Positions 1-64,000 of a stretch of 64,000 nucleotides of DNA are shown piece by piece. Within the stretch, counting starts at the first letter, position 1, and every line of letters begins with the position of its first letter. The notes under the pieces are model-generated. The model did no database searches, was not told the DNA's origin, and worked only from the letters and a program-made list of their open reading frames with translations. A program made the position numbers and the translations under genes. The DNA comes from an uncultured Verrucomicrobiae bacterium (GTDB lineage: Bacteria > Verrucomicrobiota > Verrucomicrobiia > Chthoniobacterales > UBA10450): contig CAVSDR010000003.1 in the NCBI GenBank assembly GCA_963726745.1, positions 736,001 through 800,000 on the forward strand, in the 5' to 3' direction.

Positions 1-511
1 CGAGGAGACTGGGCATGGCGAGACGGTTTGGTCGCGCACCAAGGCAATCACGATCCTGCTGCTGGCGACCGCAGTGGTCGCCGCGCTCTCGGAATTTCTC
101 GTCGGCACGATCGAGAGCGTGCGCGACACCATCGGAGTGACGGAAGTCTTCGTGGGCGTGATCGTGGTCGCGATCGTGGGCAACGCCGCGGAGCACTCGA
201 CCGCGATTGTGATGGCCTGGAAAAACAAGATGGACCTGAGCGTCGGGATCGCCATCGGCTCGAGCCTGCAGATTGCGCTCTTCGTCGCGCCCGTGCTGGT
301 CTTTCTTTCCTACGCCTTTGGTCGGCCGATGGACCTGGAGTTTTCCCTGCCGGAGATCTTTGCTGTGATCGCGTCGATCTACCTGCTCTTCCAGATCAGC
401 GGCGACGGCGAAACGAACTGGATCGAGGGCGTGCAGCTCCTCTCGGTTTACCTGATCCTGGGCGTGCTTTTTTTCTTCCTTCCGGAAGCGCACCACGCCA
501 CCGGGCACTAG
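1..511 (+). CDS. cax: Ca2+/H+ antiporter (CaCA/ChaA-CAX family), 5'-truncated by window edge
   Basis: Frame is open from base 2. It carries the GNAAEH alpha-2 signature, [24 protein letters not shown] and [13 protein letters not shown], with several TM segments. Confidence 0.92.
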
Positions 512-526
512 CGGAGGACGCGCGGT

Positions 527-844
527 TTAGCCGCGCGCGAGGTCCGCATACTGGCCGTTGCCGTTGCGGCGGTGCGCACCGTCGAGCATGATCGGCAGGC
601 GGAAAGCGCGGGAGTTTGGCAGATATTGATGGGTGCGCAGGTGGCGGTTGGAAATGAACCAGACTTGATCCTCGTTATTCGAGAGGATGAAGAAAGCCTC
701 GCCGCTTTCCGAGAGCGAGAAAGCTCCAAGCACGAGGTAGGCAGTCTCAGAGTTGAAGCCGTGCTCCAGCGGCCGCGGCTGCGGCGCCGCATCGCCCGCC
801 ATTTCCTCGATCGATACGTAAAGGCCTGGCTGGACAAACATCAT
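527..844 (-). CDS. hypothetical protein (105 aa)
   Basis: Protein-like composition (AYLVLGAFSLSESGEAFFILSNNEDQVWFISNRHLR). It fills the gap between neighbouring genes. Confidence 0.7.
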   Translation of the reverse strand: MMFVQPGLYVSIEEMAGDAAPQPRPLEHGFNSETAYLVLGAFSLSESGEAFFILSNNEDQVWFISNRHLRTHQYLPNSRAFRLPIMLDGAHRRNGNGQYADLARG

Positions 845-924
845 AAGAGCTCCCTATCTCTACTACGGATGCCGCCGCCTGCGCGGGTGCAATGCGCCGG
901 TTTCCTGAAGAACCTTCACCCCTC

Positions 925-1611
925 ATGAGAACCACCCTCGCCCTGCTTTCCTGCCTCCTCACCACTGCGGCCCTGGCCGAGCCGATGCCCTACGCACCGA
1001 AGATCATGCCGGCTAATTTCTCCAGCGACATCACCCACCCGTTCTTCACCCTGCGAACGGGCAACACCTACACCTACCGCACGGCCGATGGTTCCGAGGT
1101 GAACAAGGTTTTCGTGACCGAGAAAACCCGGAAAGTCATGGGTGTGACCACGCGCGTGGTCTGGGATCGCGTCTGGCGCGCCGGAAAATTGATCGAGGAA
1201 ACCTACGATTGGTATGCGCAGGATCGGGCCGGCAACGTCTGGTATTTCGGCGAAGACTCGAAGGAATTCGAAGGCGAGTCCGTGAGCCGGAAAGGCTCGT
1301 GGGAAGCCGGCGTGAAAGGCGCGCAACCCGGCATCGTCATGCCGGCTAATCCGCAGCCGGGCGCGCCTTACCGGCAGGAGTACTTAAAGGGCGAAGCCGA
1401 AGACATGGCGCAGATCGTGAGCCTCAGCGAGTCCGTGAAAGTGCCGGCTGGTTCCTACAAAAATTGCCTCAAGACGAAGGACTGGTCCGCGATCGAGCCC
1501 AACAGCGTGGAGCACAAAATCTACGCGCGCGAGACCGGCTGCGTGGTCCTCGAGCTCGAGCACGGCGACCGCAAGCGAGTCGAGCTGATCTCGATTACCG
1601 GCCGTCGTTAG
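925..1611 (+). CDS. secreted hypothetical protein
   Basis: Signal peptide MRTTLALLSCLLTTAALA from ATG 925, followed by a conserved-looking core (ETYDWYAQDRAGNVWYFGE...GSWEAG...PG..YRQEY). Confidence 0.8.
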   Translation: MRTTLALLSCLLTTAALAEPMPYAPKIMPANFSSDITHPFFTLRTGNTYTYRTADGSEVNKVFVTEKTRKVMGVTTRVVWDRVWRAGKLIEETYDWYAQDRAGNVWYFGEDSKEFEGESVSRKGSWEAGVKGAQPGIVMPANPQPGAPYRQEYLKGEAEDMAQIVSLSESVKVPAGSYKNCLKTKDWSAIEPNSVEHKIYARETGCVVLELEHGDRKRVELISITGRR

Positions 1612-2101
1612 GCCCGGAAGCCACCGGCGCGGCGGACGCATTCTCGCGGCCTTGCCGGAAGGAGTGGACCATGAAAAAGCCCACGGCCACGCAGATGCAG
1701 GCGTCGGCGACATTAAAGGCCGGCCAGGGATGCGCGAAGGGCAGGTGAAGATCGAAGAGAAGGAAATCGATCACGTGCCCGTGCCAGAGGCGGTCGGTTA
1801 AATTTCCCAGGACGCCCGCGAGGAGCAGGGCGAGCGAAGTCTCGCGCCAGACGTCGGTGGTTTTCCGGCGCACGATCATGGTCACGATCGCGATCAGGGC
1901 CACGCTCGAGAGCGCGATGAAGAAGAGGTTGTTGTTCTTGAAAGAACCGAAGGCCGCGCCGGTGTTGGTCACGAAGACGAGCGCGAAGAATTCCGGGATG
2001 ATGATCCGCGGCTCCTCCGGCCCCACCTGGTGCAGCGCAAACCATTTGCTCACCTGGTCGAGCAGGTAGAGCGGCAGGGAAAGGAAAAGCACGAAACGCA
2101 T
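1595..2101 (-). CDS. lspA: lipoprotein signal peptidase II
   Basis: DQVSK, NTGAAFG, GNLTDR..GHVIDF and WPAFNVAD motifs. Confidence 0.96.
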   Translation of the reverse strand: MRFVLFLSLPLYLLDQVSKWFALHQVGPEEPRIIIPEFFALVFVTNTGAAFGSFKNNNLFFIALSSVALIAIVTMIVRRKTTDVWRETSLALLLAGVLGNLTDRLWHGHVIDFLLFDLHLPFAHPWPAFNVADACICVAVGFFMVHSFRQGRENASAAPVASGPNDGR

Positions 2102-2123
2102 CGGCTCCCTTTAGCGCGGGAGG

Positions 2124-2729
2124 ATGGCTTGCGCCACCGCGGGCGCACGCGTATCGCGGACCTCGGTGTTTTACCTCAACCGCAACGGCGAAACCCTCGG
2201 CCCCTACAGTCTGGCGGAAGTGCGCCAGCGGCTCGTGCGCGGCGAGATCGCGCCGGAGGATTATTGCTGGACTGAAGGCATGCCCGACTGGGTCCCGCTC
2301 GCGGAGAGCGAGCCCTTCCGCGACCGCAATGTCCCGGCTAAAGCCGCGCCTCCGATCGTGGGACCGCAGCGGGCCTCGCGGCGACTGTCCTCGATGCGGC
2401 GGAAGCCCTCGGGCTTCCGGGAATCGATGATCGCGCTGCCGGCGTTGCCGGAGACCGATCCGCGGCCAGCGCGCGTCTGGCTGCGACCGGAAATGCGCGC
2501 GCGGCTTCTGCTCATCGGCGGCGCGCTGCTCGCGCTTTATTTTCTCTTCTTCTTCCGCACGCGCCTCGACCTCCCGGCGAACGAGACCGCCGGCGTGGAG
2601 ATCATCCTCGGCCGTCCGGCCGCGAGCGCGCGCACGCCCGACCGCATCGCGGGCATTTTCCTCGGGCTTGCGCTTGCGGCGGCCGGCGGCGTCCTGCTCG
2701 CGAAACCGCGCCGCGCTACGGCGCGGTAA
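2124..2729 (+). CDS. GYF_2 (DUF4339) domain membrane protein; start uncertain
   Basis: YLNRNGETLGPYS...GEI...CWTEGMPDWVP GYF_2 pattern and two C-terminal hydrophobic segments. Confidence 0.78.
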   Translation: MACATAGARVSRTSVFYLNRNGETLGPYSLAEVRQRLVRGEIAPEDYCWTEGMPDWVPLAESEPFRDRNVPAKAAPPIVGPQRASRRLSSMRRKPSGFRESMIALPALPETDPRPARVWLRPEMRARLLLIGGALLALYFLFFFRTRLDLPANETAGVEIILGRPAASARTPDRIAGIFLGLALAAAGGVLLAKPRRATAR

Positions 2730-5700
2730 TCTGCAGCCGCAGGAAGCGTCGCGCGGCCGCGTCGAACGGCACCAGGTCGCGCACTTCCACGCGGAAGTCC
2801 GGGCCACTGCCGCTCTCGCCGACGAAGCCGGGACCACTCGTTAGGCCGCCGTGGAAGCTGCTGGCTAAATCGCTCCAGCGGTGAAGATCGCCCGAAGCTT
2901 GCACGGTGTAGCACAGATCGGTCGCCCGGGCGGAGCGATGAAACGTGAGCGCGAGATATTTTGCGCCGTCGATCTCGCGCACGGAGAGCAACGGGCGCCC
3001 GGCGGCTTCCGGCTTCGTCGGATCGAGGCCGAGCGCGTACTCCAGTAAGTTCGGAAGGCCGTCGAAATCGAAGTCGAGCTCCGGCGCAGCGTCGCTTCCG
3101 GTGAGCCCGTAGCCCGCGAGATAACTCTCCGTGCTTGTGCCCACCGCGACCGCGAACTCGCGCAAAACGGTCGCGCCGCAGGTGTCGGCTAACGAGACGC
3201 GCACCGTGAAAGGCGCGAGCGTGGCGTCCAGCCCGGGCGCAAGGGTAACCACACCGGTCGCCTGGTCGATCGTGATCGTCCCGCCGCCCGGCACGGTCTC
3301 GGGACGGACGAGCAACGGCGCGGCCGGGAGGTTGCCATTTGCGTCCGCCGGCGGGGCCGAAGGCGCGACCGCGACCGTGCGCCCGGCATTTGCATTCACT
3401 GGCGGGTAAGTGCCTAACGAGGGCGAAGGATTAGGCAGCACTTTCACGCTGATCTTCGCGCCCGCGCGGGCCCCGGCGTGGTCGGTCACGGTCAGCGTGA
3501 CTGGATAATCCCGGCCACTCGGCGCTGTCACCACCCGGCAATCCGCGGTCCCGCCCAGCGTGATCGCATTCCCAAAAACACTCGTGCTCAAGGCGATTCC
3601 CTCGGGCGCGTCGGAGACCGCGGCGCTGAACGGTCCCGCGCCGGCAACGCTCGCGACCACCGCACTGGCCGCGACCGGCGTGCCGCGCACGAGTTCCAAC
3701 GAACCGATCACGCCGAGCACGGGCGCGCCTTCCTCGGTGGCGATGGTGAAGTCCGCATCCGAAAGATCGAAGAAGATATTGCCGACCGCTTCGACCTTGA
3801 TCCGGCCCTGCGTGGTCGCGACCTCCGGGCCGCCCGGCAGGAGCACGCCGGCGCGGCCGACGTTCGGCACGTTTTCGGCGAGGACGAACGGGAAGGTGTG
3901 TCCGCCATCGGTCGAGAGCGAGATCTTCACGCTCGCGCAATTTACTGGCGGCGCGTCTGTGTTGGCCACGTTCCAGGTGATCGTCTGCGCGGAACCGGCG
4001 GGCACGGTGCCGCCGGCGTTGAAGGAAGTGATGGTGAATGGGCCGGCTAATGCGCTCGTCGTCACCGTGGTCGCGGCCCAGCTCGCTCCGCCGCCGCCGG
4101 CGCGATTATCCCGCACGGTCACACGGAAGTTCAGCGTGCGTGAAATCGTCGGCAAAATCTCGCCGGTCGCGCTCGCGCCGATGGTAGCCGGCGGGGCGTT
4201 GGCGTAGTCGAGCACGTATGGCAGCGCGGGGAAAACGCGCGTGGGACTGAGCGTGGGCGGGCGGGAACGGAAGACGGGATTCGTCCCATCGCTCGCGGGC
4301 GCGGCCGTGCTTTGCGCCGGGCCGAGGTCGAGCTCTTCCCAGCAATAGGTGAGCGTGTCGCCATCCGCGTCGCTCGCGCTCGCGGTGAGCGCGAACGGGG
4401 TGCTCACGGGAATGGTGAAAGCCGCCGGCGGACTAACGACTGGTGGATGATTGCCGGTGTTCTCGGAGAGCGCGCAATCGCCGCTGCCGGCCGCAAACGC
4501 GAGCATCTCCTCGGAGTTCCGCGCGTGAAAATAGTCGTCGCTATGTGGGGCGAGGTCGGTGATCACACCGCCCGCAGTGCAGATGCCGGCGTAGGCCATG
4601 ACCGTGCTCCCGCTGCCGACTTCATAGGCGTAGGCGCCCTGGCGATTACTGCCGCCGCAGTTGCCGATGTTGCTGTTAAAAGTGTGATGCCCGCCGAACT
4701 GGTGCCCGATCTCATGGGCCACGTAGTCGACGTCGAACGGATCACCTGTAGGCACGCTGCGGCCGGTCACGCCGCGCGCCTTGGCCTCGGCCAGGCAGAC
4801 CACGCCGACGCTCGCGATCCCGCCGCCGCCGGTGCTGAAGACGTGCCCAAGATCGTAATTCTGCGCGCCGATGACGCGGTCGAGATTGTCCTGGTTTTCC
4901 GCGAGCATGAGGCTGCCGTTGCTGTTCGTGTAGGGATCGTTCGCAGCGTCGAGGTAGACGATCTGGTCGTTCGTGGCGACCAGGAGGAAACGGATCGCGA
5001 GGTCGCGTTCGTAGAGCGCGCTCACCCGATTGACCGAGGTGACCATGGCGCTGAGCGCGCTCAAAACAGTCGGCGGTCCATTGCTGACGGCGCTGGCATA
5101 TTCGCCGGTGCAGGCGAGCGCGAGGCGATACTGGCGCAAGATGGCACCGCTCGATCCGGCCGCGGCGGCGCGCCCGATTTTGCTCTCGTTAGGCAACGGC
5201 AGGCAGCGAAGCGGCTCGGCGCGGGCGAAATCCGCCTTCCGGTAAACCACGTAGGCGCGATCGTCGTCGCGCCAGTAGGGATCGATGAAAACGTCGCCAC
5301 CTGGCGAAAGGATGATCGCATGGAAGCCATGCGGCGTGAGGTCGAGCCGCGCGCTCGCCGCAGGATCGTCCAGGCCTTGCGCGACGTAGGTTTTAATCGC
5401 GGGAAATTTCGCCGCCAGCTCCGGCTCCATCACCGGCGACTCCCGCACCGCGAAGCGCGCGAAGCGGCCATCCGGCAAAGGCAACTCCAACGTTGTCGCG
5501 GCCTTGGCCGAGACCAGCTGACGCTCGAGCGCCGGCCGATCCAGCTCGAGCACCCGGTATTTCTCCGGGACGATGTGCCGGCGCGCAGACGCGGCGGCGC
5601 CAGCGGCGCGGAGCATCGGCGTTTCGTCAATCGGCTGCCAAAGTCCCTGGCCAAAAGCGCTCGCGCCAAGGAGCCAGAGGAGGAGAAGCGCCGCGCGCAC
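2716..5700 (-). CDS. secreted reprolysin-like (M12) zinc metalloprotease with Ig-like and C-terminal accessory domains
   Basis: Signal peptide, prodomain, HEIGHQFGGHH zinc motif and GSTVMAYAG Met-turn. C-terminal DFDGLPNLLEYALGLDP...RRFLRLQITAP domain. Confidence 0.9.
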   Translation of the reverse strand: MRAALLLLWLLGASAFGQGLWQPIDETPMLRAAGAAASARRHIVPEKYRVLELDRPALERQLVSAKAATTLELPLPDGRFARFAVRESPVMEPELAAKFPAIKTYVAQGLDDPAASARLDLTPHGFHAIILSPGGDVFIDPYWRDDDRAYVVYRKADFARAEPLRCLPLPNESKIGRAAAAGSSGAILRQYRLALACTGEYASAVSNGPPTVLSALSAMVTSVNRVSALYERDLAIRFLLVATNDQIVYLDAANDPYTNSNGSLMLAENQDNLDRVIGAQNYDLGHVFSTGGGGIASVGVVCLAEAKARGVTGRSVPTGDPFDVDYVAHEIGHQFGGHHTFNSNIGNCGGSNRQGAYAYEVGSGSTVMAYAGICTAGGVITDLAPHSDDYFHARNSEEMLAFAAGSGDCALSENTGNHPPVVSPPAAFTIPVSTPFALTASASDADGDTLTYCWEELDLGPAQSTAAPASDGTNPVFRSRPPTLSPTRVFPALPYVLDYANAPPATIGASATGEILPTISRTLNFRVTVRDNRAGGGGASWAATTVTTSALAGPFTITSFNAGGTVPAGSAQTITWNVANTDAPPVNCASVKISLSTDGGHTFPFVLAENVPNVGRAGVLLPGGPEVATTQGRIKVEAVGNIFFDLSDADFTIATEEGAPVLGVIGSLELVRGTPVAASAVVASVAGAGPFSAAVSDAPEGIALSTSVFGNAITLGGTADCRVVTAPSGRDYPVTLTVTDHAGARAGAKISVKVLPNPSPSLGTYPPVNANAGRTVAVAPSAPPADANGNLPAAPLLVRPETVPGGGTITIDQATGVVTLAPGLDATLAPFTVRVSLADTCGATVLREFAVAVGTSTESYLAGYGLTGSDAAPELDFDFDGLPNLLEYALGLDPTKPEAAGRPLLSVREIDGAKYLALTFHRSARATDLCYTVQASGDLHRWSDLASSFHGGLTSGPGFVGESGSGPDFRVEVRDLVPFDAAARRFLRLQITAP

Positions 5701-5703
5701 GGA

Positions 5704-8407
5704 TTACTCCCGCTGGCTTACGACCTCGTCACAGCGATCGCAGAGTTCCGGGTGCGCGCTGGATTTGCCGACACTTTCACGGTGCCGCCAGCAGCGGGCG
5801 CACTTGGCAAATTCCGTCTTCGCGATCGTCGCGGCCGCGGCGTCGCCGGGCTCGACCGTCAGATCGCTAAGGATGAAAAACTCCTCGAGTTCCTCCTTCG
5901 AGATGCCGGCTAAAACTTCGCTGCTGGCCTGCAGACGCACCGCGCCTTCGAGCGCGTTGCCGATGAGTTTTTCCTGGCGGGCCTGCTCGACCGCCTGCCC
6001 GATGAGGCCGCGCAGCCGAAGCAATTCCGCAACCGCAGCTTCCGCCGGCGAATCGCGCAAGGAGTCGTTAGGTTGCGGGAATTCCTGGAGATGCACCGAG
6101 CCTTCCCGGCCGAGGTAACCCCATGCTTCCTCGGCGGTGAAGGCGAGGATGGGCGCGAGCAATTTAGTCAGCGACTCGAGGATTTCGCGCATCGCGAATT
6201 GGGTCGCGAGGCGGCGCGGCGAACCGGGCGCATCGCAATACATTCGGTCCTTGGTGATGTCGACGTAGAGACTGCTCAGGTCGACCGCACAGAATTGATT
6301 GAGCGTGTGGTAGACCTTGTGGAACTCGTAGTTCGCGTAAGCCTCGCGGCATTCGGCGATCACGCTCTGCAAGCGGCTCAGGATCCAGCGATCGACCAGC
6401 GTTGGCGCGCCTTTTTCGCCACTCTTCGCGTCGATGTTGCCCAGGAGAATGCGGATCGTGTTCCGGATGCGGCGATAGGTGTCGCCGAGGCGCGTGAACA
6501 TTTCCTCCGAGAACGGGACGTCGTCGGTGTAGTTCACGCTGCTGACCCAAAGGCGGACGATATCGGCGCCGTGTTTGCCGACGAAATGGCCGGCATCCAT
6601 CGGCTTCGAGTAGCTGCTCGACTTGGAGATTTTTTTGCCGTCGACATCGACCACGAAGCCGTGCGTGACGCAGGTCTTGTAAGGAGCGCGATCGTGCAGC
6701 GCGACGCTGGTCATAAGCGACGACTGGAACCAGCCGCGGTGCTGGTCGGTCGCCTCGAGATACATGTCGGCCGGGTTGCGCAGCTCCGGGCGGACCGCGA
6801 GCACGGCCTGGTGGCTCATGCCGCTATCGATCCAGACGTCGATCGTGTCGTTGCGGTGGCGCGTGCCCTCGGGCAGGCCGAGTTCGCGCGCGAGCGCGGC
6901 GTCGTCGAGCTCGAACCAGATGTTCGAGCCGCGCTGCCTAACGAGTTCTGCGAGCTTGCGGATCCAGTCGGCGTTCAGGAGCGCCTGGCCGTCGGCATCG
7001 TAGAAAACGGGGAGCGGCACGCCCCAGCTCCGTTGACGCGAGATGACCCAATCCGGGCGCGACTCGACCGTGCCGGAGATGCGCGCTTCGCCCCAGGGCG
7101 GAATCCATTTGGCGTCTTTGATCGCAGCAAGCGCCGGCTCGCGGAGCTGGTTGATCCGGATGAAAAACTGCTCGACCGCGCGGAAGATGATCGGCGTTTT
7201 CGAGCGCCAGCAATACGGGTAGCTGTGCTGATAGTTTTCCTCCGCGACGAGCATGTCGTTCGTCGCGCAGGAGCGCGACGATGTCGGCGTTGGCGTCGAA
7301 GACATATTTGCCGACGAGATCAGGGAGGCCGACTTCCTCGGTGTAGCGCCCGAGGCTGTCCACCGGGGAAAGGATCGGGAGGCCGTTGCGATGGCCTAAC
7401 GAGTAATCGTCCTCGCCGTGGCCGGGCGCGATGTGCACGCAGCCGGTGCCGGTGTCCATGGTGACAAAATCAGCCGTCAAGATGATCGCGGTGCGCGGGA
7501 GGAACGGGTGCTGCGCGCCGACGCCCTCGAGCTTGGTGCCGGGGAAGGAGCGGCCCGGCTCGCCCACCGGTTCCCAGCCGGTCGCGGCGCAGAATTTCTC
7601 GACCAACGACTCCGCGAGGATGAGCGTCTCGGTGCGACCGTCCTTTTGGAATTCGCGCGCGACGTAAAGTTCCTTCGGATGAATCGCGATCGCTAAATTT
7701 GCCGGCAAGGTCCAGGGCGTAGTCGTCCAGATGACGATGCTCGCCTTCCCTTTCCACTCGCCGGTGGCGATGGGGAATTTCACATAAACCGCGGTGTCTT
7801 CGCGGTCGTGGTATTCAACCTCGGCGACCGCGAGCGCGGTCTGCGCGCCGGTGCTCCAGAAGACCGGCTTTTTCGATTCGTAAACGAGGCCCTTCTCGAC
7901 GAAAACGGCGAACGCCTTCAGGATCTCCGCCTCGTAAGCCGGGTCGAGCGTGAGATAGGGATTCTCCCAGTCGCCGAGCACGCCGAGGCGCTTAAATTGC
8001 CCGCGCTGGATCTCGACGAAGCTGCGCGCAAAGGCCTCCGAGCGCTGCCGCACTTCCACCGGCGAGAGGCCGCGCGTTTCCTTGACCACCTTGTATTCGA
8101 TCGGGAGCCCGTGGCAGTCCCAGCCCGGCACGTAGGGCGCGCGAAAGCCGAGCATGGTCTTCGATTTCACCACCAGATCCTTGAGGATCTTGTTCAGCGC
8201 CGTGCCCATGTGGACATCGCCATTCGCGAACGGCGGGCCGTCGTGCAGGACGAACAACTCCGCGCCGGCGCGCGCTTTTTGAATCTGCTGGTAAAGCTGC
8301 GTCTCCTCCCAGGTCTGGAGGATCTCCGGTTCACGAGTCGTTAGGCTCGCCTTCATCGGGAAGTCCGTTTTCGGGAGGAGGAGGGTGTCCTTGTAATTGG
8401 CAGGCAT
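5704..8407 (-). CDS. ileS: isoleucyl-tRNA synthetase (type 1), split by one apparent frameshift near 7264
   Basis: LHDGPPFANG, GWDCHGLPIE, WTTTPWT, GTGCVHIAPGHG, DWVISRQR, DQHRGWFQSS and a C-terminal CARC..CDRC zinc finger. ORFs 6938-8407 and 5704-7305 join at LLR(D)NDMLVAEE. Confidence 0.96.
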
Positions 8408-8624
8408 CGCGGAGCGGCGACGCTACCACCGAAAGCGCAGAGCGAAAAGGGAGAGCCCGGGCGGACATCGGAAAGGGTCGCGGCGCTTCCCTTACCCACT
8501 TGTAACGCTCGGGTAACCCTCAGGTCAGAGTGCTGGCTAAAAATCCCAGAACTCCTCGAAGGCTCCGTCTCCTCACGGATCTCCCCGGAATTCATTTCAA
8601 CCCTACCGCCTCTCCCTCTCTCGC

Positions 8625-11600
8625 ATGAGCCAAGTCATCCTCCAATCCTCCCGCCAGTTCACGGCCGCCGCGTTGATCATCTGCGCCGTGGTCCTCGCGT
8701 TTATTTCCTTCGCCGATCACTCGCGCTCGGCCGCGCCGGAAAACGGCACGCTCAACCCCGCCGGCCCGAGCGTGAGCTGGACCGGCACTTCCGCCGGCGG
8801 TTCCTCGCTGGACGAATCGACCTGCGATGCGCTCGATGCGGTCAATTGCGACACCTACATCCTGACCGTGGGCGGCACGCCGGCGGATTGGGCCGGGAAA
8901 AAAGTAAACGTCAAGATCAGCTGGCCCAATGGCCTGGATGACTACGATGTCTTCATTCACAAAGGGACGGTCAACGGCCCCGTGGTCGGCTCGGCCGCGG
9001 CGGGCGGCAGCGGGCCGGAGGAAGTGGACCTCGATCCGACCAATGCCTCCATCGGCACCGGCGCTTTCGCGGTGCGGGTGGTTTACTTCCTGGTGACGCC
9101 GCCGGCGGAGCAGTACACCGGCGTCGCAAGCGTAAAGGGCGGCGGCGCGACCCCGACGCCCACGGCCACGCCGACGCCGAGCGGCACACCTTTGACCGCA
9201 AATGTCCCGCGTTACGTGAACCATTACGCGCCACCCGGCGTGATGGAAGATGCGGGCGAGCCGACCATGGGCGTGAATTGGAACACGGAAAATGTGGTCC
9301 GCGCCCCGTGGCAAACTTTCCAAAACCGGCTGCGCAACGGCACCGTGCTCCAGACTTTCAACGGCGGCACCTCGCTCTACTACGGCGGGATTAACAGCTA
9401 CTTCCTCCGCGCGACCTTCGACGATTGCGCCTCGCCCGCCGGCGTCCAGTGGGACCAGATCCCGCTGGTGACCGCGAATACCACGCGCGGCTTCTACGAT
9501 CCGATTCTTTACACCGATCACTGGACCGGCCGCACGTGGGTGGGCCAGGAGCTCGGGCTGACGCCGGGCGGCAGCACGCTCGAGTTTACCGATAACGACG
9601 GCGACACGATGCACCCGAGCGAAGGCGCTGCGCCTTCGGGCGGGGTCGATCACCAGACGATCGGCGGCGGGCCGTTCCACGCGCCTACTCCGCCGACCAC
9701 GATCACGCCGAAGAATCCGCCGGACCCAGCGGCCACGCCTTACCCGCACTCCGTCTTTTACGCGTCCCAGGCGATCCTGACCGCGACCAGCCAGCTGAGT
9801 TTAGACGGCGGCTTCAGCTTCCCGGTGCAGACGCCGATGTATACCTGGCAGGATTGCACCGGGCTCCACGGCCACATCAAAATCGCCGAGGACGGCACCG
9901 CCTTCGTGCCGAACAAGGCCTGCGAAGAACTCAATGTGCCGTTTGTCTTCGGCGGCAATCCCGCGGTCGTGGTCTCGGAGGATAACGGCGCGACCTGGGA
10001 CATCCGCACCGTGCCCGGCATCCCGAGCGATGCCGGTTTGGACGACGCCTCTGTGGGCGTTTCGTGGTGCCCACCGAACACGCCCACCTGCGACAAGACC
10101 GAGCGGAGCAAGCACATTTACCTCGGCTTCATGTACACCGGCGGCCGGCCCGGCATCGCCTATTCGAACAACAAGGGCCAAAGCTGGGCCCGCATCGTGG
10201 ATCTCGGCGCCCTCACCGGGATCAAGCACATCGCTTTCCCGGCTGTAGCCGTGGGCGATCCCGACCGCGCAGCCTTCGCCTTCTTCGGCACGAAGACGCA
10301 GGGCGATTACAGCGCACCGGAGTTCCCCGGCGTGTGGCACATGTATATCGCGCAGACGTTCGATTACGGCCAGACCTGGACGGTGCAGAACGTGAGCCCG
10401 GAAGGGCCGATCCAGCGCGGCGGCATCTGCGGCGATGGCACCTGCCGAAACCTGCTCGACTTCATCGATATCCAAATCGACCGGCAAGGCCGCGTGCTGG
10501 TCGCAGGGGAAGATGGCTGCATCGCCGGCTGCGAAATCGGCGGGGCAAATTCCTTCACCGCGAAGGCGTTCATCACCCGCCAGGCCGGCGGCAAACGCAT
10601 GTTCTCGATCTACGACACCCAGACGGCCGAGCCGCACATCCCCGGCGCGCCCGGCGTGCAAGGCTTTGTCGACGCCGCCAATACCAAGGTCACGCTCAAC
10701 TGGACTCCACCGGACCACGGGGGCGCGCCGATCACAGCCTACAAGATCTACCGCGCAACCGCGGAGGCCGGTCCCTGGGGGAACGATAAGCTCATCGCCA
10801 CGGTCACGGAACCCGGTTTCATGGACACCAGTTTCCCGCCGGCGATGGAGAAATATTACATCGTGACCGCGATCAATTCGCAGGGTGAAAGCCCCTACTG
10901 CAAGGTGATCCATCCGCTCGACGTCCCGCAAGTGACAGCTTGCAACCTCCCCGGCATCCAGGTGCTGAATGACACTGATGCGAATGGCGCGGATACCGAT
11001 CCGCCGCAGCAAACCCCGGCCGATCCGCGGGTAAACGTCCGCCGGCTCCACCTGGCAGAGCCATTCGTCAGCCCCGGCGCCGAGCCGCTCGTCTTCACCA
11101 TGCAGGTGGCTCCCTCGACCACGAACACCGCCCCGCCGAACAGCCAGTGGCTCATCATTTGGAATCGCCAGGGCACGCATGCGGCCGATCCGCAGGACAG
11201 CTCTTACGACCGCATGTATGTCGCCATGGTCACGGATGCGAACGGCGTCCCGACGTTTGAATACGGGAAGTTTGGCATCGCGATCAACACTTCGCCGCCG
11301 CCCCTGCCCGACCCGAATGCGAACGCTCCAAAGCGTTACGGCGCGCCCGATAGCGCGACCTACGATCCGCTCAGCGGCCTCGTCCGGATCACGATCGCAA
11401 AGTCGAAGCTGCGCGCGATCGATGGCGGCAGCGGCAAGTATGTGATCAACACCGACCTCGCAGGGACGAACGTGCGCACTTACTTCAACCGCGCCGACTA
11501 CGTCTCCGATCCAAACGCGGCGGTGCGCTCGCAGCGTTCGCAAAACAATGCTTCCGATATCACCAGCGACGCGACCTACACCCTGCGCGGGAACGCGGTT

Positions 11601-12170
11601 TGCGCGCCGGCGGCGCAACTCGTTAGCGCGGTTTCGCGCAAGGTCCACGGGAGCGTGGGCGCGTTTGAGATTCCGCTCTTCCCGCAAGTGGGAGGCGTGG
11701 TCCCGATCGAGCCCCGCCGCGGCGGCTCGCCGACCGGGAATCACCAGGTCGTGCTGGCCTTCCCCGTGCCGGTGAGCTTCACCGGCGTCACCGTAAGCCC
11801 TGGCGGCACGGCCACGACAACGCCCGCGCCCGGCTCCGCGCCGACGAGCGAAGTCGTGGTGAACTTGAGCAATGTCCCGGACAGCGCGCTGGTGACGATC
11901 ACCCTTAACGGAGCCACCTCGGGCGGCACCCCGGCCGACTTATCCGTGCAAATGCGCACGCGGCTCGGCGACACCAATGGCGACGGCTTCGTCAACGTGG
12001 GCGATACCCAGGAAACGCGGAACCGCTCCGGCCAGATCACGGACGGCGATGTCTTCCGGAACGACGTAAACCTCGATGGCGTGGTCAATGGCGGCGACAG
12101 CATCATCGTGCGGAACCAATCCGGCGGAACCCTCTCCACAAGCCCCGAACGCAGCCGCCGCGAAAAATAG
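8625..12170 (+). CDS. secreted Asp-box (BNR) beta-propeller protein with FN3 and C-terminal dockerin-like module
   Basis: Signal peptide, PT linker, Asp-boxes (SLDGGFSF, SEDNGATW, TFDYGQTW), FN3 (LNWTPPDHGGAPITAYKIYR) and GDTNGDGFVNVGD...DVNLDGVVNGGD. Confidence 0.88.
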   Translation: MSQVILQSSRQFTAAALIICAVVLAFISFADHSRSAAPENGTLNPAGPSVSWTGTSAGGSSLDESTCDALDAVNCDTYILTVGGTPADWAGKKVNVKISWPNGLDDYDVFIHKGTVNGPVVGSAAAGGSGPEEVDLDPTNASIGTGAFAVRVVYFLVTPPAEQYTGVASVKGGGATPTPTATPTPSGTPLTANVPRYVNHYAPPGVMEDAGEPTMGVNWNTENVVRAPWQTFQNRLRNGTVLQTFNGGTSLYYGGINSYFLRATFDDCASPAGVQWDQIPLVTANTTRGFYDPILYTDHWTGRTWVGQELGLTPGGSTLEFTDNDGDTMHPSEGAAPSGGVDHQTIGGGPFHAPTPPTTITPKNPPDPAATPYPHSVFYASQAILTATSQLSLDGGFSFPVQTPMYTWQDCTGLHGHIKIAEDGTAFVPNKACEELNVPFVFGGNPAVVVSEDNGATWDIRTVPGIPSDAGLDDASVGVSWCPPNTPTCDKTERSKHIYLGFMYTGGRPGIAYSNNKGQSWARIVDLGALTGIKHIAFPAVAVGDPDRAAFAFFGTKTQGDYSAPEFPGVWHMYIAQTFDYGQTWTVQNVSPEGPIQRGGICGDGTCRNLLDFIDIQIDRQGRVLVAGEDGCIAGCEIGGANSFTAKAFITRQAGGKRMFSIYDTQTAEPHIPGAPGVQGFVDAANTKVTLNWTPPDHGGAPITAYKIYRATAEAGPWGNDKLIATVTEPGFMDTSFPPAMEKYYIVTAINSQGESPYCKVIHPLDVPQVTACNLPGIQVLNDTDANGADTDPPQQTPADPRVNVRRLHLAEPFVSPGAEPLVFTMQVAPSTTNTAPPNSQWLIIWNRQGTHAADPQDSSYDRMYVAMVTDANGVPTFEYGKFGIAINTSPPPLPDPNANAPKRYGAPDSATYDPLSGLVRITIAKSKLRAIDGGSGKYVINTDLAGTNVRTYFNRADYVSDPNAAVRSQRSQNNASDITSDATYTLRGNAVCAPAAQLVSAVSRKVHGSVGAFEIPLFPQVGGVVPIEPRRGGSPTGNHQVVLAFPVPVSFTGVTVSPGGTATTTPAPGSAPTSEVVVNLSNVPDSALVTITLNGATSGGTPADLSVQMRTRLGDTNGDGFVNVGDTQETRNRSGQITDGDVFRNDVNLDGVVNGGDSIIVRNQSGGTLSTSPERSRREK

Positions 12171-12282
12171 ACAGCAAGATCAGATGACCTTCGCCCCTGT
12201 CCGCCCCTCCGGAACCAATCAGGAAACCTGGTGACCGCGGCCGCGCGCGCTGCCCGGTAACGCGGCCGCGCGACCGCAGATC

Positions 12283-12317
12283 AAAAAAAATCGGCGCCGG
12301 GGTTTTCCCGGCGCCGA
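12283..12317 (-). terminator. Rho-independent terminator
   Basis: Stem TCGGCGCCGGG/CCCGGCGCCGA preceded on the + strand by an A8 run (U-tract on -), just after the stop of 12342-15620. Confidence 0.85.
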
Positions 12318-12341
12318 CTTCCAAGGGGGTGATCTTGCTGG

Positions 12342-15300
12342 CTACTCCGCGCGGGTGGCCGAGCCGGATTTTGTGCGCACGATGATCGAATCGCCGCCGT
12401 TGATCACGCCGTCGAGATTCACATCGGAGCGGAAGTTACCGCCATCGGCCAACTGGCCGGAGCGGTTCCGCGTTTGCACGGTATCGCCGGCATTAACCGA
12501 CTGGTCGTTGGTCGTGTCGCCGATGAGCGCGCCGAAAGTCACGGGCACGGCGGCGATCGCGTTCGCGAGGTTGTCGACCACGCCATTGAGGGTCACCGAG
12601 ACCACGGCGGTATCGGGCACGCCGGTCAACTCGACGAGGTATTCGCGGGTGTTCGTGCCGACCGACCCGGTGGCCATGACGGGCTGCGGACTGCCGCCGG
12701 GCAAGGTGGCGGTGGCGGTGATGCTGCCGACGCTGGCGACCGGGTTGAGGAAGCTGAAGACGAGCGTGTGCGCGCCATTGCTCCGGCGGGGCTCGGTGGC
12801 GTAAGCGCCCGTGATCGGCAGCGGAATGTCGAAGGCCCCGGCGCCAGCGTGCGTCTTCCGCGAGACCACGGAGTTGAAGCCCGGGATCGGACCCGTGACC
12901 AGATAGGTCGGGGTGTTCGCGGTGCTATCGGCGGTGATCGCATTCGAGGTCGAGTCGACCGCATTGGTCGAGCGCACTTCGGCCCCGACGTTGGCGTAGG
13001 TGCGGGCAAACATCGCTCCCAGGATGTCGCCTGGGCGCGGGCTGCCGATTTTATCCTTCGAGATGGCAATCGAGATCACACCCCCGGGGACAGGAGTGTA
13101 GGAACCCGAGTCCGGTGTGCCGATGGCGGTGGTCGTGGGCAGGCCCAGGACCAAGCCAACAGTCGCGGTGGAGACGGTGCCGTATTCGTAGGTAAGCACG
13201 CCGGTGGCATCCTTCGTCATGCCGACGTAAAACTGCTGACCAATCGACGCGGGCGAAGCCCAAATGATGCGCCACATGCGGTTGTTCGGGATCAACGTGA
13301 GATCGGTCATCTTGAGCTGGAAGACGAGTTTGCCGGCGTTTGGCCCGGAGGCAGGCTCGGAGACGGAGAGCGCCTGGATGTCGAGGTCTGTATTGCCCGC
13401 CGGTCCACCGACCTGGTCGCCGGTTGGATCGGCCGCAAGGGTGTAACCGTTGGCGGAAGTCGAGGCGCCGACGTAGCGGGCCGCCACTTCATTGTCGCCA
13501 CAGGATGCGCCAAGCGCGTTCTTCGCCACGACCTTGTAATAGTAGACCGCGGCCGGGTTGGAAGCGGTGTTGTCATCGTAACGCGTCTGGCTGCCAGGCA
13601 CGGTGGCGAGGAGCGTTTCCATACCGGCAGCGGTGCCGCGGAGGATGTCGTACCCAGTGATCGGCGAGCCGCCGTCATCGGATTGCGACCAGGCCACATG
13701 GACCACGCCGCCGTTGCGCAACGTGCTGACCGCCGGGCGGCCGGGCACGGTGGCCACATCGCCTCCCGGGGGATCGAATGCCGCAAGCAAACGGCGGCCG
13801 CTCGACTGCCGGGCGATCGCTGCCAGCGCGGTGTAGCTATTGCCGACAGAATCATTCGGCGCCTGGATGCATTCGGCCCCGGTGCAACCATCGGAGAAAC
13901 CGACGAGCACGCGGCCTTCCTGGTCGATCTGCACGTCCATGAAGTCGAGCATGTTTCGGCAGACGTTCGCGCCACCGCCGAGCCAGACGCAGCCGCGCTG
14001 GACCGGATCGTCCGGGGTCGCGTCCACCGTCTTCCAGGTCAGGCCGCCATCGTAGGTGGTCGAGACGTAAAGGTGCCAAACGCCCGTAAAGCCGCGCCCC
14101 TGCAACCCGCCCGCGGTGGGCGTGCCGAGGAAGGCGAAGACGGCGCGGTTATTGTCGCCTGCGACCATTGCTGGGAAGACGACGTTGTTGATCCCGAATT
14201 GCGCGCCGACGTCGAGCGACGGGGTCCAGGTGCGGCCGTGATCGTCGGAGGTAGTCACGACGGCCTTGGTATCGCCATCGGCATAGCCGAAGTAAACCCG
14301 GCCGGCGGCGCCCACGCCAATCGCGGGATCGCTCCCGGCAGAGTTGCTCCCGGGAATCGTGCGGATCTGCCAGGTGACGCCGTTGTCTTCCGAGACAATC
14401 GCCCCCTGCTGCGTGCCGCAGCCTTTATTCGGCACATAGACGACGCCATCGGAGCCGACTTTCACGTGGCCATGGAGGCCGCCGCATTGGTCGGTGTAGA
14501 GCGGCGTGGAGGCGCCGTAGTTCAGGCCGCCGTCGTCGCTTCGCGCGCAGCTCGCTTCCACCAAAGCCTGCGAGCAATAGTAAACTGTGCGCGGGTAGAG
14601 CCGCGGCTGCGGCGGTGGCGGCGGCACGGTGTTTTCGCGGTATGGTCCGCCGCCGACGGTCTGGTGGTCGACGCCCGAGCCGATGCCGGTGCCATTGCTC
14701 GGATGCCAGACTTCGCCGTCGTTATCCGGGAAGGAGCTATCCGTGTAGGAGGACTCTCCGAGGATAACGTTTCCGGCAAAAGTGAGCAGGTGCGCCACCG
14801 TGCGGCCGGTGATGCGATCGGTGTAGAGGATCGGATCGAAGTCGACCTGCGAAGTGGGCGCGGGCTTGTTTTCCCAGAGTGGCTTGAGGCAGCCATTGAA
14901 GGTCACGCGCAGCGTCTGCACGTCGGCTTGGAACATCGCGCGGCCTTCCGGGTGCCCGGCGATCGGGAGGGCGATGCCGATGGAAGGCTCGCCCGAAGCG
15001 CGGCCCAGGCCGGCGGAAGCTGTCGGCGCTGCCGGCGGGTTGAACAACTCGAAACGCGGGGCGGATCCGCCCGCCGGCGTCGGTGCCGGCACTGGCGGCG
15101 CGCCGGAGCCGATGATATTGGCGAGACCGGTGTACTGGTCCGCCTGGGTAGCGGCGAAATAGACGACGTGCACGATGAAATCACCCGTGCCGATGCTCGA
15201 ACGCGCCGGGTTTAAATCCACCTGCTCCTGGGTGGTCCCGCCGGAGCCCGAGGAAGCCACCACCGGCCCCGCGAGCGTCCCTTTGTGGACATACATGTCG

Positions 15301-15620
15301 TAGTCTGTGCTCGGGCTCAGCCAGTTGATCTGCACATGCACCTGCTTCTGCGCCGCGGCCCAATCCGCGGGCGTGCCGGTGATGGTGAGCTTGTAGCTAT
15401 CGCAGCTGAGCCCTTCCATGCAGGAAGACTCCGCGCCACCCGAGGGGATCGAGCCGGTGCCCGTCCAGGTGAGGTTGCCGGCTGTTCCCGGGGAGATGCT
15501 GCCGCCGGAAGGGTTCGCCGCAAAACTGAGGAAGGCCAGGAGCATTCCGGCGACGAGGAAGGTACCGACGAGGAGCCAGCGCAGCGTAAAGGCAGACTTG
15601 GAGGTGGATCGACGATTCAT
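12342..15620 (-). CDS. secreted Asp-box beta-propeller protein with FN3 and C-terminal dockerin-like module
   Basis: Signal peptide, SDDGGLNY/SEDNGVTW/SDDHGRTW/TYDGGLTW, FN3, and GDTTNDQSVNAGD...DVNLDGVINGGD. Paralog of 8625-12170. Confidence 0.88.
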   Translation of the reverse strand: MNRRSTSKSAFTLRWLLVGTFLVAGMLLAFLSFAANPSGGSISPGTAGNLTWTGTGSIPSGGAESSCMEGLSCDSYKLTITGTPADWAAAQKQVHVQINWLSPSTDYDMYVHKGTLAGPVVASSGSGGTTQEQVDLNPARSSIGTGDFIVHVVYFAATQADQYTGLANIIGSGAPPVPAPTPAGGSAPRFELFNPPAAPTASAGLGRASGEPSIGIALPIAGHPEGRAMFQADVQTLRVTFNGCLKPLWENKPAPTSQVDFDPILYTDRITGRTVAHLLTFAGNVILGESSYTDSSFPDNDGEVWHPSNGTGIGSGVDHQTVGGGPYRENTVPPPPPQPRLYPRTVYYCSQALVEASCARSDDGGLNYGASTPLYTDQCGGLHGHVKVGSDGVVYVPNKGCGTQQGAIVSEDNGVTWQIRTIPGSNSAGSDPAIGVGAAGRVYFGYADGDTKAVVTTSDDHGRTWTPSLDVGAQFGINNVVFPAMVAGDNNRAVFAFLGTPTAGGLQGRGFTGVWHLYVSTTYDGGLTWKTVDATPDDPVQRGCVWLGGGANVCRNMLDFMDVQIDQEGRVLVGFSDGCTGAECIQAPNDSVGNSYTALAAIARQSSGRRLLAAFDPPGGDVATVPGRPAVSTLRNGGVVHVAWSQSDDGGSPITGYDILRGTAAGMETLLATVPGSQTRYDDNTASNPAAVYYYKVVAKNALGASCGDNEVAARYVGASTSANGYTLAADPTGDQVGGPAGNTDLDIQALSVSEPASGPNAGKLVFQLKMTDLTLIPNNRMWRIIWASPASIGQQFYVGMTKDATGVLTYEYGTVSTATVGLVLGLPTTTAIGTPDSGSYTPVPGGVISIAISKDKIGSPRPGDILGAMFARTYANVGAEVRSTNAVDSTSNAITADSTANTPTYLVTGPIPGFNSVVSRKTHAGAGAFDIPLPITGAYATEPRRSNGAHTLVFSFLNPVASVGSITATATLPGGSPQPVMATGSVGTNTREYLVELTGVPDTAVVSVTLNGVVDNLANAIAAVPVTFGALIGDTTNDQSVNAGDTVQTRNRSGQLADGGNFRSDVNLDGVINGGDSIIVRTKSGSATRAE

Positions 15621-15734
15621 AAGGGAAGAGTTCGGGGTTGAGCCGCCGGGACCGGCGACGGGCTAATCCTCTTTCGTGACTGCCCGTCCACGCGGGCGGG
15701 ATAATTTTCTCTCGGCAACCGAAAAAAACGCACG

Positions 15735-15768
15735 AAAAAGCCCCCGCCCGCGCGTGCGGACGGGGGCT
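15735..15768 (-). terminator. Rho-independent terminator
   Basis: AGCCCCCG-CCGC/GCGG-CGGGGGCT hairpin with an A-tract on its left, downstream of the gene ending at 15791. Confidence 0.75.
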
Positions 15769-15790
15769 GTTCGTTGGTCGAAGTTGCCGG

Positions 15791-18700
15791 CTATTTCCCG
15801 GCGCGGCCCTGGTTCTCGGCGGAGCTGGTGGGATGGCCGGAATTCGCGCGGGCAATGATCGCATCGCCGCCGTTGATCACGCCGTCGCAGTTCAGGTCGC
15901 TGCGGAAGTTGCGCGGGCCTTCCTCGTCGGTCGCGATTTGGCCGGAGCGGGCCTTGGTCTGCTGAGCATCGCCGGCATTCACCAAACCGTCGTCATTGCT
16001 GTCGCCGATGAGCACCGGCAGCGGCACGTTGATGGTGGCCGAAGCGCCGCCCGAGGTGGTCCCCGGCAGGCTGACGGTGGTGGTGCGCTGGTCGGGCACG
16101 CCCGTGAGGTTCACGGTCACGACATTCCCCGCGGTCGTGGTGCTGGCAATCGTGCCGCCATCCGTCGTCGGCGTGCTGAAGGTGACCGGCGCGGAGAAGG
16201 TCAGGACGACCTGGTATTCCCCGGGCACGCCGCGACGTGGCTCGCTCTTCGCCGCGCCCAAAGCCGGGAAGAGGCGGAGATCGAGCGGGCCGACGGAGCC
16301 GTGGACCTTGCGCGAAACCGCGCTGACCAGGGAAGGCGCCGGAGCGCAAACGGCATTCCCCGCGAGCACGTAGCTGCCATCAGGGCTGATGTCGGAGGCA
16401 TTATTCTGCGAACGCTGCGAGCGGACCGCCGGCGTTCGGATCGGAGATGTAATCCGGGCGGTTAAAATACGTCCGCACGTTCACTCCGGCGAGGCCGGTG
16501 CCGGGGACATACTTGGTCGCGCCGCCATCGATCGCCTGCAGCTTCGAGTTCGAGATACTGATCTTGATCTCGCCCGTGAGCGGGTTGTAGCTGCCGCTAT
16601 CCGGGACGCCGAATTTAGCCGGCGAATTGGCCGAGGGATCGGGCAACGGCGGCGGCGAGGTATTGATCGGGATGCCGAACTTGCCGTACTCGAAAGTCGG
16701 GGCGCCGTTGGCATCGGTCACCATCGCGAGGTAAAGGCGATCGTATTTGCTGTCGTTCGGATCGCTCGTCTGGGTGCCCTGGCGATTCCAGATAATGATC
16801 CACTGGCTGTTCGGCGGCGCCGAGCCGGCGGTCGACGGCGCCACCTGCAGGGTGAAGAAGAGCTTCTGGGTGGTCGCATCCACGAACGGCTCGGCCACAA
16901 AGAGCTGCTTGATATTCACCCGCGGATCGGCCGGGGTGTTCTGGCCGCTGTCGTCATCCGTTCCGGCGGTGGTGGTGTCGTCGTTGACTTTGATGCCCGG
17001 GAATACGCAGGCAGTCTGGACGGGCCCGCTCGACGGGAGGAAGTCTTTGCAATACGGCCCCTCGCCCTGCTGGTTGAGCGCGGTCACGTGGTAGTAGTTC
17101 TGCACCGCGTTATTGAAGGTGGTGTCGGTGTAGCTCGGCGTGTTCACCGTGGCGATGAGGACGAACGGTCCGCTCGCGCCGGCGCGGCGGTAGACGTTGT
17201 AGCCCACGATCGGCAAGCCGCCGTTATCCGGCTCTTTCCAGGTGAGGTTGATCGCGGTCGGCGTGGCGTTGCCAGTGACGGCCGGGGCTTGCGGAATGGC
17301 CGGCTCGACCGGGTCGAACGCGGCATACATGCGCTTGCCGCCGGACTGGCGGGAGATGGTTGCCTTCGCAGTAAAAGAATTCGCGCCGCCGTTCACGCAG
17401 CCGCCGATGCAGCCGTCTTCCCATCCGATGAGGACCCGGCCTTCTTTGTCGATCGTGGCATCGAAGAAATCGAGCAGGTTTCGGCAGGTGCCGCTGCCGC
17501 AAATGCCGCCGCGCTGGACCGGATCGTTCGGGGTGACGTTGATCGTGGTCCAGGTCTGGCCGCTATCGTAAGTGAGGGCGACGTAGAGATACCAAACGCC
17601 GGGAAATTCCGGGGCATCGTAGTTGTCGCCCGCAGTGGTGGTGCCGAAGAAGGCAAAGGCCGCGCGGCCCTTGTTCAAGCCGAGTTGATCGCCGTCGCCC
17701 GCGACCACCGCAGGGAAGACGATGTTGTTGATCCCCAGTTGCGCGCCGACATCGAACGGCGTCGACCAGGTGATGCCCTTGTCGTGGCTCACGGCCACGC
17801 GGGCGTGACCGTCTTTGGCCTGCATGCCCAGGTAGATCGTGCCGTCGGTGGCGATGCCGATCGAGGGATCGCGGTCGCTCTTGGTGTCGGAGTTTGGAAT
17901 CTTGCGGATCGCCCAGGTGAGGCCGTTGTCTTCCGAGACGATCGCGGCTTGCTGCCCATCGGCATGGCCGACCGGGTCGCTCGTGCCGCCGCAGGCGTTG
18001 TTCGGCACGTAGACGGTGCCGGAGTGGCCGTTGGCTAAAGTCGCGGGCGTGGACTGGGTGACTTTGACGTGCCCGTGCAAACCGCCGCAATCCGCGGTGG
18101 TATACATCGGGATCGCCGGGCCGTAGGTCACGCCGCCATCGTCGCTGCGAGAAATGCGCGCATCGGAGACGCTCTGCGCCGCATAATAGACCGCGCGCTT
18201 GGCGCCGGTCGGCGGCCAGAGGGCAGTCGGCGGGGTCGTGCGATACGGCCCGGACGCCTGCGTCTCGTGATCGACGCCCGCCGGCGGTCCGGAGCCGGTG
18301 CTCGGGCTGAAGGTCTCGCCGTCGTCATCCGTGATGTCGGTGGTCGCGCCCGCTTGCGCCTCTTCCTGCATCACCCAAGTGCGTCCAGCCACGTGGTCGG
18401 TGAAAAGGATCGGATCGCCGAGTGCGCGCGGCGTCGCGGCGAGGACGAGCGGCTTCTGTTCCCAAAAGTCGTTCGCGGGCGAGGAGCAATCGTCAAACGT
18501 GATCCGCAGCATCGAAGGGAGGAAGCCGCCGTAGTAGGTCGTGGTGCCGCCGTTCGGGATGGGGCCGTTGCTGTTCGCAAAGGTGTGCCCGGAGCCGGGG
18601 CGGACGACGTTTTCGCTGCGCCAGTTCGAGCCGATCGAAGGCTCACCGGCGTCTTCTGCGACTCCCGAGGGAGCCGGGAAAGTATGGAAGCGCGCGGTCC

Positions 18701-19268
18701 CGGGCGGGACTGGCGTGGGCGTCGGCGTGGAACCCGGAGTCGGCGTCGGCGTGGGCGCCGCACCGGCGATCACCTCAGCTTTGCCAGCATATTGTTGCGT
18801 CGGGACGACCAGAAAATAAACCACGCGCACGACAAAGGTCCCCGTGCCGATGGTGCCGATCGAGGGATCGAGCTCGACCACTTCAGGGCCGCCGCCGCCA
18901 TTGGCCGAGGAGGCCACCAGAGGACCGCTGACGCTGCCTTTATGCACGAAGACGTCGAAGTCATTGTTGGCGTTGGTCCAGCTGATCGAGACCTGCGCTT
19001 TTTTACCGGCCCAATCCGCGGGCGTTCCGGTGAGCGTGAGCGTGTAGCTGTCGCACGTGGCCGCGGTGCAGGTGGTTTCGTCGAGCGAGGCGCCGCCCGC
19101 GGAAGTGCCCGCCCAAGTGACCGTGGGGCCGGTCGGATTCAACGATCCGTTCGTCGGCGCGGCCGATTGCGATGGGTTGGTGAAGGCGAAGAAGCCGAGG
19201 AGAACAGCGCCGACAATCAGAGTCAGCGCGCTAGCCTGGCGGGTTTTGCGGAGGAGGACTTTGCTCAT
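15791..19268 (-). CDS. secreted Asp-box beta-propeller protein with FN3 and dockerin-like module; one frameshift near 16430
   Basis: Start MSKVLLRK at 19268. Removing one G near 16430 restores DPNAAVRSQRSQNNASDI, matching paralog 8625-12170, and joins ORF 15791-16369. Confidence 0.86.
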
Positions 19269-19423
19269 GAAATAGAAGTGACGGAGTGGACCGAAAGCGA
19301 CCGCCGAGGGGGAAAGATCGCGCGAACGACCTTGCGACAACCGTGGACACTGAGATCGAAAGCGGAGGCGACCTCGGGCGTCTCCCATTCAATAAAACCC
19401 GAAAAAAGTCCATCTCGCTGGGC

Positions 19424-19467
19424 AAAAACAGCCCGGCCGGATCCGAAGACCCGGCCGGGCGAGTTTT
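19424..19467 (-). terminator. Rho-independent terminator (possibly bidirectional)
   Basis: Perfect stem GCCCGGCCGG (19431-19440)/CCGGCCGGGC (19451-19460) with AAAAA on the left and TTTT on the right. Confidence 0.8.
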
Positions 19468-19486
19468 GACCCAAGGCGAGGCGACG

Positions 19487-22400
19487 TTACAGCGAATCGC
19501 CCGAGCGATTCCGCACCGCGATGGCGTCGCCGCCATTGATGTTGCCGTCTGTATTCACGTCGTAACGCAAGGTCGACGAGTCCACCGTCTGCCCGGAGCG
19601 GTTGCGCACCTGGATGGCGTCGCCGGAGTTAACGATCCCATCGGCATTGGTGTCGCCTACGAGGAAGGCCACCGGCACGGTGATCGTCTTGGCCCCGGAG
19701 CCGTCGTTCGCGCCGGTGAGCTGGACGTTCACCACCTGGCCGTTGGTTACGTTCTTTAAGTTCACGACGACTTCGTTGCCGTTGGTCGACGTGCTGTCTA
19801 TTTCCGCGCTCTTGCCTCCGGCCGGGGTCACGCTCGCGTTGGTGAAGGTCGCGGGCGCGCCGAACTGGAAGACGATCTGGTGGCTGCCGTTGTTCGGGCC
19901 GTTGCCAATTCGGCACTCGACCGCGCGGGTTCCAGTCAGCGGCAGGGGCATATCCTGCGTGCCGCCATGGAGCTTGCGCGAAACCACCCGGGCGACACCG
20001 GGCACGACGTTAACCGTGACCGGATTGCTGAACGGCCCGGGCGCGGCCTGCCCGCCGAGATCGAAGGTGGTGCGGACACGATAGCAATAGGTGCCGCTGC
20101 TCTTTTGCTGGACCGAGCTGGTCCCGGCGGTGGCAGCCACATCGACCCAGTTGTCGTTCACGATCGCGATGTCATCGACATACCAGCCGAAGGGCGCCGA
20201 GCCCGCGCGATCCTCCGCGCCGAGCGCGTAGTGGAAGCGCAGCCGGATGGTTTTGCCGCCGTAATCTGCCAGGCTCACGGAATGCGGGAAGAGCGTCTCG
20301 GTGGCGAAGGAAACCGCGCCGGTGCCGAGCTCCGAGCGATTGTGCAGATACACCGGGACCCAGCTCACGCCGTTATCCTCGGAGACCTCCACCAGGACAT
20401 TGTCGTCGCCTTCGTTGTTGTCCCAATCGAGGAAATTCAGGAACGTCTGCCCGCCCGTCGGGATGGTGATCGGAAACTTGTAGGTCAGGTAGGAATCCGC
20501 ACTCGTGATCCCGTTGACCCCTTGCACGTTGAAGGTGTTGCTCGGGTGCTGCGGCTTGGAGTTATCCGTCTTCCATGGCTGCGCCCCGGTGCCGGAGGTG
20601 GTGGTGGTCCAATTCGCCAAACCGGCCTCGGCGTTGTCGAACAAGAGCGGCGCGCAGGAGGTGCGCGATTCCTGGAGGACATCCGGCCCGATCGCCTGCG
20701 CGGGACGGACCCAGTTCAAGGTGAACTTGCCGTCTGTGTCCGGGTTCTCGTAGTCGGGTCCGGTGGTCAAGGTCGGGGCCTGCAAGACCGGGCAGGTGAA
20801 GACGCGGATGTTGTCGACATACCAACCCTTCACCCCGTTGCAGCCATCCTGGCTCCAGGTGAAGCGAAGGCGGATGGTATCGCCCGGTTGCGCCATGGAA
20901 GCGAGGTCAACCAGGGTGGTCCCCCAGGAGCCAAGGATCACCGACCCGAGATTCGTCCCGGTCCAGGCAATCTCGGAAGGGTTCGGATTGGTGTTGTTCC
21001 CCACGGGGGCGGCCTCGTTGTAAACCGTGTTCGGCGCGTTGAAGAGATACGCGCTCTTTGGGACGAGCTGGTACGCTCCCCCGTTTCGGCTGATTTCCAA
21101 TTGCCCGCCGTCCACGCCGGCCTCGCTCGCGATCCAATGGTCAAACGACAACTTGGCCGCAGTCGCGCCTGCCGGGATCGTGATCAATGGGCTGTCGAGC
21201 GTGTGGCTTCCGGAGAAGTCGCCGTTTGGCTGGCAAGTGCCGCCGCCTTCCTCGCCCACGGGAGGATCAATCGCAAAGGCCGCCGAGCCGGTGCGCCCGC
21301 CGGGTAAACTGCCGACAACATGGAAGAAACGCGTATCGTTTTTCGAGGGCTGCTGCTCCCAGTCGACCAGCCCGTGGCGAAGCCCATGCTCGTCTTGGTC
21401 CAGCCGCGCGCGGCCGCGCCGGCATCGCCGCCGGTCTCCCAATTTTCCGAGAAAATGGTGTTCGACCCGAGGCAAATCGGAGCTGGATCGGGATTAAGCA
21501 AGGGCCCGGTGGCGCAGGGCGGCGTGAGGCTCATCTCGACCGCGAGCATCGCTTTCGCGAGTTGCTGGCAATCGCCGGCGGTGATCACCTGCGCCGAGGG
21601 CGTGCCGGTGGCGCTGGTGGTCGACAGGTTCTTTAACGGCGCCCCGATCAGATCGCTGCAGGAAGTTTGCAACGCGGTGTCGTGGACTTTGAAGTCCGTC
21701 GTGGGCGTTTGGTAAACGCTCTCGGCCCGGAAATAGATCGCGGCTGCTTTCGTTAGGCCAATGCCGGTGATGGTCTGGCCGTTCCATTCATTCCCCGGGA
21801 AGAATTGCGTGCCATCAACCGTGAGGGCATAGCCGTGATTCGGCACGCCGGAGTTCGTGTGCACGCCGCCACCGTCGCCGGTGCCGCAGGCGTAATTGAG
21901 CGAAGAAACTTTGCCGGGCGCGCCCTGGCGGTCGGGATCGTACATATCGCGCAGGAGGAGAGACTGAAGTTCCTCGCCCAGGTCTTCGCCCACGAGCCAG
22001 CGTTGGCCGTTCGGATAGGGCTGGGCATTGTTGTTTCCGCCGATGCCGTCGGCGTTGTTCAGGAGGTCCACGGTCTCGCCAAAGATGTCGGAGTAACTCT
22101 CGTTCAAGGCGCCGCTCTGGAAGGCGTAGATCAAGCCGTGGGTGTATTCCGTGTAGGCGTGACTCCACTCGTGCGAGACCACGTCATCGGCGTCGAAGGC
22201 CGGGCAATAGTTCGTGGAGGTGCCGTTCCAGTAAGCGTTCGGGCACTGCTGATTGATCAGGTAGACGCTGATCATGTGTTTGCCCGCGCCATCGTAGGAA
22301 TCGCGGCCAAAACCGGAGGCGTAGAGGTTGTACGTCTGCCCGGCGAAATCGTAGAGATTGTTCACGAAGGGCGCCGGATGCGGTGGATCGCCCTCGCGCC

Positions 22401-23277
22401 GCTGGACAAAGAGGTCCGGATTCGCGGGATCGTAATTGGGCGAATAAATCGTGCGGTAGAGTGCGTCCTGGCGCAGCGGAATGCGCACCAGCACCGCGCC
22501 GGTCTGCGCATCGACCCAAAGCTGCTCAGCGTTTTTCAAACCGACCACGTTGATCGCGTAAGCCAGCCGGCTGGAAACCGCGCGCCCCTCGAGCAACCCG
22601 AGCGGATAGACAGCGAGTTCTGATTTCTCGACCTTCGCCGAGGAGTCGCCGCCGTTCTCCTTATTCGCGACCGTGAGCGCGAGATCTTCGGCGACGTTTT
22701 TGCTCAACGCGGGCCGCACCTCGAGCGAGACTTCCGGCACGAAATCGCCGTTTACCGCGGTAATGCCTTCGTCATTCATGTGCACCACGAGCTGCGCCCC
22801 GAAGACGCGCAGCCCCTGGTAAAATTGATTCAAGCGCACGTGCGACATGCCGAGGTCGTCGCGCTCGGTCCGCGCCACTTGCAGGTCGCTCCCGGCCGCA
22901 GGAGCGCCGCCGGCGTTGAGCGCCGCGCGCTCGTTTTGGTTCAGGCCTACGAGGCCGCCGTGATTTGCGAGAAAGGCGAGTGCGCGCGCTTCCGGCTTCG
23001 CGCTGGCGTCGTCGCGCAGGAGGACCGCTTTGCCCTGCCCGCGCACGAAGTCGTAGTTCCCAGTCTTCGTCGAGACCGAGGAGACCAACGGCGCCGCGGC
23101 CACGGATTGCAAGCGCGCCAAGGCAGCCCGCGCTTCCGGAGTGCCCTCGTTGGTCGCCACCCGCGCAAGCGCGCGTCCTGAATTAGGCGACGAGATCAGC
23201 GGGCCGGCGAAGGCGGCGAGCAGTAATCCGGAACCGCAAAGCCAAAGAGTGCGAGAGAGAAGCTTTCGTGAATTCAT
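19487..23277 (-). CDS. thermolysin-like M4 metallopeptidase (propeptide, two jelly-roll/MAM-like domains, dockerin-like module); frameshift near 21371
   Basis: NAYWNG, DVVSHEWSH, SGALNESYSD and GGVHTNSG M4 motifs. DDLGMSHVRLNQFYQGLRVFG propeptide. Downstream ORF has two GWYVDxI domains and a dockerin-like end. Confidence 0.9.
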
Positions 23278-23507
23278 AGGGGTGATGAACTGCTGGCGAC
23301 CGAGGGACCGGCCGCATCGTTGGGGTTAGACGTGGGGGCGACTCCACGCGGGGGAAGACGCGGAAGGCTGCAATGGTTTCGGGCTCGGCGAATGTCTTGG
23401 ACGGGTTCAGTGACGAAAAAGTAATCCCGCGATCGCAGCCGACCTTTTCGGGAAGTTCGATTCGTTTATCAGGCGACGCTTTCCGCGCCGCCCATCCTCC
23501 CTCTCCC

Positions 23508-26500
23508 ATGAACACCCTCCGCAAACTCCCCCTCTGGAACGTCCTCCCTCTCGTGCTCGCGCTTCTCCTGGCCGGCGTGGCCGCGCTCTTTTTAGCCAGC
23601 GCTTTCGCCGGTCCGCAGGGTAACGCGACCGTGCGTGCCCGCACCGAGGAACCGCCCGGCCGCAGCGCGGAGCGGATTGTGAGTGGCATCACTTTTTCCG
23701 CCGCGCAGCAGATGCCGAAGGCGCCGCTGAGCCCGGCGTTTTTCCAGGCCGACGCCGAACCGGAAATCAAAGCCGACATTTTCGGCAACATCTACGTCAC
23801 GGCGATCAACGGCGTCCCGGGCGGGACCGATCTCTGGAAAAGCACCGACCAAGGCACGAGCTTCACCTACCTCGGGCAGCCGGATGGCTTGCAGGACAAA
23901 TGCACTCCGCCCGTGCCGCAATGCGTCGCGCTCGGCGGCGCGGATGATTCGATCGATGTCTCCAGCGGCGGCTACCTCTACGTCTCGAGCCTCTACGTTG
24001 GCAGCGTCACCATGAGCACTTCGATGGACGGCGCGACCGGCGGCGTGCAGCCGGGTCAAGCCTGGACGGTTAATCCCGTCTCGACCGGCGTGCCGGTGGA
24101 GGATCGCCAGTGGATCGCAGCCTACGGCCCGCAAACCCTCTTCATGACCGTACGCCAGGCGCCGGGGACAGGGCGGCTGCTCTTTACCAAGTCTACTGAT
24201 GCTGGCAAAACCTTCTCGCCGCCCGCGCTGCTCACGAGCGCGAATAGCACCGAGGGCAACCTGGTGGTGGATCCTTACACCGGCTTTCTCTACACGACCT
24301 TCATTCCGTCGACCGCGCTCAACCGCATCGACCTCTTGAAGTCGGTCGATGGCGGCACCACCTGGCAGACGATCACCGGCGTCTACACGGGCGCGATCGG
24401 GAGCGATCCGGCGCACAAGTTCACCATGCTCGCGGTCGATCGCGGCGGGAATCTGCACCTCGCTTTCAGCAGCCGCAGCCCCAGCACCGGGACGCATGTT
24501 TATCTCACCAGCTCGCCGTTCCATGCCACTCTTGGCGCCGGGGAAAGCGGCACCTGGAAGGCACCGGTGCAGGTCGATAGCGGGAGCGGAAACACCGTCA
24601 CGGCAGTGATGCCTTGGATCGTGGGCGGAAGCCCCGGCGTGGTTGATGTCACTTGGCTCGGCTCCGGCGGCGTCAACCCCGACACGGCCCCGTTTAACTG
24701 GCAGGTCTTCTTCGCCCAGGTCACTGGCGCGCTCAGCGCCACGCCGACGATCACGCAGTCACAAGTCACGAACGCCGCGGTGCACGACACCAATATTTGC
24801 TTCAACGGCACCGGCTGCACCGGATCGGCTAATCGCGACCTGCTCGAGTACTACAGCATGGCGCTCGATCCGGCGGGGAACGCGCTCATCGCTTTCCCCG
24901 ACAGCGTGAATAATTGCGACCCCGCCTCCTGCAAAACCAACACCTGGTTTAGCCGGCAAACTGGCGGCCCCGCGGCCTATGCCCCGCCTGCCGGCCCGGC
25001 GCCCGCCACCTTCTCCGCGAACATCGCCGTCGGCTCCCCGGGCGCGGAGCCAAGCCTGTGGGTCGACAGCTACAACTGCATCTACGTGACCGCGCCCGGG
25101 AACCCGTGGGTGTGGAAGTCGGTCAACAACGGCATGTCCTTCCTCCCGCCGACCAATCCCGTGGCCGACGAGCCAACGCTCACCGGCGGCGACGAGGACA
25201 TCATCACCCTGCCGAAAATGGACGGCACCCGGCCGGACGAAGTTTACTTTACCGACCTTGGCCTAACCTCCGATCACATCCGCAAGTCGACCGACGGCGG
25301 CGCGACCTGGACCAAACCCGGGACCGGCGGCGTCGCGGGCGACACCGGTATTTCCTCGGATCGCCAATGGCTCGCGATCGACCGCATCGGCACGGATAAA
25401 TACGTCTACGAAGTCGATCACGAACTCGCTTCCGAGATCATCCGCCTCTCCTCCTCGGCCAACGACAACGCCTGGGTGACGCAGAACGCGATGACCGATC
25501 CCGAGCTCACGACCACCGTGCCGAACACCAATCCCGGCCCGCTCTTCGTGAACCGGAACACGCACGAAATCATCGGCGTCTTCAACGCTTCCATTCCCAC
25601 GACGAACGCAGCCAATCCGCCCTTCGGAAAGTTGCTCAACATCTGGGCCTTCGTCGCGCAACCGCCGGCGGTCGCGGGCGGCGCGCCGGTGAGCTTCGCG
25701 AATTATCCGATCTTCAAGGGCGTGATCGATTCGCCTACCGGAGTGCCGGCGGCGGCGGCGACGCGCGGAACGAACAACGCGCAGATTTTCCCCGCGGGCG
25801 ACATCGATGCGGCGGGCAATATCTACGTCGCCTGGAGCATGAACAACGCGCGCACAAACGAGTTCAGCATCTGGTTCGCCAGCTCCCATGATGGCGGGAA
25901 AACCTTCTACGGACCGTTCCCGGTGAGCTCCGGCGCACTCGCGGCCGACGAGACCGCGGTGCTCCCGTGGGTGGCTGCGGGCGACAACGGCCGGGTCAAC
26001 ATCGTCTACTACAAAACCACGGCGGTCGGCGACCCGAACACCCTCCCGCGCCTGCCCGATCCGAACGCGCCTTCCTGGCAGGTGATGTTCAGCCAAACCA
26101 TGAACGGCCAAAGCCGCGAGCCGGTTTTCACCACCGTGCAGGCGAGCGACCACGTGATCCATCGCGGCGCGATCAGCACCGGCGGTTTGATCGGCAGCTC
26201 CGACCGCTCACTGCTCGATTACTTCGAGGTCAACAACGGCCCCGATGGCCTGGCGAACATCATCTTCGCCGACAACGGCGCCAGCGCCACGCACGCGGAA
26301 TTTACCCGGCAAGCCAGCGGCCCACTCGTCCGCGCGAATCCCGTCACGCGCACCTGCCTGCCCACTTCCATCGTCCCGGTGGCGGTGGTTTCCCGCCAGA
26401 CCCACGGCACGCAAGGCGTCTTCGACATTCCGATGCCGCTCGCCGGTCCCACGGGGGTGGAATGCCGGCGGCCCGATGCGGCTGGCGCCTATCATTTGGT

Positions 26501-26882
26501 CGTGACTTTCGCCAATCCCGTCACGGTCGGAAGCGCCTCGGTCACTTCCGGCACCGGCACGGTCAACAGCATTGCGGTCAACGGCGCCGTCGTCACGCTC
26601 ACCCTCACCGGCGTGCCCACGCCGCAGAAATTAGCCATCACGCTCTTCGGGGTAAACGACGGCAACACCACCGGAAACGTGATCCTGCCCTTCGGCGTTT
26701 GCCTGGGCGACACCAATGGCGACCGGACGGATAACGCCGGCGACACGGTGGAAACGCGGGGCCATTCCGGCGAACTGACCGACCAGATGAACTTCCGCAC
26801 CGATGTGAATCTCGACGGCGTGATCAACAGCGGCGACACCGTCATCGTGCGGGCGCATTCCGGCGAGAACGTCGCCCCGTAA
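23508..26882 (+). CDS. secreted protein with two Asp-box propeller domains and dockerin-like module
   Basis: Signal peptide from ATG 23508. Duplicated AEP..GGxD..DRQW units, many SxDGGxTW/F boxes, and GDTNGDRTDNAGD...DVNLDGVINSGD. Confidence 0.87.
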   Translation: MNTLRKLPLWNVLPLVLALLLAGVAALFLASAFAGPQGNATVRARTEEPPGRSAERIVSGITFSAAQQMPKAPLSPAFFQADAEPEIKADIFGNIYVTAINGVPGGTDLWKSTDQGTSFTYLGQPDGLQDKCTPPVPQCVALGGADDSIDVSSGGYLYVSSLYVGSVTMSTSMDGATGGVQPGQAWTVNPVSTGVPVEDRQWIAAYGPQTLFMTVRQAPGTGRLLFTKSTDAGKTFSPPALLTSANSTEGNLVVDPYTGFLYTTFIPSTALNRIDLLKSVDGGTTWQTITGVYTGAIGSDPAHKFTMLAVDRGGNLHLAFSSRSPSTGTHVYLTSSPFHATLGAGESGTWKAPVQVDSGSGNTVTAVMPWIVGGSPGVVDVTWLGSGGVNPDTAPFNWQVFFAQVTGALSATPTITQSQVTNAAVHDTNICFNGTGCTGSANRDLLEYYSMALDPAGNALIAFPDSVNNCDPASCKTNTWFSRQTGGPAAYAPPAGPAPATFSANIAVGSPGAEPSLWVDSYNCIYVTAPGNPWVWKSVNNGMSFLPPTNPVADEPTLTGGDEDIITLPKMDGTRPDEVYFTDLGLTSDHIRKSTDGGATWTKPGTGGVAGDTGISSDRQWLAIDRIGTDKYVYEVDHELASEIIRLSSSANDNAWVTQNAMTDPELTTTVPNTNPGPLFVNRNTHEIIGVFNASIPTTNAANPPFGKLLNIWAFVAQPPAVAGGAPVSFANYPIFKGVIDSPTGVPAAAATRGTNNAQIFPAGDIDAAGNIYVAWSMNNARTNEFSIWFASSHDGGKTFYGPFPVSSGALAADETAVLPWVAAGDNGRVNIVYYKTTAVGDPNTLPRLPDPNAPSWQVMFSQTMNGQSREPVFTTVQASDHVIHRGAISTGGLIGSSDRSLLDYFEVNNGPDGLANIIFADNGASATHAEFTRQASGPLVRANPVTRTCLPTSIVPVAVVSRQTHGTQGVFDIPMPLAGPTGVECRRPDAAGAYHLVVTFANPVTVGSASVTSGTGTVNSIAVNGAVVTLTLTGVPTPQKLAITLFGVNDGNTTGNVILPFGVCLGDTNGDRTDNAGDTVETRGHSGELTDQMNFRTDVNLDGVINSGDTVIVRAHSGENVAP

Positions 26883-26973
26883 ACAGCCGTCCGCCTGCTC
26901 GCAACCGAAGTCTCTAGGCGGCGTCGCGTATCCGCGCGGCGTCCCTGGCCTTTAACCCCAAGGAGCTCACCCC

Positions 26974-29244
26974 ATGTCTGATCTCGCTGTCTCTTCCCCG
27001 CGCCGCCGTTTCCGCTGGACCTTCGCCGCCCTTCTCGCCGCCGCCGCGCTCGTCTGTCTGGTGGCGGTCTACCGTTCCGGCGCGGCCAATCCCACCAGCG
27101 GCAGCATTTCGCCCACGTCGAATGTGCTCGCCTGGGATGGCACCGCCGCCGGCGGGACTTCGAATGGCGAAGCCACCTGCGTCGAGGGGGTAAATTGCGA
27201 CACCTACACGCTCACCGTGTCCGGCGACGCCGCCGCTTGGGCGGGCAAAAGCATCCGCGTGGTCATCTCCTGGGTGGTGCTGGCGAGCGATTACGACCTC
27301 TACGTGCACAAGGGGAGCAACGCCGGGCCGCTCGTTGGCTCGTCGACTGGCGGCGCGCCCAACACCACCGAGACGGTCGACATTTCCCCCGCGAGCCTGG
27401 ACCCGAGCGGCACGACCGTTTTCACTGTCCATGTGGTCTATTTCGCCGGCAGCGTAGGCGATCAATACCACGGCACGGCTACGGTCGTTTCCACCGGCCC
27501 GGGCGGCACGCCCACACCGACGCCGCCGCCGAAATCGCCCGATTGGACGATCAAATACCACGGCCAATGCTGCGAAGGGAACCTCGCCGCCGCGGGCAAT
27601 AACACCTTTGTTCTTCTGCCCGTGCTCGTGACCGGCAACATCATCGAGAAGAGCGCCGATGGCGGGAAAACCTGGACGCAAAAATATCCGCCCGCGCCCG
27701 CTTCCGTGCCCTTCGGCATCGAAGGCGACATGCAAGCCTTTGGGACTGATGTGATCTTCTTCGGCACCGAGTTGGGCGACGTGGTCACCGCGCACAGCGA
27801 TGACTTTGGCGAGAACTTCATCATCACTCACGTGCCGCTCGCTTCCGCCGGCAACGACCAGGCCTGGTCTTACCTCGCGCCCTTCTCCGGGATGCGTCCC
27901 GGCGGCGCTCTCCCGACTGATGAGCCGTATGTTTTAGCCGGCTGGATGCGCATCGGCACCGCGCTCATCTTTAGTTTCGACGGCGGGCTCACTTTTCCCA
28001 TCCAGACGCCACTCGTCGGCAATGACGGCAGCGGCCCGGAGCACATCGTTTGTCAGACCAACGCGCACACGCCTAACCCCGCCGCGCCGCCGGACACGCG
28101 CGTGCCGAATGCGAATTTCGCCCTGCACAAGGCCGGTCGTCACGGCACCTTCGGGACCGACCGGAAATTCTACTGGAGCGAAAGCACGCCCGACAGCCTC
28201 TACGTCTGCAGCACCGGAGACTTCGGCGTAAATTGGGCCGGCGTGAAGCATCCGCTGGGGACTTATCCCGGCTCATCCTTTGTCGTCTCGCACTCGGCCT
28301 TCGATAATAAAGGCACGCTCTATGTGCTTCATGGCAATCGTCTCTACGTGAGCTTTAACCAAGGCGAGACCTGGGCCTACACGCACACCCTTCCGCGTTA
28401 CGGGAACGCCCTGCGCTCCGATTCCGGGTCCGATCAATTCTTCGTCGTCAGCTGCGGCACGGCGCACGTGGCCCTTCTGGAAGATGCCGGCAATGGCAAC
28501 GCCCGCGTCTATTACCTGCGGGGGCGGAACGTCGATACCGCCGCGCCCACCTGGGACGTCGAACTGGTCGACGAAGTCGGCAACGTGCGCCTCGATTTCA
28601 TTCAGCTCGTGCTCGACGGCAACGGCATTCCCACGATCAGTTACACCACGCCGACCACCCAGGTGACCACGGCCAGTCGCAACTCGCCCCTGCCCGGCAC
28701 GACCGTGTGCCCGGTCATCCCGGTCAGCGCGGTCTCGCGCAAGACCCACGGCAGCGCGGGGACGTTTGACGTCAATTTGTTGACCGCGTCCACCACACCC
28801 GCGACCGAACCGCGCCGCGGCGGACCGAACGGCGACTACCAAATTGTCGTCAATTTTGCCGGCCCGATCACCATGGGCCAGGCTTCGGTCGATTCCGGCA
28901 CGGGCACGGTCAGCGGCACGAGCGTGAATGGCTCGACCGTGACGGTGAATCTCACCGGCGTGACCACACCACAGATCGTGCGCGTGAAGCTCGCGAACGT
29001 AAACGACGGCGCCACCGCCTCCGATGTCCTCATCACCCTCGGCGTCGCCACTGGCGACGTGAACAACGACGGCGTGGTCAACGTGGGCGACGCGCAGGAA
29101 GCGCGTAATCGCTCCGGCCAGACGACCGACGGCACGAATTTCCGCGACGACGTGAACCTCGACGGCGTGATCAACGGCGGCGACACGATCGTGGTCCGCG
29201 CGCGTTCCGGCGACACCATCCTGGGAACGCCGAGCGCACGCTAG
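26974..29244 (+). CDS. secreted Asp-box protein with shared N-terminal module and dockerin-like module
   Basis: AGGAG upstream, signal peptide, SADGGKTW/SDDFGENF/SFNQGETW, and GDVNNDGVVNVGD. Confidence 0.87.
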   Translation: MSDLAVSSPRRRFRWTFAALLAAAALVCLVAVYRSGAANPTSGSISPTSNVLAWDGTAAGGTSNGEATCVEGVNCDTYTLTVSGDAAAWAGKSIRVVISWVVLASDYDLYVHKGSNAGPLVGSSTGGAPNTTETVDISPASLDPSGTTVFTVHVVYFAGSVGDQYHGTATVVSTGPGGTPTPTPPPKSPDWTIKYHGQCCEGNLAAAGNNTFVLLPVLVTGNIIEKSADGGKTWTQKYPPAPASVPFGIEGDMQAFGTDVIFFGTELGDVVTAHSDDFGENFIITHVPLASAGNDQAWSYLAPFSGMRPGGALPTDEPYVLAGWMRIGTALIFSFDGGLTFPIQTPLVGNDGSGPEHIVCQTNAHTPNPAAPPDTRVPNANFALHKAGRHGTFGTDRKFYWSESTPDSLYVCSTGDFGVNWAGVKHPLGTYPGSSFVVSHSAFDNKGTLYVLHGNRLYVSFNQGETWAYTHTLPRYGNALRSDSGSDQFFVVSCGTAHVALLEDAGNGNARVYYLRGRNVDTAAPTWDVELVDEVGNVRLDFIQLVLDGNGIPTISYTTPTTQVTTASRNSPLPGTTVCPVIPVSAVSRKTHGSAGTFDVNLLTASTTPATEPRRGGPNGDYQIVVNFAGPITMGQASVDSGTGTVSGTSVNGSTVTVNLTGVTTPQIVRVKLANVNDGATASDVLITLGVATGDVNNDGVVNVGDAQEARNRSGQTTDGTNFRDDVNLDGVINGGDTIVVRARSGDTILGTPSAR

Positions 29245-29347
29245 AGGGCAGCGTTTGGCCTAACGAGTCTTCATTCCCGCGCGAGTGGCCGGCGGTTTTT
29301 TCGCGTGGCTCACAGCTTTTGGCGGCGCTTGCCTCGATTCTCTTGGC

Positions 29348-32300
29348 ATGCCGACACCTCTCCGCACTCGCGTCGCTTTCCTGTTGCTCTTCACCGCCGC
29401 CGCCGCTCACGCCGAGGTGCCGTCCCGGCCGGCGCCGGAAGGCGTTGCGCTGCCCGCGCAGCCGCAACTCATCTCGGCGGCTGATCCCAACCAGGCCTCG
29501 GCCACGGCCGGCGCGCTCCTTTCCACCAAGACGAGCGCCAGCGCGGATGGGCGCTACGTCGTTTTCGAGAGCAGCTCGGATAATGTCGTGCCCGGCCAGG
29601 TGGAGGCTAATGCATCGCTCGATGTTTTCCTGCATGATCGCAGCGCGCACACCACTGTCCTCGTGAGCCACGCTGCGGGCACGCCGCTGACCGCGGCGGA
29701 CGCCGGCTCGATGATCCCGTCGATCAGCGCCGACGGCCGCTGGGTGGTCTACTGGAGTTTTGCCGGCAACCTCGTCGCCGGCCAAATCGAGACCCATCTG
29801 CAGGAGCCAAACGTCTTCCTCTACGATCGCCTGAGCGGCGAGAATCGTCTCATCTCACACGCCGCCGGCGCGCCGCTCACGACCGCGGACTCGAACTCAT
29901 ACGATCCCGCGATCAGCGCCGATGGCCGCTTCATCGCCTTCACCAGCGCCGCCAGCAATCTCATCGCCGGGCAAACCGACGGCGGCGCCTCCGCGAGTAT
30001 CTTTTATTGGGATCGACTAGCCGACACGATGACGCTGGTGACGCATGCAGCCGGGACCGACACGACCACCGCCAACGGCCTTTCCTTCACCCCGCTGCCG
30101 ACGGCCGATGGGAGCTGGCTCGCCTTCCTGAGCACGGCCTCGAACCTGGTCCCGGGACAAACTGAGGACGCGAAGCGGCTGGATCTTTTTCTTTGGAACC
30201 GCGCCAGCGGCCAGACCGTGATCGTGAATCACGCGGCCGACTCCAGCACCACCGTGGGGAATGGCGCCGCGGGCTCGCCGGCCTTGAGCGCGGATGGACG
30301 ATTCATCGTCTACCAAAGCGCCGCGACCAATTTGGTGCCGAACCAGGTCGACCCGAATCAAAGCGCGCAGGACGTCTTCCTCTACGATCGGAACACGGGC
30401 GCGAATACCCTCGTGAGTCACATCCAGGGAAACGCCCTTACCACCGGCAACGTCACCTCGCTTTATCCCACGATCAGCGCCGATGGACGCTTCGTGAGCT
30501 ACCAGAGCGCGGCCGCAAATTTAAGCAGCACCTCGGACGTGAATAACGCCGAGGATGTCTTCCTCTGGGACCGCACGACCGACAGCAGCCAGCTGCTCAC
30601 ACGCAATCCCGGCGGGAGCGCAGCCAACGCCAAAAGCTTCGGCAGCCGCCTGGCCGCGGATGGAAACACGGTCGTTTTTTCGACCTACGCGACCGATCTC
30701 GTCCCGGGGCAAAACAGCCCGTCGAGCGGCGACGTGTTTCTTTACGACCGGCTCCTCGGCACGCTGCAGTTGATGAGCCATCGACCGGGCTCGGCCAGCC
30801 TCGGCGGCGATGGCCAATCGTTCCTGCCGCTGCCGAGTGCCGATGGCAGCGTGGTCGTGTTCAATACCCAGGCGAGCAACCTGGTGCCGCAGGACACCAA
30901 TGGATCAGCGGATGTTCTCTTCTACGAACGCGCGAGCAGCGTGCTCACCGCCGCGTCCGCCGTCGCTGGCGGGACCGCATCCCTCACTGCGAACGGCAAC
31001 AGTGGCAATGGCCGCGCGAGCGCCGACGGCCGCTTCATCGTTTTCGCGAGCGATGCGACTAACCTCCTGCCCGGGCAATCGGACACGAACAACGCCAACG
31101 ACATCTTCCTGCGCGACCGGCAGACCGGAGCGCTCGCGCTCGTGAGCCATGCCGCGGGCGCGGCCGCGCAAACTGGCGACAGCAATTCCTACGCGCCGGC
31201 GATAAGCGCGGATGGCCGCTGGATTTCCTACTCCAGCCGCGCAACCAACCTGGTCGACGGCGTGCTCGATACGAACGGCGTCGCCGATGTATTTCTCTAC
31301 GATCGCGAGAGCAACACCAGCCGCCTCTTGAGCCGCAACAGCCTCGTGCCCACGCTCGCGGCGGACGATTATTCCGAGACCGCAGTCGTGAGCCCGGACG
31401 GCCGCTTCGTGGTCTTCGCGAGCGACGCCACCGACCTCGTGACCGCGCAATCCGATGCCAACAACGGACGCGATGTCTTCCTCTTCGACCGGCAAAGCGG
31501 GAGCACGCGCCTGGTTAGCCATGCCTCCGGGGCGGCACTCCTGACCGCGAGCGATTATTCCTTCGCGCCCTCGATCTCGAGCAACGGCAACTTCGTCGCC
31601 TTCTACAGCGCGGCGCTCAATCTCGCGCCTGGCCAGGATAACAACCTCAACAGCGTGCAGCATCTTTTCCTCTACGATCGCAACGCCGACAGTTGCCGCC
31701 TGGTCGACGCGCAAAGCGACACCCCCGCGCGCACCAGTGATGGGAACACCGGCAGCACCGTCGCCGACGACCCGGCGATCTTCAGCGCGGACGATCGCAC
31801 GCTCGCATTTGTCAGCAGCTCGACCAACCTCGTCCCTGGCCAAAGCGACACCAACGGCCGCGATGATGTTTTCCTGTTCGATCGCGTCTCCGGCCAGACC
31901 ACGCTCGTGAGCCACGCCGCCGCCAGCGCCACGGCTACGGGCGACGGTTACGCCTACAGCCCCACCGTGAGCGCGGAAGCCCGTTTCGTCGCCTATCGCA
32001 GCGCGGCCACCAACCTCGTCGCCGGCCAGGTGGATGCGAACAGCTTCCAGGATGTCTTCCTGTGGGATCGGCTGAACGGCCAGACACGACTCGTTAGTCA
32101 TGCGCTCGGCCAGCCGGCCACTGCGGGGAATGGTTTCTCGTTCGATTCCCCGCGCACCGGCACGCCCACGCTCAGCCCGGATGGACGCTTCGTTGCCTTC
32201 GTTAGCTCCTCGAGCGACCTCGTCGCGGGGCAAAATGATCGCTTCGGCTTCAGCGGCGATCTCTTCCTCTACGAGACGAGCAGCGGGCAAAACATCCTCG

Positions 32301-33004
32301 TGAGTCACCCTTATGATCGCGCCACCGGCGGCGGCAACAGCGGCTCGGGCGATTCCGAACACGTCGGCGGCCCGGTCTGGAGCGCCGACAATGCGCTGCT
32401 TATTTTTGCCAGCCGCGCCTCCGATTTGATCGCGCAGGATCACAACAATCGCGAAGATGTCTTCGCGCTCGCGGTCGGGCCGGTCGCGCGGGTGGTCTCG
32501 CGCCGGCAACACGGAGCCGGGGGTCCGTTTTTCGACGTGGACCTGCCGCTGAATGGCGCACCCGGGATCGAATGTCGCGCCGGCGGCAACTACTCGTTAG
32601 TCTTTCAATTCCGCGGCCCGGTGACGACCGGCGCAGCCGCGATCACGGCAGGCACCGGCGCGATCGCCGGCACGAGCACCGATGGCAGCAGCGTGACCGT
32701 GAACCTGACCGGCGTGTCCTCGCCGCAGCTCGTGCGCGTGAAATTAGCCGACGTGAATGACGGCCTCGCGCGCGCGGATGTGCAGGTGACCATGGCCGTC
32801 GTCCTCGGCGACACCAACGCCGATGGCACAACCAATTCCGGCGACGCCCAGCAAACGCGCGGCCGCTCCGGGCAATTGGTCGAGGGCGAGAACTTTCGCT
32901 CCGATGTGAACGCAGACGGCACGATCAATAGCGGCGACGCTTTCATCGTCCGGGCGCATTCCGGCGAAGGAATTTCCGCCACCGCGAGCAATGCGCGAAA
33001 GTAG
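29348..33004 (+). CDS. TolB/PD40-like repeat beta-propeller protein with dockerin-like module
   Basis: About 16 repeats of SADGRFxxFxSxAxNLVxGQxDxN..DVFLxDR..G...LVSH, a signal peptide, and GDTNADGTTNSGD. Confidence 0.88.
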   Translation: MPTPLRTRVAFLLLFTAAAAHAEVPSRPAPEGVALPAQPQLISAADPNQASATAGALLSTKTSASADGRYVVFESSSDNVVPGQVEANASLDVFLHDRSAHTTVLVSHAAGTPLTAADAGSMIPSISADGRWVVYWSFAGNLVAGQIETHLQEPNVFLYDRLSGENRLISHAAGAPLTTADSNSYDPAISADGRFIAFTSAASNLIAGQTDGGASASIFYWDRLADTMTLVTHAAGTDTTTANGLSFTPLPTADGSWLAFLSTASNLVPGQTEDAKRLDLFLWNRASGQTVIVNHAADSSTTVGNGAAGSPALSADGRFIVYQSAATNLVPNQVDPNQSAQDVFLYDRNTGANTLVSHIQGNALTTGNVTSLYPTISADGRFVSYQSAAANLSSTSDVNNAEDVFLWDRTTDSSQLLTRNPGGSAANAKSFGSRLAADGNTVVFSTYATDLVPGQNSPSSGDVFLYDRLLGTLQLMSHRPGSASLGGDGQSFLPLPSADGSVVVFNTQASNLVPQDTNGSADVLFYERASSVLTAASAVAGGTASLTANGNSGNGRASADGRFIVFASDATNLLPGQSDTNNANDIFLRDRQTGALALVSHAAGAAAQTGDSNSYAPAISADGRWISYSSRATNLVDGVLDTNGVADVFLYDRESNTSRLLSRNSLVPTLAADDYSETAVVSPDGRFVVFASDATDLVTAQSDANNGRDVFLFDRQSGSTRLVSHASGAALLTASDYSFAPSISSNGNFVAFYSAALNLAPGQDNNLNSVQHLFLYDRNADSCRLVDAQSDTPARTSDGNTGSTVADDPAIFSADDRTLAFVSSSTNLVPGQSDTNGRDDVFLFDRVSGQTTLVSHAAASATATGDGYAYSPTVSAEARFVAYRSAATNLVAGQVDANSFQDVFLWDRLNGQTRLVSHALGQPATAGNGFSFDSPRTGTPTLSPDGRFVAFVSSSSDLVAGQNDRFGFSGDLFLYETSSGQNILVSHPYDRATGGGNSGSGDSEHVGGPVWSADNALLIFASRASDLIAQDHNNREDVFALAVGPVARVVSRRQHGAGGPFFDVDLPLNGAPGIECRAGGNYSLVFQFRGPVTTGAAAITAGTGAIAGTSTDGSSVTVNLTGVSSPQLVRVKLADVNDGLARADVQVTMAVVLGDTNADGTTNSGDAQQTRGRSGQLVEGENFRSDVNADGTINSGDAFIVRAHSGEGISATASNARK

Positions 33005-33036
33005 CGCGTTGCCGGGCGCACTCACGCGAGGACGCT

Positions 33037-33612
33037 CTAGTTCGGCTTCCCGTCGCGCCCGCTGTTCGGGCGTTTGACGGTGAAGATGGTGATCGTGCGC
33101 GCCTGGTTGTCTGCCCCTTCGGCGACCACTCTAAACAGCGGCTGCTTCGGCCGGGCGACATCCCAGGCGACGACCTTTGCATTAGCAATCGGCGCTTTCT
33201 TGACCTCGCCGATCTTGTCGAACGCGAGTTCTTTCCCCGCGCGGAAAAAGCCGGTCATGTTGTTGACCCGTCCGGAGTCATCCGTCTTCAGAAAGATGGT
33301 GGAATAGGGGCCACCCTTCATTTGCCAGAGGACCTTGTAGGCGCCGCCTTCTCCCTCGTCTTCCTCGGTCTCCTGCTTGGTCGGTTGGCCGCCTTCCGCG
33401 AGCGGGTCGAGCTTCCGCCGCGCCGCCTCCACCGTGTCGCCTAATTTCACCCCCAGAAGCGAACCCATCACTTTGACGGTCTCGGCGTTGTGCAACCGCA
33501 CCGCATAGGGCGCGAGGCCGGAGGGGGCGGGCAGCGGCGAGGTTTCAGCGACCGTCTCCGCCTGCGCGTAAGGGACCGCGCAGGCGAAGAGGAGGGCGAA
33601 GGTTTTCTTCAC
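33037..33612 (-). CDS. secreted hypothetical protein
   Basis: Signal peptide MKKTFALLFACAVPYAQA. Begins 8 nt after the upstream stop. Confidence 0.78.
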   Translation of the reverse strand: MKKTFALLFACAVPYAQAETVAETSPLPAPSGLAPYAVRLHNAETVKVMGSLLGVKLGDTVEAARRKLDPLAEGGQPTKQETEEDEGEGGAYKVLWQMKGGPYSTIFLKTDDSGRVNNMTGFFRAGKELAFDKIGEVKKAPIANAKVVAWDVARPKQPLFRVVAEGADNQARTITIFTVKRPNSGRDGKPN

Positions 33613-33620
33613 TGCGCGGT

Positions 33621-36254
33621 TCAGAACGGATTCTGAATCGTCAACTCGGTGCCGCCGCGAGTGGAGTCTTCCAACGCGGTGCTGTTCCCAAGCAGCGTCT
33701 GGCCGCGCAGGCCACAGAGGACAGAACCGAAGCCAATCGTCGGCCGATTCGCCCCGGTGAGGAAGCTGTTCAACTTAGACGACGAGATGCGCACGCTGAT
33801 GGTATTATTCTGCGAGTTGAAGAACGCCCGGTCGGCATCGCCCCGCTCGGTGCGGGTAATCCCGCCGCTAAAGGTCCGCACCGCTGTGCCCCACTTGGCC
33901 ACGCGCGTTCCCTGCGCCGAGGTGCGGGCCTCGATGTAGAACTGGTCACCATCGTCCGAAAGGCCGGTCGAATAGGAATTACCCGGGATGTTGATCACGC
34001 CAGTCTCCGGCGCGTTCGCGGTGAAATACATCCGCCAGGTGCCATTGGGCGGGACGGTGCTCAAGTCGGAGACCTTCATGGTCGCGGTGATCACCGGCCC
34101 GGCATTGCTATCCTGGAAGAGATACTTGATCGAGATGATGTCGATCGGGCTGTTGGTCGGCGTGACCGCGAGCAGGCCGCTGTCCTGGTCCTGCGCGAAG
34201 TCGGTCACCTGCTCACCATCAGGACCCGGCTGCATCGGTTGAGGCGATTTCTGCCCGGCGATGGGCGCAACCGTTCCCGGCGTAGCGAAAGGCTGTGCCG
34301 GCAACGCGGAACCTTCGACCTGAGCCGGCAGCGCGCCGGTGCCGTTAAAGGAGGGCCCGGAGATCTGGCGCGCCACAAAGGTGTGGCCGTCAAAGTCGTT
34401 ATGGTCATCCGTGAATCCCACGATGGCCGCGCCGCTCGGGTCGAGCACCACCTGGAAGTAGTCGATTAAATTGCGGTTCGGCGAAACGCCGGTCAGCGGC
34501 AGCCCTTTCAGCGAAATGTTCGAGGCGTGATTCGAATGGCTGCTGGCTTGGACGATGCGGAATTCCGGCGTGGCCGCCTTCGCATTGAAGCTCTGGGCGA
34601 AGTAAACCCGCCAGCGGGCGTTATCGTCGTTCGAGTCGTTGTCGGTCGCATACCAGGCGACGGCGACGGAGCCAGGTACAGGACCGGCCGCCAGCCAGGG
34701 CATGAGGTTCAAACGCTCGCGAGGATCCGCGGAGTCGTTCACCGCGACCGGCGCGCTCCAGGAAGTCCCTTCGTCGGTCGAATGGACCAAGTAGATATTG
34801 CGCCCATCGGAGTAGACCCCGTAGATCGTGTGATCGTCGGCCACGCGGATCGGGAAGAAGATGTTCGCGGAATCGACCGTGGCTGGAACGGCCTGGTGCA
34901 CCACGTAAGTCTGAGGCGCATCCGCTGGAGTGCCGCCTCCGGTATTAGCGGAGGGTTTGCCGACCGCGACTTTGCCGTCGTTGCTGCTCACGTAGACCAC
35001 CCCGGTGGTGCGATCGACTTCCAGCGAGCCCGTTTGCGGGAAGGCCACCCCGCCCGCGGGGAACGCAGGACCGTAGCTGAAGCCGCCATTGGTCGACTGC
35101 TGAATGAAAGCCAGTCCTTGGGCGAAATTGCGATAGACCTGGTAGACGATGTTGTTGTTAAAGAATCCGAGCCATTCGCGGTCGTTGACCGGCACGCCGC
35201 CGATGATGTTGCCGACTGGATTGAAGGCAAACGTCTGACCGCGATCCAGCGTTGTTCCGAGGGTGAGGTTGGCTGCGGTCAAGCTGGAGTAAGCCAGCAC
35301 TGGCACCCCGGGCTCCTGATTTTGGTTCACGTTCCCTTTCGCGCCGGTGTAGGGACCGAAGCCGACGGCTAAATCGATATCGCCCCCGCCCAGGGCACCC
35401 GCGGAGAGCTGCGATTGCAGGGTGGTGTCGAATAACGAATCCGGCTGGCCGCGATATATCGGCACGCGCATGAAAGGATCGTAGTTTGGATTCACCGCCC
35501 CAGGCGCGTTGCCCTCCTGCGTCCGGCGCGCTCGCGCGGCCGAAGACGGCGCCGGCAACGTCGGTCGCAGGTCGAAGTAGAATAAATCAACGCCAGCCGG
35601 CACCCCGCGAATCCCGCAGATGTAATAGTTCCCGAAAGTGTCGATCCGGCTGCTCGGCTCGCCGTCGGAGTTGGCCGTGCCAGTCTTGGTGGGTGAGCTC
35701 GGCGAGAAGGTGATGCCACCGTGGGTATAGGTCGCGGTGCGCAAAGCGGAGCCGGTGAGGACGCTGATGGTGCCCACGGGTTGGTCGGCGCCCGGGGTGT
35801 TTGTGAAGTAGGTGATGTTGACGTTGTATTCGCCGGGAACCACCGGATTGAGCGAGAACTGCTCCTGGGTCGAAGGGGCGCCGCTCCCGGAGGTACCGAT
35901 TTCTTCGCCATCGCTCCCGTCCGGGTTGCGCTTGTGAATCTGGAGATCGTAATCGTTTGCCGGCACCTGCCAGTTGATTCTGATCTGCACGAGCTTGCCC
36001 GTGTAGTCGTTTACATTGCCGGAGATGCTCAGGTGAAAGGTGTCTTTGTTGACCCCCAAAATGGCAGCCGAGGGGTCAGCCGCGCCGGTGCCCACCGCCG
36101 TGCCGGTGAAAGTGCCGGTAAAGGGGGCCACGGGCCCAGCCGGGGTAATCGTGCCTGCCGGCGGAGCAGTGGCGCCGGCGCGTTCCGCCGCGAGGAGGGT
36201 GCAAAGCGCTGCCGCCAGCGTGGCGGAAGAACGAAGGAAGGTTTGGTATTTCAT
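33621..36254 (-). CDS. secreted Asp-box propeller protein lacking the dockerin-like module
   Basis: Signal peptide, shared N-terminal module (WQVPANDYDLQIHK), GEP/GGGD/DREW, STNGGFSY and STDEGTSW. Confidence 0.85.
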   Translation of the reverse strand: MKYQTFLRSSATLAAALCTLLAAERAGATAPPAGTITPAGPVAPFTGTFTGTAVGTGAADPSAAILGVNKDTFHLSISGNVNDYTGKLVQIRINWQVPANDYDLQIHKRNPDGSDGEEIGTSGSGAPSTQEQFSLNPVVPGEYNVNITYFTNTPGADQPVGTISVLTGSALRTATYTHGGITFSPSSPTKTGTANSDGEPSSRIDTFGNYYICGIRGVPAGVDLFYFDLRPTLPAPSSAARARRTQEGNAPGAVNPNYDPFMRVPIYRGQPDSLFDTTLQSQLSAGALGGGDIDLAVGFGPYTGAKGNVNQNQEPGVPVLAYSSLTAANLTLGTTLDRGQTFAFNPVGNIIGGVPVNDREWLGFFNNNIVYQVYRNFAQGLAFIQQSTNGGFSYGPAFPAGGVAFPQTGSLEVDRTTGVVYVSSNDGKVAVGKPSANTGGGTPADAPQTYVVHQAVPATVDSANIFFPIRVADDHTIYGVYSDGRNIYLVHSTDEGTSWSAPVAVNDSADPRERLNLMPWLAAGPVPGSVAVAWYATDNDSNDDNARWRVYFAQSFNAKAATPEFRIVQASSHSNHASNISLKGLPLTGVSPNRNLIDYFQVVLDPSGAAIVGFTDDHNDFDGHTFVARQISGPSFNGTGALPAQVEGSALPAQPFATPGTVAPIAGQKSPQPMQPGPDGEQVTDFAQDQDSGLLAVTPTNSPIDIISIKYLFQDSNAGPVITATMKVSDLSTVPPNGTWRMYFTANAPETGVINIPGNSYSTGLSDDGDQFYIEARTSAQGTRVAKWGTAVRTFSGGITRTERGDADRAFFNSQNNTISVRISSSKLNSFLTGANRPTIGFGSVLCGLRGQTLLGNSTALEDSTRGGTELTIQNPF

Positions 36255-36275
36255 AATGGAAGGAAAAAACCGCGC

Positions 36276-36962
36276 TCAGGCGCGGCGGCGCCGGGAATAA
36301 AGAGCCAGCGCGCTCAGACCGACGAGGCACAAGGCCACACTCCCCGGCTCCGGCACGGCGGTGCCGGTGAGGGAAAGCGTAGCGAAGATTTGCTGCGTTC
36401 CAGCGAGGTTCTGGTTCGGCAGGCGAAAGCCGTTGGACTGTGAGAGACCGGTGGTGTCGTAGATCGTGGCCACCAGCTGTCCATCCTGCAGGGCGGTGAG
36501 GAGCGCGCTCATGTTCGCCGGCGTGCCGGTGATCGTGAGCGTCACGTAATCTTTGTCCGCCAGGGCAAAGCTCGGGTCGTAATCGTTGAACCCATTCAGG
36601 AGCAACCCTTGCCCAAGATCGATTCCGTCGAGGCGCAGGCCTAACGAGTTTACGTCGAAGTCATCGTCGCCGTACTGCGCGCCATCCGGCGGATAGGGCG
36701 TATCCACGACCCCGTTCGAACCGAGACCAGTGTCGCCGTCGATGATCGTGAGCCGGATCGAGACCGAAGTGATGTCGAGCAATTGCGGCTGCAGCGCGAA
36801 ATTAAAAGCCGCCGCGGCGATCGGCGCCGACTGCCCGGCTCCGGTGGCGCCGTTGAAATTACTCTGGAGCTGGATGTCGCTGATCGTCGCCGCCGGCGAC
36901 TCCGCCAGCAGCCCTCCCGCGAGCACCCACGCCGCGGCAAAAAATACGCTCCGCTTCGTCAT
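36276..36962 (-). CDS. PEP-CTERM sorting domain protein
   Basis: Ends VPEPGSVALCLVGLSALALYSRRRRA. Signal peptide from ATG 36962. Confidence 0.92.
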   Translation of the reverse strand: MTKRSVFFAAAWVLAGGLLAESPAATISDIQLQSNFNGATGAGQSAPIAAAAFNFALQPQLLDITSVSIRLTIIDGDTGLGSNGVVDTPYPPDGAQYGDDDFDVNSLGLRLDGIDLGQGLLLNGFNDYDPSFALADKDYVTLTITGTPANMSALLTALQDGQLVATIYDTTGLSQSNGFRLPNQNLAGTQQIFATLSLTGTAVPEPGSVALCLVGLSALALYSRRRRA

Positions 36963-36975
36963 TGGGCGAGCGGGA

Positions 36976-37578
36976 TTAAAGGTTGCGGCGAAAACGGCGC
37001 AACTGCGCCCCACCGGCGACCAGGAGACCCGCGCCCAGAAGCGCAACCGTCGCCGGCTCCGGCACTGCCGTGATCCGCAGGGTCGTCATCGCCATTTCCG
37101 CTCCAGACGGTCCGCCGCCCACGAAGATGTCGTTTGGCTGCAGGATGGTGTCATTAGGATTATTCGTCACGATCGTCCCGACGAAGCGTTTATCGGCAAA
37201 TTGGGCCAGCAGAGACATGGCCACCGCAGGACTCACCGGGCCGGAAATAGTCAACGTGTCCTCCAGGCCGTTGCCGCGAAAGCCATTCAGCGCCAGACCG
37301 GTGTTGATGCCGTCGAGAGCAAGAAAGAGATGATTAAAATCGAACTCCCCCATTGCCGAATTGCCGTCCTGCAAGGTCAGCGTGACTGAGATCGAGGCGA
37401 TCGAAGTGATCGTCGGCTGGCTGGTGAAATCGTAGCCGGTTCCGGTTGTCAGCGTTGCCGGAGTGGTGGTGGAAAGTTGCTGCTGCGTGTTTGTCTGCAG
37501 GTTAGGCGACGAGATGATCGTCTGCGCCGAGAGCGCGAGGGGAAAGAGGAGGGAGGAAAGAAGAAGGAGCCGTTTCAT
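36976..37578 (-). CDS. PEP-CTERM sorting domain protein
   Basis: Ends VPEPATVALLGAGLLVAGGAQLRRFRRNL. Paralogous to its neighbour (LTxxDG, DFD, LxLDGI..GLxLNGF). Confidence 0.92.
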   Translation of the reverse strand: MKRLLLLSSLLFPLALSAQTIISSPNLQTNTQQQLSTTTPATLTTGTGYDFTSQPTITSIASISVTLTLQDGNSAMGEFDFNHLFLALDGINTGLALNGFRGNGLEDTLTISGPVSPAVAMSLLAQFADKRFVGTIVTNNPNDTILQPNDIFVGGGPSGAEMAMTTLRITAVPEPATVALLGAGLLVAGGAQLRRFRRNL

Positions 37579-37762
37579 AGTTGGAGAGGGAGCGGGGTTG
37601 AAGTGAGGCGACCTCCGGTGATCCGATTACCGTGAGGTTCCAGACGCAGTCACGTTGTAAACGGGCCGATCCCGCCGTCTGGTTGTGGACCGGACAGAAA
37701 TTTCTGGCGCCTATCGTTTTTTTTGGGGGCTTATGGCCGCCATCCAAACCGCCGGGCCGCGG

Positions 37763-38338
37763 CTAGAGTTTTGCCAGCGCGACCTGCGCGAGACGCTTGC
37801 ACCGCTCGAGCTGGTCTTTGCCGCCGGTGCTCACGCGCAGGATCACGTCGCCTTTGAGCACGTAGAGCGCTCCGCCGACCGCGTTGCCAGCCCAGAAGGC
37901 CTCTTCGCCCACGCCTTCCACTTTCAAGGGCGGCCGCTTTTCCTCGCCCTCTTCCCCGCGCTCGCGTTCGCCCTCTTTTTCGCCCGGGCCGAAAGTCTTT
38001 TCCCAATATTCCTGCGGCTGGCGGCCGGCCGGGCCCTGGCCGCGCTGCGTCACCGTGAGCACAATCGAGTTCGTGTGCGTCGGCAGCGTGTAGAAGCATT
38101 GCGAAACCGTGAAGGCCTGGCCTTCCGCAGGTGCCGTCGGCTTCGTCTCCGCGATCGCTTCGCCCTGGATTTCCTGGACCGCTGCCGCCGGGAGAAGCGC
38201 GCAGGCATCGACCGATCTCACCGGCTCATTCGTGGTCGTCCTCGGCTCCGCCTCCGCGGCTTGCTTCTCCGGCGCTTTTTCACAACCGGCGAGGGCGAGC
38301 GAAAATATCCCGAGCGTAACCAAAAATTTCCGCGCCAT
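37763..38338 (-). CDS. lipoprotein of unknown function
   Basis: Lipobox LAGC after MARKFLVTLGIFSLA. DACALL..C..VEGVGEEAFW pattern. Confidence 0.82.
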   Translation of the reverse strand: MARKFLVTLGIFSLALAGCEKAPEKQAAEAEPRTTTNEPVRSVDACALLPAAAVQEIQGEAIAETKPTAPAEGQAFTVSQCFYTLPTHTNSIVLTVTQRGQGPAGRQPQEYWEKTFGPGEKEGERERGEEGEEKRPPLKVEGVGEEAFWAGNAVGGALYVLKGDVILRVSTGGKDQLERCKRLAQVALAKL

Positions 38339-38439
38339 GGCTGCGAGCGTGGCACCTTCGCAGAGCCCGTGCAACTCTCTCCCGTGGACGCGCCGCAAAC
38401 TGTGTGACATCGTCCGCTTCGCCTCCGCAATTGAAATTC

Positions 38440-39177
38440 ATGAAGCGCTTCTTTCCCTTTCTCCTCATCGCGCTCGTCGCCCTCGCCGCCGTCGCCGGTG
38501 GCGCGCTTTTCTACCGCGCGAAAGTGGCCGAGCTCACGCCCCAAGCGAAGGCCGGCACGACCGCCAGTGGCTCCCGCCAGGTCCATCTGCGCGGCAACCC
38601 GAAAGCGAAGGTCACCCTCAAGGAATTTGGCGATTTCCAGTGCCCGCCTTGCGGCATCCTCTCGGGTGTTCTCGCGCGCCTGGAGCACGATCTCGGCGAT
38701 GATCTCGCGGTCGTCTTCCGGAATTTCCCGCTCGAGATGCATCCGCATGCGATGGAGGCCGCCCTTGCCGCCGAGGCCGCCGGGGAGCAGGGAAAATTCT
38801 GGGAGATGCACGATCTCCTCTTCCGTAACCAAATCGCCTGGGCCAAGGAAACCGACGCCAAGCCGATCATCGAATCCTACGCGCGGGATCTCAGTCTCGA
38901 CCTCGAACGCTTCCGCAAGGATCTCGCCAGCCCCGCGCTTCGCGCCCGCATCGAGGAGGACAAGAAACTTGGCGACTCGTTAGGCGTCACCAGCACACCC
39001 ACCCTTTTCATTAACGACCAGCCGCTCGCGCCCTCGCACTTCAACGAGCCTTCGCTGCGCGCCGCCATTGCGGCTGCGCAACGCGGCGAAGCCGTCCCCA
39101 CCCCGCCGCCGCGCCCCTCGGTCCCGTCGCCGGTTTCCGCGACTCCGCCGCCGCTCGCGCCTACCCCGCAACCATGA
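38440..39177 (+). CDS. DsbA-family thioredoxin-fold protein
   Basis: N-terminal TM, EFGDFQCPPC, FRNFPL..HP.A..AA.AAEAAGEQGKFWEMHD and GVTSTPTLFIN. Confidence 0.92.
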   Translation: MKRFFPFLLIALVALAAVAGGALFYRAKVAELTPQAKAGTTASGSRQVHLRGNPKAKVTLKEFGDFQCPPCGILSGVLARLEHDLGDDLAVVFRNFPLEMHPHAMEAALAAEAAGEQGKFWEMHDLLFRNQIAWAKETDAKPIIESYARDLSLDLERFRKDLASPALRARIEEDKKLGDSLGVTSTPTLFINDQPLAPSHFNEPSLRAAIAAAQRGEAVPTPPPRPSVPSPVSATPPPLAPTPQP

Positions 39178-39638
39178 CGCGCAAAAATAAAAACCCCGCC
39201 CCGCCGACTGAGACCGGCCAGCGCGCCCGCGCGGTCGTCTTCACTTTGGCCGCCGCGATCGCCCTCGCCGGCCTGGCCGAGACCACCTACCTCACGGTGA
39301 TGCATCTCTCCGGGGCCAACGTCGTCTGCGTGGCATCCAGCGGTTGCTCGCAAGTTCTGCGGAGCGCCTGGGCCAGCATCAAGGGCATTCCGCTGGCTAG
39401 TCTCGGCGCGCTCGCCTACTTCAGCGCCTTTAGCGCCGCCACGCTCGCGGCCTTCGGCTATCGCCGCGCCGAGACCTTCCTCGCGTTAATCGTCGGCGTC
39501 ATGTTCCTCGCCACTCTCGGCCTCCTCTACGTCCAGGCCCGCGTCCTCCACGCCTTCTGCGATTACTGCCTGCTCTCCGCCGCCTTCATTTTCCTTCTCT
39601 CCGGCCTGGTCATCGCGCTCCCCCGACGCGCTGCCTAA
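39174..39638 (+). CDS. vitamin K epoxide reductase (VKOR) family disulfide-formation protein
   Basis: C-x5-C..VL.S.WA...GIP, a CDYC active site, four TM segments, and ATGA overlap with the DsbA gene. Confidence 0.92.
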   Translation: MTRKNKNPAPPTETGQRARAVVFTLAAAIALAGLAETTYLTVMHLSGANVVCVASSGCSQVLRSAWASIKGIPLASLGALAYFSAFSAATLAAFGYRRAETFLALIVGVMFLATLGLLYVQARVLHAFCDYCLLSAAFIFLLSGLVIALPRRAA

Positions 39639-39708
39639 TTTTCTGCTCGGCGAAGATTTTTTCGCGCATCGGACAGCCGTTGTCCGCCCGGTCTGCTAGG
39701 ATGGGCGG

Positions 39709-42702
39709 GTGCAGCTGGAACTAGAATTGCAACCCGCGGAGCGCGCGCCCGTTCCCACTTTGCTCATCGCCGCCTCTCCCGAGACCGCGTGGCAAGGCGG
39801 TGCGGCGGAGTGGTTCGCCCGGGTCGCCGCGCAAGGCTGGCAAAGTGAACTCCCCGCGCTCGTCGTCGTGCCCACGCGCGGGCAGGCGCAGGCGCTCAAA
39901 GCGCGCGTTCTCTCCGCGGGGCACTCGCTCCTCGGTGTGGAATTTTTCACGCCGCAGTTGTTGCGCGCTTTCCTCGCGCAAAACGCCGAGATCGTTCCGC
40001 CGCCCGCGCAGCATCTCCGCCTTCTCCTGGCGCTCGCGGCGGAGGAGCGTCTCCAGGATTCCGCGCTCTCCGAAGCCGAACGCCTCGCAGCTGTTTCCGT
40101 CCGCCGCACGCCGGCGCATCTTCTGCGTTTGCTCGAGCAACTCGGCGCCGCTGGCTGGGATTTCGAGCGCGCAGACCTGCCGGCTTTCCAGGCCGTCGTG
40201 CAGAAATTTCGACAGCACCTGAAGGCGAATCATTTCGTCCTCACGCCGGAAGCGGATCGCGCGGCGCTGGCCCACGCACAGGGGCAACCGCCGCGCATCG
40301 GCGAGTTGCTCGTCTCCGGATTTCACGGCGCGCATTGGCCGTTGTGGCATTTGTTGCGCGGCGCCGTCGCGACCGCGAAACGCGCCACGATTCTCCTGCA
40401 ATATCCGCGCGACGCGGCCGCCGATCTCGACACTGCCTGGATCGGCGCGTGGGAAGACACCTACGACGAAGCCAAACCGATCGCGCACACGACCGATCCG
40501 GAACCGGCCCTGCGAACCACGCTCTTCCTCGCCGGCCTCGATCTTCAGGAGCAAGCAGTCGCGATCGTCGGCGCGGCCCAGCAATTTTTAGCCGACCAGA
40601 ATTGCACGCGCCTCGGCATCGTCGTGCCGGCGGCGGGCGCGCTTTCCCGCCGCGTAGCCGCCGCGCTCAACCGCGCCGGCCTGCCGCACTACGACGCCGT
40701 CGGGCAAATGGTTCCTGGATTGTTCGAAGCGCCGGACTTCTGGGCCTGGATGGAATTGCAACGCACCCCGCGTCTCCACGCCCTCCGGCGTTTCCTAACG
40801 AGTCTGCCCGCCGCGCACCCACTCTTCGCGAAAATCTCGCGCGAGCAGATTCTCCACGGCCTAACGAAAACGCTCGGAGCGCTCGCGCTCGACGATCTTC
40901 CGTTACTCACCGCTGCTACCAAAGCGGAGATCGGTCACGCGCTCGGCCAGCTGCAGTTTCTCCCGGCGCAGGCCACGCTCGCCCAGTTCCTCGCGCAGAC
41001 CGGCGCCGCTTTCGATGCGCTCGGATGGACCGAGCGCCGCGCGGAAGTTCTCCGGCAGAGCCAATGGGCGGACGGAGTGACCGCGACCGTCTCGCTCACG
41101 TTGTTTCTCAAATGGCTCGAGGAAATCGCGAACACCTTCCGCGTTGCGCGCGACCAACTCGGCGCGCACCCGTATGCGCGCATTCACCTGCTCACGCCCG
41201 CACAGGCCGAGGAGCAAACCTGGTCGCATCTCATCCTCGGCGGGATGAACGAGAACGCCTGGCCGGCCGCGGCGCGCGGCGATTTCCTCCCCGCCACGCA
41301 GGTCGATCAGCTCAACGCAACGGTGCGCAAACTCAATCGCGCGGCCACGCGCGAAGGCCGCCAGGGCGAAGGCCACGTCGCGCTGCGCGAGGGCAAAACC
41401 ATCTTCCTCGGCGCCGCCGAACAGCGGCAGCTCGCGCTCGCGCAGTTCTCCGGCTTGCTCGAATCCACCACGCACGGACTCGCGCTTACCGCCAGCGTGG
41501 TCCAGGAAGCCGCGCCCGAACGCCTCTCGAATCCGAGCGAACTTTTCAGCCAGCTTTATCATCAGGTCCACGGCACCGCGCTGTCGCAAAACGGCCTGCG
41601 CGCGTTGCGCGAGAACACGCGAGCGTGGATGGAGAAATCCGCCTTCCCGCGTGAATCTGCGCCGGACATCTCGCCGGCTATTTCCCAAACCGCCATCGCC
41701 TACCGCGCCCGCCGGCAATTGGCTGCGTCCGATGAATACGATTTCTCCCTAACGACACCACCCGCCGAAATCGAACCGATGCGCGTGAGCGACGTCGAGG
41801 CGCTTTTGCAAGCGCCCGCCCTCGTCTGGATGCGCCGCTTCCTCGGCGTGGAAGGCGCGGAAGATTCCACCTTCGCCTGGAACGCTTCCCTCGGATTGTG
41901 GACCCACGATTGGCTCGCGCGAATCCTGCCGCGGAGCGATCAATTCAGCGCGCTCCCGTCGCCTAACGAGTTCTCCAGCCTGATCGAAACCGCCGCCCGG
42001 CAGAAGCGCGCGCAAGTCCACGAACTTTGCCGACACCTCGGGAAAACCGTGCCCGACTGGTGGGAAAGCGGCTGGGAAAATGCGCACTGCCTGGCGCAGG
42101 TGCTCGGCCGCTTGCTCGGCACCGTCGAGGGTTGGAAGTGGGCCGTGCCCGAATGGAACCTCGCTGGCCAGCCGCTCGCCTTTGGCAAAGACCGCTCGCT
42201 CCTCGTGCGCGGCCGGGCCGATCTCTTGTTAGCCAAAACCGAGAGCGCGCCCGCTTCGCTCGCGGTTCCGGAATTGTGGATCGTCGACTTCAAGACCGGG
42301 AACAAAAAATCCCTCGCCAAACGCAGAGGCACTCCGGAACAACAGGAGAAGCGCATCATCAAAAGCGTGCTCAAGCGCGAAACGCTCCAACTCGCGCTCT
42401 ACGCGCATGCGGCCCACGCGCTCGGCGCTGAAGCTGTTGGCATCAGCCTGCTTTCGCCGCTCGTACGCGAAGCCGAGCCGCAAATGCAGCTCGACGACTT
42501 CGCCCCCGCGCTGCCCGCCTTCCGCGAACTCGCGCGCATGCAGGCAACTGGCAATTTCGGGATGAAAGGCGATCTGCGCGGCGCCTTCACTTTCACCGCC
42601 GATTACCCGCTGGCCACGCTCGCGGTCGATCGCGAAGTGCTCGACGAACGCTGGGAAAAAACGCACGCCGATCTGGCCTTGGACGAGGAGCCGTGGTTTT
42701 GA
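39709..42702 (+). CDS. AddB-like subunit with PD-(D/E)XK nuclease
   Basis: Degenerate helicase motifs (LILGGMNENAWP) and C-terminal RGRADLL...IVDFKTG...QLALY. Coupled to the downstream UvrD-type gene. Confidence 0.8.
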   Translation: MQLELELQPAERAPVPTLLIAASPETAWQGGAAEWFARVAAQGWQSELPALVVVPTRGQAQALKARVLSAGHSLLGVEFFTPQLLRAFLAQNAEIVPPPAQHLRLLLALAAEERLQDSALSEAERLAAVSVRRTPAHLLRLLEQLGAAGWDFERADLPAFQAVVQKFRQHLKANHFVLTPEADRAALAHAQGQPPRIGELLVSGFHGAHWPLWHLLRGAVATAKRATILLQYPRDAAADLDTAWIGAWEDTYDEAKPIAHTTDPEPALRTTLFLAGLDLQEQAVAIVGAAQQFLADQNCTRLGIVVPAAGALSRRVAAALNRAGLPHYDAVGQMVPGLFEAPDFWAWMELQRTPRLHALRRFLTSLPAAHPLFAKISREQILHGLTKTLGALALDDLPLLTAATKAEIGHALGQLQFLPAQATLAQFLAQTGAAFDALGWTERRAEVLRQSQWADGVTATVSLTLFLKWLEEIANTFRVARDQLGAHPYARIHLLTPAQAEEQTWSHLILGGMNENAWPAAARGDFLPATQVDQLNATVRKLNRAATREGRQGEGHVALREGKTIFLGAAEQRQLALAQFSGLLESTTHGLALTASVVQEAAPERLSNPSELFSQLYHQVHGTALSQNGLRALRENTRAWMEKSAFPRESAPDISPAISQTAIAYRARRQLAASDEYDFSLTTPPAEIEPMRVSDVEALLQAPALVWMRRFLGVEGAEDSTFAWNASLGLWTHDWLARILPRSDQFSALPSPNEFSSLIETAARQKRAQVHELCRHLGKTVPDWWESGWENAHCLAQVLGRLLGTVEGWKWAVPEWNLAGQPLAFGKDRSLLVRGRADLLLAKTESAPASLAVPELWIVDFKTGNKKSLAKRRGTPEQQEKRIIKSVLKRETLQLALYAHAAHALGAEAVGISLLSPLVREAEPQMQLDDFAPALPAFRELARMQATGNFGMKGDLRGAFTFTADYPLATLAVDREVLDERWEKTHADLALDEEPWF

Positions 42703-45700
42703 GCGCTCCATCCGACCAGCGCGAGCGCGACCGTTTTGCCAGCGAGCTAAAGACGAATTTCTCCGTCGTCGCTTCCGCCGGCTCCGGCAAAACCACCGCG
42801 ATCACGAAACGCATCGCTGCGGTCGCACAATCCGCCGATGCGCTGACTGCTTTGCCGCGCCTTGTTGTGCTCACCTTCGCCAATCGCGCCGCCGATGAGA
42901 TGCAGCAACGCGCGCGTGAGGAAATCCTGCGCGCGCCAACCTTCGCCGGAAATTCTCGCCGCTTTCAACCGCGCCTGGTTCGGCACGATCCACGCCTTCT
43001 GTCTCAAGCTCCTGAACGATTACGGACATTCCTCGGCCTGCCCGCGCCGCTTGAGCTCGTGACCGACGACGAGGATTTGTGGACTGAGTTTGTCCAACAA
43101 CAGACGCACATTGGCCGCTCACTGCGCGCGGAGGATCGCACCGCGCTCCTGCGTTTCGCTTCCATCAGGAACATCATGGAACTCGGCCGCGGCGCCGACT
43201 CCGCGCTTCTGCGCCCTAACGAGTCAGGACCGTGCCCGCCGGTCGATGTCCAGCCAGTGTTGCAAATCGCTCGCGCCGCCAACCGGAAAAGCGAGGCGAT
43301 CGCGAACTCGATCGCGCAGCTGAAATCCTGGGAAGAAAACTATCGCGCCGGCGACGGGCTTCCTTCGCTGGCCCATCTGCTCGTCGACGACCCGGGAGAT
43401 CGTCGCGAGCTGGAACGAAGCCTTCATCCCCCTGCGCCGCTGGGTTAATCAAGCCGCCATCTGCGTGGCCGCAGAAGTGCAGCGCGATTACCGCAATTTC
43501 CGGCTCGAACGCGGCGTCGTGACCTACGCCGATCAGATCGCGCTCGCCGACGAACTCCTGCAGCATCCCGAAGCCGCGCGCCGCCTGCGCGAGCTCGATC
43601 ACCTCGTGATTCTCGACGAAGCGCAGGACACCGATCCGGCGCAGTTCTCCGTGCTTCTGGAAATCACCCGGCCGCCGGAAGCGACCGGCCGCTGGCTGGA
43701 GACCAAAGCCGATCCGCCGCGGCCCGGACACTTCTCCATGGTCGGCGATTTCCAGCAATCGATCTACGGCGATCGCGCCGACCTGCGGCATTATCGTCGC
43801 GTGCACGAGACGCTCGTCGCGACCGGCGCCGGCGAGGCGCTCAAGTTCTCCGTCACCTTCCGGCTCGACCAGGCGCAGCTCGATTTCGTTAACGCCGCCT
43901 TCCGCGATGTGCTGCACGGCGAGGGCGGGCAGGTGCCGTTCGTCGAGCTGCAGCCGCGTCCGACGGTCCTTCCCGGCCAGGTCCTCCGGCTGAATCTCGT
44001 CGCCGAAAATTTTCGGCGGAAAAGACAAACCCAAGGAGCGCCAGATCGCGCACCTCGAAGCCGCAGAGCTGGCGCGCTGGTTGAAAAAAAGCGGGCTCGC
44101 AAAATTGCGCGCGCGCACCTGGCGCGAGGTCGCGATTCTTTGCCCGCGGAAAGATTGGCTGCGGACAATGGCGGGCGCGTTGCGGCGGGAAAACCTACCG
44201 ATCGAGGTGCAATCGGAGAGCGACCTCCAGGCCGATTCGCCGGCCTACGCGTGGCTCACCGCGCTGTGCGTCATCCTGGTCGAGCCGCGCAATAGCTACG
44301 AAATCGTCGGCGTGCTTCGCGAGGTTTACGGCATCTCCGACAACGATCTCGCCGTTTTCGCCGAGGGGCACGGCGCGCGTTTTCAAATCGAAGAGCCAGT
44401 CGCGGCCGCGGGTGTCGTCTCTTCGACGCTCGCGGAACTGACCGCGCTGCGAGCGGAAGTGCATCGGCCTGCCGCTCTTCGCCGCGGTCGAACAGATCAT
44501 CGCCCGCACCGCGTTGCGCGCGCGCATCGCCACGCTGCCGGGGGAAGATTTCAAGGAACCGCTGGCCGATCTCGAATCGCTCCTCACGCTCGCCGCCGAC
44601 GCCGCCGCCAACGGCGCGACCCTGGCGGATTTTGCCGACAACCTCCGCTCCGAGATGGAACGCCCGCGCGCTGTCCGCCTCTCCGACCGCGACGCCATCC
44701 AACTCATCACCGCGCAAAAAGCAAAAGGCTCCGAATGGGACGTGGTCATCGTGCCGTTTCTCGGCCGGCGAATCGTGGATGCGCCGCCGCGTTATCCGTC
44801 GCTCATGAAACGCCCCGGCAGCGACGAAGTCTTCGCCGCCTTGCACAAGGAAGATTACGAAGACGAGGCGCGAAAGATTTCCAAAATCCTGAAGCGCCAG
44901 GAAATGGAGCGCCTGCTTTACGTCGCGCTCACCCGCGCGCGGCACACGCTCGTGCTCGCGCTCGACCATGAACTCTTCGCCAATTCCGAAGGAAAATTGG
45001 TCGACAACTCGCAGCTCAAATTTCTTCACGGCCCGGATGAGCCCGCCAAGACCGCATTGCTCGAAACGCTGGCGATCAATCCCGCGGCCTGCGCGCAAAC
45101 GACCGCGCTCTGGACCGAAAAGCTGAACCAGCAATTTCCCGCGCCTGCTCCGCTCGCGCCGCTCAACGCTGCTGCCTTAAGCCGCGCGCGAAAACAAGCC
45201 GGCCACTTCGTCCGCAAACAAAACCCGAGCGCCTTCGATCCCCCGGCCGATCGCCCGGCGACCCAGGCCAACCGCTCGTTAGCCGACAACCCGGCGACGC
45301 TCTACGGCAGTTGGTGGCACGGGCTATTCCAGCATTTCCCGTGGAAGAGCGGTCCGGCCCAGCGCGAGACCGCCTTCACGACTTTGCTCCCGGATTCACC
45401 TGATCCGAAACGCTCCGCGGAAGAATGGAAACGACTCCAGGCATCCCTGGAAAAATCCGCGCTCGCGGAATTCCTCCAGCGCCCCGGCGTGCTCGTGCAC
45501 ACGGAATACCCGTTCCTCTGGCGCATGTCCGAGCGCAGTTGCGTCGAAGGCGTGATCGATCTCCTGCTGATCGACCCGGGGGCGCGGCGCTGTCTTCTGC
45601 TCGACTGGAAAACGAATACCGCGAAGAAGGGCGACGCGGAAATCTTGCGCGCGCGTTATCTTGCCCAGATTGCCGCCTATTGGCGCGCCGTCTCCCACTT

Positions 45701-45854
45701 GACCGGCTACGAAGTCGAGGCCGCGCTTTTCTCCACTTCGTTAGGCCAATTGCTCCCCTACGACCAGTCCGCGCTGGCCGTCGAATGGACACGCCTCGAG
45801 AGTCTCCCGCCGGACGATCTCGCCGCCGAGGTCGCGCCGTCCGACGCATTTTGA
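42693..45854 (+). CDS. addA: AddA/UvrD-family helicase-nuclease with about five apparent indels (~42932, 43030, 43356, 44010, 44462)
   Basis: ASAGSGKT, LTF.N.AA.EM, GTIHAF, ILDEAQD, VGDFQQSIY, AKGSEW, LLYVALTRA and GVIDLL..DWKT, spread over successive frames. Confidence 0.85.
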
Positions 45855-45887
45855 TTGAAAATCGGAAGCTCGGTGCAGAATAGGCGG

Positions 45888-47255
45888 ATGCGCTTTCGCT
45901 TCGCCCTGCTCGTTTTGCTGGCGGGCGCGGTTTGCCCGGCGCGGGCGCTGACGCTCGAGGAAGCGGTCGCCCGGGCCCGCGAGCACAACCCGGAGATCGT
46001 GATCGCGCGCAAGCAAGTGGAGGCGGCCCGCGGCGGCGTGCTCGAGGCGCGCGCAGGTTACCTGCCCACGGTCGCTTCCTCCGGCCTGCTGCGGAAGCGC
46101 ACCCAGCAGGAGCAGTCGCGCCTGCGGGACGATGATTACAACGCCTCCGTGCGCGTGATCCAGAGCATCTACACTTCCGGGGCAAATCGCGCCCGCTTGA
46201 AGATCGCGCGCCTGCTCCAGGAAAAGCGCGAGCTCGAGCTGGCGGCCACAACCGCGCGCGTGCTCCAGGATTTGCGCGTGGCTTACTACGAGTTGCTGCT
46301 CAATCGCGCGAAGATCGGCGTGCGCGAGCAATCCCTCCAGGTGATGCGCGACGAGCTGAAGTCGCAGGAAGAGCGTTTTCTCGCGGGCACCGTCGGCGAG
46401 TTGAACGTGCGCCGCGCCGAAGTCTCGCTGGCAAACGAGCAGCCGGAACTTTTCGAGTCGCGGACGCGTTTGCAAAATTCTTACCTGCGCGTGGGCGAAC
46501 TCATGGGCCTGAGCGTGCTGCCTAACGAGCGCCGCCCGCAGTTCGAGGTCGCGGGCGAATTGCGCTACCAGGCGGTTCGCCCGGAACTAAACGACTGCCT
46601 GCAAGCCGCCGCGGCGCGCCGCCCGGAGATGCGTGCGCGCCAGATCGATCTCGAGATCGAGGAGCAACAGTTGATCATCGACCGCGCGGAGTTGCGTCCG
46701 CGGCTGGAGGCGTTTTCCGGTTACGAAGTCTACAGCGAGCGCGATCCGCTGGTGGGGAACGAATTCAACCACGGCTGGGTCGTAGGCCTGAACGCCAGCT
46801 GGCATATCTTCGACGGCTACGCCACGCGCGGGCGGATGCAGGCTACGCGCGCGCGCCGCGACGCCGCGGCCGCTGCGCTCCAGGCGATGCAGACCTCGGT
46901 GGAAGCGGACGTGCGCAGCGCTTTCTTCGATCTCGAGCAAGCCAACCGCGTGCTCGAGTCGGAAACGCGCAATGTGCAGAACGCGACCGAGTCACTCGAG
47001 ATCGCGCGCGGTAATCTCGGCGCCGGCCTTGGGACGCAGCTCGAGGTGCTCCAGGCCGCGGCCGATATCACGCGCGTGCGGACCACGCGGCTGAGCGCGA
47101 TTTACCTGCACAATGCGGCCCTCGCCCGCCTGGCCCGCGCCTGTGCGCGCGAGCCGGACGAGTTGAAGGTGACGCACGCGCCAACGGCGGCGGAAGCGAA
47201 ACGCCAGGCGCGCGCTTTCGATCTCGCCCGACCGCCCTCGAACCTCCCGCGCTGA
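45888..47255 (+). CDS. TolC-family outer membrane factor
   Basis: Signal peptide, LTLEEAVARAREHNP, AYYELL and GLGTQLEVLQA. Confidence 0.92.
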   Translation: MRFRFALLVLLAGAVCPARALTLEEAVARAREHNPEIVIARKQVEAARGGVLEARAGYLPTVASSGLLRKRTQQEQSRLRDDDYNASVRVIQSIYTSGANRARLKIARLLQEKRELELAATTARVLQDLRVAYYELLLNRAKIGVREQSLQVMRDELKSQEERFLAGTVGELNVRRAEVSLANEQPELFESRTRLQNSYLRVGELMGLSVLPNERRPQFEVAGELRYQAVRPELNDCLQAAAARRPEMRARQIDLEIEEQQLIIDRAELRPRLEAFSGYEVYSERDPLVGNEFNHGWVVGLNASWHIFDGYATRGRMQATRARRDAAAAALQAMQTSVEADVRSAFFDLEQANRVLESETRNVQNATESLEIARGNLGAGLGTQLEVLQAAADITRVRTTRLSAIYLHNAALARLARACAREPDELKVTHAPTAAEAKRQARAFDLARPPSNLPR

Positions 47256-48565
47256 TGAAAGTGCTGGCTCTTTTCGCTGCGCTGATCGTTCCCCTAACGA
47301 GTGGTGCGATCACGCTCGACGCTGCTTTTGCGCGCATCCTCGAGCGCAACCCGCAGATCCAGCAGGCCAAGTTTCAACTCGAGCAGGCCGCTGGGCGGCG
47401 ACTCCTGTTGCGCGCGGTTGGCTACCCGGACGCACGCGTGATTGCCCCGGCGGGCGCGCAAGGCGGAAAGCGCGCGGGCGAAAGCTCGGTGCAGCCGTTC
47501 GCGTTTGGCCAGGGCGCTTTCACCCAGGCGGTTTTCGATCCGGCGGTGCCGGCCTCGTTTCGCCGCGGCGATCTCGAAGTGTTGATCGCGCAGCAGCGCT
47601 TAAACGTGGCCGTGCTCGAGCAACTCCATGCCGCGCGCCTCGCCTACTACACCGCCGTTTACCAGGATGCGCTCCGTGCTTTGGCCGAAGGCCAGCGGCA
47701 GCGCCTGCGGGAGAATGCGCGCACGCAGAGCGACCGTTTTCAGGCCGGGCAGAGCGACCGCCCCGCGATCGCAGTGGCCCGCTTGCTCGAGCAGGAAGTC
47801 GGGCCGCGGATCGAGGAATCGCGCCGCGCTTCCAGCGGAGCGCTGCTGCAACTGGCGCAAGCCATGGGCGCCGACGTGCGCGGCGATCTGCCCACGGCGG
47901 AGGGTTCGCTGGCGTTCGTTAGCCAGCAACTTGATGTCGCCGGGGAGACACGCGCGGCCCTGGCGCAGCGAGCGGATCTGCAGCTCGCCCGTCTGCTTGT
48001 GCGCGCGGGACGCGAAGACGAGCGGATCGCCGCGGCCGGCTACTTTCCGCAGATCGATGCGACCATTTCCGGCACCTACATTCCGGTCTCCGACATCCGC
48101 CGCGGCAGCGAAGGCTCGGCTCGGCGCTCGGATGACATTGTTTCCTCGGAGATGCGTTTTGGCGGCGCCTTCACCTGGCGGGTGATCGACAATGGCCGCG
48201 TGGCCGGCGCGGTCGCGCAGCGGCGTGCGTTGCGGGAAGCCAACGAAGCCGTGCTCGCGCGCCTCGAGGCCGAGGTGCCCCGCGCGCTCACGCGTTTGCG
48301 GAACAATTTGGACTCGTTAGCCGCGCGGCACGAGGCGCTGGCTAAATCCGGAATTGTCGCCGGCCAGACGGTGGCCGCGGTCCAGGCGCAGCTCGCCCAG
48401 GGTCTCTCCTCGCAACTGGAATACCGCACCGCGGAAAGCGATTTCCTCAAGGCCCAGGCCGGGCTCCTGACCGCGGCCTACGAGCAAAACCTCGCCCTGG
48501 CCGAGCGCGACCGGATCACCGGGCGCTACTTTCAATTTTCCCCGGCGCCGCGGAGCGTGCATTAG
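47255..48565 (+). CDS. second TolC-family outer membrane factor
   Basis: ITLDAAFARILERNPQI, AYY, YFPQI and GLSSQLEYRTA. Confidence 0.88.
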   Translation: MKVLALFAALIVPLTSGAITLDAAFARILERNPQIQQAKFQLEQAAGRRLLLRAVGYPDARVIAPAGAQGGKRAGESSVQPFAFGQGAFTQAVFDPAVPASFRRGDLEVLIAQQRLNVAVLEQLHAARLAYYTAVYQDALRALAEGQRQRLRENARTQSDRFQAGQSDRPAIAVARLLEQEVGPRIEESRRASSGALLQLAQAMGADVRGDLPTAEGSLAFVSQQLDVAGETRAALAQRADLQLARLLVRAGREDERIAAAGYFPQIDATISGTYIPVSDIRRGSEGSARRSDDIVSSEMRFGGAFTWRVIDNGRVAGAVAQRRALREANEAVLARLEAEVPRALTRLRNNLDSLAARHEALAKSGIVAGQTVAAVQAQLAQGLSSQLEYRTAESDFLKAQAGLLTAAYEQNLALAERDRITGRYFQFSPAPRSVH

Positions 48566-48574
48566 TTAGGGGAC

Positions 48575-49726
48575 TTGAAGTTTCCCTCTTCGAAAAAAAT
48601 TTGGTGGGCCGCCGGCGCCGGTTTGCTCCTGCTCTTCGCGCTCCTTTACTACGCCTTTCTGCCGGTCGCGGAAGTCGCCGTGGTGGCCCGCGGGACCGCG
48701 ATCTCGGCGGTCTACGGGACGGTGCGGATCGAGCCGACTTTCTTGATTCACGTGCGCGCGCAGAACGCCGGCTTCATCCGCCTGAGCGATGCTTTCTCCG
48801 CCGGCCGCGGCGCGATCGGGCGCACGGTCGAGAAAGGCGAACTCTTCGCGACCATCGCTGATGAAGCGACCGCGCGGCAATTGAAGCAAGCCCGCGGCGA
48901 TCTGCAGGCTGCGCGGGAGCGCGCGCAGTTGCCCCTGCCTTCCGCGGAGGCGCTCCGCGTGGCCGAGGACACGCTCGGGCGACTCGAGAAGCTCAGCTCC
49001 TTGAGCAACGTTCCCGCGGTCGAATACGAGAAGGCCAAGAGCGATGTCGCGCGTCTGCGCGGGCAGGTGGAAGCGGAGCGAATCGAGCGCGACCGCAACC
49101 TCGAGAACCTCGACGCCGCCGCGAAGAAGCTCGAGGCGCAGATGAAGAACTCCGAGATCCGCTCGCCCATGGACGGCTTGCTCACGGACGTGAAGACGAT
49201 CGATGGCGATCTCGTGAGCGAAGGGAACGAGCTCTTCGCGGTCGCCTCGCGGAAAAATTACGTGCGCGGCGAAGTGAATGAGGAAGACGTGGGCGAGGTG
49301 AAGCTCGGCATGCCCGCGAAGGTGCAGCTCTACGCTTTCCGCAATCAGCAATTTGATGCGCGCGTGACCGCGATCATGCCTGCGGCCGACCCGGACACGC
49401 AGCGCTACACGATTGTCCTCGATCTCGAGAAAGCGCCGGAAAACCTGCTCGCGGGCATGACTGGCGAGATGAACATCATCACCGGCCGCCATGAAAACGC
49501 GCTCCTCGTGCCGACACGCGCGCTCCTGGTCGATCACGTGCTCACGGTGCGCGCGGGCACGGTCCGCTCACGCGCGGTCCAGGTGGGCTATCGCACGCTC
49601 GATTACACCGAGGTGCTGCAAGGCCTGGAGGAAGGCGCGCACGTGATCATTAGCGACCAGGACAAGTTCCGCCCGGGCCAGCCGGCGCGGCAGCGCGAAG
49701 TCGAGGGCTTGAAGCCACCGGAGTAG
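48575..49726 (+). CDS. periplasmic adaptor (membrane fusion) protein
   Basis: N-terminal TM, coiled coil, IRSPMDG, VNEEDVGEVKLG and GMTGEMNI. Confidence 0.92.
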   Translation: MKFPSSKKIWWAAGAGLLLLFALLYYAFLPVAEVAVVARGTAISAVYGTVRIEPTFLIHVRAQNAGFIRLSDAFSAGRGAIGRTVEKGELFATIADEATARQLKQARGDLQAARERAQLPLPSAEALRVAEDTLGRLEKLSSLSNVPAVEYEKAKSDVARLRGQVEAERIERDRNLENLDAAAKKLEAQMKNSEIRSPMDGLLTDVKTIDGDLVSEGNELFAVASRKNYVRGEVNEEDVGEVKLGMPAKVQLYAFRNQQFDARVTAIMPAADPDTQRYTIVLDLEKAPENLLAGMTGEMNIITGRHENALLVPTRALLVDHVLTVRAGTVRSRAVQVGYRTLDYTEVLQGLEEGAHVIISDQDKFRPGQPARQREVEGLKPPE

Positions 49727-49727
49727 C

Positions 49728-50963
49728 GTGAAACGCCCGTCGCTTTACATCGGGCTGCGCTTTCTCACCCACCGCAAGCGGGCCTTCTTCCTCAGCCTCA
49801 GCGGCGTGGTCTTCGGCGTAGCCATCTTCATCACCACGCAGGCGCAGACCGCCGGCTTCCAGAAGAACTTCATCGATTCGAACCTCGGGAGTAATGGCGG
49901 CCTCGTCTTGTCGGCTAAAATCCAAGAGCCCACGAACGGTCTCTGGGTGGGCGCGAAAAATCTGAAGAGCTCGCGGCGGCGTTTCTCCGAGGGAATCAGC
50001 GATCCCGGCGGGATCATGCGCGTGAGCCGCGACTTTCCCGACGTCGCCGCGTGTGCCGCGGTCCTGCGTGGCTTGCTGAGCGCGCGCGCCGGTTTCGAGA
50101 CGGCCACGGTGAACCTCTTCGGAATTGATCCTTCGACTTTTGTCGAGGCGACCAATCTGCGTGCGCAAATCTTCGACGGGAGCTTTGACGATTTCCGCAA
50201 CAATTCGCGCGCGCTCATCGTCGGCTCGCGCCTCGCGGAAGCGCTCGGAGTGAAAGCGGGCGACAGCCTCCAGCTTCTTTCACCCGGTGGCGAATACCAG
50301 CGTTTCACGGTCGCGGCACTCGCGCGCAGCGGGATCGGTTCGGCTGATGCCAGCCGCATTTATTGCCACCGCAAGACCGCGCAGAAGTTGCTCCTTAAAC
50401 CCTACAGCGCCTCGATGATCGTCTACAAACTGCGCGACCCGGAACGCGCGCCTGCGCTGGCGCAACATTTCGAGATGCTCTTCCAGCAGCGCGCCGAGAG
50501 TTGGCAGGAGCGCGAGGAAGGGAATCTCCAACTCTTCCGCACCCTCCAAATCTCCGCGGCGATCACCGTCTCGCTGATTATTTTGCTGGCCGGTTTCGGC
50601 ATCTTCAATGTGCTCACCATGACCGTGATCTCGAAGCTCAAGGAGATCGCGATTCTGCGCTCGATCGGCTACCGCCGCGGCGACATCTCCGCGATTTTTC
50701 TCTGGCAAGGCGCGATGATCGCCGTGGGCGGCTCGCTCCTCGGCTGCGCTCTCGGCGCGCTCATGACCTGGGGCGTCTCGCACATCCCGATCAAAGTGCG
50801 CGGCCTGCTCTACGCGAATTACTTCCTCGTGAGCTGGGAATGGTCGCACTACTTCTGGGCCACCGTGCTCGCGATCATCGCGGTCTTTATCGCCAGCTTC
50901 GTGCCCGCGCGCCGGGCGGGCTTGCTCTCGCCGGTGGCCACGCTCCGCGGCTCTGGCGGCTAA
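49728..50963 (+). CDS. ABC transporter permease (LolE/MacB/FtsX type)
   Basis: GVVFGVA, AGFGIFNVLTMTV..K.KEIAILRSIG and PARRAG..SPV. Confidence 0.92.
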   Translation: MKRPSLYIGLRFLTHRKRAFFLSLSGVVFGVAIFITTQAQTAGFQKNFIDSNLGSNGGLVLSAKIQEPTNGLWVGAKNLKSSRRRFSEGISDPGGIMRVSRDFPDVAACAAVLRGLLSARAGFETATVNLFGIDPSTFVEATNLRAQIFDGSFDDFRNNSRALIVGSRLAEALGVKAGDSLQLLSPGGEYQRFTVAALARSGIGSADASRIYCHRKTAQKLLLKPYSASMIVYKLRDPERAPALAQHFEMLFQQRAESWQEREEGNLQLFRTLQISAAITVSLIILLAGFGIFNVLTMTVISKLKEIAILRSIGYRRGDISAIFLWQGAMIAVGGSLLGCALGALMTWGVSHIPIKVRGLLYANYFLVSWEWSHYFWATVLAIIAVFIASFVPARRAGLLSPVATLRGSGG

Positions 50964-50971
50964 AGCGGAAC

Positions 50972-52076
50972 TCAAAAACGCAGCGGCCGCACGAAAAGCA
51001 CCCAGCCCGCGCGCAGCAGGTGCACCACCGCGGAGACCGCTTCCCACCAGGCGATCACGACGAACGCCGTTCCCGGCGCGCCGAAGAGCAGCCCGACGGT
51101 CAGGATCCAGATGTAAATGTTCCGGCGACCGCCGAACAATCGGATCTTCCGGTCGAGCGGCGTGAGTTCATCGATCAAGCGCCCGTAGCGCCGGATCACG
51201 CTCAGCTTCGCGATGCCATCCAGCCCTTCGCTCACGAGAAGCAAGAGGAGATACCACCAGGCCGCCGGCAAAATCTCTGCGCGCCAAAGGTGAAAGGCCA
51301 GCGCCACCGCCCAGGCGAGCTCGTAGAAAGTATCGAACCAATGCTCGAGCTTCCCGGCTTCCGAGGTCTCCACTTTGACCCGCGCCTGCTTGCCATCGAG
51401 CCCGTCGAGCACGCCCACTGCGAGCGCACACAAAGTGCCGGCTAATAACTGGCCGGTCGCGAAGAGCAGCGCCGCGGCCCAGGCGACGACGTTGCAGAGC
51501 GCGGTCAGTTGATTCGGGGTGATCGACGTCCGGCAAAGCCGCGCGACCAGCGCGGTCTCGATCGGTCCGTGCACGATCGCGGGTAAATCCTGCGAGCCTT
51601 TCTGCGCGGCGTCGAGGATCCGCGCCTCGTCCGCGCGGGTCGGCTGCGGGACCCAAAGCAGCGGCAGGTCGCGGCGCATGTGCAGTGAATAGGTCGGCAA
51701 CTCCGCGATCTCGAGCGTGCGCGGATCGTCCCCGCTGATGAACGCGCCGGTTGGCTGCCCATCTTTGACGAGCACGCACGGCTCCGTCTGCGCGAGGAGT
51801 AATCGGAGCAGCCGCGCATCCCAAAGCGCATCGCCGGGCAGGACCAGCATCCGCTCGTTAGGCGGCGGCAAAGCCTCCCGCACGGTGACCGCGAGCTCGC
51901 TCCGGTGCGCCGATGGCCGGAGCGCCGCGGCCGCCATCTCGCTGTCTCTTTTCGTGATCACGGTCGCCGTGCGCACGCCCTCGCGCGGGAGCATCCGCAG
52001 GAGGCGCTCGAGCACCGTGATCCCACAGAGCTGCGGTGAGCGCGCCCGGCTTTTCCGCCAAAATGACTACCTGCAT
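50972..52076 (-). CDS. CDP-alcohol phosphotransferase with degenerate N-terminal NTP-transferase-like region; frameshift near 52034
   Basis: ITPNQLT and LDGLDGKQAR...G motif. MQVVILAEKPGALT + QLCGITVLERLLR is restored by removing one base. Confidence 0.85.
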
Positions 52077-52128
52077 GGGTCGATCAAAATTGCTTCGCGC
52101 GCCTTCCGGTGTTACGCCAGTAACCCCG

Positions 52129-53091
52129 ATGCCGACCGCCGAACTCAGTGCGCCGCCCGTGCGGCCAGCCGCCGCGGAGGAAGTGAATGTGCCCGGGATG
52201 TCGTTTCGGCTGCGATACAGCCCGTTGCTAGCACAGATGGTGATCGTGCGCCGCTGCAATCTCGCCTGCGCCTACTGCACCGAGTTCGATAAAACCAGCG
52301 AGCCGGTCCCCTACGCCACGCTCGAGGCGCAGCTCGTGCGCCTGCGGAATCTCGGCACCTTCGGGATGTCGCTCACCGGCGGTGAACCGACGCTGCATCC
52401 CGATCTGCCGCGGCTCGTCCGGCGTTGCCGCGAGCTCGGATTTTTCCGCACCGGGATGATCACCAACGGCTTCTTCCTGAAGCAGGAGTTGATCGAGAAA
52501 CTGAACGATGCCGGCCTGCAGGAGATGCAAATCTCGATCGATGGCGTGAAGGGCAACGACACGACCCAGAAGGTGCTGGATAACTTGCGCAAGCGGCTCA
52601 TCGCCCTGCGCGACCATGCCAAATTCAACGTCACCGTCAGCGGCGTGATCGGCGCCTGCCCGCCGGAGGAAGCCGAGGAAGTGGTGCAATTTGCCACCGA
52701 GATGGGCTTCACTCCACGCGTCCTCCTGGTGCACGACAGCCATGGGCAATCGAAGCTGAGCGAACGTGAGCTGCAGGTTTACGAGCGCATCGTGAAGCAA
52801 CTCCCGAAGAGCTGGATGGATTTCTCCGGTTACCGGAAGCGCCTGGTGAAGGATGGCGTCGCGCCCTTCAAATGCCGCAGTGGCGCGCGCTATCTCTACG
52901 TGGATGAATTCGGCCGGGTCAACTGGTGCGCGCAAACCCGCGACGTCTGGTCGAAGCCGCTCCTGCAATACACCCAGGCCGATCTGCGGGAGCAATTCCA
53001 CACCCCGAAGTCGTGCAATCCCACCTGCACCATCGGCTGCTCCCGCTCCGCCAGCCAGATCGACAAGTGGCGCGCACAGGCGTTGCCCTAA
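52129..53091 (+). CDS. radical SAM protein with C-terminal auxiliary Cys cluster
   Basis: CNLACAYC, TGGEP, ITNG and QISIDG. C-terminal CRSG..C..CNPTCTIGC. Confidence 0.92.
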   Translation: MPTAELSAPPVRPAAAEEVNVPGMSFRLRYSPLLAQMVIVRRCNLACAYCTEFDKTSEPVPYATLEAQLVRLRNLGTFGMSLTGGEPTLHPDLPRLVRRCRELGFFRTGMITNGFFLKQELIEKLNDAGLQEMQISIDGVKGNDTTQKVLDNLRKRLIALRDHAKFNVTVSGVIGACPPEEAEEVVQFATEMGFTPRVLLVHDSHGQSKLSERELQVYERIVKQLPKSWMDFSGYRKRLVKDGVAPFKCRSGARYLYVDEFGRVNWCAQTRDVWSKPLLQYTQADLREQFHTPKSCNPTCTIGCSRSASQIDKWRAQALP

Positions 53092-53109
53092 CGAGTCCAG
53101 CCGCCGCCC

Positions 53110-53826
53110 ATGCCTGAGGACATCTGGCTGAGCTGCCGCGGGCTCGAGCGTTACCTCGGCGAGGAAGACTCGCGGGTGCACGCGCTCCGCGGCGTCTCGT
53201 TAGACCTCGAACCGGGGAGCGTGCACGCGATCGTCGGCCCCTCTGGCTGCGGCAAGAGCACGCTGCTTTACATCCTCGGCCTGCTTGACCGGCCGGATGC
53301 CGGCACGCTCACGATCGATCACCAGCTCGTCTCCGGCCTGCCAGACGACGCCCTGAGCACGAAGCGCAACGAGCTCCTCGGCTTCATCTTTCAATTCCAT
53401 TTCCTCCTCGAAGATTTCACCGCCGAGGAAAACATCATGATCCCGATGCGCCGCCTCGGCCGCGCGAGCGAGGAGGAAATGCGCGAGCGCGCCGGCGTGC
53501 TCCTCGACGCCGTCGGCTTGAAAGCCAAACGCGCGCGGCCCAGCCGGCATCTTTCCGGCGGCGAACAGCAGCGCGTCGCGATCGCGCGCGCCTTGGCCAA
53601 CGATCCGAAAGTGATTTTAGCCGACGAGCCGACGGGAAATTTAGACAGCGCCAACTCGCAGCGCGCCTTCGAGCTCCTGCAAAAGATCGTGCAGGAAGGC
53701 AACAAGGCGCTCCTGCTCGTGACTCACAATCCGGCGATCGCGGAGCTCTGCGATTGGATCCACGAAATGCAGGACGGCGTGATCATCGGCAGCCATCCGC
53801 GCGGCGGCGCCACCCGGCCGACATGA
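53110..53826 (+). CDS. ABC transporter ATP-binding protein (LolD/MacB type)
   Basis: GPSGCGKST, GFIFQFHFLL, LSGGEQQRVAIARAL and ILADEPTGNLD. Confidence 0.95.
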   Translation: MPEDIWLSCRGLERYLGEEDSRVHALRGVSLDLEPGSVHAIVGPSGCGKSTLLYILGLLDRPDAGTLTIDHQLVSGLPDDALSTKRNELLGFIFQFHFLLEDFTAEENIMIPMRRLGRASEEEMRERAGVLLDAVGLKAKRARPSRHLSGGEQQRVAIARALANDPKVILADEPTGNLDSANSQRAFELLQKIVQEGNKALLLVTHNPAIAELCDWIHEMQDGVIIGSHPRGGATRPT

Positions 53827-55304
53827 GCAGCGAAGCCGCGGAGCTGAAGCGCGGCGCGCTCGTCAACACCGTCGCGCTTCTCGCCTCGAATTTCGCGGCC
53901 TCTTCACCTTCCTGGTGGCGCGGATTCTCGGGCCGGCGGCGCTCGGCACCTTCCTCGTCGCCTGGAACGCGGTCGAGGTCCTGAGCAAGCTCAGCCTCTT
54001 CGGCCTCGAGAACACCACCATCGCTTTCATCGCCCGCGCCGAGGCCGCGGGCGATCGCGCGCGCAGCCGCGCGCTCTCGCTCCTGGTGCTCGCGCTCGCG
54101 CTCGGGCAAAGCCTGCTCGTGGCCGGGGTCGCGCTTCTGGTCCTCCAGCTTTTCGGCCGGCGCTGGGGCTTCGATCCGCGCCTGGTGAGCTCGCTGACTA
54201 TCCTCCTGTGCGCGCTCCCGGGGATGTCGCTCTACGCGATCAACACCGCGGTCTCGCGCGGCCGCAAGGTCATGCGGCACGACATTTTTTCCCGCGGCCT
54301 GACCGAGTCGACCGTGACCACCGGCGTCTTCCTCCTCGCGCTCGCGCTCGGCGCGCACACTTTCGGCGCGGCCTACGCCGCGGTTGCCGGTGCGACGGCT
54401 TCAGGCGTTGGTCGCGCTCCTGCTCGCGCGCTCGTTATTTAGCCGGCAAGATGGCGCGGCCCGGTTTCGGCGCCGCGCGCCGAAGCCCGGCGCCTCCTCT
54501 CCTACTCCGCGCACATCAGCATCTACGAACTGCTCAATGCGCTCATCGTGCGCATGGACGTGATGCTGCTGGCGGCGTTTCGTCGGCCGCGCGCCGGGCG
54601 TGACTTTGCCGGTCGTTGGGATCTACGCCGCGGTCGTCGAGATCGCGGGCGGGCTGCGAAAAGTCCATCAATCATTCAATCCCATCTTCGCGCCGGTGAT
54701 CGCGGGCTTGACCGCGGAAGGCGCGATCGACCGGGCGGCGGCCGCCTTTGCGCGGGTCGCGCAATGGATGCTCTGGGTCCTCGTGCCGCTGCTCGCGGTG
54801 ATGATTTTTGCCGGCGGCCTTATCCTCAGCATCTACGGCCCGGAGTTTCGCATCGGGAGCACGTGGCTGATGGTCGTCGCGCTGGCTTGCGGGACAAACG
54901 CCTTCGTTGGCCTGGCCGAGACCGTGATCATGGTCCAGCAGCCGCGGCTGAATGTGATCAACTCCGCGGTCACCTGCGTGGTCGCCTTCATCGCGAATCT
55001 TTTCCTCATCCGCGCCTTCGGCGTCATGGGCGCGGCCTTCGGCATTCTCCTGCCCTACCTTCTCCTCGGCGGGCTGCGCTACCGCGCGCTCCATCGCATT
55101 TTCCGCTGGCGCCAGCCCTGGGCCGGGCTGGGCGCGCCGTTTTTCTGGGGAGCGGTCGCGTTCCTCCCGGCGCTCGCGAGCCGCGCACTTCTCCGCGGCG
55201 TCCCGGGAGAAATTGCCAGCACGCTCACCTTCCTGGTGGTCTACTTTTTCGCCTGGCGCCGCCATCGCGCCCGCCAGCCGCGCGCAGCCAGCAAACTTCC
55301 CTAA
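53823..55304 (+). CDS. MOP-superfamily (Wzx-like) flippase with about four apparent indels (~53894, 54410, 54470, 54580)
   Basis: ARILGPAALG, RMDVMLL, VGIYAAV, IYGPEF and LIRAFGVMGAA in successive frames. Multi-TM. Confidence 0.8.
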
Positions 55305-56188
55305 CGAGCCGCGAAAACTTTCCAGTCGCCGGCGAAATGACGGATCACCTCGTTGTTGTTGTTTTGCCGGCCATCCGGCACGTCGGCCAGGGTCATCGTC
55401 CGCCGCTGGGCGCGGACGCTCCGCATGTGCCCGGAGCCGGGCACGACGAATTTCTCCACCCCGCGGCGATCGAGACAACCGCTCACCCAGATGTCGTCCA
55501 TGAAAAAGGCGGCCGGGGGCGCCGCGCGGTAATCCCACAGCGAAGCATCGAAGAAGCGCGGCTTCAGCAGATAACTGCCGCAACCGGTGATCACCGCCAT
55601 CGGCCGCGGTTCGCGGATGCAATTGGCCCGTGTCATCCGCGAGTCCCGCCAGTCCAGGTTCCGCGGCATGGTCGCGCCGCGAAAACAGAGCGCCGCCTCC
55701 GGCAGGAGACGCTCGAAGTGGGCATAAGTTTCAAGCGCGTCGCGCGGATACACCCGATCGTCGTCCACCACCATGATGAGCGTGTCGCCGCGTCCCGCCG
55801 CGAGCTCGCGCTGGATCGCCGGGATAAACTTCGTCGCCGGGCCCCAATCGCGCCCGCAGCGCAAAACGTGCAGCTGCGGGATCGCACGCAAAAATTCCGG
55901 CAGCTCGTAGCCGCGCTGCTGCCGCTGGGAGAAGTCCGGCAGCGCGAGCACGATCTCATCCGGCGGCCGCGTTTGCGCGAGCAGACAGCGCAGGGTCGGC
56001 TCGAGCTGCGCGATCCGGTCCGGCAAAGTCGAGAGCGAGACGATGACTCGACGATCGTCCGGCGCGCCTGCGTGGGCGCCGAGCAGGCCGCGGAGGAAGC
56101 TCCGCTGTTGTTGCCCTTTCCAGTGGAACCAAAGCAGCGGGCCGAGCAGACCCGCGAGCGCGCCGGTGAAGATTATTCGGGGCCGCAT
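55301..56188 (-). CDS. putative GT-A fold glycosyltransferase
   Basis: N-terminal TM, VIVSLSTLPDRI..LLAQT, DWGPATK, VVDDD and DDIWVSG. Start uncertain. Confidence 0.72.
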   Translation of the reverse strand: MRPRIIFTGALAGLLGPLLWFHWKGQQQRSFLRGLLGAHAGAPDDRRVIVSLSTLPDRIAQLEPTLRCLLAQTRPPDEIVLALPDFSQRQQRGYELPEFLRAIPQLHVLRCGRDWGPATKFIPAIQRELAAGRGDTLIMVVDDDRVYPRDALETYAHFERLLPEAALCFRGATMPRNLDWRDSRMTRANCIREPRPMAVITGCGSYLLKPRFFDASLWDYRAAPPAAFFMDDIWVSGCLDRRGVEKFVVPGSGHMRSVRAQRRTMTLADVPDGRQNNNNEVIRHFAGDWKVFAAR

Positions 56189-56270
56189 CGCGTACCTCGT
56201 TGCATCCCGCCGTTCGCATGATTTCCTCTGGCCATCGGCGCGCGCCAAGATGCCGCGCAAAATCGTTTTC

Positions 56271-57074
56271 ATGAAGAAAATCTTTCTCACCGGCGCCAGC
56301 TCCGGCATCGGGCGCGCCACTGCGGAGCTGCTCTGCGCGCAAGGCCACGAAGTCTGGGGGACTTCGCGCGAGCCGGCGCGGCTTCCGGCGCTGGCCCGCC
56401 TCCATCCGGTGCGTCTCGATTTAACCGAGCCCGCTTCGATCGCGGACGCGTGGGAGCGCGCGCGCGCGGAAGCCGGCGGCTTCGAGGTGGTGATCAACAA
56501 CGCCGGCGCCGGGCACTTCGATCCCGCGGCCACGCTTTCCGCGGAAACGCTCGCGCGGCAATTCCAGCTCCTGCTCTTCGGGCAGATCGAAATTAGCCAG
56601 CAAGCTCTGCGCGCCTGGCGCACCCAGCCGCGCGGTTTGTTGATCAATGTGACCTCGCTCGCGGCGCGCCTCCCGATGCCTTTCAGCGCAGCCTACAATG
56701 CGGCCAAAGCCGCCATGTCCGCCTACACCACCACGCTCCAGCTCGAGCTGGCCGGCTCCTCCGTGCGCGTGGTCGACCTGCAACCGGGCGACATCTCCAC
56801 GGATTTTAACGACCACCTCACGCGCGCTCCAGCGCTGGACGCGCAAGACGCGGCCGCGATGCAACGGGCCTGGGAAGTGATCCAGCGGACGATGCAAAAA
56901 GCGCCGCCGCCAGAGTTGGTCGCGCGGGAAATTGCGCGCCTTCTGGAACGGGCGCATCCGCCGGCACGCGTGACCGTGGGCGACCCTTTCCAGCGCACCT
57001 TCGCGCCCGCGATCTTTGCGCTCCTGCCTCCCACCTGGCGCATCTGGGCGCTGCGCCGGCACTACAAACTTTGA
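56271..57074 (+). CDS. SDR family oxidoreductase
   Basis: TGASSGIG, INNAG and YNAAK. Confidence 0.93.
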   Translation: MKKIFLTGASSGIGRATAELLCAQGHEVWGTSREPARLPALARLHPVRLDLTEPASIADAWERARAEAGGFEVVINNAGAGHFDPAATLSAETLARQFQLLLFGQIEISQQALRAWRTQPRGLLINVTSLAARLPMPFSAAYNAAKAAMSAYTTTLQLELAGSSVRVVDLQPGDISTDFNDHLTRAPALDAQDAAAMQRAWEVIQRTMQKAPPPELVAREIARLLERAHPPARVTVGDPFQRTFAPAIFALLPPTWRIWALRRHYKL

Positions 57075-57814
57075 GCTCGCCCGCACTCGCACCGACCGAC
57101 GCCGTCATCCTCATGGCCGGCGCCGGGTCGCGCCTGGGCCCGGCCAGCGGAGCCCTGGCCAAGCCGCTCGTCCCCATCGCCGGCCGGCCGTTGATCGCGC
57201 ACACCCTCGATCCTCTCGCCGCCCTCGGCGTGCGCACGCTGCACATCATCACCGGCGCGAATGGCTCGCAGCTCGCCCAGGAAATCGCGCGTCTGCTTCC
57301 GGAAAAGATGGCGCTGAACGCGATCGCGAATCCCGCGTGGGAAAAGCAGAACGGTGTCTCCGTGCTCTGCGCGCAGGGCGCGGTGCGGGCGCCATTTTTC
57401 CTCGCGATGGGCGATCACCTTTTCGACGCGGCCGTTTTCCATCGCCTCCTCCAAGGCGCCGAGCCGGCGCAGCTCAACCTTGCGATCGATCGCAAGGTCG
57501 CCGCCGTCTTCGACCTGGACGACGCCATGAAGGTGGTCACGCGCGACGAGCAGGTGGTCGAAATCGGCAAAACGCTGCCTGTTTATGATGCGATCGACAC
57601 CGGCCTTTTTCTTTGCCCCGATGAGTTGTTCGACTACCTGCGACGCGCGCAACGCGCGGGCGATTGCAGCCTGGCCGATGGCGTGCGCCTGATGGCGGCC
57701 GACCGGAAAGTGCGCGCGGTCGACATCGGTGCCGCCTGGTGGCAGGACGTGGACACGCCCGAGATGTATGCACAGGCCGAGGCGCACTTCCGCGTGCGTC
57801 AGAGCGCGCGCTGA
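57071..57814 (+). CDS. NTP transferase, inositol-1-phosphate cytidylyltransferase (IPCT)/LicC-like
   Basis: ILMAGAGSRL..KPL, NG.SVL, MGDH, DDAMKV..IGK.L..YDAIDTG and WQDVDTPE. Confidence 0.85.
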   Translation: MSSPALAPTDAVILMAGAGSRLGPASGALAKPLVPIAGRPLIAHTLDPLAALGVRTLHIITGANGSQLAQEIARLLPEKMALNAIANPAWEKQNGVSVLCAQGAVRAPFFLAMGDHLFDAAVFHRLLQGAEPAQLNLAIDRKVAAVFDLDDAMKVVTRDEQVVEIGKTLPVYDAIDTGLFLCPDELFDYLRRAQRAGDCSLADGVRLMAADRKVRAVDIGAAWWQDVDTPEMYAQAEAHFRVRQSAR

Positions 57815-58940
57815 AAGATCCGGTAGGTCTTGTAACGCTGCGCGCCGATCGCCTCGAGGAAGCGATTGATCAGCCGGTTGTTCTCCAGGGTCATGCTCAA
57901 CTCGCCGACCCACCCGCGCTTCACCATTCCCTCCTCGATCACCCGCAGCACGAGCGTTTCCGCGATCCCGAAGCGGCGAAACTTCGGCACCACGCCGAGC
58001 GCGACCAGGCGTCCGCGCTTCAGCCGGCTCTTGTGCCAGAGCAATTTAGCCAGCGGGATGGGCAGGCCATAACTCGTTAGGCGGCCGTTGATTTTTTGAA
58101 AGGCGGCGTTGATGTCGGGCACCGCGAGGATGAATCCGGCCGGCTCGCCGTTCACCTCCGCGACCAGCACCAGCTCCGGCATCGCCAGCGGCTTCAGCTC
58201 CTTCACCAGGTGATCGAACTCCGCTTCGGTGAAGGGGACGAAGCCCCAGTTCTTCTGCCAGGCCTGGTTGTAAACCGCGCGCAGCCCGGCGGCCTCGTCT
58301 TTGATCCGCGAAGATCGATCGGGCGAATCGTGACCTCGCTCTTGTCGCCGAAGCGCGTTGCGATCTTGCGCAGGCGCACCGCTGCTTCCGCGGGCTCGGC
58401 AAACCACCAGGCATACCAATCGATCGCCTTCTCGAAACCCGCGCGCTCGATCAGACCGCGGTAATACGGCGGATTGTGCGGCGTGAGCAGCGTCGGCGGA
58501 AACTCAAAGCCATCGATCAGGAGCGCGCAGACATAATTCGTCGAGTAATCGATCGGCCCCATGATCTCGCGGCGGCCGCGCGCGCGCAGCCAATCGCTCG
58601 CCGCCGCGAAGAGCGCGTCGGCTACCGCCTGGTCATCGATCGACTCAAACAAGCCGAAGCAGCCGACATTCGACCCGTGCTCGGCGTTGTAGTTCGGGTC
58701 GTCGCTCGCCATGATCCGGCCGACGATTTGGCCGCCGCGCCGCGCGAGAAAGAGCTCCGCAGCGCCATGCTCGTAGAAGGGATGCTTCGCGCGATCGAGA
58801 AAATCGCGCCGCTCCAGGATCAACGGCGGGACCCACGCCGGATCGCCGCGGTAGATCTGCCAAGGGAACTCGATGAAGACGTCGCGCTCGGCCTTGGACC
58901 GGACCGGAGTGATTTCGATCTGCGCCACGTCAGCGCCCAT
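57799..58940 (-). CDS. GNAT-fold N-acyltransferase resembling bacterial ceramide synthase (bCerS/YghO family); frameshift near 58308
   Basis: FIEFPWQIYRGDPAWVPPL, HPF, VGRI, FGLFESIDD, GP...STN, HNPPYY, AWQKNWGFVP, PDIN and ELSMTLENN. Confidence 0.8.
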
Positions 58941-59020
58941 CTCGCTGGGCGACGGCACCGGCGCAAGGCGGAAATGCCTTTGCAGCCGCGCGCAAAACTG
59001 CGTAGTAGCACGGCCTTCCC

Positions 59021-59891
59021 ATGCCGCCGCAGGCCTCATCGACCAACGCGCCCGGGCTCGCTTTCCAAGCCCGCGAGATCGAGGAACTGGCGGACGTTTA
59101 TTTCTTCCGGCCGCTCGGCATCCTGATCGCGCGCCCCGCGGCGGCGCTCGGCTTGCACGCCGACACAGGTGACGTGGGCGAGCATGGTGATCGGGATCGC
59201 CGGCGGCACGTTGCTCTACCGGCCGCAGACTTACGGCCTGGCGGCTTTCGTTCTCTTGATCGTCTACAGCATCTTCGACTCGGCCGACGGCCAGCTCGCG
59301 CGCCTAACGAATCAAGCGAGCGAGTTTGGCCGCGTGCTCGACGGCGCGATCGGCTACGTGGTTTACACCGCGGTCTACCTCGCGCTCACCCTGGGGCTGC
59401 TGGAGCGCGGCGCGCCGCCGGCTATCGTGGTGGTGATGTTGCTGGCTGTTTTGTCGAACATCGCCCAGGCGCAGATGTACGAATACCACCGGCACCAATA
59501 CGTCATGGTCGTGGTCAAAGGCCGCGTCCTCCTGGACGACCCGGCGAAGGTCCACTCGCCGCTGGTCGCCTGGATTTACCAGCGCTATCTCGCGATGCAG
59601 CGCGCGCTCAATGGCCTCCATGTCGAGGTCGAGCGGACGCTCGCGGCGCGTGCGGAAAATGGCGTCGTCCCGGAGCGCGACCGCCTGCGCTATCGCCAGC
59701 ATTTCTACTGGCCGGTGCGCGGCTGGAATTTGCTCGGCGATAACACCCGCTTCTATGCCATCGGGGTGCTCGCGTGGTGCGGTCGGCTCGATCTCTTTTT
59801 CCTCGTCCTCCTTTTACCGCTTAACCTCGCGCTGGCCGTCCTCTGGTTTTGGCAACGCCGGGCCGACCGCGCTTTTCTCCGCGAGCCATGA
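59021..59891 (+). CDS. CDP-alcohol phosphatidyltransferase; frameshift near 59156
   Basis: EE.AD.YFFRPLG, TPTQVT and DSADGQLARLT..SEFGRVLDG. Confidence 0.88.
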
Positions 59892-60559
59892 TCCGGACGA
59901 TCTTCTTCGATCTTGGCGGCACGCTTGACGGCAGCGGCGGCCACTGGCTGGAGCGTTTTCTCCGGCTCTACCGCGCGGCTGGCTTGGAACTCCCACGCGA
60001 AACTATCCGCGGCGCCTTCGACTTTGCGGAACGCCGCGCGGCTACAGACGACGAGATCGCGTCGGCTAATTTTGCGCAGATGGTCGCGCTCCATGTGCGC
60101 TGGCAACTGGAACATCTCGGGTTGCCTAACGAATCGCTCGCGCAAACCCTGGTCGCAGGCTTTGTCGAGCCGGTGCGCCCGGCCGTCGCGGAAAACGTGC
60201 GCCTCCTGCGCGAGCTGCACACGCGCGGCTTCACCCTCGGCGTGATCTCGAATGGCTGCGGCAACGTCGCCGCGCTTTGCGAAGATTTTGGCTACGCGCC
60301 CTTTCTCGCGCTCACGCTCGACTCGCGCCGGCTCGGCCTTTCCAAACCCGATCCCGCGATCTACCGCCACGCCGTCGCGCAGCTCGGTGGAGAAACAGGC
60401 AGCATGCTCATGGTCGGCGATTCTCTCGAGCGCGACATCTTGCCGGCTAAATCCATCGGCCTGCAAACCGCGTGGCTCGACGACTCTGCCATGCCGAGCG
60501 ATCCCGCGGTCGACTTCCGCCTGCGCACACTCGCGGAATTGCCGGCGCTTTTACGATGA
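59888..60559 (+). CDS. HAD-family hydrolase
   Basis: FFDLGGTLD, ISN, KPDP and VGDSLERDI. Confidence 0.92.
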   Translation: MIRTIFFDLGGTLDGSGGHWLERFLRLYRAAGLELPRETIRGAFDFAERRAATDDEIASANFAQMVALHVRWQLEHLGLPNESLAQTLVAGFVEPVRPAVAENVRLLRELHTRGFTLGVISNGCGNVAALCEDFGYAPFLALTLDSRRLGLSKPDPAIYRHAVAQLGGETGSMLMVGDSLERDILPAKSIGLQTAWLDDSAMPSDPAVDFRLRTLAELPALLR

Positions 60560-62031
60560 AAGCCGGCATCCTGGCCGCGGGTCGCGGCGAACGTTTGCTC
60601 CGCGCCGCGCCGCTGAAGCCGCTGGCTAAAGTCGGTGGCCGCGCCTTGATCGAGCATGTTCTGCACTCGTTCGCCGACGCAGGCGCAATCGAGGTGACGA
60701 TCATCATCAACGCGGACTCGAGCGCGGTGCGCGACTTTGTCGAAGGGCGGAACTGGCCGTTCGCTCTCCGCTGGATCGTCGAGAGCACGCCGACTTCGAT
60801 GCACAGTTTCCTGCGGCTGGTGGAAACGCTCGCGGCCGGCGGGGACGACGGGCCGTTTCTCCTTTCGACCGTCGATACCGTGGCCGGGCCGCAAACCTAC
60901 CGACGCTTCTTTGCCGCCGCGCAGGCGAGTGCGGCGGACGTGACCCTGGCCTTGACCGCGCCGGGCGATGACGAGAAGCCGCTGCTTGTCCGGCTGGAGG
61001 ACGCGCGCGTCAGCGCGATCGGAAAAGAGGCAGCGGGTTCGGCGCACGCCACCGCGGGAATTTACGCCGTCCGCGCGAGCGTCCTGCGCGAGGCCACCGC
61101 GAGCGCGGGGCTCGGGGCGCTCCGGGAATTTCTTGGGCGACTGCACACGCGCGGCTACCGGCTCGAAGGGATTCCCATCGAACCGACGATCGACGTCGAC
61201 CGCCCGGCCGACCTCGAGACGGCGGCGCGATTTTTTAGCCGGCGACTTGTGGGAATTTATCGCGAGCCGGAATACTCGCCCGGGCGCCACCTCTCGAACG
61301 ACGCCATCCTGCTCGACCAGATCGCGGCGCGCCTGGAGAACGTGGAGCTGCGGCAAATCGAGGAGCTGCCGGAGCAACCGGCGGCGGCGCTGATTTTTTC
61401 CATGTGCCAGGGGCGCGCCGCGCTCGAGCGGCTCGCGGAATGGGAACGCGCCGGCGCGCGGATCGTCAATCGCCCGGAAGCCGCGCGCAACACCCACCGC
61501 GATCGCCTGCCCGGGCTCCTGCGCGCGGCCGGGCTTCCTTTCCCGCGGACCGAGCTGGTCGAGACGCGGGGCCAGCACTCGTTAGGGGAAATCGGCGCCG
61601 GCCTTTGGCTGAAGCGCGGCGACGTCCACGCCTCGGTCGCAGCCGATGTGCAATGGCTCGACTCCGCGGAGCGGGTGGAGGCCGGGCTGGAGGACTTCGC
61701 GCGGCGCGGGATCGAGCGCGCGGTTTTGCAGGAACACCGCGCGGGCGATGAGGTGAAATTCTACGGCGTCGGCCCGGGCGAATTCTTCCATTGGTTCTAC
61801 TCGCGGGAAGCGGCCGGTCATCCGCTGGACGAGAGGGCGCTGGCGGAGTTGGCCGCGCGCGCTGCGACGGTCTGCGGGCTGGAGATTTTTGGCGGCGACA
61901 TGATAATCGGGCCGGACGGCGAACTGACCTTGATCGACCTGAACGACTGGCCTTCCTTTGCCCCCTGCCGCGAAGCAGCGAGCGCGGCGATTGCCCAACA
62001 CCTCCGGAGACGCACCCATCATGTTGCTTGA
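60556..62031 (+). CDS. NTP transferase fused to an ATP-grasp-like domain
   Basis: ILAAGRGERL..KPL, STPTSMHSF, STVDT, DDEKP and DVDRP. Then WLKRGD, VLQEH..GDEVKFYGV and GLEIFGGD..IDLNDWP. Confidence 0.82.
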   Translation: MKAGILAAGRGERLLRAAPLKPLAKVGGRALIEHVLHSFADAGAIEVTIIINADSSAVRDFVEGRNWPFALRWIVESTPTSMHSFLRLVETLAAGGDDGPFLLSTVDTVAGPQTYRRFFAAAQASAADVTLALTAPGDDEKPLLVRLEDARVSAIGKEAAGSAHATAGIYAVRASVLREATASAGLGALREFLGRLHTRGYRLEGIPIEPTIDVDRPADLETAARFFSRRLVGIYREPEYSPGRHLSNDAILLDQIAARLENVELRQIEELPEQPAAALIFSMCQGRAALERLAEWERAGARIVNRPEAARNTHRDRLPGLLRAAGLPFPRTELVETRGQHSLGEIGAGLWLKRGDVHASVAADVQWLDSAERVEAGLEDFARRGIERAVLQEHRAGDEVKFYGVGPGEFFHWFYSREAAGHPLDERALAELAARAATVCGLEIFGGDMIIGPDGELTLIDLNDWPSFAPCREAASAAIAQHLRRRTHHVA

Positions 62032-63328
62032 AGAAAAATCGTCCACGCAGAGCCGCGCGCTTTTTGCCGAGGAGCAAAAGCACATCGCGCCGGGCATCCA
62101 GACGATCGCGCTCCTCTCCGAACTAACGATCGCGCACGGCCGCGGAAGCACCCTCACCGATGTCGATGGCCGGACGTATCTCGACTTCAACGCCGGCGTT
62201 TCCGTGGCCAGTCTCGGGCATGCGCATCCGCGCTATGTCGCGGCGATGACCGCGCAACTGCAGGCGGTCACAGTAGGGAGTTTCACTTCGCCAGCGCGCG
62301 CGGAATTAGTGCGGCTGATCGCCGAGCTCACGCCCGGGGAGCTCACGCGCACGCAGTTTTTCAGCGGTGGCGCGGAGGCGGTGGAAGCAGCTTTCCGGCT
62401 GGCGCGTTCTTACACCAAGCGCACCGAGATCATCGGTTTCACCCACGCCTTCCACGGCAAAACCGCGGGCGTCCTGCCGATCTCCGACGTCGACTGGAAA
62501 CACGACGTCGGTCCACTGGCGCCGCATCACCCGATCGCGCCTTTCCCCGACCCGACGCGCTTCGACGGCACCCCGGAGGAATGCGCGCAGCACTCGTTAG
62601 GGGAATTGCGCCGCGTCATCGAAGAACAGGCCGGCGGGCGGCCGGCGGCGATCATCATGGAGCCGATCCAGGGGACTGCGGGCAACATCGTGCCGCCGCC
62701 GGGATTCTTTGCCGCGGTCCGCGCGATGGCCACGGAGTATGGCGCGCTTTTGATTGCCGACGAGATGATCACTGGCTTCGGGCGCACCGGACGGATGTTT
62801 GCCAGCGAATGGGACGGCGTGATCCCGGACATCCTGACCGTGGGCAAAGGGATGGCCGCGGGCTACCCGGTCAGCGCAGTCATCTCGACCGACGAGATCA
62901 TGGCCGCGAAGCCGTTCTCGCTCCCGAGCGCCTCTTCTTCGAGCTATGGTGGAAATCCACTCGCGGCCGCGGCGGTGTTGGTCACCTTGCAGACGATCGT
63001 GGAGGAAGACCTGACCGCGCACGGCGCGAAAGTCGGCGCCATTTTGCAGGATGGCTTGCGCGCGCTGGCGGAGAAACACGGCACGATCGCGCAGGTGCGC
63101 GGACGCGGCTTGCTCGTCGGTTTTGACCTGGTCGAGCAAAATAGCCAGCAAGCTCTCTGGCCGAAGCCGCGCTGCATCGAGTTCTTTCAGCGTTGCCTGG
63201 CCGAGGGACTAATCATGATGAGCTACACGCCGCGGGTGCGGGTGCATCCGCCGCTGATCCTGCGCGTGGAGGAAGCGGAGCGCGGGCTCGCGATCATGGA
63301 TCGCGTGCTCGGAGAGATGGGCGCCTGA
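62021..63328 (+). CDS. class-III PLP aminotransferase
   Basis: DVDGRTYLDF, SGGAEAVE, FHGKT, EPIQGTAG, LIADEMITGFGRTG, PDILTVGKG and YGGNP. Confidence 0.94.
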   Translation: MLLEEKSSTQSRALFAEEQKHIAPGIQTIALLSELTIAHGRGSTLTDVDGRTYLDFNAGVSVASLGHAHPRYVAAMTAQLQAVTVGSFTSPARAELVRLIAELTPGELTRTQFFSGGAEAVEAAFRLARSYTKRTEIIGFTHAFHGKTAGVLPISDVDWKHDVGPLAPHHPIAPFPDPTRFDGTPEECAQHSLGELRRVIEEQAGGRPAAIIMEPIQGTAGNIVPPPGFFAAVRAMATEYGALLIADEMITGFGRTGRMFASEWDGVIPDILTVGKGMAAGYPVSAVISTDEIMAAKPFSLPSASSSSYGGNPLAAAAVLVTLQTIVEEDLTAHGAKVGAILQDGLRALAEKHGTIAQVRGRGLLVGFDLVEQNSQQALWPKPRCIEFFQRCLAEGLIMMSYTPRVRVHPPLILRVEEAERGLAIMDRVLGEMGA

Positions 63329-64000
63329 TGCTGCGCGGCGCGCTGGTTGGTTTCGGAAACGTCGCAGAGTTCGGTCACTGGCCCGGCTACCGGGAGAACG
63401 ATGCGGTTGAACTCGTGGCGGTGGTCGACGCCTCGCCCGCGCGTCGGGCGCGCGCGCAAGAGCACTCGTTAGCCGCCTACGCCTCGCTCGCGGAGATCCC
63501 GGAGGGCACGATCGATTTCGTCGATATCTGCACGCCGCCGGCGCAACATGCGCGGGCCGATGCTGGAGGCGCTTGCGCGCGGCTGGCACGTGCTTTGTGA
63601 AAAGCCGTTCCTGCTCGACGCGGCCGTGCTCGAGGAAGTGCGCGCGCGCCGGGGCGAGCTCGCGGTGATGCCGGTGCACAATTGGAAATACGCGCCCGTC
63701 ATCCGCGCGGCCAAGCAACGCCTGCCGGAACTGGGCCCGCTCCGGCGCGTGGAAATCCAGACCCTGCGGATGGAAGACGCCGCGGCCGCCGATTCCTCCA
63801 ACTGGCGGCGCGACCCGGCGATCGCCGGCGGCGGCATCCTGCTCGATCACGGCTGGCATTCGCTCTACCTCGCGCAACATTTCTTCGAGGCGGTGCCGCG
63901 GGAAATTAGCGCGCAACTTCATCGCCCGGCACCGGGCGCGGCGGAGGACGAGGCCATCGTGGAACTTGAGTTTGCCGAGGGAAGCGCGCGGATCGAGCTC
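63328..64000 (+). CDS. Gfo/Idh/MocA oxidoreductase, frameshift near 63553, 3'-truncated by window edge
   Basis: LVGFGNVA and DFVDICTPP, then HVLCEKP and WR.D...GGG.LLDHG.H in the next frame. Confidence 0.88.

Follow-up and report, generated by a model that had tools for sequence, protein, structure and literature searches.

A hyper-abundant DNA word, possibly an uptake sequence, in an uncultured soil family of Verrucomicrobiota and in Gemmatimonadaceae

The genome of an uncultured soil bacterium of the Chthoniobacterales (G000; 95% complete) is densely populated with a short DNA word, motif A, which was noticed in a window of 64 kb. Motif A is a DNA-level word that was made by in-place substitutions and is held by selection or drive, silent positions included. 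It is very probably a real, selected signal for a putative binding protein. We tentatively read it as an uptake-sequence-like signal whose spread may be due to recombination and a bias in uptake; this interpretation falls slightly short of being probable. The original prediction had recognised a DNA-level signal, and had missed that the word is shared with Gemmatimonadaceae, that its core is the integron att core and that a second motif occurs beside it.

A recount of the window reproduced the earlier figures of 19 exact copies of CCTAACGAG (12 on the plus and 7 on the minus strand) and 40 CTAACGA cores (Table 1). The low chance expectation was likewise borne out, as 100 dinucleotide shuffles of the window contained CCTAACGAG 0.20 times on average and twice at most, and none reached 19. 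All 40 occurrences of CTAACG in the window are followed by A. In the entire genome, 2,025 cores compare with 194 expected from an order-3 Markov model, and 1,312 copies of GCCTAACGA with 19.7; the enrichment extends over all seven contigs, at 45-70 cores per 100 kb. The word as first proposed was real but had to be redrawn: the fixed part is the core CTAACGA, and the full consensus is GCCTAACGAGTnnW (G-C-CTAACGA-G-T-n-n-W). The flanks are soft (G-2 87%, C-1 75%, G+7 64%, T+8 44%, W+11 71%) and their conservation ends at +11, and one-mismatch variants at the inner C-T-A-A-C positions of the core are at background level in G000. Motif A is asymmetric and not a palindrome. An Rfam search of the window returned no match.

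Table 1. Positions of motifs A and B and of selected sites in the 64-kb window
Feature	Position	Strand	Remarks
Motif A cores, plus-strand starts	3189, 3414, 4433, 6938, 7396, 29260, 36641, 40795, 40861, 41749, 41963, 43216, 46522, 47294, 53088, 55301, 59304, 60126, 62123	+	19 in window
Motif A cores, TCGTTAG on plus strand	1605, 2838, 5186, 6065, 8338, 11620, 21750, 32091, 32199, 32594, 38977, 45276, 45738, 47916, 48314, 51855, 53197, 58074, 61579, 62594, 63466	-	21 in window
Motif A span	1605..63472	both	40 cores
10-kb stretch without motif A	11627..21749		65% GC; covers large repetitive predicted secreted proteins
Core giving both stops of two convergent predicted genes	55301..55307	+	TAA, plus-strand gene end 55304; TAG, minus-strand gene end 55301; own gene calls
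Motif A in ileS, most conserved site	7395..7403	+	antisense; D-Y-S-L-G via TCG TTA GG; 8/9 orthologues
Motif A in ileS	6937..6945	+	antisense; L-V-R via CTC GTT AGG; 4/9 orthologues, all motif-rich relatives
Motif A core in ileS	8338..8344	-	sense; L-T via CTA ACG; 2/9 orthologues, one more with a one-mismatch form
Motif B matches, plus-strand starts	1002, 1335, 2854, 5899, 8526, 15780, 19787, 31982, 39624, 41667, 45666, 46511, 48331, 49904, 51431, 54187, 60055, 60436, 60615	+
Motif B matches, low coordinate	3429, 6162, 9799, 12165, 14434, 16613, 22604, 23181, 23590, 24947, 33773, 37245, 37500, 45277, 47917, 53615, 54437, 56591, 58044, 61233, 63139	-
Motif B span	1002..63155	both	40 matches; loose pattern, some by chance
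Hybrid A/B site	46511..46529	+	overlap on shared GnCTA; also 45276, 47916 on minus strand

As had been claimed, the word lies mostly within genes: 1,558 of the 2,025 cores fall in predicted CDS, where they occupy four tolerated frames. The excess survives codon-preserving shuffles, since 971 coding copies of GCCTAACGA compare with 13.3 after genome-wide synonymous shuffling (20 runs, maximum 19) and 23.0 after shuffling within genes (10 runs, maximum 27), a 40- to 70-fold surplus. The imprint on the coding sequence is considerable. Of all CTA codons, 23% belong to cores, as do 23% of all TTA codons; cores contain stop codons in 312 of 2,025 cases genome-wide (185 TAA, 127 TAG), and the tripeptides PNE and SLG rank third and fourth by enrichment (z 15.5 and 13.7). 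Such tripeptide enrichment has been described as a property of uptake sequences (PMC2817400). The individual codon examples given earlier (LVR at 6937, DYSLG at 7395 and ASLTT at 8337 in ileS, DSLG at 38976, PNE at 46521) are all present in the sequence.

Comparison with relatives, the nearest of which are ~81% identical, shows the bases to be genuine. Nine ileS orthologues from other assemblies (78-81% nucleotide identity) retain the site at 7396 in eight cases and that at 6065 in two. At aligned positions, identical sites were found in 67 of 164 cases in motif-rich relatives versus 13 of 176 in motif-poor ones. In the motif-rich relatives, synonymous-codon identity (AT3/GC3) is 0.58/0.88 within sites and 0.46/0.54 outside. 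A gap interrupts the core at only 8 of 363 aligned sites. Shuffles, orthologues and silent-site conservation thus agree on a DNA-level signal rather than a miscall, codon or peptide effect, as originally predicted, and none of the outcomes named beforehand as refuting this prediction occurred. A search for public reads of the organism itself found none; one public read run, in which the word share was 0.10, represents relatives only and does not bear on these bases.

The word has no preferred strand. With local GC skew standing in for mapped ori and ter positions, 657 and 689 cores of G000 lie on either side (p 0.40), and no skew appeared in samples of G272 and G683 either; an apparent strand skew in G683 was a listing effect (115 versus 135 in 400 kb). 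Motif A resembles Chi and KOPS, which are likewise short, over-represented and asymmetric and serve DNA-processing proteins as recognition words; however, these are strand-polarised and motif A is not. That motif A is a replication-polar signal (Chi, KOPS or primase), the remnant of a repeat, an artefact of sequencing or an effect of codons or peptides is barely credible. The uneven orientation of coding cores (609 sense, 949 antisense) and indel errors elsewhere in the assembly count in favour of these explanations, but a codon or peptide effect is opposed by the use of four frames and by shuffles that abolish the excess. No flank is conserved past +11, miscalls have no common single-substitution source (405 copies of CCTAACGAGT against 0-11 of its inner single-substitution variants), and independent assemblies carry the same sites.

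Copies of motif A avoid each other. Under a null of uniform density per contig, 149 pairs 12-250 bp apart were found in G000 where 286 were expected, with recovery by 300-400 bp. The depletion holds in every orientation and without stop-codon sites; close inverted pairs (<100 bp) reach 0.34-0.38 of expectation, and pairs in the R''-R' orientation are depleted, too. The effect is less pronounced in G272 (0.64-0.74 for distances under 200 bp) and in G201 (~0.8). Motif A thus acts independently of orientation, and a second copy within ~300 bp adds little. Consistently with an uptake signal, two USS within 100 bp bring no extra uptake in Haemophilus influenzae (PMC7811141), and the spacing of DUS has been equated with the size of conversion tracts (PMC2397512). 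However, DUS show an excess of close inverted, terminator-type pairs (PMC3630211), which are depleted here. The emptiest 10-kb tiles are mostly of low GC content (57-62% versus 64%), by which alone islands or recent acquisition were judged, and the four genes longer than 5 kb have a density of 2.1 sites per 10 kb, compared with ~6 elsewhere.

On larger scales, spacing shows no periodicity between 5 and 150 kb (p 0.21 for contig C3 and 0.73 for C6; 300 spacing shuffles). This bears on HIP1 of cyanobacteria (GCGATCGC), described as a palindrome with 10-90 kb periodicity and of unknown function (PMC5861425). Motif A is like HIP1 in being hyper-abundant and conserved within and between ORFs, but it is asymmetric, has soft flanks to +11 and lacks such periodicity. 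That a methyltransferase together with biased repair makes or keeps the sites, in the manner of HIP1, is very unlikely. The check for methyltransferases did reveal a family-wide orphan enzyme of the beta class (SPPY motif; G000:C3:981251-982042), detected in all 16 family genomes examined and in none of six other families of the order, but it does not track the word: motif-poor members possess it, it was found in none of 14 Gemmatimonadota, and no match to PF01555 turned up in three of five motif-rich Gemmatimonadaceae. Moreover, neither self-avoidance nor the conservation of silent sites would be expected from mutational bias by itself. Near contig ends, Type I M fragments and a C5 enzyme were seen. 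We reject an artefact, codon effects, a role like that of Chi or KOPS, and periodicity of the HIP1 type.

The survey of related genomes confirmed enrichment throughout the host family of uncultured soil Verrucomicrobia, where 214 of 250 genomes contain at least 100 copies; the range is 13-4,633, or ~350-fold, and 211 copies occur in the 2.2 Mb of a record titled Ca. Udaeobacter sp. Other Verrucomicrobiota have at most 19. Restriction to one family thus holds within the phylum, but is broken by seven Gemmatimonadaceae MAGs in which the same word is hyper-abundant. No mention of the word in Verrucomicrobiota, or of its sharing between phyla, was found in the literature. Four paired-scan matches outside these two groups, and likewise one Verrucomicrobia record, were discarded because 9-18 copies per genome point to chance, repeats or cassettes.

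Some phage records carry the word as well. A temperate-type phage record (G678) has 43 copies in 41 kb compared with 4 for the control, and another (L244) has 15 cores in 20 kb, dispersed over both strands. Among 36 viral loci from four scans, dispersed enrichment was found in two (L244, L349); L350 and L353 have the look of integron arrays, L354 is ambiguous and the others are near chance. Such copies would suit a sequence-specific protein acting inside the cell (a nucleoid organiser, a repair or strand-discrimination factor, or a self-mark for a defence system), a doubtful but substantial alternative in which one bound site serves ~300 bp and the reader gene has moved between soil phyla. If one site serves ~300 bp, selection would fill the chromosome and resident phages evenly. 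Orientation-independent self-avoidance with strict conservation, the dispersed both-strand copies in L244 and G678, the sharing across phyla and the lack of a receptor pilin that tracks the word all fit such a reader. However, a range of 13-4,633 among close relatives is odd for an essential structural signal, periodicity is lacking, and the whole record G677, searched with SCTAACG, gave 18 copies, not above its control of 25. No candidate gene emerged when basic paralogue pairs and ~0.4 Mb of Gemmatimonadaceae DNA, covering a small portion of the genomes concerned, were screened against our gene calls; the matches were general housekeeping ones only.

If motif A works as a DNA uptake sequence, a protein that binds DNA sequence-specifically would recognise it. 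A receptor at the cell surface or in the periplasm, on the pilus/ComEC route, would prefer fragments with the word, and homologous recombination would then fix word-gaining and purge word-losing alleles. Such biased uptake would spread the word wherever coding permits, including rare codons and stop codons, would set copies apart by about the length of a short transforming fragment and would leave recently acquired islands empty. Sequence-specific uptake tags are established for two host-associated bacterial families (PMC3630211), the Pasteurellaceae (USS) and Neisseriaceae (DUS), with ComP as receptor and ComN/PpdA predicted (PMC3630211, PMC2817400, PMC7811141, PMC2397512, PMC12616744). Motif A shares with them a non-palindromic word of 9-12 bp whose inner core is strict and whose flanks are soft, mainly genic copies in the thousands on both strands, enrichment of its own tripeptides, conservation, rarity in recently acquired DNA, lineage variants, confinement to a family (within Verrucomicrobiota) and the redundancy of a close second copy. 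Unlike DUS and USS, it is identical in two phyla, coexists with an independently spaced second word, has the integron att core as its own and came out of a negative receptor search. The identity in two phyla fits poorly with self-recognition, and would need a transferred or convergent receptor. The phage record with 43 copies is explained equally easily by an intracellular reader.

The earlier suggestion of an uptake-like word is partly supported and best suits the non-palindromic form, the presence on both strands without skew, the scarcity in islands, the tripeptides and the self-avoidance, but no receptor was found. Genes for uptake are present in G000: full-length ComEC, DprA, two PilB, PilC, a PilT-like ATPase and 16 pilin-type N-termini above the Pfam cut-off; ComEA is doubtful, being represented by an HhH match of 30 residues whose reading frame seems to be broken. 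ComEC does not discriminate, as it is nearly universal in the host family (237 of 251 genomes, motif-poor members included). Two pilin candidates for a receptor tracking the word were examined, and both were rejected by their distribution. Two paralogous PilV/W/X-like clusters (DUF7305, PilX-like pilin) could not be found in G013 or G024, both motif-rich, and the motif-free outgroup G031 possesses them; they had been likened to Thermus ComZ (PMC6561018) by description and gave no significant match in the PDB. Pilin g797, whose N-terminal part weakly matches ComP below the cut-off (E 0.00095), is an order-wide protein found in five of six other families of the order and in none of 12 Gemmatimonadota. 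No pilin globular domain except GspG is common to G000 and two motif-rich Gemmatimonadaceae.

The consensus reads GTTAGGC on one strand and fits GTTRRRY, the common att core (PMC8876359), and IntI is reported to recombine chromosomal attG sites (bioRxiv 2022.09.11.507474). The reader might be an integron integrase system or its descendant, with the word as the attI/attC R-box plus spacer: IntI or an IntI-derived protein would bind or write it, and close pairs would be purged as they recombine. This would imply a family IntI that prefers GCCTAACGAGT over other GTT sites. The 8-bp CTAACGAG indeed coincides with the attI crossover region and attC left end of host-family integrons: attI reads ..TCTC G|TTAG RY, with CTAACGAG on the opposite strand, at 9 of 12 loci with the attI end in view (two more are one base off in the core), and CTAACGAG forms 18 of 19 attC left ends in a search that required CTAACGA. 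In cassette arrays of the motif-poor G028, G325 and G281, as in arrays of other soil lineages, attC opens with GCCTAACGA; the G272 logo has a relaxed 3' end, in parallel with that genome's own att-like sites, and 142 of 251 host-family genomes encode IntI. Nevertheless, this origin is distinctly unlikely. Genomic copies are lone half-sites without L box, hairpin or cassette; their flanks (G-2, C-1, T+8) differ from those of attC (A-2 84%, T-1 74%, A+8 100%), ATCTAACGA is seen at 7 of the 2,025 cores, and 21% of cores contradict the RYYY rule by having G or A at -1. Att half-sites are near background, and motif A arises by substitution within essential genes. It does not track IntI, which is carried by the motif-poor G062, G218, G150 and G080, and within the genus, genomes with and without IntI are alike in density (14 versus 13 genomes, p 0.68). 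In G000, no functional IntI was found; XerC/XerD and a decayed intI fragment are all it has, yet its sites show no decay. A rough arm score detected neither attC arrays nor high-scoring arm pairs there, and a pattern search found no clear dif site for a XerD/dif system.

Motif B, a 17-bp word (SAWnKYGYYGGCTAAWT) in 3 of 41 genomes, has no visible match to any att part; G000, G011 and G015 are positive for it. It too exceeds synonymous shuffles of the CDS genome-wide (GCTGGCTAA, 377 versus 23; GTCGGCTAA, 263 versus 10), its spacing is independent of motif A, and A-B pairs are not depleted. A third word, motif C, was found in another genus. As uptake sequences, motifs B and C would represent further receptors or dialects, gained or lost by lineage.

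In a broader interpretation, which we consider rather unlikely, a mobile reader with sequence specificity, which either descends from the integron core or has converged on it, was acquired separately by the entire verrucomicrobial family and parts of the Gemmatimonadaceae and rewrote thousands of coding positions, with motifs B and C as lineage-specific tags of further readers. If this were true, two of the commonest soil lineages would share one DNA tag across phyla, phages and cassettes included. The exact recurrence of the word in another phylum is difficult to reconcile with pure self-recognition, and it allows a comparative test of whether such a word serves kin recognition or merely follows from receptor bias. 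For a search for the reader, a contrast is offered by relatives rich and poor in the motif, available in both phyla, and by a second word confined to some species. Motif A is also a practical marker for binning and phage-host assignment. A tag-like word exists in at least 250 species of one soil family, where it moulds peptides, stop codons and the use of codons, with ~350-fold variation between relatives.

Originally flagged in the window as an over-represented word, motif A (core CTAACGA) was borne out there with 40 copies of CTAACGA and 19 of CCTAACGAG, the latter against 0.20 in dinucleotide shuffles. It extends genome-wide: the source genome G000, a 95% complete assembly of 3.41 Mb from Chthoniobacterales (Verrucomicrobiota), GTDB family UBA10450 (the Ca. 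Udaeobacter family), carries 45-70 cores per 100 kb on each of its 7 contigs. The whole genome holds 2,025 cores and 1,312 copies of GCCTAACGA, whereas an order-3 Markov model predicts 194 and 19.7, respectively. Aligned genome-wide, the sites read G C CTAACGA G T n n W. Variants with a single mismatch in the inner C-T-A-A-C stay at the background level of a motif-masked model; GCCTAACAAG is a genuine minor variant (93 copies versus 0.9 in that model). Gene-level figures are approximate because genes were called with a custom hexamer model (3,062 genes, 86% coding). By these calls, 1,558 cores lie within CDS, where they use the four stop-free frames, 305 are intergenic and 162 fall at gene edges. 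A stop codon is contained in 312 cores. The enrichment, first read as a DNA-level signal, holds up against codon-preserving shuffles: CDS contain 971 copies of GCCTAACGA, compared with 13.3 after synonymous shuffling genome-wide and 23.0 within genes. Cores supply 312 of the 1,355 CTA codons and 671 of the 2,906 TTA codons, and in the ranking of enriched tripeptides PNE comes third and SLG fourth.

In line with the original prediction, the word is no sequencing artefact: the ileS sites are found again in other assemblies. Among nine orthologues, the site at window position 7396 recurs in eight, 6938 in four, and 6065 and 8338 in two each. The same gene (window 5704-8500) contains one extra base near 7262, found in none of the nine orthologues, which splits it into two frames and probably is an assembly indel; several further G000 genes also appear frameshifted. 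In 708 aligned blocks, 79 sites are identical, 22 are one base off, 254 differ by 2-6 bases and 8 are gapped. The sites therefore originate through in-place substitution. Site identity is 67/164 in motif-rich and 13/176 in motif-poor relatives, and silent positions within sites are more conserved than those outside in the motif-rich set, which includes loci chosen for carrying sites and is possibly biased. Motif strand shows no skew relative to local GC skew (657 versus 689, p = 0.40), and no periodicity was found at 5-150 kb in G000. Pairs 12-250 bp apart number 149 versus 286 expected, with a return to normal by 300-400 bp. This self-avoidance is seen in all orientations and also without the stop-codon sites; six control words show no consistent short-range dip, though their counts are small. 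Motif A is shown to be a DNA word under selection, independent of orientation, with a benefit that levels off over roughly 300 bp, and we infer that a specific protein binds it. The emptiest G000 tiles are mostly low in GC. Motif A is also scarce at window 8625-37578, a tandem cluster encoding large predicted secreted proteins.

GCCTAACGA is enriched in 24/24 members of the genus (138-2,412 copies; 22/22 without the unpublished G001 and G008) and occurs 1-19 times in 16 genomes from the order's other families. Counts in 250 family genomes drawn range from 13 to 4,633. By hand tally, 214 have 100 copies or more and 57 have 1,000 or more, with all 35 genomes from genus g40 among them; without nine unpublished genomes (G001, G008, G042, G046, G164, G197, G221, G223, G266) the tallies are 206/241 and 53/241. 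In other families of Verrucomicrobiota, 199 genomes contain at most 18 copies. A paired-site scan of GTDB matched at least 114 loci, by record title at least 101 from Verrucomicrobiota, at least nine from Gemmatimonadaceae/Gemmatimonas and at least four others. Seven Gemmatimonadaceae MAGs carry 519-3,882 copies (controls 44-83), and eight of 200 further Gemmatimonadota at least 96 on both strands (four of the 200 are unpublished, none among the eight). Four scan matches outside both groups have only 9-18 copies per genome. The scan is not a census; further lineages may have the word.

Same-strand, evenly spaced matches in motif-poor genomes are cassette arrays in which attC begins with GCCTAACGA. 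In the integrons of the Verrucomicrobiota family, CTAACGAG is present in attI as well as at the left end of attC. The match between motif A and the integron att core is real, and IntI occurs in 142 of 251 family genomes (three matches from unpublished genomes). An integron-derived reader recognising the word is quite improbable. Against a direct integron role, the att flanks are AT..A and those of genomic motif A GC..T, ATCTAACGA accounts for only 7 of the 2,025 cores, IntI is also carried by motif-poor genomes and is no predictor of how dense the motif is among genus members (p = 0.68, with three unpublished genomes excluded), and G000 holds just a decayed intI, yet no decayed sites. In the family's integron loci (L292-L294, L326-L336), attI is conserved, an imperfect palindrome lies upstream of its crossover, and attC forms a homogeneous family (96-129 bp). 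Two IMG/VR viral records (L350, L353) contain apparent cassette arrays.

Candidate features in G000
Feature	Location	Remark
Orphan beta-class DNA methyltransferase, CcrM/Dam-like family	G000:C3:981251-982042 (L368:5251-6042)	
PilV/W/X-like clusters with DUF7305 domain	G000:C3:584422-586936; C6:623578-626133	two paralogous
Decayed integron-integrase fragment	G000:C2:58500-58900 (L370)	one stop and one insertion

G000 encodes ComEC, DprA, PilB/C/T-like genes and many pilins, with ComEA doubtful; comEC is near-universal in the family. Two pilin candidates for a receptor were rejected, as their distribution does not follow the word. The DUF7305 clusters are patchy and multi-copy across the genus, and one interrupts the prs-rplY-pth gene run. 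The orphan methyltransferase (16/16 family genomes, 0/6 other families of the order) was likewise discarded as reader on its distribution, and a methylation-repair bias producing the word is very improbable. G000 has far fewer GTAC sites than expected (1,322 versus 8,476). Binding by an intracellular reader is unlikely, if less so. Two phage records with integrases have dispersed copies (whole-record 43 versus control 4 in one, 18 versus 25 in the other). G000 also has two Ku-like proteins (g1568 and g3057, N-termini judged by eye) and a tRNA-SeC at C5:34716.

Masking motif A in G000 reveals a 17-bp motif B, SAWnKYGYYGGCTAAWT, of similar density (GCTGGCTAA, 377 versus 23 under shuffling). B avoids itself (ratio 0.67-0.84) yet not A (1.03-1.26), so the two behave as distinct signals. 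Counts of GYYGGCTAAW clearly exceed the control in 3/41 genomes (G000 958, G011 394, G015 254) and fall below it in the A-rich G013 and G024. In G072 (another genus, poor in motif A; L016-L020) a third dispersed word, CAAGATCGACAAT, has 9-mers at 29-31 versus 1.5-2.8 in 84 kb, and it recurs weakly in G148. G272 (L309-L324) has the motif A logo YGCCTAACG(A/C) and its own second word, CAGSTGCAAC (CAGCTGCAA 62 versus 3.1, CAGGTGCAA 24 versus 2.5), resembling the right arm of its own attC. ATGGAACTC occurs 14 times versus 1.0 expected in 80 kb of G028 (a different family; L069-L072), possibly another lineage word.

An uptake-type drive that would spread motif A is the leading, still tentative explanation, ahead of the intracellular reader, the integron-derived reader and the methylation-repair bias in that order. 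It is favoured on account of the motif's profile, which agrees with that of USS/DUS feature by feature. The parallels are enriched tripeptides and a lack of the word in genes that have no homologues (PMC2817400), a nearby second copy that brings no benefit (PMC7811141), a spacing related to the length of conversion tracts (PMC2397512), and the existence of dialects (PMC3630211). The literature compared also includes PMC12616744, PMC4889954, PMC8876359, bioRxiv 2022.09.11.507474, PMC5861425 and PMC6561018. The uptake-sequence-like reading first proposed holds for the profile, but, unlike DUS/USS, motif A has no excess of close inverted pairs and is not restricted to one family. Among top-ranked matches, no published description of motif A as a genomic motif in Verrucomicrobiota or Gemmatimonadota was found, and supplementary word tables could still bear on its novelty. 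By likeness, it would work as DUS/USS do. Motif A is a real DNA signal, family-wide and cross-phylum, with a putative function of the uptake-sequence kind.

Follow-up and report, generated by a model that had tools for sequence, protein, structure and literature searches.

A family-wide gene locus of uncultured Chthoniobacterales predicted to build and export a ceramide-type lipid with an inositol-phosphate head

Inositol phosphoceramides are usually taken as markers of fungi or plants. In bacteria, phospho-head groups are built on ceramide by the products of Caulobacter crescentus CC_1152-CC_1168 (PMC11324152), and a putative alternative inositol lipid cluster has been described in Bacteroides (Phocaeicola) vulgatus and Prevotella (PMC9246714, bioRxiv 10.1101/2021.04.26.441525), the carriers of which make PI-DHC (PMC9246714). 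The main texts of these two papers leave the ATP-grasp protein of the alternative cluster unnamed and its gene functions unconfirmed. The ATP-grasp enzymes ITPK1 and ITPK4 are described from eukaryotes and Asgard archaea, and ITPK1 accepts inositol monophosphates (PMC6900528, PMC7614388, PMC8024741). According to PMC11087976, no sphingolipid flippase or transporter had been identified. Genes resembling serine palmitoyltransferase (Spt) have already been published for Verrucomicrobiota, from 22 MAGs (PMC11334938).

The locus lies at the end of the window, the 64,000-nucleotide stretch of DNA analysed here, in the genome of an uncultured Chthoniobacterales bacterium (G000; the other G labels denote related genomes and the L labels module loci elsewhere). 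Between positions 45888 and 64000, Pfam and NCBIfam profile matches recovered every gene type listed in the initial annotation (Table 1). The exporter, given there as ABC-MFP-TolC, does comprise these three types, with two TolC-like genes instead of one; the first is 64-76% identical to its counterparts in relatives and keeps a constant position at the same locus end. Spt had been noted as missing from the window: it is indeed absent from it, but an Spt-like α-oxoamine synthase gene adjoins, 290 bp past the window end, so that the locus extends beyond the window.

Table 1. Genes of the locus, with window positions unless a contig is given.
Feature	Position	Strand	Evidence
TolC-family outer-membrane channel 1	45888..47255	+	PF02321 176 bits
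TolC-family outer-membrane channel 2, paralog	47255..48565	+	PF02321 82 bits; conserved
Periplasmic adaptor, MFP, MacA-like	48575..49726	+	TIGR01730 134 bits, cut-off 94.9 exceeded
MacB/LolC-E-type ABC permease	49728..50963	+	PF12704+PF02687; TIGR02212 163 bits
CDP-alcohol phosphotransferase 1, soluble N-terminal extension	50972..52076	-	PF01066
Radical SAM enzyme	52129..53091	+	PF04055 67 bits
LolD/MacB-type ABC ATPase	53110..53826	+	TIGR02211 227 bits, below cut-off 307.75
Polysaccharide-type (MOP) flippase	53823..55304	+	PF01943 in intact relative; frame map
GT-A glycosyltransferase, N-terminal hydrophobic anchor, accessory	55301..56188	-	PF00535 weak, E 4e-4
Classical SDR	56271..57074	+	NF049977 KdsR 153 bits, full length
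NTP-transferase 1, IPCT-like	57071..57814	+	PDB 2xme/4mnd IPCT, E 2e-20; NF041135 N-half 124.6 bits
bCerS-family GNAT N-acyltransferase	57799..58940	-	Full-length homology to cerS-position genes
CDP-alcohol phosphotransferase 2, opens accessory operon	59021..59891	+	PF01066
HAD-IA phosphatase, motif I = DxG	59888..60559	+	PF00702 61 bits
NTP-transferase 2 fused to ATP-grasp (from about 61240)	60556..62031	+	One ORF
Class-III PLP aminotransferase	62021..63328	+	PF00202 335 bits
Gfo/Idh/MocA dehydrogenase	63328..64000, on to G000:C3:800297	+	PF01408/PF22725
Spt-like alpha-oxoamine synthase, outside window	G000:C3:800290-801618	-	Convergent with Gfo gene

Frameshifts affect five locus genes in this assembly: the flippase carries four frame changes (about 53891, 54408, 54477 and 54579), the GNAT gene one (about 58308-58323, near 58315), and the others lie near 59156 in CDP-transferase 2, near 63559 in the dehydrogenase gene and at about 52040 in the N-terminus of CDP-transferase 1. 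They are probably assembly errors. Elsewhere in the genome, 12 of 63 orthologous genes show frame changes (16 in 85.6 kb), ileS in the same window is likewise split, and a like-for-like count in the locus gives 4 in 19.7 kb (P 0.50 against this background), a rate that disfavours pseudogenisation as their cause. A finer reading counts eight frame changes in the locus, with P about 0.04 in a hand calculation for which the background is undercounted; because of this value, those of the flippase may reflect gene decay instead. The rpoC gene is intact, and frame errors therefore spare some long genes.

The gene cluster is real and family-wide in these uncultured Verrucomicrobia. Its core gene order is the same in all ten same-genus regions compared, and the oxoamine synthase and GNAT genes occur together in each of 17 regions representing 16 other genera, which had been chosen for carrying the oxoamine synthase on long contigs; the clustering is thus not due to chance. 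The oxoamine synthase gene is present in 168 of 200 genomes of the family, as compared with none of 108 genomes from the rest of the order, and ino1 in 180 of 200, as compared with none of 16 genomes of other families; in 8 of the 17 other-genus regions, ino1 lies at one end of the locus. The HAD-NTP-ATP-grasp-aminotransferase-dehydrogenase module occurs in 35 of the 200 family genomes, and the region, initially read as a single unit, is in fact a family-wide core with an accessory five-gene module. A glycosyltransferase is present in six of the 17 other-genus regions, a fatty-acid hydroxylase lies within the locus in G014 and in five of them, and CDP-transferase 1 is accessory and co-occurs with the radical SAM gene. 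Gene content, families, linkage and distribution are established. From these sequences, the core locus is likely to build and export a ceramide-type lipid with an inositol-phosphate head, its substrates and products being predicted as follows.

The oxoamine synthase would join an acyl thioester to an amino acid, most likely serine, yielding a 3-keto long-chain base. The genome thus holds an spt candidate next to the locus, but it can be called Spt only loosely, since it scores below the cut-offs of three NCBIfam models (NF047599/600/603: 304, 319 and 253 bits; cut-offs 500, 640 and 670) and lies outside the canonical bacterial Spt clade (SH-aLRT 97-99; AU p 0.03 for joining it). Controls from Dyadobacter (721 bits) and E. 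coli (600 bits) both exceed the cut-off, and the BioF model, at 344 bits, outscores the Spt models. The top PDB match is Sphingobacterium Spt (265 bits), followed by Kbl (233), cysteate acyltransferase (203) and BioF (201); a separate Kbl paralog exists in the genome. The trees, with 23-29 rows, long branches and a tested group that was chosen once a first tree had been seen, place the enzyme on the Spt side of Kbl/BioF/HemA with a support of only 89. Because of its position outside the canonical clade, serine is a substrate that we infer. The enzyme carries the motifs SHLS, DEAHS, GTFSKA and FRAC, with DEAHS and GTFSK as in Spt, and two family-invariant deviations: GSP(T/M)LSG for GSRxxNG (Asn to Ser) and HLS for HAS. 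In Spt-type enzymes, we take His, Asp and Lys to bind PLP and Arg to bind the carboxylate.

The clade position and these motif changes are what one would expect if the enzyme took a non-serine amino acid (alanine, glycine or another), leaving the C1 hydroxyl missing or altered and the CDP-inositol enzymes to serve diacylglycerol in a separate, co-regulated branch of phosphatidylinositol type; the B. vulgatus-type route was itself first proposed via PI-DAG (PMC9246714). We consider this unlikely. The enzyme retains the PLP lysine, DEAHS and the C-terminal arginine, other bCerS-linked verrucomicrobial oxoamine synthases likewise fall outside the canonical clade, and the genes for oxoamine synthase, CDP-transferase and bCerS are tightly linked, in one operon in most relatives. 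No cysteate synthase scores over the cut-off in the genome, which speaks against it as well; a sulfonolipid route was rejected on the same ground.

For the next step, no homolog of CerR, the NDUFA9-like ceramide reductase, was found at E <= 1e-30 in the genome (94.7% complete; best E 9e-14, three queries). The cytosolic SDR, best of six matches to the KdsR model in the genome, is a candidate 3-keto long-chain-base reductase that would stand in for CerR; its score is below the cut-off of 400 bits and ties with that of a generic SDR model. The N-acyl chain would then be attached by the GNAT protein, a candidate ceramide synthase by sequence. Its proposed membership of the bCerS family is borne out: identity is 33-40% over 99% of the length to the genes that occupy the cerS position of sphingolipid clusters in E. 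coli, Sphingomonas parapaucimobilis and Roseomonas. The intact G013 copy, to which the G000 protein is 77-82% identical, gives E 7e-50 to 3e-62 at 99% coverage; the split gene of G000 matches E. coli YghO at E 5e-60. These values lie within the bCerS homology threshold of E <= 1e-30 and >= 50% coverage (PMC11334938), and linkage to the oxoamine synthase holds in all regions of both sets compared. By sequence search, no member of the GNAT family was found among solved structures.

Inositol-1-phosphate would be provided by Ino1, converted to CDP-inositol by the IPCT-like enzyme and placed as phospho-inositol on the ceramide C1 hydroxyl by a CDP-alcohol transferase. The ino1 gene, which had been noted as missing, is absent from the window but present in the genome at G000:C3:147228, 650 kb from the locus. 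The use of inositol phosphate by the cytidylyltransferases, as first suggested, fits NTP-transferase 1, the nearest solved relatives of which are archaeal and Thermotoga inositol-1-phosphate cytidylyltransferases; it is thus a candidate for making CDP-inositol, with a score far below the NF041135 cut-off. NTP-transferase 2, on the other hand, is not IPCT-like by sequence. CDP-transferase 2 is related (31%, E 3e-21) to the transferase, of the same family, in a Bacteroidota NTP-ATP-grasp-CDP-HAD cluster. CDP-transferase 1 matches a Roseomonas sphingolipid-cluster enzyme (31% over 271 aa, E 4e-16), encoded beside a ceramide-kinase-like gene, and is a candidate for adding a second phospho-unit; together with variable glycosyltransferases, it would extend the head. 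No strong AUR1-type synthase was found in the genome (PAP2_3, about 31 bits), which makes the CDP-inositol route likelier than a PIP-DAG route. In most relatives, the core has a second transferase that best matches the DIPPS half of NF041135 (79 bits), as would suit a soluble compatible solute of di-inositol-phosphate type, made by the IPCT-like enzyme, this transferase and the HAD phosphatase beside lipid genes that are mere neighbours. Such a solute is very unlikely: the DIPPS-like transferase has no match in G000, where the IPCT-like gene is retained, and in 27 regions these genes are interleaved with those for bCerS, hydroxylase, flippase and exporter.

The predicted inositol phosphoceramide would be moved outward by the flippase and the MacAB-TolC-like system, being destined for the outer membrane. 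The transporter does not fit a LolCDE lipoprotein exporter: a better TIGR02212 match at C6:546546-547826 is the housekeeping LolC/E candidate, and an MFP gene and two TolC genes adjoin. The glycosyltransferase falls in Atlas GT2 clusters (score 0.99); the radical SAM enzyme, a candidate head-group modifier, matches no specific family over the cut-off (BtrN, only E 0.003). The flippase is of polysaccharide type, relatives differ in their GT2, GT4 and GT-C genes, and the exporter, whose cargo is only predicted, lies outside the compared stretch in five or six of the 17 other-genus regions. The product of the sugar-type genes, flippase and exporter might thus be a cell-surface polymer containing cyclitol phosphate, either a polysaccharide or one resembling teichoic acid; alternatively, the exporter might be an unrelated efflux pump. 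Both versions are highly improbable, as locus profile scans detected no polymerase or LicD/TagF-type transferase, the CDP-alcohol transferases are integral membrane proteins and point to a lipid, and a family search found a single LptF/LptG pair in the genome, whereas Caulobacter-type loci carry a second.

The accessory module was surveyed across phyla, in the 80 top-ranking matches out of at least 596 in GTDB. In these 80 loci, the neighbours are NTP-transferase (73), CDP-transferase (71), HAD (68), aminotransferase (56), Gfo dehydrogenase (49), ino1 (37, within 8 kb) and bCerS (16, eight of them outside the verrucomicrobial family); HAD adjoins the ATP-grasp gene in 68, and the aminotransferase follows it in 56, of which 24 have ino1 nearby. 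In Dyadobacter and Parapedobacter, the module stands behind spt-cerS-cerR. NTP-transferase 2 and ATP-grasp, a single ORF in G000, are separate genes in G013, G011, G047 and G049; fusions recur elsewhere in 9 of 12 long homologues scanned, and such kinase-nucleotidyltransferase fusions suggest consecutive steps. The ATP-grasp protein, predicted from a 122-row alignment at pLDDT 95.6 (36 from the single sequence), has invariant K180, Y182, D239 and N241 (G013 numbering). Its K-x-Y and D-x-N motifs are found in 122 of 122 rows and align with AtITPK4, with no ligase-type R and E; in ZmITPK1, Lys198 and Tyr200 bind inositol phosphate (PMC7614388). By overall fold, RimK/LysX ligases (Z 22.6, rmsd 2.8, 247 aligned) lead ITPK1 (Z 18.9, rmsd 3.3, 246 aligned) by about 3.7 Z. 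Pfam matches are weak and divided among several families (of 122 rows, 7 match PF05770 at E <= 0.05, 9 RimK and 14 ATPgrasp_ST); in one Atlas fusion cluster, the share with PF05770 is 51%.

The ATP-grasp protein and NTP-transferase 2 are a candidate cyclitol kinase plus nucleotidyltransferase, and the class-III enzyme is a candidate inosose aminotransferase. In the module, HAD would free inositol, the Gfo dehydrogenase oxidize it to inosose and the aminotransferase give inosamine, which ATP-grasp would re-phosphorylate, NTP-transferase 2 activate and CDP-transferase 2 attach, yielding amino-inositol phosphoceramide. That the five extra genes convert inositol to amino-inositol has, in our estimate, slightly less than even chances. 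The rank of the ligases by fold raises another reading, in which the core acts as proposed but ATP-grasp is an amide ligase acylating the new amine, or in which the substrate of dehydrogenase and aminotransferase is a polyol other than inositol, such as a pentitol. A pentitol-derived amino head is exemplified by aminopentanetetrol-type lipids. The aminotransferase, with no family over cut-off, is nearest to GABA/putrescine transaminases and racemases, the IolG (inositol) and Gfo6 (xylose) models tie for the dehydrogenase at about 67 bits, far below cut-off, and NTP-transferase 2, with no specific relative, is nearest to MurU/GlmU. This reading is somewhat unlikely. In 24 of the 80 best loci, ATP-grasp occurs without the aminotransferase, so that there is no amine to ligate, yet the NTP, CDP and HAD genes are kept; the fusions, the ITPK-type K and D and the ino1 neighbours argue in the same direction.

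As a tentative synthesis, the family might make plant- or fungus-like glycosyl-inositol-phosphoceramides by its own route, with a non-canonical oxoamine synthase, a cytosolic SDR, CDP-inositol and MacAB-TolC-like export; about one sixth of it, and members of at least eight other phyla, might add the first bacterial ITPK-like ATP-grasp kinase, feeding an amino-inositol phosphate head, and the same kinase might be the missing step of the Bacteroidota inositol sphingolipid route. Full-text searches in the main texts of open-access papers found no amino-inositol lipid of this type, and a search for Chthoniobacter sphingolipids gave nothing on topic by title or abstract start. The proposal names a particular lipid class that could be measured in a large uncultured family, which, if it is true, would be a bacterial source of inositol phosphoceramides. 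It also makes three questions accessible through single enzymes: sphingolipid export by a MacAB-TolC-type system, the role of ATP-grasp in the Bacteroidota alternative cluster, and the formation of sphingoid bases by an oxoamine synthase from beyond the Spt clade, which would widen Spt-based surveys.

Compared with known systems, NTP-transferase 1 resembles the IPCT, and a relative's second transferase the DIPPS, of the di-myo-inositol-phosphate pathway of hyperthermophiles; here, however, scores are far below the NF041135 cut-off, the genes are separate and the predicted acceptor is a lipid. With the B. thetaiotaomicron KDSR BT_0972, the locus shares a classical SDR, predicted here to reduce 3-ketosphinganine; BT_0972 is not clustered with spt, whereas the SDR gene of G000 is clustered with the oxoamine synthase (PMC9278070). 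Inositol phosphoceramide, the predicted product type, is common to the BT_1522-1526 PI-DHC route. ITPK1 and ITPK4 share the ATP-grasp fold and the K-x-Y and D-x-N residues, but identity is only 15-17% and RimK/LysX ligases fit better overall. Like that of G000, the Caulobacter locus brings together an oxoamine synthase and an acyltransferase of the CerS family with two nucleotidyltransferases and a CDP-alcohol transferase, as well as a phosphoesterase, a flippase and genes for transport. Its CerR, AcpR and ceramide-kinase genes are unmatched in G000, which carries the SDR and MacAB-TolC-like exporter instead and one LptF/G pair where Caulobacter-type loci bring a second; the predicted head is inositol or amino-inositol, as opposed to phosphoglycerate, and the oxoamine synthase is outside the Spt clade. 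The Bacteroidota loci read ino1-NTP-ATP-grasp-CDP-(LPG-synthase TM)-HAD, with homologous order in L119, L127, L143 and L144; from gene order in the Phocaeicola locus L119, we infer that the gene separating NTP and CDP in B. vulgatus encodes the ATP-grasp protein. NTP-transferase, CDP-alcohol transferase and HAD genes are likewise found in one operon in G000 (59021-62031). Whereas ino1 is in the direct vicinity in the alternative cluster, it is distant in G000, which has no LPG-synthase gene, adds the aminotransferase, the dehydrogenase and a second IPCT-like transferase, and has its module embedded in a ceramide locus.

The window (G000:C3:736001-800000) and its locus lie in a genome, G000, of 3.4 Mb (7 contigs, 94.7% complete) from a family of at least 30 genera, which we take to be the GTDB family containing Ca. 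Udaeobacter. Close homologues carry the labels Chthoniobacterales or Verrucomicrobiota in their source records. Every gene type named in the initial annotation, which had proposed a cyclitol-phospho-sphingolipid pathway with its exporter, was recovered in the locus by Pfam/NCBIfam-type family scans, and the GC content is uniform (64–68%) across the region. The core order, TolC-TolC-MFP-permease-ATPase-SDR-NTP1-GNAT-CDP-transferase-oxoamine synthase, where NTP1 is the first NTP-transferase and GNAT the bCerS-family N-acyltransferase, is kept in 10/10 same-genus regions, nine of them with an AddB/AddA-type nuclease-helicase pair linked to it; addA is spread over several frames in our genome. Stretches of 7–30 kb from 16 other genera, 17 regions selected for carrying the oxoamine synthase (17), contain GNAT (17), NTP1 (16), SDR (16), permease (12), TolC (11), flippase (11), radical SAM (7), and hydroxylase (5) genes, with ino1 at the TolC end in eight. 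Among the variable inserts are genes for a fatty-acid hydroxylase, GT-C enzymes of PIG-V-like and PMT-like type, GT4, GT2, and an MsbA-like ABC protein. In the relatives G047 and G048, the locus (L059 and L061) holds as many as four CDP-alcohol transferases and two radical SAM genes, along with a PMT-like GT-C and an MsbA-like ABC transporter, suggesting several head-group variants. The genome has one LptF/G pair and, elsewhere, a better LolC/E candidate than the locus permease, consistent with a dedicated exporter at the locus, its cargo being presumed from gene linkage.

Coordinates and features of the locus, its surroundings, and compared regions (window positions unless a contig or fetched locus is named; frame changes are relative to intact relatives)
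Feature	Coordinates	Strand	Remarks
Run of ~10 large proteins (660–1240 aa), probably secreted	2719-36254		M12B reprolysin-like and M4 thermolysin-like peptidases, BNR and PD40 propeller proteins, dockerin-like tail; several without Pfam match at 1e-6
ileS (isoleucyl-tRNA synthetase)	5707-8407	-	two ORFs through a frame change
DsbA-like thioredoxin, then VKOR gene	38404-39638	+	
AddB/AddA-type pair	39709-45854	+	immediately upstream of exporter
Flippase			4 frame changes
GNAT			1 frame change
CDP-transferase 2			1 frame change
Gfo			1 frame change
CDP-transferase 1			frame change close to gene start
Alpha-oxoamine synthase	290 bp beyond window end		convergent with Gfo gene
Genes past the synthase	L001:2782-9248 (G000:C3:801782-808248)		DUF1989, YqcI/YcgG, GT2/GT21-like glycosyltransferase, split GH1, GT4, Kdo transferase
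ino1	C3:147228		
Rubrobacter radiotolerans plasmid	L045:10698-14065		consecutive Spt-like, bCerS-family, and reductase genes, then LTA-synthase-family gene
Bacteroides ovatus conjugative plasmid	L047:3851-5086		single oxoamine synthase
Ignavibacteria	L083:5434-7952		MlaE-ATPase-MlaD set in module operon, between NTP-transferase and ATP-grasp

Frame changes affect five locus genes. Outside the locus, 12 of 63 orthologous genes are affected, with 16 changes in 85.6 kb; the same counting gives 4 in 19.7 kb for the locus (P 0.50). Finer counting gives eight in the locus, and the flippase may thus be decaying. Because ileS is essential, its split is taken as a sign of assembly indels. Family tests were run on the intact gene copies of a related genome, G013.

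The putative backbone gene, the oxoamine synthase, is family-wide: at E ≤ 1e-100 it was found in 12/12 family genomes versus 0/108 other genomes of the order, and orthologues at E ≤ 1e-120 occur in 168/200 family genomes and 29/30 genera (including the unpublished G160). Its closest solved structure is the Sphingobacterium Spt (265 bits), ahead of Kbl (233), cysteate acyltransferase (203), and BioF (201), and a Kbl paralog is present separately in the genome. It scores below all three NCBIfam Spt cut-offs, with the Dyadobacter and E. coli controls above them, and trees of 29 and 23 rows, the second after removal of six rows, place it outside the canonical Spt clade, where its neighbors are a second verrucomicrobial group with bCerS linkage and an enzyme from a Bacteroides plasmid. 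Constraining it into the Spt clade gave an AU p of 0.03, in a test that carried long-branch warnings and whose group was chosen once the first tree was known. The DEAHS and GTFSK motifs are retained, but GSP(T/M)LSG stands in place of GSRxxNG and HLS in place of HAS. Judged by its context, the enzyme would work like an Spt while falling outside the family as these cut-offs and trees delimit it. The second bCerS-adjacent group, likewise outside the canonical clade, is found in L156-L158 and L160 (G323, G485, G395, and G368, other Verrucomicrobiota), and the B. ovatus plasmid enzyme is the top blastp match among the references (39%). Past the synthase, the GT21-like gene (ceramide glucosyltransferase family) is a weak match (E 1e-5) and does not adjoin the synthase in the relatives compared.

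The GNAT E-values fall within the bCerS threshold stated in PMC11334938, and bCerS matches are scarce in the phylum (20/300 genomes). The neighborhoods of four of 45 plasmid records with homologues were examined. In three of them, from E. coli (the gene yghO), S. parapaucimobilis, and Roseomonas, the homologue occupies the cerS position of aasR-cerR-acpR-spt-lptFG-type clusters; in the fourth, from Rubrobacter, an Spt-like gene and a reductase gene flank it. A homology search of our genome gave no match for CerR, AcpR, or ceramide kinase. The locus SDR is the top of six KdsR matches (153 bits, next 113, cut-off 400). It begins right at the Rossmann motif and is therefore probably cytosolic, whereas CerR is periplasmic according to PMC11087976. 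Since the lipid A genes lpxB and lpxC are present, the proposed lipid would be additional to LPS and no substitute for it.

Inositol supply would come from ino1, located elsewhere on the contig and present in 22/24 same-genus genomes versus 0/16 other-family genomes (including the unpublished G001 and G008) and in 180/200 family genomes. The top structural-database matches of NTP1 are IPCT structures (E 2e-20), and a family search of the genome gave no strong match to an AUR1-type synthase. The oxoamine synthase would condense an acyl thioester with serine into a 3-keto base, to be reduced by the SDR and acylated by the GNAT to a ceramide; Ino1 and NTP1 would yield CDP-inositol, whose head would be transferred to the ceramide and gain a further phospho-unit and sugars before flipping and export.

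The five-gene module (HAD, NTP2, ATP-grasp, aminotransferase, and Gfo) is more sporadic: its ATP-grasp gene occurs in 7/34 genus genomes (including G001) and 35/200 family genomes, with 22/28 within one genus. In five further carriers examined from the genus of our genome, it lies between GNAT and the oxoamine synthase. A GTDB scan gave at least 596 matches, the best 80 of which were analyzed with neighbors up to 8 kb away; 11 come from the same family, judged by title and gene order. Among these 80, the neighbors are NTP2 (73), CDP-transferase (71), HAD (68), aminotransferase (56), Gfo (49), LPG-synthase TM (43), ino1 (37), and bCerS (16), and the record titles name Bacteroidota, Ignavibacteria, Acidobacteriota, Gemmatimonadota, Rokubacteria/Methylomirabilota, Elusimicrobiota, Nitrospirota, Myxococcales, deltaproteobacteria, and one betaproteobacterium. 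The 24 aminotransferase-free loci of this best 80 are mostly from Bacteroidota, with the order NTP-ATP-grasp-CDP-(LPG)-HAD; 13 of them also have ino1, and the set stands behind spt-cerS-cerR in Dyadobacter and Parapedobacter. NTP-transferase-ATP-grasp fusions exist, one a triple with HAD and one with CDP-transferase, and CDP-transferase 2 stands in for the core transferase in most carriers seen. A contig titled Bifidobacterium (L076), probably misbinned, also carries the full module, together with bCerS, a reductase, and an Spt of proteobacterial type.

The ATP-grasp protein could be a ligase or a kinase. In the comparison of its predicted structure (pLDDT 95.6), LysX/ArgX/RimK ligases (Z 22.6–21.7) rank ahead of ITPK1 (Z 18.9), and Foldseek does not tell the two apart. 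The invariant K180-x-Y182 and D239-x-N241 align to KFY and DLN of AtITPK4, the ligase PsnB having RVY and ELN; in ZmITPK1, the K-x-Y pair binds inositol phosphate (PMC7614388), and ITPK1 accepts inositol monophosphates (PMC6900528). Because of these ITPK-type residues, the place between phosphatase and nucleotidyltransferase genes, and the occurrence without amine-making genes, we lean modestly toward a candidate cyclitol kinase. As such a kinase, it would phosphorylate an inosamine made from inositol phosphate by successive action of HAD (inositol), Gfo (inosose), and the aminotransferase, NTP2 would then form NDP-inosamine, and CDP-transferase 2 would transfer the head. Family and structure searches gave no specific characterized relative of the dehydrogenase, aminotransferase, NTP2, or radical SAM protein.

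Previous work has described phosphosphingolipid loci in bacteria, CDP-inositol, and the occurrence of Spt-like genes in Verrucomicrobiota MAGs. In the open-access literature (subscription papers, the original bCerS paper, and supplements lying outside the search), we found neither this gene combination nor a divergent family-wide synthase with an SDR replacing CerR, nor the kinase assignment of the ATP-grasp, nor the amination pair. The NTP-ATP-grasp-CDP-(LPG)-HAD loci contain the gene set to which Heaver et al. (PMC9246714) proposed to attribute PI-DHC formation by B. vulgatus and Prevotella, together with one gene left unnamed in that work.
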